DNA from: Magallana gigas
Lineage: Eukaryota
DNA: 64,000 nucleotides
Assembly (NCBI RefSeq): GCF_963853765.1
Contig: NC_088856.1
Coordinates: 5,580,001 to 5,644,000, forward strand
Reading direction: 5' to 3'
Numbering within the stretch: position 1 is the stretch's first letter; every line of letters starts with the position of its first letter. The notes under the pieces were generated by a model that was given only the letters and a program-made list of their open reading frames with translations, did not search any database and was not told the origin of the DNA. Positions 1-64,000 of this stretch are shown piece after piece. Made by a program: the position numbers and the translations under genes.

Positions 1-2924
1 TAAACTCATGTCAACAAACACATTACTTGAACCTAGCAGAATTGTAAGCTTTGTGCCTTGCTTATAACTCTACGATTGACGCTGAAATTCTGGTTGATCA
101 TAAGAAATGTCTTGCTAAACATTAAATACACGTGCATTTACAGATAACCTAAGAAGATGATATGCTATATCTACTTTTTGGGCCCTCATATACGATTAAT
201 TATATGACATATACACAAATTTTGATAGTTTTTCAGACACAAGTAAATAAAAACAATGTGTTTTAAACAGTTTTCATGGTTCTGACACATTATTATCGTG
301 AGAATAAATGCATTATCGTTGTTCTTACGAAAACATTGCAACGGAAAAGCATCTTGGTTTGAAGCCATTGGTTTTTTTAAATAAAGATGAAAATAATAGG
401 TGGGACTTAGAACAATTGAGTGATATGCCTGTTAATATATTAATTAGAATTATAGTTCTTTAACATATAACGGGAAAACAACTTATATTCGAGTGTATTC
501 ATCGATCAAGCGAGTAAGATTATAAAACTTTACACTAGTTCACGCCAGGTAAACAACAATTGTTAATAATGGGAAGACTAATTAAATTTTTGATTTTTTT
601 TTAATTTGAGAGAATAATCACATTGAGGTCTAATGTTCTTCTTTCAAGTATACGCCATTTAAAAAAAAAAAAACAACAATAGCTAGTAAGTAGTTGAGGA
701 AAAAAGTACCTTTTTGCTCTCGTATAATTCAATCATTTCAACAAGAAGGAATGGTGGGGAAATTAAAGAAATAGTACGTTTTTAACTACTTTTACGCCTA
801 CCGAGAATTTATTTATATTTCTTGCATAATATATAAAAGGTGTAAAATTGGGATATTCATTTTTGTTAATCTACTGAAGTACCATATGGCACAATATCCG
901 TTGAACGCCTATGTAAAACCAATGTTGCTTAGCTAATTTAAGTATGATCACAGAATGAGTTTTATCCCCGCTGAAATGAACTAAATGTTGCATTTTAGAA
1001 TTGCATTTGTCAAAGAGAACCAAACGAAAAGTAGTGGGTATTATTAGTAATAAATTTGTTTAACACCCCCCCCCCCTGGAAATCTTTAAATCTGATATGA
1101 TGATGATAATAAATTGACAATATGTTTACTTAAATATATTAACAGTAGTGTTTGCTAATAATTCGACCAATACTACCGAAATCCAGTTTAAACTGTTTTA
1201 TCAACATTTTGTTTGACCAAATAGTTACAAATGAAATACATATATACTTCCTTTCAAATAAGACAATAATCGAGATTGAACCAACACATTAAGAAATTAA
1301 ATATTTTTGTTCAGCTTTTATATAACAATAGCAATCTCCCGATACAAATTGCTTTTTTTAGTCGTACCGAGGATCCCCAGACTGTAACAACCGGTCTATT
1401 AAAGTAAAGAGCCCTATAGAACTTCAGAGTTACTTAAATGAATTTAAATATTTATTAACTCAAAAACGCCATCTGTTAGTAAAAGAAATCTTATGGGAAT
1501 ATTAGACAAATGTATCGCAAAAAAATTGCTATTGATGGGAAAATTGTTCCGCAAAACTAAATGCCATTAACAAATTTTGCAGTTTTTGAATAATTTATCA
1601 GTTGCAATTTTTTCATACAATTTTGTATCTGAATGGCTCGTTTAACTAAATGTATCAAATATCAATACTAAATGAAACAAATGTTGCCATTTGCTGTAAT
1701 CTTTACTGTTGATCAATTTTTCATATTCATAGTCACGATATTTAAGCAATACGCCAGAAGACTTTAATGAACCCTAAAGGTCTTTTTACATCGGCGTTGC
1801 AAAGTCCTTGCAGAGATTTATTAGGCATGCATTACATTATGTTTAACCATATTTAGTCGAGATGATGCAACATTGATGATTTAATATTACTAAATCAAAC
1901 ATGCATATCAGATTCATACATATTATCATGGTATAAGTGAAAATTATTTAAAGAAAACATTGTCATCCTTCATTCATTTAAGCAAATCAAACAAATCGAT
2001 CGATGCTGATAGCTAAGCAATCAATATACTTGAATTGTTTTTAAATCTGGTTACTCTACCACAATGCTACATGCAGATGCATACTTAATAATTTGATGTT
2101 TTATGAATATTATAACACAGATTAAAATATATTCAAACCTAAATTGCATTGTATTTATTGATTTTAAAAAAAACCTAACCTTCATAACATATCTTTTATT
2201 TTTCATATGATAAAATATTAGTGTTTTATTGAATAAATGTACATTTTTGTGTCTTGGTTTTCATTGATTGGATGAAATGTTCCTACGTATACATGTATGT
2301 TGTTAATATAACTTGCAGTTTAAAAGTATTTAAACTAAAACGAAGAAACCAAGCGTTATTTGATATTCTACATTAATCAAAACAAAGCATTTATTTATTA
2401 GATGAATATTATTTTTACCTATCAATACTACTTTTTAAAAAAATAATCCATGACTCAAATATCCCATTTCCATTTTATTTAAACGTGCACTGTATGGAGT
2501 AATAGAAGGTGATGAAGGATAGATAGACTTTTAAAAAATACGAATTAAAGTAAGAACCGTATACCTATTTGAAACATTTCAAGCTCGTAAAATTGATAAT
2601 CTTGACTATTTGGCGGTCAATCATCTTAACTATTTTGCGATCAATCATCATAAGATGATTCACAAGTACATGTATTTGTGAAATTAATCAAGGTCCATAC
2701 GACAACTTTATAACGTTTCCGTCCAAGTAATTTAATCATTCTACGGTACAGTATTCATATATTTGGATTTCATATGCTAAACGTCTGCGAGCTGTATATG
2801 AACTAAATTACAAAGAACTAAGTACATTAGTGGTCAAAATCTGACCTGTTTTGAAAATTCAAAATAACAACACAGAAGGTAGACGAGGATTCGCACTTTA
2901 ATAAATTCACACTTTATATAAACA

Positions 2925-2944
2925 TTTTTAGCTCACCTGAGCCA

Positions 2945-2976
<32 letters not shown>

Positions 2977-3019
2977 GTCTGTTGTCTGTCGTCGTTGTCG
3001 TTGTCGTCGTCGTCGTCGT

Positions 3020-3050
<31 letters not shown>

Positions 3051-3098
3051 AAGAACCACTGGGCAGATTTCAAACAAATTTGGCACAAAGCACCACTA

Positions 3099-3144
<46 letters not shown>

Positions 3145-5347
3145 TAAAGGGGAGATAATTGAGAATTATTGAAAATTTGTCGGTATTTTTCAAAAATCTT
3201 CTTCTCAAAAACTATTAGGCCGGTAAAGCTTAAACTTGTGTGGAGGCATCATCAGGTAGTGTAGATTCACGTTTGTTCAAATCATGGTCCCCGGGGGAAG
3301 GGTGGGGCCACAATTGGGGGATCAAGTTTTACATAGGAATATATAGAGAAAATCTTTAAAAATTTTCTACTCAAAAACTATCAGGCCAGAAAGATTCAAA
3401 TTAAAATGGGAGCATCCTCATGTAGTGTAGATTCAAGTTTGTTCAACTCATGGTCCCCGGGGGTAGGGTGAGGCCACAATTGGGGGATCAAGTTTTACAT
3501 AGGAATATATAGAGAAAATCTTTTAAAAAATTTCTTTTAAAAACTATTAGGCCAGGAAAGCTCAAATTAAAATGGAAGAATTCTCAGGAAGTGTAGATTC
3601 AAGTTTGTTAAAATCATGGTCCCCGGGGGTAGGGTGGGGCCACAATTGGGGGATCAAGTTTTACATAGGAATATATAGAGAAAATCTTTATAAAAATTTC
3701 TTCTCAAAAACTATTAGGCCAGAAAAGCTCAAATTTGAGTGGAAGCATCCTCATGTAATGTAGATTCAAGTTTGTTCAAATCATGGTCCCCGGGGGTAGG
3801 GTGGGGCCACAATTGGGGGATCAAGTTTTACATAGGAATATATAGATAAAAATCTTTAAAAATTTTCTTCTCAAAAACTATTTGGCCAGAAAAGCTCAAC
3901 TTTGAGTGGAGGCATCATCAGGTAGTGTAGTTTGTTCAAATCATGGTCCCCGGGGGTAGGGTGGGGCCACAATTGGGGGATCAAGTTTTACATAGGAATA
4001 TATAGAGAAAATCTTTAAAAATCTTCTTCTCAAAAACTATTTGGCCAGAAAAGCTCAAATTAAAATGGAAGCATCCTCAGGAAGTGTAGATTCAAGTTTG
4101 TTCAAATCATGGTCCCCGGGGGTAGGGTGGGGCCACAATTGGGGGATCAAGTTTTACATAGGAATATATAGACAAAATCTTTTAAAAAATTTCTTTTAAA
4201 AACTATTAGGCCAGAAAAGCTCAAATTAAAATGGAAGCATCCTCAGGAAGTGTTGATTCAAATTTGTTCAAATGATGGTCCCCAGGGGTAGGGTGGGGCC
4301 ACAATTGGGGGATCAAGTTTTACATAGGAATATATAGAGAAAATCGTTAAAAATTTTCTTCTCAAAAACTATTAGGCCAGGAAAGCTCAACTTTGAGTGG
4401 AGGCATCATCATGTAGTGTAGATTCAAGTTTGTTCAAATCATGGTCCCCGGGGGTAGGGTGGGGCCACAATTGGGGGATCAAGTTTTACATAGGAATATA
4501 TAGAGAAAATCTTTAAAAATCTTCTTCTCAAAAACTATTTGGCCAGAAAAGCTTAAACTTGTGTGGAGGCATCATCAGGTAGTGTAGATTCAAGTTTGTT
4601 CAAATCATGGTCCCCGGGGGTAGGGTGGGGCCACAATTGGGGGATCAAGTTTTACATAGGAATATATAGAGAAAATCTTTAAAAATCTTCTTCTCAAAAA
4701 CTGTTTGGCCAGAAAAGCTCAAATTAAAATGGAAGCATCCTCAGGAAGTGTAGATTCATGTTTGTTCAAATCATGGTCCCCGGGGGTAGGGTGGGGCCAC
4801 AATTGGGGGATCAAGTTTTACATAGGAATCTATAGAGAAAATCTTTTAAAAAATTTCTTTTTAAAACTATTAGGCCAGAAAAGCTCAAATTAAAATGGAA
4901 GCATCCTCAGGAAGTGTTGATTCAAGTTTGTTCAAATCATGGTCCCCGGGGGTAGGGTGAGGCCACAATTGGGGGATCAAGTTTTACAATGCTTAAAAAT
5001 ATTCTGGGAAAGTTTTCGGTCCAAAACTCAGTACTTAGTGTGAAAGCACAGGTTATGAGATTAAAGGTAGATTTAAGTTTGATGAAACCATGATTCCCTA
5101 GAGAATAGTGGGGCCACGAAATGGGGAGGGGGGGTTTATAGGAATAGAGAAAAATCTTCTTACAGGTACAACAAAAGGGGCTTTACTAAAAAATAAGAGG
5201 TGGATAAAAATTGGCAGATTTTCAAATTTTTTTTAGCAAGATCTACTGTACTCAGTTGTCAAGATATTTTGATACTGTAATGCTAATTTGATCAGAATTA
5301 AGGAAATTGTTGCTCAGGTGAGCGATGTGGCCCCTGGGCCTCTTGTT
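2925..5347 (+). mobile_element. Non-autonomous Helentron/DINE-1-like element (HINE) carrying a Cg170-like tandem array
   Basis: Starts TTTTTAGCTCACCTGAGC, followed by a (GTC)n microsatellite at ~2985-3020. Subterminal inverted repeat GCTCACCTGAGC (2931-2942) / GCTCAGGTGAGC (5312-5323). 3' hairpin GGCCCCTGGGCC (5329-5340), then TCTTGTT. This matches the described architecture of oyster HINEs. Confidence 0.85.
3195..4988 (+). repeat. Tandem array of 11 ~166-bp monomers (Cg170-like satellite)
   Basis: The motif TCATGGTCCCCGGGGGTAGGGTGGGGCCACAATTGGGGGATCAAGTTTTACA recurs 11 times at ~166-bp spacing (~3282 to ~4937). Confidence 0.92.
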
Positions 5348-6032
5348 CATGTATCTTTTATAGTTTAGTTCATATGCCCCTCTGAAGTTGGAATGTTTTA
5401 CATTGATTTCAAAAGTCCTTAATGTTATGACGTCATTATTTTTACAGTTTTTCATTTATTAAAAAAAAAAGAATTGCATTGATGATTAGATTAAAAGATT
5501 ATGGTTATAAAAAAATACCAAATATACAATTTTACTTTAAAAGATCATCCAAAAAAGAGTAATTATGATAACAAATACAAAAAATAGGAACATCTTTACA
5601 TTCACAATAAATGACCTTTTTGCACTTATATTTCATCGAGATACATGTATTCAATACCCTAATTATTTTAATTATTTTTGTTATGCAAAAATATGTTATA
5701 TTTTTACTAAACAATTAGTTAATTACTTATCTATCAAAGTTTATTTTTTTAAACTTCATTGACAGTATCTTTATGTTTACTAGTATATGTACATAATGAA
5801 TAATATTAAGTATAAGGCATTTAATTGTATTAAAATCTCATTCATTCTTTTTTTTTTAAATAATTTAACACGGAGTGTGACCTTTTATATTATAAATATC
5901 AATATAGTTAAAATATAAAATTCAGGGAGAGACATTTGTGAAATGTAAAACTAGAATTATCAGAAATATATTGCCGTAAACTGTTTTAGAAAAACAATTG
6001 CTTGACAAATTGAAACAGTGAATCACTTCGGA

Positions 6033-9000
6033 TCAAAACCAAACATTTTTACTATTAAGTCTTTCCTCGGTGACTTCTGTCCCACTGTCGCTCTCTTCAG
6101 CAGCTTCTGGAATTTGTGCTGCATCCTCCAAAAAATCCATCCAGTTTCTGTTCGTTTGTACACTCACGTTTGCATGTCTTGCATAGCTATAGGCTAAATA
6201 CCAGATGACACTGGTTATATGGGCGCATGCACCAACGACTCTAGCTCCAGACCGGCATTTGGAGTACCATGATGTGACTGCACATTCGGAATATTTTATC
6301 CGGCACTTATATCTGCAATTCGATATGTGCCTGCTCTGTAGTTGGGATACAAGAAGACCCGGAAGTTGCTTGGCAATCCATATCTTGTATTTCCCATCCT
6401 GGTTTGTGTGCTCTGCAGTATAGTTTTTTCCCAATTTCACCTGGTAAACGCCTAGTGTCAATTCCCGGACCTCGTGTACTGTGTACCTAGGAAAGCCATC
6501 TAGATTCGCATCCGCTTCATCTAGTTTTGTCCACTTATGAGACTTCTTGTCTAGGCCTAGAGATTCCACCTCATGTTGCAAACATTGCTTTTTGAAAGGA
6601 GGTACCGCATTTTCGAAGCCATACAAAAATTGTCCTCTATATTCCCTTTAATGATAGAAGGTCAGTAAAAATAGTAAAAACACTAAACTTAAAGCATTTA
6701 TTACTGATTACTTCATTAGTATCTAGGAGATTTTGTGCTTGGTTTTGGGTAATTTCATAAATTAATTGATATTTAAATACTCCGTTTCAAAATATGTTCT
6801 AGGCTAGACCTCTTTTGATATGCATCAGATCTTGTTAAAGAATAAGATATTTTGTTGAGCGGAATATACTTTTAAAAATTATAGTATTTGTTAATTGCCA
6901 GAGTATTGATATTAATTACCTATATTTATTACAAATGCCACAAACTATTCTTACGAAATCACCAGTGCAAGGAATTTGTGAGTTCGGGAGCTGTTTTCCT
7001 AGTTATATCCGTGCATTTTCAGACTCTACCATCTATTGGATCTGATTTGAAAAATAAAATGTAGGTATTAACCTGCTTCCATTCATTTAGAACACGAATC
7101 TGTCTTCTCTTACATTTGAAACTCAAGGCATTTAGAAACAATAACATATTGCGATTGCAAATAATATATTACATGTACAATGGAATATTTTAAAACTGTT
7201 TAGAGATAGAAATAAGTCTTTTCATTTGCACGTATTTCGTCAATTTGATTTATTCTTAAGGTATTTTGTAAAAGCGTACCTTGGTAATTAATCTGGAATT
7301 ATTCGCTTCCTTAGTAGTATGCTGCTTTAGGCCGTTTTGCAGGAAGAACGGAAGGAATTCCGAGCTTGGAAAGTACTCCCGCTGAATCCCGAAATCCACG
7401 GTCCACAATCATGATATCATCCTTCTTAATCTATTTATTTAACGTATAAAGAATGACACCAAAACTACGATAGTTCCGATTGATTGAGAACATGTTAAAA
7501 TAATTTTTATATTGCTAAGAGAAAGGAGTAAATCAAAATTTGGAGATTATAATCAATACTCTGAACCTTTGGTACTTTAATTTATTAAAAAAGTGATCTC
7601 TTAATCTTAATGTGGTAAGTATACATGTGTGTGTCAACTTTGCAATTTCAATGGATAGATCTGTATGCAGCAAAAAATTAGTATGAAAATCATAACCTAA
7701 GAAAAAATCACTATAATTCTTAAATAAAACTTAACATTTTTTATTAAATTCCAAAGGTGAATTATTATTATTTAAAATAAACCCTTTCAAAATTACAAAG
7801 CAAGTTAACAGTATTCAAATATGAAATAAAACCTTTTAAGTATTGAATACCTTAATCTCTGATTTTGTTTCTTGGACATTTGTAGCAAAAATGTGTTTCA
7901 GGATCTTCGCATCCAAGTTCTTGCTATCCGCTAAATAGGATCCATATGGCAGCTACGATATACCCTGCAGTGCTCACTATCAACATTGGCTTAACAAGAT
8001 ACCTATGTTTCTGCATGCCAAAGAAGCGTCGCAGCTGAAATGCACAATATGTACGCTTTTGGCCATAAATATATGTACATTGTACCATCAAGTACTAATA
8101 TTGCATTTTCATCACTTGGACAGACAAGTTCTTTTGCAGAAGGCCTTGTGTGCTTTTGGATAACTGTGTCAATGGTCACATGCTCTAATCCCAAATGCTG
8201 GGGCACGAAATTGTTGCTTAGCGCTTATCTTGCAGTATTTACAGCTCTTCGAATCAAAAATGTATAAATCAATTTTTATTAGTTCGGAGACACGCACAAA
8301 TAAATTGCTTTTTAATTATATGTTGACTTTTGCTGTGGTATTCGCCAAAGGGGGGTTATTCATTTTTCTTACTTAACATTAATCTTCAAATCCGCACAGG
8401 ACAATTGCAAAATCATTTTGACACGTAATATTTGATAAACATTTGTTTACAGGTTAAACCTACCTGTGATGTAGACATATTGAACAGCACAGCAAAAGGT
8501 TTGTTATCCAATGATGTCCTTAACTTTGTCAGAAGTACAGCAATGCATGATTTAATGCTTCTTGACCTTGACGCTCAAACATCTGCGGAGCTGATATATG
8601 TCAGTATATCATCAAAATAACATTTTCTGAGACCAGTCAGAGTTACATAATCATCACCTGTCATCGATTCTGGGTCATCGAAAACAAGACATGTCTTTCT
8701 TTTCATATTGGCTTCCTCTCTCAGTTGTTAAAGAAGTTCAATGATTGTAGCTCTGTTGATGAACGAGTGATCTCTTGTACATGTGACCATCTCTAAAGAT
8801 GTGAGATCAAGCAAATTGGTGGTAAAATGGGATGGACAACACCGGCACCCAGATGGAATGAACATATTATGACACAGATACACCTTGAATCTAGCTTCAG
8901 TCGGCACCACTATTAACCTTGGTCCAGGTTTTCTGCAGAGGACACAGTAGGCATGGCTTTTAGCCGTGGACTGTATCGGCAAAGAAACTGATAGCGGGCT

Positions 9001-9256
9001 TTGAACGTTGGTAGCTCTTTTCTTCCTATCAGGGCTGTGTATCGAAGATGAAGGTTATGGGACCTCTGATAACTTGTATTTAATTGAGTATTTGTGTCTG
9101 CACTTGTTGCATATAACTTTTCCATCTGTACTTTCTATAAATAAACATCTATTTAGGATTTTTCTTGTATCGTTGCTAACGGCCCTTCTTACGTTTGCGT
9201 TTGTGCGTTTGTTACACAAAACACACGGGAACTGCTTTGGACCATGTCCAAGCACC
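6033..9256 (-). pseudogene. Degenerate intron-containing PIF/Harbinger-ISL2EU (DDE_Tnp_4-like) transposase with N-terminal Cys fingers and C-terminal SWIM-like finger
   Basis: ORF fragments: CVLC..CNKC (9055-9255); CVLC..CRCCPSH (8728-8982); [11 protein letters not shown] (8003-8206). Hand-read: [10 protein letters not shown] (~7385-7415), VESENAR (~7015-7035), WYSKCRSGARVVGACAH (ORF 6033-6626). Coding blocks are separated by GT..AG introns. Several stops and frameshifts. Element ends not identified. Confidence 0.75.
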
Positions 9257-11171
9257 CTGGAATAAGATTTGTTTGCATAGATGTAATCTTAATTCACATT
9301 ATGAATCAAATCAAAATTAAACACATTCGTAACTTTTCTACTTTTTTAATCATAATATAACCCCTGCTCTTTAAAAAAAATTGTAACATTTGTTTGAATA
9401 TATTTATTTTATTCATCTGTTTTTAATTATCTATGTGTTGTTCTCATTCGTTTTTTTAATAAACAAAATATGCTAGTCTCAATGTCTAAAATAAACATTA
9501 GGCGTCGAAATATGTAAAAACAAAATATTGGGCATAAACAATCTCAAAAGAAAATGTATCAAAAGCATGCCAGCTGTTAAAATAAAATTACCTGTGATCT
9601 GCCGCGGAGACTTGAAACCGGGCCGCGCATTTCATATGGTGGACACATACCACAAACCCACCGCGTATGTTGAAAAAGACAGCGATTTTACTGACATATA
9701 AAATGTAATGGGAGAATAAATATATCATAAAACTATGCAGTTAACGTTTTAAAGAAGTTTCTGGTTTGTTTTTGTTTTTTTGGTTTTTTTTTGTTATTAT
9801 CAACGACAAAACAAATATTTTAAAATCACTTTGTTGTTTCTTTGATGAAATCACTGTTTTCTATTAAGCCTATACAACAATTTGTTTACACTGGCGACAT
9901 CCCGATGGCCGTACCGTATCTGCAGCATTTCAAATACTAAATCTTATTTACCCGCATAAAAACTCTATTACAGTATCAAATTGTGAGTTACATTTATAGT
10001 TTAAACAGACAATTAAAATCAAGAAGGTATTTCTGATCTAAACTTTAAGGACTGCTCACAATTCGGGTTACTCCTTGGCGACATATTACCCGATTTCAAC
10101 AAAATTTCCCATAGAGAATGAATAAAACGCCCGAATTCATTAACTCTTACAATCCATATAAATAGATTAGAAAATAATACGTACCTATCTAGTTTGCTTA
10201 TCTCCAAGGTAGAGAAATAACAAGTTTTAAGACTAAATACACAGCGGGAATCACTGCAACCATCCCATCTTCTGGACGATCAGCAGAGGACAGATGCAAC
10301 GGGGTTTTTTTTATTTTATCGTATGGGCCGCAGCTTTCGACCGCGATAAGACTTACTTTATACTAAATGTTTTGAATATTTAATTTTAGTTTTCATTATT
10401 TTATGTTGGTCGACACATGCGGCCACGTATAAAAACATAATTTGTACCGCAATTTTACGTAAATCGTCACAATTCCGGGTTCGTGAAGGGTTTGGATACT
10501 GCAATTCTTCCTTGAAATGGCCCAAATTAATTTGCTGCTCATATATAATTTAAGTAGGGTTGCTAATGTTTTCATATATGAATATAAAATACCAAATATC
10601 TTAATGAAGAGTTTTGACTATATGCAGGGCCTCTGAGCAGTAACTAGTGGTTTAGTTCTTTTATAAAATCTCCATGAACTCGCCTAATGATGTTGCAAAC
10701 ATTTGGTCAGCTGGCATTGCATCGCTTTTCGGATTTTTTGTTATATTCATGTGTTGGCTTGTATGTTGGGTTCCGTTTTAGATCTTCTTTACAAAAACAG
10801 AAATCGAGAAGTTTTTACGAGAAACTTACAGATCATCTTAATAAAGAGTATGGAAGATGGCTATTGTAGATCAAAAGGTAAGAGAAAGAAACACTTTGTA
10901 ATTTCTCACAAATCAATATAAATTGTGAGAAATTATGTAAATTATTATAATGCATTTACTTTTTAGATACAGATATATCAAATCAAAAGTACAAAAATAT
11001 CAACAACAACAAATAATAAATTGTGTTTTATTCACACAATAATAAGAGTGATATTTTTTATATTCAATCTAAATATGAGGAAAAGTTACTCAACTTGTGT
11101 AAATTAATCAATGGTGTGCATTTTTGTTAGGTATCAGAGAATTGGGCTACATTTCGTATATATATTCCTTA

Positions 11172-12405
11172 AGCCCCTTTCACAATTGGCGCACGAGCAG
11201 AAGCGACCAAATATTCGTGCGACCGAAAAAAATAGATATGAATCGTCAATTGTTGCCGAAATAATCGCATGTGAAAAAAGTATTCGTACGAATGTCGCAC
11301 GATCTAAGCGAGCGTTGTGCGATGTAAACGCATTGAATCTTGCGATATATCTTGCGTCTGTATGCGACTGTTGTACAATGAAAGCAACTGTTGAAAGATA
11401 ATACTATAGGAACGCGCGAGAGACTAGGTGATCGGACGATTAAACGTGCACCAATGTGATTGAAGGTGCAATTATGCGGTCCATGGTACGAATGATCGTG
11501 CGAGTCAGAGGGGGGTATATAAAGCGCCCATATTCAGTAGACAGTTGAAAGCGAGAAAAAAAGATGCCGCCCAAGAAGATACAGATATGCAGCAGCATTT
11601 ATTATTATACCTCAATATGATTATTCAATTACATGATTTATGAAAGAAAAGTGAGACAGTTACATGGGAAATCAAAAAATCACGACGTTAATGTTGCGAC
11701 TGTTAAAAACTCAAACAATATTAGAAATCAACATATTTTGTGTAATCATATGTTGCTTGGTATAATAAAAGGTTTATTGCATTAATGTTCAGGAAATATG
11801 AAGATTTATTCCCCAGAAAAAAAACAACAAATTTTTCTCGAGCGAAGCCCTCGGGAAATATAATTTTTCTTAAGGGAATAAATCTTCATACATGTATTTC
11901 CCTCACCATCATGCAATAAATGTATATTGTAAATTTTGTTCTGAAACAGAGATACTAATACAGGGTACATACACTAGTAGCAAGGCATGGCATATTGAGG
12001 CTGATAAGTCGTGCAATGATAGTAATACGTTGCAAGATTACATGGGACACGTTGAGCAACAGTCTCACGGTCGCAAACCAGACGAATAAACACCAGCGAT
12101 TTATCTTACGATCTTTAAAAATCGTGTATCACTCTTGCGGGTACACAAAACGTTGTAAAACGTTCGTACTAATGTTTGTGCGTTGCACTGCAATAATATG
12201 GATCGCGTTCGGTCGCATCTGAATAGTGTGCATGTCCACTATTCAGAGGGGACTTGATGCGACCAGTAAAACGTATGCAACGAATACGAGAGCTCGTGCA
12301 ACGTAAGCAAGGGCTCGTGCAACGTATGCGAGAGCTCGTGCGAAGCTCAAATATTTTGGTCGCAAAGTGGTGTAAAGTGAACGTGCGCCAATTGTGAAAG
12401 GTGCT
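11172..12405. mobile_element. Non-autonomous PIF/Harbinger-type element (MITE)
   Basis: 24-bp TIRs AGCCCCTTTCACAATTGGCGCACG / CGTGCGCCAATTGTGAAAGGTGCT (1 mismatch), flanked on both sides by TTA (11169-11171, 12406-12408), the Harbinger TWA target duplication. Internal 21-bp repeats at ~12290-12345. Confidence 0.85.
11761..11931. mobile_element. Short palindromic foldback element nested in the Harbinger MITE
   Basis: Arms TTTATTGCAT..ATGAAGATTTATTCCC and GGGAATAAATCTTCATA..ATGCAATAAA are arranged around a central CTCGAGCGAAGCCCTCGGG. Confidence 0.55.
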
Positions 12406-15400
12406 TTATGAATGAAACTCAAAAATAATGAATCAGTTCCAGAAGTATGCACATAATAATAAAAATGCGTATAATATGCATATTATTTATTGTGGGCAGA
12501 TTTAAAATTTACAATATCTAATTATTTAACAGGTTACACTTGTTCTTGTGCGCAGGTGGATTGAGTTGGTGATCACTTTCTTTATTTTTTTATTGGCCGT
12601 TGTTCCCATGGGCTAGTATTATCGAATCAGATCATTTCTATTATTATAAATCCCGGTTACTTTTGATTTTGTTTCACTGTGGGTCCGGCGATTTTGTACA
12701 CCAACACCTCGCACAAGGTATTTATTGTATTAATTTATATGACATAACTTTTCTTAGTATCTACATAAAGTAAACTAAGATTATAATAAAGTTTAAAGCT
12801 TTATTTAAACCGTAACGAATTATTGTGTATAAATGGTATATTTATATGTGTTTATATTTATTTACAGAATCACCTTTTTGTACATATAAAACATCCTGAA
12901 CACAGAACCGTGTCTTTATTATTTACTCGGTCACATTATCATTGTATACCTACATCTTTATCTATGCATAAACATAGATTATATTTTGATGTGTCATGGA
13001 AATTTAATGCTCAAAGAATCAAGGTCCCGTTTTATGTAAATATGTTCAAGAAGGAAACAACTCATACTTGCTGCTAGAGCACACTTGTGATATTTGATGC
13101 TATAAATATTGCATTCAACTTCGGCTAGTGTTTCAATTGTTTTTTACAGTCTAAAGTTTGATCGCAATCACCATGTTTGGTTTTTTATGAAGTCAAAATA
13201 GCATAATGAATGTCTTTTGGGCACGTGTACAAACCAGTGAGACATATACAAAGGAGATAACTTTAATCTGAAATTCAACAAAGAAACATTTATATTTTTA
13301 AGTCTGTCTTGATATACACCGCTATTTGATTCGGCGATGGTGTGTATAGATTCATGAAAACTTGTAGATATTAGGTCTTATTGACATTATATTGTTTTTA
13401 TTCCATCATGGTTCACGGTTAACGTTTGTTATTGTCAATTTTGTTCATCAAATGAATTTCCTGAGCAGTCATTTTCACTGCAAACAGCGTAGATTTTCAT
13501 GATGATGAAATACATGTACATGACATAAAAGTACATACACATTAATTCCAAGATAGATACAAGGAAATGGAACTACAGTAGTTCTTCTCTTTTAACACCG
13601 ATAACTTCACATACCACTCATTTGTAAGCGGTTTGTATGCTGTGGTTTTTTTTGTGTTTTGGGGTTTTTTTAAAAATGTTTTAAGGAGTGATATATTTTT
13701 TTAAGATGCGACAGTTGGAACGAGAGCTGAATATATTAAATTGAATACTAACTTGACGTAAGTTTTATATAAATAAAAATTGAGCGTGTTTTACCAAATT
13801 GCTACATGAATTTGATAAAAAATAAATCAAAATAAAATAGTTTTACCTCAGTTTATGTGTCTTAAGGTTGTGGCCGTATGTGCGTGTACGATTACAATTT
13901 CTGTGCTGCCATTTTGTTTTTTTTGTGTTGTTTTTTTTTAACACCAGTGAGGTGCCACAGCGATGTGTTTCTTTTTTACATTATTGTTACATAATGAAAT
14001 ATATTAGATTTGTTTTATATGTGTGTTGTTAGAAATTATTATAAATTATCAGAGAAAATTCGCGTTAAGTGGGAATTAATTGTTAGTTTATTTTTTTTTC
14101 AGTTATTTACCTCTTGCGAAGCCACTGTACTATTCAAAGTTTTGACGAACTAAAAATGGTTTCGAGGTTATTTGTAAACGACTGCAACACCAGTCTGGGA
14201 CTGAGACAGCATAATTTCTTTATCAGATTCATTAGAAACAGACATAGATTGATCCAACTATCTATTTTTTCTTTACGTTAATGTTCGCATGCTCAATATA
14301 GTCATTTTGATGTCATGTTAGTAAAGCAGACATCATTCAACACTTTCCATCAAAGGAGAAGAGTTCCGAACAATTTGCCAAGAAAATAACATTAAACAAC
14401 TCGCTGCAAATCCGTTTTAAGAGTCTGCAGATTTTTTTTATCGTTTAAATGCATGGCATTCTTTAAATACATTTTTACTTGTACTCGCATGAACATGACA
14501 TTGCAGTGGTAGACATATAAAATTTACACAAATGATGAGCACGAATTTATAGTATATCAAAGGAAGCAGTAAGTTAAAATTTCTCTTTGCCCAAGTGTTG
14601 TCATTAGAGCTTATAGATGCACTCACTGTGGCAATGTGACTTTCCACATAAAAATATGGGGAACAAATTACAGAAAATGTGAAAAAAGGAGATCATAGCT
14701 TCAGTTGAAGCAACAAGTACATGTATTACAATTGCTGGTATATGTACATCTGGTACTTGTAAAGAAAGAAAAAAATGGTACTTTTGACATCACTTTTCAG
14801 CGAGAGAGAGAGAGGATGATTTGATCCTGTAATATTGCTTATTTTCAACCTATTTTTAATAATGTTTATTATAATTTAAAAGAAGAAATAGAATTAAAAT
14901 ACAGCAGCATAAAGTTAAATATGTGTCATTGAATATATTTTATAGATCAGAGAAAAATAAAAATTGTTGTTTAAGTTGTGTGACCGACATCAAATGTACT
15001 TTTTTTTTTATTCTTCACTTAGATGCTGTTGTGCACATCTTTTCTGACTGATTTAATTAAACCATTCATGGAACACTACAAACATTTCAACCTCTTAAAT
15101 ATTATGCAGGTTGGAGTGTCACAAATGTAAGTCTGAAAAATCAGGTTGTTATAACTCTGTTGAAAAGTTTTCAGGCTAAGTTTTAGAGATCTGGTCTTGG
15201 CAGACGGATTTTCTTTGACCAGGGCTACTTGTTTTAAGATTTTGAACACACTACATGTATTTAATACATTTGCATGAAATTTTCTACAAAGGTATCATTG
15301 TTAGATCTTTTCAAAATTTTGGATCCGCAAGAGCATCAATTGGTCATGAATTGTATATATACTAAGATCTGCCATCAGACCTAAATTATAGTGAAGTAAA

Positions 15401-15717
15401 ATGATCTAATATATCTGCAGAGACCCATTCACTTTATAACACTACCACGCGTATCTTACGTTAGCTAGTGTACACGTTAAGTAAAAGTCTTAAGTGATCG
15501 TATAGTGGTTTTATTCGACAAAAAGCAAACTAAATACACAGTCCCAATTGGGGGAAGTCAGAGAGAGAGAGAGAGATGTTAAGAGTTCGAGAGAGCGTCG
15601 GAATTAACCTAACTTGCGAGAAGTTGGTAGTTTTATACTATTTGGGGAAAACAACTATCAAAGTAATACAAGTGTTCATTGGGTGTTGAAAAGCCCATTA
15701 AGAGGGCGCCACCACCT

Positions 15718-16163
15718 TGTTACTATGATGCTCCAAGATGGCGTCAAGCTGGTCAGTCAAGAACCCGCCCTTAATCAGTGTACTTAGGGTCAATCAAGGT
15801 TGCGACAGATATTTACTTGTGGGAGGGTCACTGTATCGTGACCAATTACTGTCATCTACCTGAGCCGATTAAAGGGCTAATTGACTTCGATTAGCCGAAT
15901 GATGTTTGTAATTGTTTAGTTTATATCAAACTTTACCCCCTCAGGATATTTGTGTACAAATCGGGAACATAATGTCCAAATTGGAGACATATGGAGACAT
16001 ACTGACCAGCAAGGATTTAATTACGGTCATTAAAGGATCATCACCTCAAAACAATACACCCCATAAATATGTAAACATGGTAGCTATTGGCTCTCTCTCT
16101 CTGACCTTCCTTTAAAGCAATAAAGTCTTTGATGGACACATAATATTCGTGATTCAATTAACA
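15718..16163 (+). mobile_element. Possible solo-LTR-like fragment
   Basis: Starts TGTTAC, ends TTAACA, has AATAAA ~45 bp before the end and CAAGATGGCG near the start. No matching TSD found, so support is weak. Confidence 0.3.
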
Positions 16164-16585
16164 TGGAATATACATTAAATAAAGGTATTTACTTTACGAA
16201 AGCATTCTATACTGATTCTGAAATTAAATGATAAAGTCAAATCACAATAGTTCAAAGAATAATATGTAACGTCCAATCAGTATAGTCAAAGTTATAGGAT
16301 ACGTAAAATATAAAGTCCAATCACCAGTGTTCGATTATATAATGATAACTAACAAGGGCTATTTTGTTACAACTTTCTTCTTACTTTTCATCAGTTGGAA
16401 AACAAAATAAATTACATACTCGGTATGTCGTTGTCACTTTGATGTTTAAATCTTTACGGAAAGACCATGTTCCCGGAAAAACTCTTTGGAACACAAGGTG
16501 CATGGGACAAAAGACTGGCAATTGCTAGTCTATAAAATACCGTTGCATCATATTACCCACTATGCAATTATTGCAGATACTGTAT

Positions 16586-16835
16586 ATCAAGATTTATAGA
16601 AAACACATCACAAGATTATATAATATACATCACAAGATTTTAAAACATACATCACATTATTATAGAATATACAGCACAATATATAGAATATACATAACAA
16701 GACATTAATCATTATCGAATATACACCACAAGATATAAGATAAAGAAAACACAACACAAGAATTTGAACATACATAAAAAATTGTGGAATATATATCACA
16801 AGATATAGAATACCATAGCAAGTTACTAAACATAT
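16586..16835. repeat. Degenerate ~22-bp minisatellite (ACATCACAAGATTATAGAATAT-like)
   Basis: Repeated CATCACAAGAT / ATAGAATATA units. A longer paralogous block lies at ~40672-41050. Confidence 0.7.
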
Positions 16836-18723
16836 ATAACACCTTTTTTAATAAAGCAATGTTTTTCACGCAATAGTTATTAAAATGCAATCCAATTACA
16901 TAATTAGATTTAGTTACAGCTGTTGTTTAACAATGTGTTTTGCATAAACGTTAAAAAAGAGAAAGAAATTCTCGTTTTTTAAAGTTTTTGAAATTCATTT
17001 AAACTGGAATGTTTGTAGAATCATCTCAGACCTGCGAAAGTTTGTTTTACAAAATTTCCAATTATAATGAATTTTATACTAATTCCTTTTAATGACCCAG
17101 CTGAGAACATCATTGAATCAGATTATGAAATTGCCTCGACTTAATTTTGGTATACGAGTAAGAAATCAATTTAAATAGTTTCTTAAAAGGAATTTTTAAA
17201 AAAAAGTTAAGATTGAAAGAAATTTAATGTTCGCATACTTTCTGAGGTCTGAACTTTATATATTTTTCCCACTTATGTTCGAATGGTACATGAATCAACA
17301 TTCAAATATTATATCTTAATGACAGGATCAGTTCACAGGAACAGGAAATTCTAGTCAACTTAAAATTAGTCTCATCAGATTAATTATTTGTTATGCATTA
17401 GGGACTATACGGCATAACAAAAATATTTTTCGTAAAATAATATTTTGACAGGCCTTTTATTATAGTAAAACGTTTATTGGAGATGTAGAAATACCTTTCT
17501 TGGCAACTTTAAAAAGTTAATTTTCATTTTGTAAAAATATGATAAATAAAATTACAAAATCGCCCTCACTTCATAGATTGTTTATATTCCAATGGAATGT
17601 TTTGTAATGTTATACATTGTATACCATATAAAAACCTCATATTATTTTTTTTCGATGTTAAAGTATTGAGACAATACTTTAAAAGTCAGCCAATTCATAA
17701 TTTTAAGTGTTAAACTTATCCTAAAATATTTTACTCAAATCATAGACTTACCAACAAAAGTTGCGACTTCTCACTATGCATAAAATACCTAATTGTTGGA
17801 GGTTAGTGATTTATTTTCCACATTACAGAGATTAAATATCCGGTAATTATATTTATAAAATTATGACAAGCACTAATTTAAGAATTTTAATTCTATTTAA
17901 GAGATTCAATCAGAAAAAGGTGCAATAATTAGATGTTTTAAACCTAAGACTAACTACCTTTTATATATTGGAATATGTGATATTAATAAATGGCATAACC
18001 ATTACTAAAAGATCTTTAAATTTTCTATCTACTTTTTTAATAACAACAATTTCTAAAAACAAAAAAACAAAAAAAAAAAACACAAAAAAAACGTTTCTAC
18101 ATTCCGGAAACTAATCACCCGACAAAAATATCTTTGTAAAAAAATAAGGCAAGCATTAATTATAGTATTCTTTTACTATATACATGTAAGTGGCTCAATG
18201 AGAGAAAATTGCAATTGCTGGGTTTTTCTTATCGATATAAGATTAACTATCATTTGATATTTCAAGAATAATTGAATGAATTTCATTAACTATGACCAAA
18301 ATATTTTTAAAATTTCTTTCTACTTCTTTATAACAAAACTTCTTTAAAAAGACAAATCATGCTTTGTTCACACGATTACAGATGTTGTAAAATACCCAGA
18401 GTTTTAATGATATTTAACGTTTGCATAAACATGCCGCATTGAAGTGACATACAGCAAATCTGAATAGTTCGTTGTCGTCAATAAAATTTTAGATAAAACT
18501 AAATTGCAACTCTCTGCTACGTACAGTGATGTTATTTAAACAAATCGTCATTGGTACCTTAAAAATCCATCAAATGTCGACGGCGCTGGTCTAATATCTT
18601 CCGCATCCTTTGTTTAAAAAAGTGAAAAAATTAAGACAATTGTTGTTAAATCGATTTTCAATTAAAATGTTATTAATTTTATTAGTATGTAATACTATAC
18701 CTATTTCCTTGTAGAACTAAATT

Positions 18724-18764
18724 TCACTTCTTACAAATAACAGCTTGTGCTTCAGCAGCTGAAA
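18724..18764 (-). CDS. Paralog 1 exon 6 (terminal)
   Basis: Acceptor TTTCTAG; (I)SAAEAQAVICKK-stop (TGA). Confidence 0.8.
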
Positions 18765-21700
18765 CTAGAAAAATGTTGCTAAAGCAATTAAAATGTGAAG
18801 TGCTATATTTTTTTTTTTGAAAAGACAAATAAAACTGTTTCAAACTCACTGAATTCCATAGAACGCTGGAATTTGATTGGTCTAGAAATCGGTCCACAAA
18901 GGCTGCACCATCCACCACAGGTAAATGATATCTTGTCTCTATTCACGGAACGATGGAATTGTTTTATAGCCGCCCTATACCCATCTATGACACCAAATTC
19001 AATCTTAAAGTCATAATAAGTACCACTTTTACATTGCTACGAAATGCGTATTCCATACATATTTTACTGTTTTGTGGTGTTGTGTAAATATAAGGGTTTT
19101 GTATTCATGATTCTGGGTTTAAACTCAGGCTCATGAAGGAGAGTCAATTACACGTAAGTAGTTTTGATTTTAACGAACTAAATATTAATCTTAATTTCGA
19201 GCGTTCCCCTGACAAACCTTATCTTAAGAACTTAAATCGGATGGGGTCAAAAACCACGACTTGAAAACCCAATTGATGACCGTGATTTTAATTGACTTCC
19301 CACCAAAATATATGACGCGCACTACATGGGAAGCGAACATTTTTTTTAAAAGTGGCTTGAATACCAAAACACAAACGGTAGAGTCTTTTACTTAACCCAG
19401 TCGGGCAGTTCGGATAAACCAAATCCGGTCGGGTTTTTTTATTATACAAGAACTGTGTTGTCGAGTCAGATTACGATTTTGCAGAAGAAATTGCGGACTA
19501 ACGACTACAAACGCGCGTGTCGAATGTCAGCGTAGAAAAAGATTGAAAACACATATTATAATGAATAAGTAGGTACAAAATTATAAAAAATGAATGGTCA
19601 CAAAGCATTTTTTTTTGGTATTTGAGTTAACTACAGGTTTTGAAACATTAAGAACTCAGGTACCAGTGTAATTTTGGTTCATCGCAGATTTTCGGTTTGG
19701 TCTGATATTTCATTTTTAATTATGGAATGACAAAACATTGTCCAATTCCTTTATAACACAAATAGTTTTTATTTAAAACCCACCAGTCCTAATCATAATC
19801 ATTTCAAATTTAGTTTCTTGGTTGTAATCTATACACCCTTTGACTTGGGGCCTCGGTTTATATTGAATACAACCAGTGGAAGATCTCAGACACTCTGCAC
19901 CCTCAGTAAGACCTGTATAAGTGATATATCATGTTTTGTTTTAAAGATTATGTATTGTTTGTAATAGAAGAGGTGGATTTACTACTAGGTTCGAACCTAG
20001 GACCTTTCAGTTCACAAACAAACACTCTAGTGCAAGTACTAAAGTAGAAGCGTAACTGACGTGCGACCAATTCTCATCTAGTACCATTTCTTGCCAGTGC
20101 ATTTTTACTTTTTCGTAAAGTAATTTAATGTTGTGATAAAATGACGTAATAACATTAACAAGATGATACTTGGCATAAATTACTTGCATCTGCAGCCAAT
20201 ACATCATTCTATTGGATGTTAGTAGCTATTGGACTATGGTTTCTAATATCATATTCAATGTCAATTGCTATTGGACAATGATTTCTCATATCAGATTCAA
20301 TGTCAACAGCTTTTGGACAATGATTTCTTTGATTAAATTAGATGTCAACAGCTTTTGGACAATGATTACTGATATCAAATTCAATGTCAACAGCTATTGG
20401 ACAATGATTTATTATATCAAATATTCAATGTCAACTGCTTTAGGACATTGATAACGTAATAAATTCAATGTCAGGTATTGGACAATGTTTTCTTTTATAA
20501 AATCCAATGTTAACAGCATTTGGACAATGATTACTTATAAATGTAAGAGACGAACTCCTTATAATGTTTTATAGAGATTTGATTTTGATTCAATACTATT
20601 TAAAAGTTGGTATCAATGGGGGTTGGGGCAGCTATTAATATCAAATACAGTCCTTTATATATTGATGCAGCTAAGTAAACATTAAAAAATTATTCAACAT
20701 TCAATCATACTGTAGGATCAACAATCAGTCCAGTCCCTCTGGTATCAATGGTTGCTGTCCCAAAGTGAATACAAGGGTTGGTGTAGTGTTTCCCATTACA
20801 ATCATGAGCATATCCATACTGGATTGGTTTTGATCCGGTCAGCGATGTGAACGTATCATCAGTTCCATTTACCACCATGCTCTGTAAACAGACATTGCAT
20901 TTTTGAAGTATTTTTTTTAAAAAAAATAACGAACATACAATTAACAACTTGAATTCCGTCAGTGTTTATACATATAATAAAACATGCAGTATACAAGTTT
21001 TACCTTTATCTGTAATTTCACTTTTAAAAACTCTGCTTTTTTTAACGGAAGGCGAATAGCCGATTGACACTCTTGACCCTGTATTATCCAATTTGTGATG
21101 TCATGGCGAACAAAGATGTTGGGATATTTTAAAGTTATAAAATGTGAAGGTTCAGTCGCTAGGTTGTGACAGTATATTTTCGTTCTTCTCCGATTTGTTA
21201 CGATTGGATAGACCCAGTATTCTCCGTCTGTTGTAATACCAGAACAATTTGAGACGGCGAGACACGACTCTGGAACTGCAAGGAAAAGCTATCTTAAATG
21301 TTTGCGGTTAAGGTAGAATAACACACCTAGAAAAAGTTACTCAAATAAACAGGAAATATTTTGATAATGAAAAATATAATGACAAATAAACTGTACAAAT
21401 GTCAAATAAGCGAAAAATTTGCTGTTTGGGAAAAAAATTGAATATCTAAAATAGTTATTGCAGTAAGTAACGACAAAGGCGTCTGCGGGATTCGAACTCG
21501 GGATGTACGGATCACAAGTCCCGACACTTCATCGATTTGGCTATCAAGTAATTTACCTGTTTCAGTCTATAAAATGCTTTTAATAAAACGAAATGTCGTC
21601 TCGATCAGCGGTCAGCCATTTTGTGATGATGTGTTATTCAACCTTAAATATCTTTACTTTAAAATGCTACTAGCGATGCCATTTTTACTCGAATAAACAA

Positions 21701-24700
21701 GTCGATTTAAAGTATTTTAAAATATGTTATCTAAATATCCGATAGCAAATGTCGTTGCTTATTAAGGTATTTCGTTTGGAAGACCTTATAGTGATTGTAA
21801 TGTTTCTTATTATTATTTTTTTCACTTTTTTGTCTAGTGATCTGAAATTATCAGAAGTAATTGAATATAATAATTTTTAGAGGTATCTTACTTCTTATGT
21901 ATTTGTTGTTTTCTTTTTCGGCGTAGCTTCCAGTCGTCACCGGAAGCACATAAGAATTTTTTTTTACTTCTTATTTTATTTATTTTACATGGAATGAATA
22001 TATCAGGATAAAATTTAATATAAGTCATATATTCAATGTTTAATAAGCAAACAAATTTTACTTCCTGTGAGATATCTCAAATACTGTGGTTTCATTAATA
22101 TTTGTTGATTACCAATTTTTGTTGATTTCGTTGTTAAGATTATCATTGAAACTAAATATTCATTGAACTGCAAATTGTACTAATACTTTGTATTCATAGG
22201 GTAATTGGCCACGAATTTACGTATCCTTGAAACTATGATTTTCACTTTATCCATGAAAATTGATACCCTTGAATACTAATGAAAGCTTTTCTTTTCCAAA
22301 TCTGATACCTGTGAGATATAAGTCACTCTAAGTGGTTGTGACACAAAACATTTAGGGAATGATATATATTTGATAGAAGATGTGTTTTTATTAACAGGTC
22401 TTATTTTGTCAACTGTCATTTCCGGTTCTCAGCGGAAGGGTTCATCCAAATCATATTTTTAACAAGTTTAAATGTGTTTCTTGAGTGATCATCTACCCTG
22501 ATAAACAGTGATGTAAACTAGCCAAATGAACAACAAGTTCTAGCTTTTATTTTCATTAATCACTTCCGTTCTTTCATTTCCGGTCGCGAAATAAAAAGAT
22601 TAGTTTCGAAGTTATCTCATATTTGGTAGAGATTTGAACAACAAACTTTGAGGGAAGATTGACTCATGATTGTGAAAATGTTTCACAAGTTTTATTTGGT
22701 TAGCTGTTATTTGCAGTCGTCATCAGATCACAAAAATAACTAAACGTCTTGATATTTCAATCACAGCTATCATCATATTAATTATTTCTTTTTTCTACGT
22801 AAGAGAAGCAATGGCTTATAGTTCAACTGATACAAGTATATCAGAACGGAAGACCTTTTTAATTGTGTTTCCATTGCAACAAGAGTCTAGTCTTATTTTT
22901 CATCTTATGACGCTTACATATAATTGAGCTACAGATCATCGAATACAAATAAATTCAACTTGTCTTGTTCCATTTCAGGTCATTGTTTATTGGTCATTTG
23001 GTCATTGCCTAATGAACAATTCAGGATTAATGATGGTTAACTCATCCTTCACTTTCCGCCATGATATCAATTTGGCAACCCGTTTCTGGACACCCCGCTC
23101 TAGAAAGTTCTTTCCATTAATACTAAAGTTGCAATAATTTTTCCTTTTTTTATCAAATGTCTGTATTAATCAAAGTCTGATCCAAGGTATCTGCCTGCGA
23201 TGCATAAAAAACTCGTCCTACACTTTTCGTTAATTAGTCCATCCACGTTCTTAGTTGCCTTGCTCCGAAAAGTGTTATCCCATTCTCTCACCAGAGGTCG
23301 TGCTTTGCAAGCGACTGAGTATCAAAACTAAAATCGCCCACTAAAGCAACGAATTGACTTATTTTATTTATTTGACATTTGTTAAATCTTAACTTCTGTG
23401 TTTTCTTTAAATAGGCTCACGGTAAATATATTCACTCTTTACGTAATCATTCAATATTATTTCATTGAAAGGATATATTTTGATCGAGACTATCCCTGAC
23501 TTGGATCTGCCAAAGCGTGTTCACCACCTTACACTCAGTTTTGCTATTTCGGACTTGTTTATCGAAAATGAAAGTAGGTACACAATGTAATTGTTTAAGT
23601 AATTTTCTTAATTTAAAAAAATATATATTCAAGGGCCATTAACTCAAAAAGGAAATCCATTACCTACTTTTTTCAAAGTGAAAAAGAACACTACAATTAA
23701 AAGTCTTTAACACGCATCAGATGGTTTTTCATTTCCATCATTAAATTTTTTTTATTTTAAGTAAACGTAATCCTTAAACATACCATTATTTTTACATAAA
23801 TGTATTTAATGATTAATAAGGGTAGAGATTTCGAGCTTTATTTAACTTGACAAACTATTCGTGCAGCTCAATGTCCGTTTATAGCTTACCCCATCGGGAT
23901 CCTCTGTCCTCCAACACCCAGTAATAGTCGACGTCACCTCTGTCGTCACTGTCATAGATCACGTTGAAGAGGTCACATGACCCGTTAGCCATGTTGTACA
24001 GTAATGACACGCAGTCCGGTTCCTGGGTACACTTGGCGGCACAGTAACTACGACGGGGGAAATGTCCCGACCATATTGCCATGTTTGGCTCTATAAGGTC
24101 AACACGGGTTGTAGTCCGTCTCAGAAATATATCGTCTGGAAAAAATTATTGTTTTTTATTTGTTGGTAAGTATTTTTATGAATATTCAAGTTCATCCTTA
24201 CGAGATAACCTTTTGAAGAAAGATTTATATGTTAATGTATATATAACATTTATTTGTATGATTCATTTTTAATCTTGTGTGATAAATGGGAATATAAATT
24301 TAATTCTATATATCTATGTTGTTTTTAAAACAAAAACGTAAATTGAAACAAGAAATATTTGACCACCTTTATCTAAAATCTCAAACATATATTTTAATCT
24401 TTTCTTATGTTTTATTAATAACACCACAGCTGATCTCATTCAACGAAATTCTGACTTTAGGGTGGTATCGTTTAAGATATTCTAAAATTTACAATACTGC
24501 AAACTATTTTTTAAAATATTGTTTTAGATATAAATCTAAATTTTAAGGATGAAAAGAATCCTTGTGCATTTTTTCAAAATTTCACGATACAAATCTTTAT
24601 TTTATTTTATTTTTTTTATATAATTTGTCTGGGATTTCAAGCTTAAAGTTTTTTAATGTTCAATGCACAGTGACAATTCACTAGGAGCAATAGAAAATAT

Positions 24701-27700
24701 TTACACTCTTCAGTGTCTTTGCCTGTGATAACACTGCGTATCGATTTTAATTATACAGTCCAATAAATTCTAATAATGTACAATTACGGCACAAGCGGGA
24801 TGTGCTGATTTATGTTCAAATATTTACTGGTACACTTGCTGAAAATTATATAAATATAAGTTAAAAGGAATAATTCTTTCATTATTATGAGGTCATGATT
24901 TCGGTCGGGGCGTGTCCAAATCTATCACAAAGCCTCCGAAATTATCACTTAATGATACTCTAAGAATGATTCCTCTTTCAATTATTAAAAATAACAAGTT
25001 TAATAATCTTCTGCTTCAATATCACTAATGTAAAATCAAACAAATTCGGTGATAAAAGGAAACTATTTACTATGAGACTGTGTGTCACTGACGACAGCAT
25101 TTACGCAAAATAGCTTAGTTAAAAAATAAAAATTGAATTCAGTAACAGCAGGTTTAATTGTATTTATAAAAAAAACACCCCAAGATAATTCAAAACATGA
25201 GTATAATGAATTTGACTAGGTAAAATGCTAAAACGGCGGTTAGGTGTCTTCGTTTCTTGGTATTTTAAACAACGTGCATACATAAAGACACAGAAAACAG
25301 TATGATTAACTCATTCCTTCAACGCAGCGATGTATTGCTTAAATATATTGACAGAGCATTGAGACAAGAAAAATTAAAAAGCTCGATGGTTCACAAAATG
25401 GCGCGAAATCGTTCACGATCCTGTTTATACAATCAATTTATATACGAAATGACTTACGTAGGTTCATAATAAAACCGAATTAGAAATTAAAAACACAAAA
25501 ACTGAGGTCAAGATCATTATTTATATAATTTTTGAATAGTTCAACTTCCCTCCCCCGCGTCAAAACATATTTAAGCGCAACAGATATTTCAAGAGAAGGT
25601 GTACTTTTCCGTTTTCACAATCTTTCATTGTAAAGACCTTCCACTTGTAATCATCTGTGTCAATTTTTATCACCCGTCCCTTTCTCCAGTAACAAGAAAG
25701 AAAGACATTTATTCCAGCAGGAAGGACATAATTTGGTTTAAAATCTACAAAGTCGACCTCGTTCTGGTCGAATTTTTCCAAAGTCGCTAACGGAGCCGGT
25801 TTCATGGAAAATCGTTCCAGGGAGTTGTGTTTATTGTTAAACGAAAAAAAGTTTCGAGGTAATTTTTTTCTTCTTTACAGATCACTTTTATATTATTTTC
25901 CCCTACTAATCGTTGGGTATTTGTTTTATCACAAACGTCAACTTATTGGAAAAATACCATCGAACTTCAACGTCAACTGTGTCTTTTAATAAAGACATGA
26001 AAACAATCCACGCATACATTTCAAATATGTTTCGACAAAACTCATTAATATATACCTTTATGTTTGACTTTCCAAATCTAACATAAATTCAATTGAAAAT
26101 TACAGCCAATGACACTTTTTGTCAACTGAGGAGTATTTAATACATATATTTTTTAAGGTTTCATCATTGATTTAAAAATTAACATGATAAAAGATTTTTA
26201 AAAAATATATGGTGTGTGCTTTAAAGATTAACAGTTTTTTTTAAATCTAATTTGAAAATGCCCGATGCTATTTTTCTGACACCTTTTTCCTTACTGAAAT
26301 TTACTTAACATTTCCTGTAAATTTAATTTCGAAATGTAATTTTATATGCTTTAAACAGTCTTTTTGAAGTTGATTTAAAACGCAACGATTTTAAAATGGT
26401 TTAACATTTTAAATTGATATTATCTTACTGCTTCAGATTGGTTATCAAAAATAAAATAAATTATCCCTTAACCTTTACCTAAAATTATAGTGTGAATTTA
26501 TAAAACAAACATACAGACGTTCCTCATGTCATACGAAGTAGCGCAGCAGCGCAATGCTCTGAAAGCGCAATATTATTTTAGATGATAATTTCCATACAAA
26601 ACAATGTTCACCCTATGTTCAGTTAGAGTGAAAACATATTAACATAAACACCAGGCAAACAGCTCAAACAGTTCAATAATTTGAAATAGGGTAACTTCTT
26701 AAAATAAATCGTGTAACTATTATACATTATCAAATGTAATATGTAATTCATACACTTCTAAAAACATTTTATATCTATTACATTTTATACTCCTGTAAGG
26801 CAGTTTAAATCTTATTTATGGTAAATAATACTGTTTTAAAATAAAAAACCATGAAATCCCTAAAATATTCTTTCTTGAAATAAGATCATCTATAAGCATA
26901 TCTTTTTTCGGTTTTGTAGGTTTCGGTTGTTTATATAAGATCAAGTCTATCATAGATATTAAGTCTATCATTGTTTAATATTCCTTAGAAAATTACTGAA
27001 TTTTTCAGTACACTTTTACTTTAAACAAACAATGCAAATTTTCTGTTTATTTGCCTTTAAAACACGCTTTACAAAATCGTATTTCTTCAAGCAATTAAAA
27101 TATTTAATAAAAACGCATAGTGTATATATATTGCTAAAGTTTATAGAACTTTTGTATATCAAAGTTAAATGCTCACTGTTTCATTAATTGAACATTGTAA
27201 ATTAAAGCCATGTGTCACAAATATCAAAAAACTTAAAAATAACATAATCTTATATGAAAATAATATCTAACTTGATATCAAAACCGTGATATCTATCAAT
27301 CTTTAATGAAATTTTCCATTTATTTTAAATACTTTTCATAAACTGATTTTACAATATTATGATTTAAAAGATGTGTATTTTTTAGGTTTATCATCAAGAC
27401 CTACAGTGCAATAATTGGTCATTTGATTTTAGTGTCATTTCCTAAATGAAATTATTCGCAAAATTACTAAGCATGCTTATCTTTAAAAAAGAGCCTATTC
27501 ACTTTCTTTAAACACTTTGTTGTATAGATTCAAATTCTTCTGACATTTTTTCCTAAACCCAACACTTCTCCTACACTTTTTATTTTTTTTTAAGTTTTAA
27601 CTTATTTCCATTATTGTATTTTAATATATCTGTATGTTATGAATAATCGCAAGTTAAACAATTTAGAGAAAGTGAATTAATTGTACAGTATGGATCAAAT

Positions 27701-27933
27701 CGCAATACTTTAGTGTTATTAAATGCAATTTAAATATGAAAAATCTTTTTCTCTCAAAAATATCGATTCATTTTTAGCTTTAACAATAAATTTCCATTGG
27801 TACACAAATTATATATTTATACCATTGGCGATTACCTAAACAACAGATTTTAATTCCTACCTGTTTTTCCAAAAGAAGACAGGATGATGCGTACACACAA
27901 AACGATTACTATATTTTGTGTATAGCGTAGCAT
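18724..27933 (-). CDS. Secreted PAN/Apple + GON domain protein, paralog 1 (318 aa, 6 coding exons)
   Basis: join complement(27861-27933, 23890-24135, 21004-21275, 20711-20881, 18850-19003, 18724-18764) = 957 nt. All introns GT-AG with compatible phases (1,1,0,0,1) and no internal stop. Signal-like MLRYTQNIVIVLCVRIILSSFGKT; PAN core CAAKCTQEPDCVSLLYNMANGSCDL; GON-like PESC..DGEYWVYP..KIYCH..YGYAHDC..IDTRGTGL..CGGWCSLC. Confidence 0.85.
18850..19003 (-). CDS. Paralog 1 exon 5 (GON domain, C-terminal part)
   Basis: Acceptor CTTTAAG, donor A|GTGAGT; IEFGVIDGY..SFTCGGWCSLCGP. Confidence 0.85.
19975..20035 (-). other. tRNA-derived (SINE-head-like) fragment
   Basis: B-box GGTTCGAACC within the hairpin CTAGGTTCGAACCTAG. 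No acceptor stem. Confidence 0.35.
20213..20535. repeat. ~42-bp minisatellite, ~8 units, in intron 4 of paralog 1
   Basis: Repeated CAATGTCAACAGCT(A/T)TTGGACAATGATT units; not seen next to the equivalent exon of paralog 2. Confidence 0.8.
20711..20881 (-). CDS. Paralog 1 exon 4 (GON domain, middle)
   Basis: Acceptor TTTACAG, donor ACA|GTATGA; SMVVNGTD..YGYAHDCNG..IDTRGTGLIVDPT. Confidence 0.88.
21004..21275 (-). CDS. Paralog 1 exon 3 (GON domain, N-terminal part)
   Basis: Acceptor CTTGCAG, donor AAG|GTAAAA; PESCLAVSNCSGITTDGEYWVYPIVTNRRRTKIYCHNLATEPSHFITL. Confidence 0.88.
21312..21643. mobile_element. Kolobok-like non-autonomous DNA transposon with tRNA-like core
   Basis: TTAA on both sides (21308-21311, 21644-21647). 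TIR GGTAGAATAACAC / GTGTTATTCAACC. 5'-GG terminus fits Kolobok rather than piggyBac. Internal minus-strand tRNA-like segment at ~21476-21548. Confidence 0.7.
21759..22897 (+). mobile_element. Degenerate Helentron-type HINE (second family)
   Basis: 5' TTATTAAGGTATTTCG..GGAAGACCTT inverted repeat, TTA microsatellite and 3' subterminal ACGGAAGACC. Interrupted at ~22082-22290 by a TACTGTGG-type MITE remnant. Confidence 0.5.
23890..24135 (-). CDS. Paralog 1 exon 2 (PAN/Apple domain)
   Basis: Acceptor TTTCCAG, donor G|GTAAG; C-x3-C-x5-C-x11-C; overlaps ORF 23879-24082. Confidence 0.88.
24860..25030. mobile_element. Degenerate palindromic foldback repeat
   Basis: AAGGAATAATTCTT..GAGGTCATGATTTCGG is mirrored by CCGAAATTATCAC..AAGAATGATTCCT. 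Confidence 0.45.
27861..27933 (-). CDS. Paralog 1 exon 1 (signal peptide)
   Basis: ATG at 27933; MLRYTQNIVIVLCVRIILSSFGKT; phase-1 donor ACAG|GTAGG. Confidence 0.7.
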
Positions 27934-30900
27934 TGTTCAGCACTTATTTTCAAATTAATAGTAAAGAACAAGTATCAGAAATGATGAAATTGTTATACTC
28001 GCACTTATACTGTTGCTGTTCATTTCCGAGAAATCGCGGTTGTCTTTAATCAATTTTTAAATTAAAGCAAAGTAACGTTATTGATTAATTGTATGAGTAA
28101 TTGATTACCTGCAATTGCAGATTACTTTGTGGACGACATTTAAAAAAAACATTCAAGAATCTACCAGTTTTTTTTTATTTTATGATGCAATGTTAAACAA
28201 AATTTGAAAACACAAAAACCATATGTAACCGACATCTTTAAAAATTATATGTGATTGTGCTTTTGGAAAAAGAATGCTTATGGCTTTTTCAACGGGAAAA
28301 TTATGGTGTCGTATTATATATGTACACACCATATCAAAAGGACATATTAAAAGTGACCTGTAAAATTGAACCTTAATAATGTAAAGTAAGCGTAAATAGT
28401 GGCCATTATCTTTATAACCCCTTTCCAATAGCAAAAGAGAATCTAAGGGGGTTCAAAATTTTGCAGCCAATGTATTTTGAACCCCACTATCTAATAGTAA
28501 AAGAATATTGGGGTTACCAATGTTTTGCATCAATAATAGTATTAACCCAATTTTTTTTTATTTTATAGGGTGTTCGCAGTAGCACAATATTGAGCATATA
28601 CTGCTTCAGCACTAGGATCTGTAAAGTTAATATTTACTATGTTAAAAAGAGTGATTCAAGTGAAGATGACATAATGCTTCAATGTAAGCTCAAATTACCT
28701 GTATATATTTTATGAAATATTAATTTAAAATGTACCAGTCCGTGTTAATTGATCACACAAAATTATAAACGAAGAAAGAATGGAGTTGTAATGAGAGAGT
28801 ACCTGAAGTATATTAAAAATGACAATTCCAAGAGTTTTAAAAAAATTGTAAAATTTATCAAAATTGATCAAAGGAAACGCAATCAAAAAAAATTCTGAGG
28901 TTTATGGAAACAACGACAATAGTAAACAAAGAGATCGATTTAAAAAATCACTAAACAAAGTTAAAATACACCAATAAATGCATATAGAAAACGTACTTAA
29001 ACAACCTTATTTTCGTACATGAGCAAGAAATCGATTTGAAAAGTAACTTAAAAAGAAAACAAACTGAATACTTTGGAAATTTAATGTCCGCAGACTTTCT
29101 GATGTTTTACATTCATAAATGATTCTTTCAATTCTCAGCTATTTAATATTACCTAAACACTTCATCTCTGACAACACAGGAACATGGGTTTTTAGTCAAA
29201 TTGAAGTTAGGCCCTGCATATTAATTATTTATCATGCCCTAGAGATCTTTCGGCAAAAATAGGAATAATTGGAAATACGGCCTTTGATTTAAATGATGGG
29301 TTTATTTGAAGAGGTAAAACAACTTTCATTTAAAAGTTTGAAAGAGCTGATTTTGATTTCTTAAAATTGTATAAAATTACTAAATTGGTTTCACTCTTAA
29401 TTAGATTGTTTAGAACCTATTGTCATTGTAAAGCAAATAGGTGACAAGGCAATCGGAAGAGGCCTCAATAACTTGTGCAGCCACATTCCTGCATAAAATA
29501 ATACAAAAATAAACTAGAGACGAGCTCGTTGTAAGCAACGATTATGTATTCTGTTGTAGCTGTCATACATGTGACATAATACAAAAAAATGATTCCTGAC
29601 CATGGTACAATATTAAATGTATAAACACAAACAAAGTACTATACTACATGTATATATAAGCCAATACATATCTTAAAAAGTTGTCCATAGTTTGATTCGC
29701 CGCATGTTGTTTTTTCATCTGCATTTTATTTTGAGAAACTTATTTAATCAACATAATTGACTTAATATAGAAAGAAGATGGACGACGATTATTTTCACGC
29801 AATGGGTATGCCCGGTATGAAGCTAAAAAGACCAAACATTTTAAACGATTTTTTTATCGAACGCAAGCGCCAATGTATCTTTTAGTATACATGCGGAGAT
29901 CCTTGAAATTTTAAAGGGGGGTTTGAAGAATAATTCTGTTTTTCGAGGAGGGGGAACGTGCACGGATCAGAAAATTGTCAGGGTGGGGTTTGAGGGTCTG
30001 ACGGTTGAGTTTGCCAGGGGATGTCCGAGGCATAATTTTCGTAGTTTTTTAATGTACATGTAATTCAAGGACACTTTGCAGGGGTGGGGCTGGTTGGAGT
30101 CTGTAACCCTCTCCCTTCCTTTCTAGATCCTTGCAATTGATGGGAAGACCGGTGCCGGTAATTTTACGGTAATTTTTAACCATTTTTATTTAATTAATCA
30201 TTTTCAAAACTATCGGAATGCCAATATCACATTTAAACGCGGTTAAAACTTAACATACGAACCATTTAGTCTAAGTGAGTATTCCGCCAACATGCATCAG
30301 CATACGAAAGAAATTGCAATATTCAAAAAATTCGGATGGACGATCTGGGTCCTAGGTCGTCCATCCGATTCTGTTTCAGACTAAGAGCTACAGACCTGCA
30401 GTTAGAGATTCTCAAACTCTTATTGATTATGTCAATTCATTTTGTCTCAAAGAATCAGGTTTTTTTTTAATCAAATAAGTTTTACCTTAAATAAAAGAAA
30501 GAAATCGGGCACAAATTTTAATGCTAGCATTTTTCAATTTAAATGTTCAATAAAATTTGGACGAAGTTTCAAGATACTACTCTTCGTTGCTTTATCCGAA
30601 ATATTGCATGGAAAAAACACTTTTTTTAAATTACATAAGGATATACAAAATGAATTTAGATTAACCGGTAACAAACAAACATAAAGAGAGACTGAGAACT
30701 TTTTTTTTCTTTCTTTTTTACATCAAAAGATTGTTTTTCTTTATATGCGTTAATGAAAACATTGACCAGCAAGGTGTTCTTTGTCGTGCAAACACCTAGT
30801 TGATAAATTGTTACACGGGTCTACAACGATGAAATATATCGAAAAGGTAATATTGTGCGTGAACGATGAATGTGTAGTTTGTTTAAGGTTTATTTTTGAT

Positions 30901-31224
30901 AATTATATTTATCTGGATCAATTTTGTTTGTTGGTTTGTTTTGTTTATTGAAACGGGGAATAAAGAAAATGAGTAATTTCCGATATGAAGTAAAGCATAT
31001 ATTTTCATATCATTATTGACTTAATGCATGGTCACCCATGCAAATGTGTTCGGAATGTTTTCTCTATCGTTGCTAAGTATGTTATAAATCCAGAGGTGCT
31101 CGAATGAAAGTTCACGAGACTTCACCGTTACATTGTTAATTAATAATTGATGTTTAATTGTTATCAACAAACAAAATCATAAATTTATAATAATATGCAG
31201 TCTGGAAAGTTAAACAAAAAGAAC

Positions 31225-31422
31225 TAAAATGCCAGGGAGTTTTGTTTTCTCTATCTGCTGGACGATTTCATTCGTCTCAAATCAATAGGGTGTAATACAC
31301 ATGCTCATACGTCAACCGATTAAAAACTGTATTTTGGATTTATAAAGCGTTCTAAAACATATGATCTGATATATCGTTATTAACAATTCCAAACTTTGAA
31401 CGACTGAATTAATTTTTATACC
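31225..31422 (+). repeat. 198-bp direct repeat, left copy (probable LINE target-site duplication)
   Basis: TAAAATGCCAGGGAGTTTTG...GACTGAATTAATTTTTATACC; matches 36744-36941 with scattered differences. Confidence 0.88.
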
Positions 31423-31644
31423 GACAGACAGACAGACAGTCATTCTTTATTTCCTCTATAAGTTAGAGATTAAATCCATCAAACAAGTGTTTGGTGCAAT
31501 GTGTTTACAATAAATAGTTCTGAAATTTCAAACATAAAATTATCATGAACACATATATACAATTACTTATATACAGAACACAGTCAGGGTTCAAATATCA
31601 TGGAGTGTTCATCTTGAATCGCATATATTTTAAACAAAATAACG

Positions 31645-34600
31645 TTACAAGAGTGTTCGCATGTCCTTTATCATCACTGTGATGCCTTCCGAAACTGAAA
31701 GCATATAGCTTTCCCACTCCTCCTCTGGAATGACGTCGTCGTCCTTCGATCCAAGAATAGTACCAACTATTACGCTGTCCGAGTTGTATGTCAACTTGAC
31801 ATATGTATTTACAGTCAACGAATTTACTATAAGATGCATAAGATACTCGCGACTTTCATATACGTCAGGACAGTCTAGAATAAAATGCTGTACTATATCG
31901 TTTACTTTTCTTTTACAGAGCTTACACGACACTTCCTCTGTTTCATATGTAAAAGAAAAGTTGATTAATTCAAATAATTTCCAGGTGTATTCCGGATGCT
32001 GAAGGCTCAATGACCAGAGTGGATGAGGTTCAATATATTTATGCACTTCGGCAAAGCGGCTAACTTCTGGTCGACTTTTCAAAGATTCTCTCCATTCGTC
32101 CTGAGAAGAATTACGAATGAGAGTGTCGATGTATTGGTTCCAACTTGACTTTGAAGGTGTTTCACTGTTACGGAGATACTCATTAAAGAAGTAATCAATT
32201 TTATAGTTTTTCATGGTTCTATAGATACAATTAACGAACCCACGTTTCTTTTGGGGCGTGCCTACCGAGTATGTACACAATCTTGCAATGAACAATTTTT
32301 TTAAAAAACAACGAGTAGTTAGATCTGCAGAGCCGATTGTAGAAGAGTAGATGAAGTTTTTAATTCATCTTTTCCATTTTAATAAGACCTAGTGAGTAAA
32401 TAGTGCACGCAGAGGGAGATTGCTGATCAAAACCTTGAATCCTGCGTGCAGCAAATCTTTGTACGATTTCAAGGTTTTCCAAAGATTTTTTAGATATATC
32501 TGTCCATAATTCACAGCCATAAAGCACTGCTGGTACAACAACAGTTTTCCACATTTTGCAGCTCATGATTGGGTTCATGCCATGCTTGTGCACTCCTATG
32601 TTTATAAGAGAGTTCATTATTTTTCGCCCCTTACAGCATGAACGCGAAATGGCACTTGCACATGAAAGTTTGTTAGTAATTGTCACCCCGGCGTAGATGT
32701 TTTCGTCTGTGATATCGATAGGCGAGTTTTTGTTCCCTAAGAGGAATATGTTTTCAGTGGCAGATTTTCTACGGTTAGGTTTGGACGTAAAGTATATAAT
32801 GCAGCTTTTCAAAGGGTTATATTTCAACCGCCATTTTGACGCATAATCAACTACGACATTTAGTTGCTTTTGATTGTAGTTTGAGTATTTGATATAAGTG
32901 ATGTCATCGGCGAGAATAATACAAGGAACATGTAGATCGCAAATATGTGGACCAATGTTGAGACGATCTAGCTCAAGAATGAGGCCATCTATCATTAAGA
33001 GAAAGAACCAAGAGGATAGAACTCTGCCTTGTCCAACTCCTTGTCTCATGGTATAATTGCTTGACATTTTCCCCTCGTAAAAAATACAGGAAGTCATATT
33101 CTGAAATGAGTCAACAAGCAAGCGCCATCCTTTTCCATTTATCCCAATATGAAACAGTTTGTAGAATAAGCCGGCGTGCCACACACTGTTAAAAGCTTTT
33201 TCGTTATCTAGAAAAGCTACATAGACATCCGAGTATCTTTCTAGATAATGATTAACAGTTTCAGATAAGACAAACGCTGCCGTTATACTGCCACACCCTG
33301 GTCTAAACCCTTGCTGTAGAGGGTGCGGAAATGCTATTTCACTGCTGTAGTTCTGCAATCTAGTGTACAATATATTTTCAAAGAGTTTCTGAAGGATGGA
33401 CATAAGCGTTATGTCGCGATAGCTGTTCATATCTAGTTTGTCTTTATTGCCTCCTTTGAAGAGTGTTATGGTAACTCCTCTTTTGAATTGTTGTGGATAA
33501 CATTCTGCATCCATAATTGCATTAAACAATTTTACTAGATGGATAAGTAAGATATCTTGAGTGATATTGATGTGTTCTGCTACAATTCCATCGAAGCCTG
33601 GAGCTTTTCCATTCTTCATTTTTTGTAGAGCAGCTACAACTTCATTTTCGTTAACGTGTGTTTTACTGATTTCATCACAGTTTCCCATTGAGAGCAAGTG
33701 CATTTTGGAGACTTCATGACAAATTGCGTTCTCAAATTCTACATCAAATGAGGGGTCTTGCTTTATTTGGGCTAGCCCTTTGTAATGTTCGTACCAGGCG
33801 TGCCGGATGATATCAGGATCACGAACAATTTTACCATCGACACGAAGTTCATTTGATGTCCACGATTTTTTATTGCGTCTTTTTAAAGATCAGAGCGATA
33901 AAATAGCCCTTAGTCCAGTTCATCTGTTTCTTTAAGACGAATGAATTATTCTTGTTCGAATTGTCTTTGTGCTCGTTTCAGAGCATTTGTGAACTCACGT
34001 TTGGCCCGCTTATAATCGCTATATGACGCATACTGCATGGCTCTAGGTTTACCATCGAGTATCCAAGTACTTCTTTTCTTCCTAATAACAGCGTGCAATT
34101 CTTTTACATTTCCACTCTTCCAGTAAGGTTTCAGGAACGGTCGAAAACGTTTCCTTGGTAGCGCAAGTTCTGCTGCGTGCACCAAGGAATAAGATAGTTT
34201 ACTAATATACTCTTCGATATCCGCAACAGTAGGGCCATTAAGAACAATGTTATCCGTAAAGTCACGAACCAACTGCCTATAGGTACAAGCATCATCATCA
34301 GACACTTTACGCCAGTTTACACCCATTTCTTTATCGTTCATTTCCGATTTGATGTTAAGAACCTCCTCTAATGAGATATTTAAGAAAATCGGAAGGTGAT
34401 CGGAGCAGTTGAGGTAATGATCTTTAAGTATGCCTGTCTCCTTAACGACATCAAGTTTGTCCTCTGAAATAACCACATGATCTATCAGTGATGTTCTCCG
34501 CTACGACCTACGTAGGAGTAGTCTGGACCAATGGTGTCCATCTGACTTGACGCTGACATTAGCCTGCAATCATCTAAAAACTGCTATAGAACTCTCCCAC

Positions 34601-35112
34601 GTTCGTTCGAATTGACTGGGTTTTATCTCCATATCCATGCGATAAGTGGGCATTGAAATCACCGAGTATCACCACAGGACCGTTTGCACTATATGTGTCG
34701 TGAAGTTTTTCAATATGCTCCAAAGTATGTCTGAATTCATCCACTGTTTGGTTTGTTGACGGTAGAAGTACACCAATTATATGAATATCGACATTTCTGC
34801 ATTTAGCAACGACAAGGATCACGCGATCGGTACGTTAGCGTTCGACTGGAAATACAGATAGTTCCTTTCTCCACATGATTGCGACACCTCCAAATCCTAT
34901 TGAACGGGTTCTGTTTTCTGGCTCAATGGGTATGCGTGTGTCACAAATGCCATATGCTTTAAAATCGGAGTTGATTGAGTCTAGAAAACTGATTTGTTCA
35001 AGTAGAGCCAGTGTTCAACAGCAATAAAAACATCTGTGTCATTTAAACGTTCTGACAGATACGGTGTTCCATACATGATTCCTCTTACGTTCCATGACTT
35101 TATTCGCAACAT
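31645..35112 (-). pseudogene. LINE ORF2 (AP endonuclease + reverse transcriptase + CCHC), frameshifted
   Basis: Starts MLRIKSWNVRG at 35112. Fragments in ORFs 34981-35163, 34574-34822, 33946-34476, 32360-33703 and 31645-32295. Confidence 0.88.
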
Positions 35113-35155
35113 GATTTGAATAAAGAAAAACGTGTATATAATCTGTGATAAAAGT

Positions 35156-36535
35156 TTAGCCATTGTAGGAATGATTATTGTTTTTGCGTGTAGCTTGCGA
35201 TTGCCACGGTCTAACTAAGATGCCGGATGGCCAAAATTCCTGTTCAAGTGCTTTTTCACAGTCCTCGGCTCGTACGTTCACCCGAAGTGTGTATGTAGGA
35301 TTCTTTTGCTTCCAAAGTTTAAGACCTGTTATGTGCGTAAAGAATTCGAACACGTCGCGGCCCCTTGCGTACTGTTTAATTGCACTAATTATTGATTGAA
35401 TATCTCCATCTGCTTTAACTCTTGACATTAGTAAACGTCTTGCTCGGGATCCTGACTTGACACCACGGAAGACGTATTTTATGTCCTCATTGTCTTTAAT
35501 GACTTCGCTCGCGTTTGCACATTCGCTTTCGTTCTGAACGCTGTCATTGTTCATCCGAGATGCATGATCCTGACATGCACTTAAGTGTTGATCATTACGT
35601 ATGCGTCGAATTTTGTCTGCGATATGATTTTCTCCACTTTGATCTTGATTGTTTTTATCTAGAAATGACACGACTCTTTCTGTTTGGTTTTTACTTTTTG
35701 ACTCTTTCACTTCCACATGGAGATTACTAGAGGGAGATTTGACAGCGTCTGCATATGAACAAGACGGAGAAGTGGGTCGGGTGGAATTACCGATAGCGGA
35801 ATCACACAGTGGCTTGTTTTGTTGCTCTTTAAGACAAAGTATTTCTTTATCTTTCTGTTTCACAAATGTACGAAGTGCAATTACCTCCCTATTTAATATT
35901 TCATTTTGAGACATGCACCTTTCGAACATTTCATTCAGTTTATCAAGAATTTCTTCTCGAAACCTAACAACAATATTGGCAAACTCCGGAATGTCGATAA
36001 CGGGTAACTGAGCGAGTTGCACAGGTGAGTGGTTAATGGATCTATTTAAAGGGCTTTTGTAAGTTTGGCTGTGTACCGTTTGATCGGCCGTCGGGCTTGA
36101 CTGCACATCTTCGTTGTGTCCGTAGACTGTTTTGACTGACGTTTGTGAACTGTTTTGGGAATTACTTATATTATATTCACCAAGCGATTTTGTTCTGTCT
36201 CTATAACATTACACTGCTTTTACCTCTGAAGTTTGCACATTACCCTCTATGTAATGAAATAACGTGTATATATCTTCTAAAAGTTTGTCAATTGCTTTGC
36301 ATTGGCCTGAATTGTTTCGTTTAACTAGTTGTCCTTTTGGTGTGTAAGGTCTACGATCTAACGCTACTTCATAGAGACATAGTCTTACATGTGTTATGTT
36401 CTCAGGAGAATCCCTGTATAGAACACCCAAGTTTTGCTTAAACTTGACACGATCAAAACTTCCAAATTTTTGCGCTATTTCTTCATATATAGCAAGAGCA
36501 CACTCACTGTCACTCTGACTTCGGTTGTCCGCCAT
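35156..36535 (-). pseudogene. LINE ORF1 (one in-frame stop at 36209-36211)
   Basis: ORFs 36209-36553 and 35156-36106 are in the same frame. Coiled-coil-like segment, SYADAVK, and C-terminal EFWPSGILVRPW typical of non-LTR ORF1. Confidence 0.72.
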
Positions 36536-36743
36536 GTCTATTTTTTCAAACATTTGTTGAATGAGAAAAATCCAAAAACTCTGAGTAGCTAGTACGAACC
36601 AATTATAATTGTGCTACTTGATCTAAGTATTTGCTTCTTACCCACACGCTGAAGGAGCAAGCGTGGAGTCGTCTCTTTCACCCAAAGTTTGTCAGATATT
36701 CACCGGAGCTCCTTGCCATAGGTGTGGTGGCCGCCATTTTTTT

Positions 36744-36941
36744 TAAAATGCCAGGGAGTTTTGTTTTCTCTTTCTGCTGGACAATTTCATTCGTCTCAAA
36801 TCAATAGGGTGTAATTCAGATGCTCATACGTCACCCGATTAAAAAACTGATTTTGGATTCATAAAGCGTTCTAAAACATTTGATCTGATATATCGTTATT
36901 AACAATTCCAAACTTTGAACGACTGAATTGGTTTTTATACC
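36744..36941 (+). repeat. 198-bp direct repeat, right copy (probable LINE target-site duplication)
   Basis: Directly abuts the LINE 5' end; matches 31225-31422. Confidence 0.88.
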
Positions 36942-48900: not shown

Positions 48901-51900
48901 CTAGAAAAACCAATGACTTTTAAGGCCCCTTCTGTGTTTTCCTCTGCTAGCGGAATTCCAAAATCTCTACAAGTATTCTGAAAACTTGACATTAATAATT
49001 TGCACCCTTCAATATCTATGGCTGCAAAAATGAAATCATCAAGGTAATGCCTTAATGTATCTTTACCTGTTTTTGTTATTGTCATCCGTTCTAGAAAACT
49101 AGCAAATTTTTCCCATAGAGCACAACTTATCGAACAGCCCATAGGGAGGCACATATCATAATAAAACTGATTGTTAAATGTAAAACCTAACAACTCTTGG
49201 TCAGCTGGATGTACGGGTAATAAACGAAAAGCTGACTTCACGTCCATTTTTGCAAGAAAAGAGTCTGTACCTAGGTAGCAATCATTTCTAAAACCTCATC
49301 AAACGGTGTGTAATACACCGTGCAATAATCTGGGTCAATGAAATCATTCACGCTACTTCCTTCAGGGAATGATAAATGATGTTTTAAACGCCAACCACCA
49401 TCTTTCTTAGTAACAATGCCTATAGGTGATAATCTAAAATTATGCAAAGGTACTTGATCGAATGGACCTGCAACACGACCTATTTCAATTTCTTTGTATA
49501 TTTTTTGTCTTACGTCCTCTGGGTGCTGTTTGGTTGAAATTAAGTTATCACACTGTCAGGTTGATGCAAAACGGGGACCAAAATAGTTGATTTTAAAACC
49601 ATATTTAAGCCATCCCTCAACTCACTAGCATCAAGAGTTTTAGGATACAAAGAAAGGTAAAGATGCATATTACACAATTTAATAGGTGTTGTTCCTGGTT
49701 TTTTGAAAGTTTGTTTTATGGGACTTTTTCCATGAGCCACGAAAAAAGTGAGGAACGGGCTTGTCAGAGCTTGGTTGCGACATAACTGTTTTGTTGTTTT
49801 GATATTTTTCATGACATTTAGTTGCCGGGTGTTTACCAGAACATTTCAAACATGTATGACTATAATGACAATATTGTCGCATACAAAACCCCTTATTTTT
49901 AAAGTCAAAGCATGCATTTCGCTAAGGCGATTGTTGCTCAGGCGCGTTTGATGGTGAATTAATATACAAAGCCATAATTCTTGATCGATTTGGTTCCAGG
50001 GAATACAATCATTTCTTGCTTTCTTGATGCGAAATTGTCTATCATATTACCTCCAACCAAATCCATGTGATCGACTAGAAGCAGTTTTTACATTTGCCAT
50101 ATATTTTAGCATCCTCTGTGCTTGATCGGGATGGGCTACTAAGTATATGCTCATGTAAATGAAAAAAGCATCTAGCCATGTTTGGATATCAAAAGTTTTG
50201 TTTTGATTCACTGGTTTGAAAGACAATTGACCGTTATTTAAAATGATTTTGTTTTCCTGGTCATTAACTTGATGTCTATCTAATAAACTGTACAATTCCA
50301 CGATTTCCCCCTTCATATTTTTTTGTTTTGAAGCATGAGCTACGTGCATGTCGAGTTCATCATTAACGCTAATTATAGCATTGTTAACTTCTAAATCTAA
50401 ATCTGCATTGTTTGAACGAACATTAATTCAATCAAAACTGGTACCTTCACATGAATCTGGCTGATGTGGGTTGATGATTGTTTCAATTTTTTGCTCAGAA
50501 TCCGTACCCGGGCCTGCCAGGGATTCCAAGTTGATTGCTGGTGGAGATTTTTCAACCAGTTGTTGGTTTCTTGAAACCACGCCATTATCTCTGGGATATT
50601 AATGTCTGGATTGTCTGTGTCAGTTCTGGGAGGATCATTTGAGATACAGATGCAGCTACTTCCTCGATGCTGACTCCGCTATTCGTCGGGTCTGTTTGGT
50701 CCGGTACGTTTTGAAGTTTCGACCTCTTAGTCCTACCCGGTAAGCGAGCTTTCCCGGCCAATTTCCTTTTATCGGTCTGCCGAACATCCGTTGAATGGGA
50801 AGCCTGACGGGGCTGCATTTCAAACAATTTTTCTTCACTCAGTCTACCCAGCTGATCTGTTTACAACCGTTGTAAAATGTGACGCAATGGGAAAAAAGTA
50901 TGACGTCACAATGTATACGGGGAATGAAATTTCCCAGATTTATTTATAGTACAGTTAGGTTTGTTCATTGCTATAATAATCTGATTTATTTTTCAAAAGA
51001 AAATAAATTTTATTATGTTTTATCAAAAGACACTGTCTGGTATAACAAATGCATTTTTTAAAATACTTTTTTATTTAAAGAAAAGGATATCACTTTCATA
51101 TCATTTTACTAATCGTTGTCTTTTTTTTCTAGTCAAAAACATCAATTTTTGGAAAAATACCATCCAACATCAACGTCAACTGTGCCTTTTAATATAGACA
51201 TGAACAAATTCACGCATAAATAAAACTCACTAATAAATGCATTATTTTAACTCGTTGAGTAAAGCAAGTATCATACCACACAATATAGATAACATCTACA
51301 TAAGAACCAATGCAAATGATGTTACCGAAGGCCCAGAAAGATATCGGTTAAAATTGCAATAGTCAAAATCACAAAAGTTAACACTCAAAGTACATTTTAA
51401 ATAATCCATTATTCCAACGAATTGTTGTTCAAAAAAATACAAATATAAAAAAACCATGCATTTTTACACGGGGAAACAATATTAGATTAATGTACCTTAA
51501 CACCTTGAAAACATTCATCCGTATCTATCTAAACTTGTCATTCGTCAAAATCTGTTTGACAGCTTTTTTGTGTACTGGGCTCTTTTTGAAAATCTATAAA
51601 TTGATGCAGCTAAGAAAACATTACAAAAAGTATTCAAAATTAGCTCATACCGTAGGATCAACGATCAGTCCAGTTCCTCTAGTATCAATGGTTGCTGTCC
51701 CAAAGTGAATACAGGGGTCGCTGTAGTGTTTCCCATTACAATCATAAGCATATCCATACTGGATTGGTTTTGATACGGTCAGAGATGTGAACGTATTATC
51801 AGTTCCATTTACCACCATGCTCTGTAAACAGACATTGCATTTTTGAAGTATTTTTTTTTTTAAAAATAACGAACATACAATTAACAACTTTAATTCCGTC

Positions 51901-54900
51901 AGTGTTTATACATATAATAAAACATGCGGTATACAAGTTTTACCTTTATCTGTAATTTCACTTTCAAAAACTCTGCTTTTTTTAACGGATGGCGAATAGC
52001 CGATTGACACTCTTGACCCTGTATTATCCAATTTGTGATGTCATGGCGAACAAAGATGTTGGGATATTTTAAAGTTATAAAATGTGAAGGTTCAGTCGCT
52101 AGGCTGTGACAGTATATTTTCGTTCTTCTCCGATTTGTTACAGTTGGATAGACCCAGTATTCTCCGTCTGTTGTAATACCAGAACAATTTGAGAGTGCGA
52201 GACATGACTCTGGAACTGCAATGACAATATTTTTTTCTAATTTGAAATTAAATTTCGTTATTGGTGAAATCTGTGAAAATTCATTAATGAATATATTTTA
52301 CATGTGAAACTGTTATAGAATTTATGACAAATCTTTTCAATGTGTTTTGATAATTTGACTTATCATTAATACAGGAACAGGCTCTGTCTTTTTATTATTA
52401 TTAAATTTTGGTTACTATGTTTATCTTCAGGTCCCCTTGGATTTATTTTTAGAACAATGGGTGAAAATTAGTTTGGACTAAAAAAAAATGTTATTATTAG
52501 ACTTCACAATATAATTCATTTTTGCTAAACTCCGATGTACAACTAAATTTTAAAAGTTATTCGTTCCAACGTAAATATATAACGATGTTAAGCAGCCAAT
52601 TCTCCCTAATTAGAATATATTGAATGTATATTGTAGCGACGATTTCGATCCAAAATATTAATATGTGTTTGCCGTTTTGGGGTTTTTTTTAAATCTTACC
52701 CCATCGAGTTCCTCTGTCCTCCAACACCCAGTAATAGTCGATGTCACCGCTATCATCACTGTCGTAGATCACGTTGAAGAGGTCACATGACCCGTTAGCC
52801 ATGTTGTACAATAATGACACACAGTCCGGTTCCTGGGTACACTTGGAGGCACAATAACTACGACGGGAGAAATGTCCCGACCATATTGCCATATAAAGTT
52901 CTATAAGGTCATCTCGGGTTGAAGTGCGTCTCAGAAAAATATCCGCTGTAAGAAATTGATATCATTGTGCACGCTATGTTCCTTTTTGTCTTTAAGGATA
53001 CAACATATGAAAAATTTCTAAATCTTAAGGAAATGAACCCCTCAAATTAAAAGTGATAAATATTTTCTATTTAAAATACAGTGACATAGTTTATGATAAA
53101 AAAAATAACACATCCTTTCATTTTGAATTCCGATGGTCACACACTTAAGCATCTACTAAGTATTAAAATAGGTTGTTTTCATTTTTTTTCTAGTTTAAGT
53201 GTGAATCGCATATCCTTATTTCAAAAATCATAGAATTACACCCACATTAAGGTCCGAAATGTGTTCCTCAATTCCTTCATATTTCATTACAAATGACAGT
53301 TTAAAACATGATTTTTCATCATGTTTACCAAAAATGTTAGCCCCGGTACACCCTATCAAAGCTATTGTTATTAAGCATCATTGAAAGAATTTATATCTTA
53401 AATTTTATGAATCTGTAGGCACCTTTCATTTACTAGAATTGACCTTAAAGCGCCCTTTAGATTACATTTTTTGATATTTTTTTTTATTTGCAACAGTTAA
53501 ACAAACAAAACGACTTTCTACGTCAATCTTTTCAATTGATATTATAGAATATACATGTAAATTATTAGAGACCTGATAAATACCTTAGAATGGATGAATT
53601 AAAAAAAGCTTACTATCAATCTTCTGAAAACACAATGTATAGTTATTGGTACGGAACAAACAGTAAGAAATTGTAGCGATTTATCTATACAACTTGAGAG
53701 AGTTGTCATTGAAAATGTGTCGTGTGCAAAACTTTAATGAGTTTACATTTAATAATGTTTCTCTTGGTCATGAAAATATTGATATATTGTCAAAAAAAAC
53801 TTGCAAGTAATATAGGTGTGTTGAGTATATTACGTTCATTTATGTCATCTGAATTATTGTGGAAAATTTTTTAATAAAATTGTTTTTCGACATTTGTATT
53901 ACTGCTCTACTTTCTTAAGATACATGAAGAACAAACATGGTCTTGACAAGTTATGTGAACTTCAGCAGCGAGCCGCTAGGGTGATTTTAAACAGCCAGTT
54001 TTACTCATGTATGTCAAAAATGCTACAGCAACTAAATTGGATGCCTTTTGCAGATTACTTTGAGTACAGAACAATTATTCCTGTTTTTAAATTTTACATG
54101 ATTTTACTTCAAATTAACTAGACACTTTAAGATATGTAAATGAAATAAACACAAGATCAACCACATCCAGCCGAAGTAATGCTTTATACATTGCACGAGC
54201 AAAGACAGAATATTTTAAAAGATCTTTTACAGTTTACGTCGCACTTTTATGGAATTATTTATCTCTATTTTGACATGTTACCCAACTTTAGAATCTTATC
54301 AATATGCTTATCGCAGAGAATACTTTTATTTGGCGTTACAGAGATAGCCTGTACTTATTTTCGTCGAAGGTTTATATAGTGTATGACTCTATTTTAGGCA
54401 ATTACATGTAGTTTAATCACAAATAATGTATCTTTATATTTATCTTAGAAATACATGGTTTGTATGTTTTATCAGTTTCTGTATATAGTTGCTGTCTGCA
54501 AGTACATGCACGTTTTCAAGACCCCAATGTGAACTAATTTTTGTAAGCTTCTTGTGTTATCCTGTATAATTAAAGGACATAATTATTATTTAATCTTTTC
54601 AAAGCTACTAACATATCTATTATCAGACGCCTAAAAACACAAAATGTTATCATAAATTAATTATTATATTCTTAGACTCAGATTTCCTCATAAAAGATAG
54701 ATAGTTACATATACATAGGGATGAACAATGTAAAAAGGACAATAGCAAACAGTCAACCATCTTAAAAATCCTTAAAACGAAATACAAATTCAAAGCAGAG
54801 CAACACGGACCTCTAAAAAGATAGAGGTAGGATCAGGTGCCATGTAGGAGAGAACATCCTCTTCTGACCGGTCACACCCGCCGTAAGCTCCTTGTCGTAA

Positions 54901-57190
54901 TCGGGGAGGGGGGGGGACAGCAAAGTCCGTAGACAATTAGGTGATTAATTATGGTCTAACAATATGTATGAAAAACGTCAGTTAGCATTCGACCCAGTGG
55001 AAGATTGTATTTGCTGACAAGGTCGTTGTATAGACCATAGGACTTACGAAAATATGAATTCAATTGAGACTGTTGATAGTCCTGTTTTATCAACTTGTTT
55101 GTCAGTAACTTGCCTCGCCTTAGAAACTGTTCATACGAAGAGAATGCCCTTGTGTATCGAATTAACTGAGAGACAAAAACACCAAATGCAGGTGATGAAG
55201 GTATATTGCTACATAAGTAAGGAAAGTTGACTACAGAAAAATCGAAGTCATCACGTTTATCACGTTTTGTCGTTAGGTTACCATATCAATGTCCATTTCC
55301 AGTAAATATCCAAATAGTTTAACTTTATTTTATATTATAACCCTTTGTACTAATCTAGTAGCTATTAATTCATCTTAAACGAGTATATTCTGTCGCAAAA
55401 TATCAGAGCTCTGTAATCACTGTGCTATATAATTGTTGTTTTAACGTGCTATCTTAGCGTGTGTTTCCGTTTTGCATACATTTGATAATAAGGTACAAAA
55501 CAAAAGGTGTGAATCGTGTTTGATATCAATTTTTTCAAGTCTGCTTTTTATCTAAGATTTTCCTGTATTTTTCAGATGCATTTCAAAGAAGAGTCTACCT
55601 AATTATATTGTACATGTATTCAAGTGGTGCACTTTATTTAGATTAACGATTTTAACAAACGTTAATTCTTTAAGTGTTTTTTTTTTATTCATTCCTGCTA
55701 TACAATTTTGTTGTTAGATTCAGCTAATGAAGTACACCAAACACATACTACTTGCACATATGAATTGCTATTCACCATTTTTAAATGAAAAATTGGTACA
55801 AGCCTATCTTAGCTGACGTTATACACATCTGTATCATCTTAGATGCCAAAACACATACTTGCACTCATTCCTTACTGAAACCATATCTAAATTGAATCGT
55901 TTTCACCTCATATTTCTAATGAACTATGATTGAAAGCATTCTTAATTTACTATAATTTTAATCATGAAAGTAATAAAAAAAAATAATCATCATTACAGGC
56001 ATTTTTCAGGGTAATCGATTAAATTACAATTACTTGTAATAAGAAAAATGAGTGATTACTGATTATTCAAGATTATACAGCAACCTGTAATTGGTTACAG
56101 TTGATTATGATTACTCCATCCATGTGCCAGAGGATGGTTTCCGAAAGTTTTGAGTTCATACCTACGTTTTACCAGTTTGGTGTAAAAGTACATTTCTTCA
56201 ATGTTTAATTATCTTTTCTTTGATCAGGCGTATGCTTAACTGAGAGTTTTTGTAATGCTGTCCCTTATTATTAGCACTTTTTAATGCAATATGTGCCATA
56301 AAATTTCTCCTATGCGAATTGTAAGTTACCATCTAACCATGTAAATAATAGATATTTGATTAAAAGCTCCTATTCAAGTGACATTCTCTGTTTTGAACTT
56401 TCTTCCTTTCGAAGAAAAATCCGAATTAAAAAAAATGACAATGGATTCTTATCCTTTTCTTTATAAATGTACTATCATATTGACATGTGAACCACTACCT
56501 ACAAATAAAATACAATAACAATTCTAGCAAATGATTGTCCTAAAACATTCAATGCAAAATTTAAATTTCAGGTTTCCTTATTTAAAAATTTTGAAAAAAA
56601 AACATAGTTGTCTAAAACAACATTTAGCAACATTCCTGCTGTGTTTTTCTGATATATTTTCTCGCAAACTCGTCATAACCAAATTAGAGAATAAAAGAAT
56701 TTTGTACCGACGAAATTTAAAAACTTTATGCAAATGTCTACCGCCAATAGTGTTTTATAATTAACGATAGGTTAATACAAAGAGTCTGTTTAAAACCAAA
56801 CCTTTAGCCTTTTAAGTGTAATTTTCTCATGTTACTACTTACATATACTTCATCTTTTTGCAATAAGAAACAAATGGATCAATTATTAGATTGTTCTCAC
56901 GTATTTTAATCCTACTGACAATTTGAATTCACCATTTTACAAAGGCTAATTTGAACTGAAAGCTACATTAAAATTGTTTTTTCTCCATAAGATTTATTTG
57001 TTTAGGAAAGAAATCTGTAGTACATCATCTTGTCTTGGTTATTTAATGATGACATGAAGTGGTTGATGACAACATTTACGGGTGATGACAACATTTATTC
57101 ATCAGTAATGATGTTTCTTTATTATATCAATGCTAAAAACAATTTTATTAATGTTTATTAATGCTTTATTATTTAAGAATAATAATATAT

Positions 57191-57241
<51 letters not shown>

Positions 57242-57244
57242 TAT

Positions 57245-57280
<36 letters not shown>

Positions 57281-57940
57281 TCGATTGTATCCATTGACTT
57301 TTTTTTGCAATCAAAGGCCAAGCTTTAAGCGAATTTAATAAAAAAAATTCTTACATTATTGTGTCATTGGGTTATATACATTTGTGTTATATCTTTTTCG
57401 CTCTTGTTTTGCTTGCAAAGTAATAATTCACAACAATTATTATATGATAAGTACTGCTCTTTTAATATGTTTACACATTTTTAAAGATTAGCATGATTCA
57501 TAATAATCACAACATCAGGTTTAACACGGACTACAATAGAACTTTGCGGTATTTTCAAAAAGCTGGCGATATATTTTGAGGATGTCCTAAATTATTAGTT
57601 ATATTTTCTCACATGTTTAGGATTCTTATGATAAATTAGTTCTATTAAGTTATATTCATCGTACGTGTTCAAAAATATGTACATCTAATTAATGATAATA
57701 TTATGAAAAAGATATTGCGTGCCTTAATAGTAATACTTTATGTTAGATATTGTATTATAAACAAGAAGCGAAATAACTTGCATCAACATGGTTATACTTA
57801 TGGAAATATCAGTTTTACTATTTTTTTATTTTGAAATTAATATAACTACTTAACGATTAACTAAAAGTCTTACCTGTTTTTCCACAAGATTTAGTTATAA
57901 GAAGTAGACACAGAATTGCAACAATCATCTTCGGTATCAT
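42908..57940 (-). CDS. Secreted PAN/Apple + GON domain protein, paralog 2 (318 aa, 6 coding exons)
   Basis: join complement(57874-57940, 52700-52945, 51944-52215, 51651-51821, 43035-43188, 42908-42954) = 957 nt. GT-AG introns with the same phases as paralog 1 and no internal stop. Signal-like MIPKMIVAILCLLLITKSCGKT; ends SAAEAQAVICNKWN. Confidence 0.85.
43035..43188 (-). CDS. Paralog 2 exon 5 (GON domain)
   Basis: 154 nt; acceptor CTTTCAG, donor A|GTGAGT; SFTCAGWCGLCGP. Confidence 0.85.
43761..44264. mobile_element. Kolobok-like non-autonomous DNA transposon
   Basis: TTAA flanks (43757-43760, 44265-44268); TIR GGTAGTCTATC / GATGGGCTACC (9 of 11 match). Confidence 0.6.
44667..44886. mobile_element. 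Tc1/mariner(pogo)-type MITE
   Basis: Imperfect TIRs CACTATAAATTCCTAATAAAACGCGAG / CTCGCGTAATATTAGGACTTACAGTA; terminal TA at the right end. Confidence 0.6.
46547..47227 (-). CDS. SGNH/GDSL-type hydrolase ORF of the Ngaro element
   Basis: Block I IWIISSSII, block II WQGKGG, block III GGNDIG, block V DGVHL; overlaps the 3' end of the YR ORF. Confidence 0.82.
   Translation of the reverse strand: MRTKATLELKRIFVFSLYTYLLSYIGQERNIWIISSSIIKWAFQRACLSEEKAHLGLQRQNYRILWQGKGGLTLNKLFPRIQLLLRYEPSPDILIIQCGGNDIGNVPLLDLRTKMKEIFQRIQTRLPNTILGWSHILPRSSWRYSNNVKSQNFAAKRINSFMSKLFVQNDCFYISYPEIAWGSYGLFRKDGVHLTELGNDILLYNLQSTLQKICSFNGERGTRPVY
47079..48185 (-). CDS. Tyrosine recombinase of the Ngaro element (368-aa ORF)
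   Basis: FFRVVEFT, HSFRIGAAS and GRWSSNAYKSY give an R..H-x-x-R..W..Y catalytic set. Confidence 0.9.
   Translation of the reverse strand: MDKVQIARTGSGRSSFAHSRRFHEDDIRAEIELLALNSVAANTKISYNNSLRIFSSFRKDYGFSDIWGPPVSHLCVFIAHMSLKGLAYSTISSYLAGISFKCKLLCTNDCTKYFLVRYLLEGVKRSRKSIDQRLPITQDILKKLTSSSSYVCSSNFETLLFFAAFSLAYHAFFRVVEFTRSNTNNIHHIIGIKDIQIINDQSINRKLLKLTVPFSKTGQSGKDSSIQLVESDTQAVCPILLLLRYLSVRPNIGGQLFIHMDGSPFTRYQFTSVLNKSIDIICLSNSIYTSHSFRIGAASDSFLKGHSESEIMKKGRWSSNAYKSYIRIKKNFCFFLIYIFVIIYRSRKEHLDNKFIYYQVGFPTRLSF
48092..49400 (-). pseudogene. Ngaro reverse transcriptase / RNase H, frameshifted
   Basis: MDVKSAFRLLPV, LPMGCSISC, HYLDDFIF, FLGIEID, HTDN, NSIADSIS. Confidence 0.88.
49679..50827 (-). pseudogene. 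Ngaro gag-like ORF, frameshifted
   Basis: Fragments 50585-50827, 50047-50349 (WLDAFFIY) and 49679-49882 (CHYSHTCLKCSGKHPATKC zinc finger). Confidence 0.7.
51651..51821 (-). CDS. Paralog 2 exon 4 (GON domain)
   Basis: 171 nt; YGYAYDCNG..IDTRGTGLIVDPT. Confidence 0.88.
51944..52215 (-). CDS. Paralog 2 exon 3 (GON domain)
   Basis: 272 nt; PESCLALSNCSGITTDGEYWVYPTV..KIYCHSL. Confidence 0.88.
52700..52945 (-). CDS. Paralog 2 exon 2 (PAN/Apple domain)
   Basis: 246 nt, phase 1-1; CASKCTQEPDCVSLLYNMANGSCDL. Confidence 0.88.
54720..55290. mobile_element. Dispersed repeat remnant with structured GC-rich core (family uncertain)
   Basis: Core CACGGACCTCTA..TAGAGGTAGGATCAGGTGCC..GACCGGTCACACCCGCCGT resembles, from recollection only, a common bivalve retroelement-end repeat. 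Confidence 0.4.
57178..57280. repeat. (TAA)n microsatellite, interrupted twice
   Basis: Directly visible AAT run with two ATATTT interruptions. Confidence 0.95.
57874..57940 (-). CDS. Paralog 2 exon 1 (signal peptide)
   Basis: MIPKMIVAILCLLLITKSCGKT; donor ACAG|GTAAG; shares the GKT end with paralog 1. Confidence 0.75.
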
Positions 57941-58394
57941 TTTTCTTTTGTCGGAAAAGAAATCAGTACATCAAGCAAATAGCTGCGAATTTAAGATTTT
58001 CTATTTTTTACACAAACACTGATGATCGATTTGATATGTGTTTGTATTTCTTTTAGGCACGAAACATCAAAAGATTTACTCTTTTGTTAATTAGATAATA
58101 CATTTATCATTTTTTAAGGTTAATGTCTTTAACAATTTGCAAAAACATAGTATTACAAGAATTTGTTAATCAATTATGACTTTTTAATAGAACCTTAATT
58201 TGCAGTAAAAGTTCGGTCTCCCTTTGTTTTTAAATTTGTTTGGATTTGTCGTGAGGTAATGGTCTGATGAACATAGACGTTTGTCATTAATGATGCAGCA
58301 TTATTCTCAATTACGTTCATAACAGTTTCTATTTTTAATTCATTTATAAAACAAAATCACGCTTACAGTCAGCTCAAGCATATCCTTTACAACG

Positions 58395-58419
58395 TCCACC
58401 ATAGCATACATGTAGCATT

Positions 58420-58451
<32 letters not shown>

Positions 58452-58830
58452 GTATTGCATTGGAATCTTATACCATAGCATACAATCTCACAGAATTTCA
58501 TTTGTCATGTCATAACATTGCATACTAAAGCAAGGCATAAAATATTATTTTAACTCGGTTTCACATCTTTTTATTTGAAAAAGTAAATGTTCACATTGCA
58601 TATTTGTGGTTAACTTTGGCTTTTTATTTTTTTACATCGAAATGTTTGGAACTCTTCTGTGTATGGAGGCCTTTTTCGTTCAAATCTCATAGCATATCAT
58701 TGCATAGCATAGCATACCATATCATAAAGGCTTACATTTTAATTTCTCATAGAATAGCATACAAATGTCATAGCATAGCATACAAATCTCAGAGCATATC
58801 ATTTATATCGCATAGCATAGCATAAAATTG
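58395..58830. repeat. Degenerate (CATAG)n / ATCTCATAGCAT low-complexity repeats in two blocks
   Basis: CATAGCATAG and AAATCTCATAG units at ~58395-58520 and ~58680-58830. Confidence 0.6.
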
Positions 58831-60976
58831 TAAAAGATATGCTTGAAAAGACTGTAACAGATATTCACATGGTTTTATCAGCCTTTGAGAAGTCCTAATA
58901 AGAGCATGTTTTCTAAATTTTAACAAAAGTACATATACGATTCAGTTTTTAAACTACTCTAAAAAGTATTCTATTATTTTAGTCTATTTTTTGACGTTGT
59001 TTCTACAAAAAAGTGGAAATTGGGCATTTTAACAAAAAATAAATTTAAGCTAACATGATGAGAGTCGATTTCCTTACAATCCATTCATGCAATATTTGCT
59101 TTCCTTTTTCTGTTTGACATAGAATGATTGGTTAACTTAAATTATACACCGCTGTCAATGCAAGCGGTGTGAAAAAAATTTGTCGGTAATGGTTTACGGT
59201 TATTTTTAAATAGAAAAACGTTCAAATTGTTTATCAATGTATTAGATGTCTTCTTTTCAATAAATTTGATATCGCATACTATATCAATGCGTTAACAGAT
59301 ATTCACAAATATCAGTATATTTTTTTCAACGTTTAATCAGTGTTTCTTTCCGCCTTATTTAGAACAAATCTCGTGCATCTATCCCACAAAAACTGTTGTA
59401 AGTATTCCTTTCATTAATAATAATTCTAACCTATCCTACTTTACAATTAAAGCAATGCTGTCATTTTATTTCTAAAAACACATATATTGATAAAACATGA
59501 TGACTTTTTTAATTAGGAATTGATATATGAGAAGTTAAATAAAAACACATTAGTTTTAATTTCAATAAACATTAAAGAAAAATTTCACGAAGAAATAAAA
59601 TCTATAAAGAGCTAAAAAATTACATTTCACTTTTCTTGTGATGTATTTTCAGTTGGATTATGTATCTATAAAAATATCCATACAAACATGAATTTAACCT
59701 ACTAGTATTAGATTACTAAAACATTATCAATTTAACTAAACATATCTGATAAACAAACGTAAGTAACTCAAATAATGTAAATTAATCATTGATGCAGATT
59801 CTGAAATTGTTGTTCGTATCCGTAAACAGGTCTACACTGGAATACATTATTTATCCTTCCTTATGAAAGAAACACAAAAATAACGACTCGGTTCCGGAAA
59901 ATTGTGCATGTAAGATATGCATTTCATTTATCATTCGATCTTTCCATCTTCATTTATATATTACCCTCTTGTTTGCTTTGATATGTCATGGAAATGTAAT
60001 ACTTAAACAATTAATGTGACTTTTATGTAAATATGTTAAAAAAGGAAACAACTCATACTTGCCACTAGAGCATACGTGTTCTATTTGATGCTAATAATAT
60101 TGAAATCAACTTCTTTTCGTTAAGTGTTTCAATTGTTTTTCACAGAGTCTAAAATTTGATCACAATCACCATCTTTGGATTTTTATGAAGTCAAACAAAC
60201 ACAATGAATATCTTTTGAGGACGTGTACAAACCAGTGACGCATACACAAAGGGATATAACTTAAATCTGGAATTCAACACAGTGGAATTTACAGCGTATT
60301 TTCAGAAGTGTGTCTAGATGTACACCGCTATTTGATTTCGCGATGATTTATAAAGCCTTATGAAAACAAACTTATGGATACTAAGTGTACTTGACATTTT
60401 GCTGTTTTTATTCCATTAAATAAATTTCCCAAGCATTCATTTTCATTGAAAACAGCGTAAAATTTTATTTCAAATTTGTAAAATTAGTGAACATTGCAAT
60501 GAGTGACAAAAATGTAAAAATAGGATCTCTAATGTTTTGCGATGGTTAATGATTTTTACGCAACAAGATGTGTTTTTTTTATCCTCGAGCTTTGGAGAGG
60601 GCATAGAAAACACACGACGAGTTGGATAAAAACCATATACCAGATATTTAGATATATATATATTTCAGAGATTCTGTTTATCACATGTGTTACCACGTCT
60701 TTTGTTAAACCTAAATCTTTTTCTGTAAACATTATATTGATGAGCCGCACAACACATTCCCTGCAAGACTTAACACTTTTAAACTGAATTATTTTGTTTC
60801 TTCTTCGTTCTACGTCAATCATTCGCCTAAAGCTAATATGAAGCAAATCATGCAGTTGCTACTTCGGGTAAACTGAGTTAAACAAATTATTACGGTTCCA
60901 TATTAGTATTACTGATTTATTATTCCTTTAAAATTTTGTTTCAAATGGCAACGTGGTTATATCACATTGATTCTTA

Positions 60977-61881
60977 TGTAACGCTCGGAACGCTTGCCTT
61001 GTGTTGAGAACAAAACGATGTAAAGTTTATAATTTATTCAACCATAGTGTTATAGCCAATTTAACATTATACATTTTTCCGGATTGAGTTTGAATTTTAG
61101 AATATTCCGGATTTCCGGATTTGGTTTTGTTATTAGGATTTTTCGCGGGGAACGAGCAGTTTAGATTTTTTCCTAGTCCCTGTGCTGAACACCATTTACA
61201 TTTACCATGTTTACTATGTTTGTTTCTACGAGAGAAAACTTCTAAGTTGGTAAGTTAACATGAAATCTGCTTGTATATTGTTTTGTGCAGAAAGTTATGT
61301 ATAAACGATAGATATAAATGTGTAAACAAAAGTGTTTTACTGTGAAGATGTATTTTTAGTAACATGTTAGAATGTTGGCACAAGGGATATATCTAGAATG
61401 TTATATAAATTTCAAGCTATAAGTATCATCGTAGCATGTTTCTATTGTATGATATATCGGAATTTAAGGTTTCATTGTTTAGATGCGATGTTTTGTGCAC
61501 TCTACCATAGGCGTACATATATATTCATTTTGAATTGTGTAATTTACTAGTAGTACGAGTTTCGTTATATTTGCTAATTTACTAGAGCATATATATAAGT
61601 GAAAGTATTGTTTACAAGAACAGGGGCATATATATTTACTAGAGAGATATTTGTCATATGCCGAGTGTGTTTTGTATGTTTATTCATAGCATCAAAACTT
61701 ATGTATGTTTTCTTTGTTTTTCCAGTTAATCACATCATCACATCTAGTCACATCACGTGTCATTACATCAAGTCACGTCATCATGTCCTAAATCATCATT
61801 ATAGTTATACAATGACTGAATAAAGATGTGCATTAACAACAAGTTGACTCTTCCTTGATGGTAGTCAGTACAATATTAACA
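60977..61881 (+). mobile_element. 5' LTR of a BEL/Pao retrotransposon (3' boundary approximate)
   Basis: Begins TGTAAC; AATAAA at ~61818; ends near TTAACA, 40 bp before the gag ATG. The partner LTR is outside the window. Confidence 0.55.
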
Positions 61882-61920
61882 ACTTAGAAAATCTTGTCCC
61901 TAAAGAAGCTGTACTTCGTC

Positions 61921-64000
61921 ATGGCGGATGGTGCTACGGGAGAGACAAGACCTAGAACTTATACCGAGAAAGGTTTAGAATATCATCTCGATCGTAAGTC
62001 TAAGTATCGTAGGGGATGTGAAAATAAACTGGTGTCTTTGAGTGAGGATATCGAAGAATTATTGACAACATCAACAGATGTAAATGAAGTCAAAGAACTG
62101 TACAAGAATTGGCTGAAAGTTTACGATGAACTTTTATTTACACATGAAAGTCTTCAGGGCTTATTGAAACTTTCAACCGGAAGTGGAGAAAGTGATGACA
62201 AAGAATTTCAGGACAGGAATTCCCGATTTCATAAAGTGAAAGATTCTGTAGAACAGTGGTTCGGGAAACATTCAGTGCAACCTACTCCAAAGAAAATACC
62301 ATCTGATGTGAAATCGAGACTGTCGAGTGCATCGAGAACTTCAAGTCAAATTTCACTCGAGAAATTAAAAGAAAGTCAACGAAAAGCAGAACTGTTGGCC
62401 AAAGCATCAGCTTTAGATGAACAACGAAAATTAGAAGCGGCTAAACTGGAGCTGAAAATGAAAGAAGAAGAATTGAAGATTAAAACTGAACTTCAGATAA
62501 GTGATGCACGATCCAAATTATTGGAAGAATTAGAGAAAAGTGAACTCCGTGACCAAGAACTAGAAAACTCCCTCATCAATGAAAATATAGACAGAATTGT
62601 AACTTTTGATCTTGATCGTGAGAATGAGTTCACATGTGACAATTCTACTCCGCGCATTCCTCATCGATCTGTGCAACGTTTAGTTAGACCAGAATTGTCA
62701 ACACCCATATATGAACCAAGCAGTGAAATACAGACTGTCGCTCGTGAATTGAACAAACCGAAAGCTGATCTACAGAAGTTTGATGGAAACCCTATGAATT
62801 ACACAAGATTTCTCAGACAATTCAATGCCAGAATTTGTTCTAATACGGAATCATACGAAGAACGGTTGAACTATCTATTACAGTTTACTGTTGGTGAAGC
62901 ACAAAGAATCGTTTCTGGTTATTCATATCTGGATGCTGAACGTGGCTACAAAGCAGCACTGGAAGAGTTGAAGGATCGTTATGGAGACCCTGACATTATA
63001 GCGCAAGCATATGTGAAGAAAGCTCTTGATTGGCCTCCAGTAAAACCGGACAGTGCAAAAACTTTAGATCAGTTTGCTATATTTTTGCGTGAGTGTCAAT
63101 ATGCTGTTGAAAACATTGATACTGGTCGTGTACTGGAATATTCAGAAAATTTGAAACTGTTAGTGAAGAAATTACCATTTTACCTTCACGACAAATGGCG
63201 AAGCTGTGTATATGAACTGAAAGAGAAGAAACAAGCTGTGAAGTTTCACCGTCTTGCTGACTTTGTTCGCAAAGAAGCCAAAAAAGCAACAGATCCTATA
63301 TTCGGAAGAGAAATTATGAGCAGTTCAGCCAACAAACGTTTTCAAGACCAGAAGAAATCAGAAGCACATAAAAACTTTGCTGTGAAAACCAACACAAGAT
63401 CTTTCTATGATAACAGTGCTACACAGATGAAACCAGTTTTCAAACATTGTACATTCTGTAATGGAGCCCATTCATTGGACATGTGTTTGAGCATTACTAT
63501 TCTACCTCTTAAAGACAGATATGCATTCTTGAAAACGAATGGACTGTGTTTTGCATGCTTGAGATATGGACATGTGAAAACTAATTGTCGACAAAGAATG
63601 ACATGTGCTCATTGTAAGAAGTATCATCCATCCATTCTTCACGTTGATCCTCGACAGAATGAAGGAACAAATGGAGCTTCAACTTCAAGAGAACATACTG
63701 ACGGTGAAAACCCTTTGTTCGCTATGTCATCTACAGTTCATATGGGGGCTGGAAAACAAGCGCTACCTATTGTGCCGGTCAGAGTCAAGTCAAAGTTCAG
63801 TGACAAATACCTGGAAACATATGCTTTCCTTGACTCAGGAAGCAATGCAACATTCTGTTTGGAGGACATTGCAAGATTGTTAAAACTGGAGGGAAGGAAG
63901 ATGAACCTCAACCTTACGACAATGGGCCAACAGCATACTCAGACTTCTCATGTGATTTCCGGGTTAGAAATATCCGACATCAATGGTGTGAATGTGTTGG
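61921..64000 (+). CDS. BEL/Pao gag-pol polyprotein, 5' part (open to window end, 693 codons)
   Basis: Hand translation from ATG 61921 has no stop. KFDGNPMNY..RYGDP (DUF1759-like), three knuckles CTFCNGAHSLDMC, CFACLRYGHVKTNC and CAHCKKYHPSILH, and aspartic protease AFLDSGS. Confidence 0.93.
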   Translation, partial: MADGATGETRPRTYTEKGLEYHLDRKSKYRRGCENKLVSLSEDIEELLTTSTDVNEVKELYKNWLKVYDELLFTHESLQGLLKLSTGSGESDDKEFQDRNSRFHKVKDSVEQWFGKHSVQPTPKKIPSDVKSRLSSASRTSSQISLEKLKESQRKAELLAKASALDEQRKLEAAKLELKMKEEELKIKTELQISDARSKLLEELEKSELRDQELENSLINENIDRIVTFDLDRENEFTCDNSTPRIPHRSVQRLVRPELSTPIYEPSSEIQTVARELNKPKADLQKFDGNPMNYTRFLRQFNARICSNTESYEERLNYLLQFTVGEAQRIVSGYSYLDAERGYKAALEELKDRYGDPDIIAQAYVKKALDWPPVKPDSAKTLDQFAIFLRECQYAVENIDTGRVLEYSENLKLLVKKLPFYLHDKWRSCVYELKEKKQAVKFHRLADFVRKEAKKATDPIFGREIMSSSANKRFQDQKKSEAHKNFAVKTNTRSFYDNSATQMKPVFKHCTFCNGAHSLDMCLSITILPLKDRYAFLKTNGLCFACLRYGHVKTNCRQRMTCAHCKKYHPSILHVDPRQNEGTNGASTSREHTDGENPLFAMSSTVHMGAGKQALPIVPVRVKSKFSDKYLETYAFLDSGSNATFCLEDIARLLKLEGRKMNLNLTTMGQQHTQTSHVISGLEISDINGVNVL

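Follow-up and report, generated by a model that had tools for sequence, protein, structure and literature searches.

Introduction

The 64-kb stretch of Magallana gigas DNA analysed here (referred to as the window) raised the question of whether two minus-strand genes with a GON domain are parts of ADAMTS-type proteases or encode small proteins in which GON stands alone behind a PAN/apple domain. The answer depends on the gene models, on the assignment of the two domains, on the surrounding gene family, and on what is known of GON function.

Results and Discussion

Two intact six-exon genes in tandem

A sequence-only reading of this DNA had proposed two six-exon minus-strand genes of 957 nt and 318 aa with equal intron phases and no stops. 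Splicing of homolog-corrected models confirmed this to the base: gene A (27933-18724, minus strand) and gene B (57940-42908, minus strand) each comprised six exons and 957 nt, encoded 318 aa with 0 internal stops, and contained only GT..AG introns, with phases 1,1,0,0,1 in both. The earlier end points were exact, as position 18724 is the final base of the A stop codon and position 57940 is the A of the gene B ATG. An AATAAA was located 41 nt past the A stop and 35 nt past the B stop.

Exon 1 of gene A (27861..27933; 73 nt with a phase-1 end; all exons are on the minus strand) carried the ATG and a hydrophobic leader, the only strongly hydrophobic stretch, and was identical to exon 1 of the Crassostrea angulata ortholog in 24/24 amino acids. 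The PAN/apple domain was encoded by exon 2 (23890..24135, 246 nt), and the first, middle and last parts of GON by exons 3 (21004..21275, 272 nt), 4 (20711..20881, 171 nt) and 5 (18850..19003, 154 nt). Exon 6 (18724..18764, 41 nt), which matched family tails by tblastn, encoded the conserved C-terminal tail, including the last Cys, and carried the stop. Gene B had the same arrangement, with the ATG and hydrophobic leader in exon 1 (57874..57940, 67 nt), PAN/apple in exon 2 (52700..52945; 90.9% nucleotide identity to A), GON in exons 3 (51944..52215; 97.1% identity), 4 (51651..51821) and 5 (43035..43188; the most diverged exon, 87.6% identity), and the tail in exon 6 (42908..42954). The family's usual stop position is TGG in gene B, so that its C-terminal tail is two residues longer.

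In the search for the 5' exons, A and B aligned over only some 25 nt at the exon 1 donor, so exon 1 of both genes was located by reading the sequence. The exon 5 and exon 6 acceptors of the final models were fixed by alignment to homologs, and the A exon 5 junction was also present in the RefSeq ortholog. A 984-nt splice model for each gene was rejected; homologs lacked its 11 extra residues at the start of exon 5 and carried two more at the start of exon 6.

Genes A and B both had the family exon layout of 24/82/91/57/51/13 codons with phases 1,1,0,0,1. When RefSeq paralogs from C. angulata and M. gigas were mapped onto their genomic loci, 6/6 showed the same six-exon layout, and gene A matched a 318-aa RefSeq protein, XP_052679879.1 (C. 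angulata LOC128160587), with 97.2% identity over 318/318 aa and no gaps, indicating that the A/B layout is not a chance pattern. A and B are thus real, intact, tandemly duplicated genes, and gene A is the ortholog or allele-level equivalent of LOC128160587.

RNA evidence came from four runs and was placed on gene A exons 2-6. An X2 RNA contig joined position 20881 to 21004 exactly (CT..AC on the plus strand), which is the A exon 3/4 junction, and the spliced contig was 98.9% identical to gene A. One of the five A junctions was therefore seen, and the other four had no coverage in these runs. One set of contigs continued unspliced beyond the A exon 4 donor. Expression of gene A was very low in the sampled runs.

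Transposons and duplicated DNA around the genes

The genes had been described as lying between transposons, and two elements were indeed found. A retroelement with a reverse-transcriptase ORF occupies 31031..37475 (minus strand) between A and B; it has 201-bp terminal direct repeats at 31225-31425 and 36744-36944 and is missing from the C. angulata haplotype. The second (45162..51016, minus strand) lies inside B intron 4 and contains a reverse-transcriptase ORF, a GDSL-hydrolase ORF, split direct repeats and a further ORF with motifs resembling tyrosine recombinase. Self-blastn also identified a duplicated 3' block of A (16376..19347, no strand assigned), consisting of exons 5-6 and 2.3 kb of downstream DNA, which was about 80% identical to B 40484-43537.

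Purifying selection on the coding sequences

The A and B proteins were 87.5% identical, and their dN/dS was 0.29 at a dS of 0.17. Among eight paralogs, the mean dN/dS was 0.33 and that of the PAN part was 0.18. Pairwise dN/dS in 20-codon windows of the eight paralogs was 0.67 or less, and no diversifying selection was detected at this resolution. These ratios indicate that purifying selection has maintained A and B while the two genes grew apart in their leader exons and 5' regions. Positive selection might be expected in a fast-evolving recognition family, and we counted its absence against a role in extracellular recognition.

One or both copies, most plausibly B, might instead be young non-functional duplicates that still look intact. 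Such a reading could draw on the search of 5.8 billion clusters, in which no protein matched B, on the retroelement of about 6 kb in B intron 4, on the TGG at the usual stop position, and on the B leader exon and 5' region, which do not align with those of A. The 3' part of B shares only 82% identity with the upstream neighbour in C. angulata, and the very low expression of A points the same way. However, the reading frame is open throughout its 318 codons, the ten splice sites and the 14 mature cysteines are all retained, the AATAAA after the stop is conserved, and a dN/dS of 0.29 at a dS of 0.17 is not expected for a dead copy. We consider loss of function in either copy unlikely.

A single PAN domain followed by GON

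The hydrophobic N-terminus, four-Cys PAN core, GON domain and NGS, NCS and NGT sequons noticed earlier were all found in both proteins. The sequons are at residues 75, 116 and 202 in A and at residues 73, 114 and 200 in B. The cysteines of the PAN core have the spacing C-x3-C-x5-C-x11-C, and these four (Cys56/60/66/78), like the family cysteines overall, are invariant or nearly invariant across the family.

Profile searches supported both domain assignments, since PAN_1 and GON each scored above cut-off on exons of the window. PAN_1 reached 25.8 bits on exon 2 of A and 25.6 bits on exon 2 of B (cut-off 21.4). GON reached 24.0 bits on A exon 3 alone (profile positions 2-47; cut-off 22.6), and the next two exons extended the match to profile positions 93-153 (exon 4) and 161-190. 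RNA contigs were present on A exon 3. In gene B, GON scored 22.6 bits on exon 3. For whole-protein Pfam, folding and fold searches, the 97%-identical ortholog XP_052679879.1 was used as a proxy for the window protein; it gave 22.5 bits for PAN_1 (cut-off 21.4) and 73.9 bits for GON over profile positions 2-190 of 199.

The AF2 model of the ortholog had a pLDDT of 85 and a pTM of 0.79. Its residues 26-104 matched solved PAN domains with Z 7.2-7.9, and the PAN fold, a helix packed on a curved antiparallel sheet, was matched in plasminogen, HGF, SML-2 and factor XI (Z 5-7.9 across 66-81 residues, rmsd 2.6-3.4 Å). The oyster module thus resembles the PAN/apple modules (PF00024) of the plasminogen/HGF N-domains, factor XI/prekallikrein and MIC4/SML-2 in its PAN_1 score above cut-off, its fold and the HGF-like spacing of the four core Cys. 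It differs in being a single module and in lacking the third (apple) disulfide.

The GON part of the ortholog matched the GON domains in the AlphaFold models Q9P2N4, P59510, P59511 and Q19791 of ADAMTS9/20/GON-1, including the human and C. elegans proteins, with E-values of 3e-9 to 5e-11 and probability 1.0, in a comparison in which both sides are predicted structures. The oyster GON belongs to the same Pfam family (PF08685) as the GON domains of ADAMTS9, ADAMTS20 and C. elegans GON-1 and shares their predicted fold (TM about 0.5, normalised to query length), whereas sequence identity to them is only 16-20%. In contrast to those proteins, the oyster proteins have no metalloprotease, disintegrin, spacer or TSP1 array, and their GON is preceded by one PAN domain within a total of 318 aa.

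Genes A and B encode small, probably secreted proteins in which a stand-alone GON domain follows a PAN/apple domain. The putative signal peptide was assessed from hydrophobicity and the -3/-1 rule alone: the N-terminus is the one hydrophobic segment of each protein, and small residues (G/S) are at -1/-3; the leader of gene A has an Arg within its hydrophobic core. Each gene would yield a precursor of about 36 kDa that begins with a predicted, cleavable signal peptide. The predicted mature protein of about 33.6 kDa would be N-glycosylated and contain 14 Cys, 4 in PAN and 10 in GON.

The genes are not fragments of an ADAMTS protease

The exons could also be taken as the 3' portion of a longer gene of the ADAMTS9/20 type, with the exons for protease and TSP1 located elsewhere. 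The sole support for this comes from the database names of relatives, and the sequence-only reading had correctly anticipated such names: NCBI calls many members "ADAMTS9-like", "ADAMTS20" or "gon-1-like". Its statement that A and B are not ADAMTS proteases held as well. Each gene has its own ATG and leader exon, and the 318-aa ortholog XP_052679879.1 begins at the same Met as gene A and has no protease match in Pfam. In the mRNA contigs of a paralog, an in-frame stop precedes the ATG by two codons. Within the 64-kb window, the reprolysin-type zinc site HExxHxxGxxH was absent from every frame, as were the TSP1 motifs W..W..W and CS..CG.G, and a Pfam protease or TSP1 domain was found in 0/38 more distant relatives. 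The larger-gene explanation is already contradicted, and we regard it as extremely improbable.

A mollusc-wide family with local expansion

A and B are members of a mollusc-wide PAN/apple and GON family that is already in the databases, usually under the misnomer "ADAMTS9-like". Family proteins of about 300-410 aa were found in oysters, a scallop, abalones, limpets and a vent snail, and contain GON with PAN or Sushi, never with protease or TSP1. Paralogs in M. gigas and C. angulata include XP_065939309.1, LOC128160565, LOC128159195 and LOC128161629. Local expansion, suggested earlier as a possibility, was borne out on C. angulata CM046783.1, where at least five annotated paralogs on the same strand lie within about 220 kb. 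The array has grown by local duplication.

The C. angulata LOC128160587 shares the six exons, phases and tandem cluster of gene A, with flanking DNA 94-99% identical, whereas intron 2 is 2.6 kb in gene A and 40.7 kb in C. angulata. Identity between the window and the C. angulata region was 94-99% from position 1 to about 29.4 kb and dropped to 82% towards B. Calling the genes hidden went too far in the case of gene A, for which annotation exists in the sister taxon and, in part, in M. gigas. No retrieved protein exceeded 86% identity to gene B, which has no annotated equivalent. For oyster genomics, the locus represents a tandem family systematically misnamed as ADAMTS proteases, with at least one intact copy (B) for which the searched protein sets contained no counterpart.

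The structure of the locus differed strongly between haplotypes or taxa. Such differences are typical of oyster gene clusters.

Candidate function of the PAN-GON proteins

Literature searches found no experiment or paper on any family member, and the functional proposal is drawn by analogy. PAN modules in plasminogen, HGF, factor XI and apicomplexan lectins contact carbohydrate or protein ligands. The oyster proteins may be exported and act outside the cell as two-module binders, in which PAN/apple would contact a carbohydrate or protein ligand and GON would give a second binding or self-association surface. An extracellular binding glycoprotein is our best guess for the function. The reading as a whole, of intact tandem PAN/apple and GON genes whose products are probably secreted, extracellular two-module binding glycoproteins, seems to us somewhat better than an even bet.

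The only experimentally known role of GON is inside the ER (PMC3338439), and we counted this against the extracellular reading. In worm and HEK293 cells, a construct of signal peptide and GON alone (sig_GON) rescued ER morphology and VSVG transport, restoring ER-to-Golgi transport (PMC3338439). By that precedent, the oyster GON might work protease-free in the ER lumen as a helper of the secretory pathway, as in GON-1/ADAMTS9, and PAN may select cargo. The predicted oyster layout is essentially a signal peptide and GON with PAN added, and its GON matches the fold of the ADAMTS9/20/GON-1 domains. However, the C-termini (...ICKK or ...NKWN) hold no KDEL/HDEL-type retention signal, and identity to the ADAMTS GON domains is low. 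A housekeeping role also fits poorly with the very low expression, with the many-copy tandem family and with the structural differences between haplotypes. We judge a function in the ER lumen unlikely. It likewise appears unlikely that these oyster proteins represent natural signal peptide and GON proteins performing protease-free ER-to-Golgi export, with PAN choosing the cargo.

If the export reading were true, it would offer a simple system for learning GON biochemistry. A single GON function has been described, on the basis of worm and human ADAMTS9. Small PAN-GON proteins lack the 1,900-aa protease context and would be easy to express and usable for the study of GON. The present data leave current understanding unchanged and provide an annotation result together with a testable functional question.

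With regard to the extracellular reading, structural neighbours of GON were also compared. Fold searches of the PDB found no solved GON structure, and their sole yield for the GON fold was a 43-residue overlap with ficolin. The first ~45 residues of GON resemble the N-terminal subdomain of fibrinogen-like (FReD) and collagen C-propeptide domains; the ficolin A-subdomain superposes on them with an rmsd of 1.3-1.7 Å. Matches to the fibrillar-collagen C-propeptide (COLFI) were sub-threshold only, and no FReD or COLFI structure matched the remainder of GON (Z 2.8 or less). The likeness of GON to FReD and COLFI is a resemblance and not a membership. Proteins of cnidarians and molluscs that combine PAN with FReD have an analogous layout, in which PAN is followed by a globular, Cys-rich C-terminal domain.

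Gene models and protein features

Self-comparison of the window, which is AT-rich (GC content about 32%) and contains no runs of N, revealed a segmental duplication, with paired blocks at 16376-19347 and 40484-43537 (80% identity), 20656-21287 and 51595-52227 (94.6%), and 23878-24147 and 52688-52957 (89.6%). Minus-strand stop-free pieces of the duplicated blocks matched the Pfam PAN_1 profile with 25.8 and 25.6 bits (cut-off, 21.4), and three successive minus-strand pieces matched positions 2-47, 93-153, and 161-190 of the GON profile. Leader exons were located by reading the sequence near the end coordinate of the sequence-only reading and near its counterpart. A model using the most upstream acceptors (984 nt per gene) was discarded after alignment to full-length homologs, which placed the start of exon 5 33 nt later and that of exon 6 6 nt earlier. 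The corrected gene A (27933-18724, minus strand) and gene B (57940-42908, minus strand) each comprised 957 nt encoding 318 amino acids, and all introns were GT..AG with phases 1, 1, 0, 0, and 1.

The sequence-only reading had described a tandem pair of PAN plus stand-alone GON genes lying between transposons. Its observation was exact: the corrected models reproduced the lengths and intron phases, 18724 was the end of the gene A stop codon, 57940 was the gene B start codon, and the sequons NGS, NCS, and NGT were found in both genes. The PAN core of both proteins had the spacing C-x3-C-x5-C-x11-C, and each predicted mature protein contained 14 cysteines. A hydrophobic stretch was present only at the N-terminus, with small residues at -3/-1 preceding "KT". 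AATAAA followed the stop codon at +41 in gene A and +35 in gene B.

Homologs and annotation status

With exon 3 as the query, 62 proteins were retrieved from 1.84 billion representatives without use of a profile; the longer of them were PAN+GON, GON-GON, or EGF-GON proteins. Word-based searches from three of the 62 recovered an oyster family in Saccostrea, Ostrea, Crassostrea/Magallana, and C. virginica. Gene A showed 97.2% identity over 318/318 residues, without gaps, to P0085 (XP_052679879.1, "uncharacterized protein LOC128160587 [Crassostrea angulata]"), and 97.7% identity to the 213-residue M. gigas "Apple domain-containing protein" A0A8W8LZU4 of UniProt, a partial model whose first residue is a Met inside exon 2 and which continues past the donor site of exon 4. 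Gene B shared 87.5% identity with gene A and no more than 86% with any protein retrieved, and protein searches found no database entry for it. Gene A already has a model in the sister taxon; gene B appears to be unannotated. Exon sizes and junctions were shared with six RefSeq paralogs mapped to their own loci; genes A and B are ordinary members of a family that is known to databases and unstudied.

The genes had been predicted not to encode ADAMTS proteases, and this was borne out. The motifs HExxHxxGxxH, W..W..W, and CS..CG.G were absent from every frame of the 64-kb window, and none of 38 more distant relatives of at least 200 residues (from oysters, Pecten, Haliotis, Patella, Lottia, and Gigantopelta) had a protease or TSP1 domain; GON was present in 37, PAN_1 in 18, and Sushi in 10. 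The mislabelling that had been anticipated was also seen, as NCBI names were often "ADAMTS 9-like", "20" or "gon-1(-like)".

Comparison with the C. angulata cluster

On C. angulata chromosome CM046783.1, five paralogs lay on the same strand: P0073 (4.993-5.000 Mb), P0071 (5.054-5.062 Mb), P0068 (5.073-5.085 Mb), the gene A ortholog P0085 (5.109-5.162 Mb), and P0070 (5.197-5.211 Mb). Window positions 1-10240 were 98-99% identical to the P0068 upstream flank, and 14-29 kb was 94-99% identical to the P0085 locus, L001. Over 29437-43766, identity to L001 1-6391 dropped stepwise from 97-99% near gene A through 90% and 89% to 82% at the gene B 3' end. This alignment assigns the window to the M. gigas/C. 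angulata complex and places it within this array. The gene B 3' end was 86% identical to the gene A ortholog and less similar to its positional counterpart; the C. angulata copy upstream of A does not correspond closely to B. Intron 2 of the C. angulata gene A ortholog spanned 40.7 kb (L001 16878-57615), whereas that of gene A spanned 2.6 kb, and L001 7263-7785, 2.2 kb upstream of the ortholog, held a further GON-like fragment of exons 3-4 that has diverged and is missing from the window, indicating that cluster structure differs greatly between these genomes.

Selection and transcription

Between genes A and B, dN was 0.049 and dS 0.167 (dN/dS, 0.29). Among eight paralogs, mean dN/dS over the mature protein was 0.33; PAN gave 0.18 and exon 5 gave 0.44, and the ratio did not exceed 0.67 in any 20-codon window. 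dS varied widely along the gene (0.17-1.1), a pattern that patchy gene conversion could produce.

Four RNA runs were mapped against 18700-24200; the exon 1/2 junction of gene A lies outside this stretch. A 263-nt contig with 3 mismatches joined 20881 to 21004 with CT..AC on the plus strand, corresponding to the predicted exon 3/4 junction, and further contigs mapped to exons 2, 3, and 4. Other contigs continued unspliced beyond the exon 4 donor, no joints were seen in the four runs at the other three introns within the stretch, and only 10-16% of sampled words of the exon 3-4 region were present in RNA runs. Gene A therefore gives rise to spliced transcripts of low abundance. The complete ORF of the paralog P0100 (316 residues) was found in three transcript contigs, with an in-frame stop two codons 5' of the ATG, and one contig of another paralog carried the exon 2-3-4-5 joins. 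That the genes, mainly gene B, are non-functional is unlikely.

Within gene A intron 2, pieces of short repeats at 21276-22379 reached an RNA contig depth of approximately 4000, and raw reads showed a hairpin-like joint that goes back at 21778-21817. These pieces are probably transcribed copies of a dispersed repeat and do not belong to gene A.

Predicted structure and function

An AF2 model of P0085, built from a 27-sequence family alignment, had a mean pLDDT of 85.2 and a pTM of 0.79. Residues 26-104 matched the solved PAN/apple domains of plasminogen, HGF, SML-2, and factor XI (Z 5-7.9). The GON part matched AlphaFold models of ADAMTS9, ADAMTS20, and GON-1 (E 3e-9 to 5e-11) and many AlphaFold DB-cluster "GON domain-containing proteins", the best being a Lottia protein aligned to query residues 30-314. 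Searches of solved structures gave no GON match beyond an overlap with ficolin at its start: residues 106-152 (window exon 3, ~21140-21275), the first ~45 of GON, superposed on the N-terminal A-subdomain of the ficolin fibrinogen-like domain with an rmsd of 1.3-1.7 A over 43-44 residues. Matches of the GON start to COLFI, the collagen C-propeptide family, recurred, all below threshold. GON and the fibrinogen-like and collagen C-propeptide families may share a common ancestral subdomain.

A literature search found no paper on the PAN-GON family. A single experimental finding bears on GON: in gon-1 worms and in cells depleted of ADAMTS9, ER-to-Golgi transport is restored by the GON domain fitted with nothing but a signal peptide (PMC3338439). 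A helper in the ER lumen is the second-ranked reading of genes A and B, and an improbable one. Three features favor an exported protein: neither C-terminus is KDEL-like, so that a retention signal is lacking; a PAN module is present; and the cluster is multi-copy and structurally variable. We infer that the product is most likely, by a modest preference, an exported binding glycoprotein. The interpretation in the sequence-only reading was largely right: the genes are not of the protease type, and extracellular recognition is a candidate role.

Retroelements and other repeats

A reverse-transcriptase element at 31031-37475 carried 201-bp direct repeats (31225-31425 and 36744-36944) that were 94% alike. 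C. angulata L001 had approximately 260 bp in place of the whole block, and the repeat was not found in L001, so that it looks like part of the element rather than a target-site duplication. Intron 4 of gene B contained a minus-strand retroelement (45162-51016) with ORFs for a reverse transcriptase (48861-49295) and a GDSL/SGNH-hydrolase (46550-47248), and an ORF resembling a tyrosine recombinase (47082-48188; ...HSFR...GRW..Y motifs). Its split direct repeats paired 45162-45594 with 46046-46478 and 45863-46053 with 50827-51016, a layout that we take to be reminiscent of Ngaro/DIRS-type elements.

Outside genes A and B lay a 420-bp repeat (12985-13406 and 59977-60416, 79.6% alike), and 59856-59927 gave a 24-codon match to the start of P0019, a spurious 164-residue database ORF that reads through an intron of a family member. 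A tandem satellite at 3187-4988 had a period of approximately 166 bp and copies 86-94% alike, and in locus L005 its relatives lay at 20905-22394, downstream of the paralog gene.
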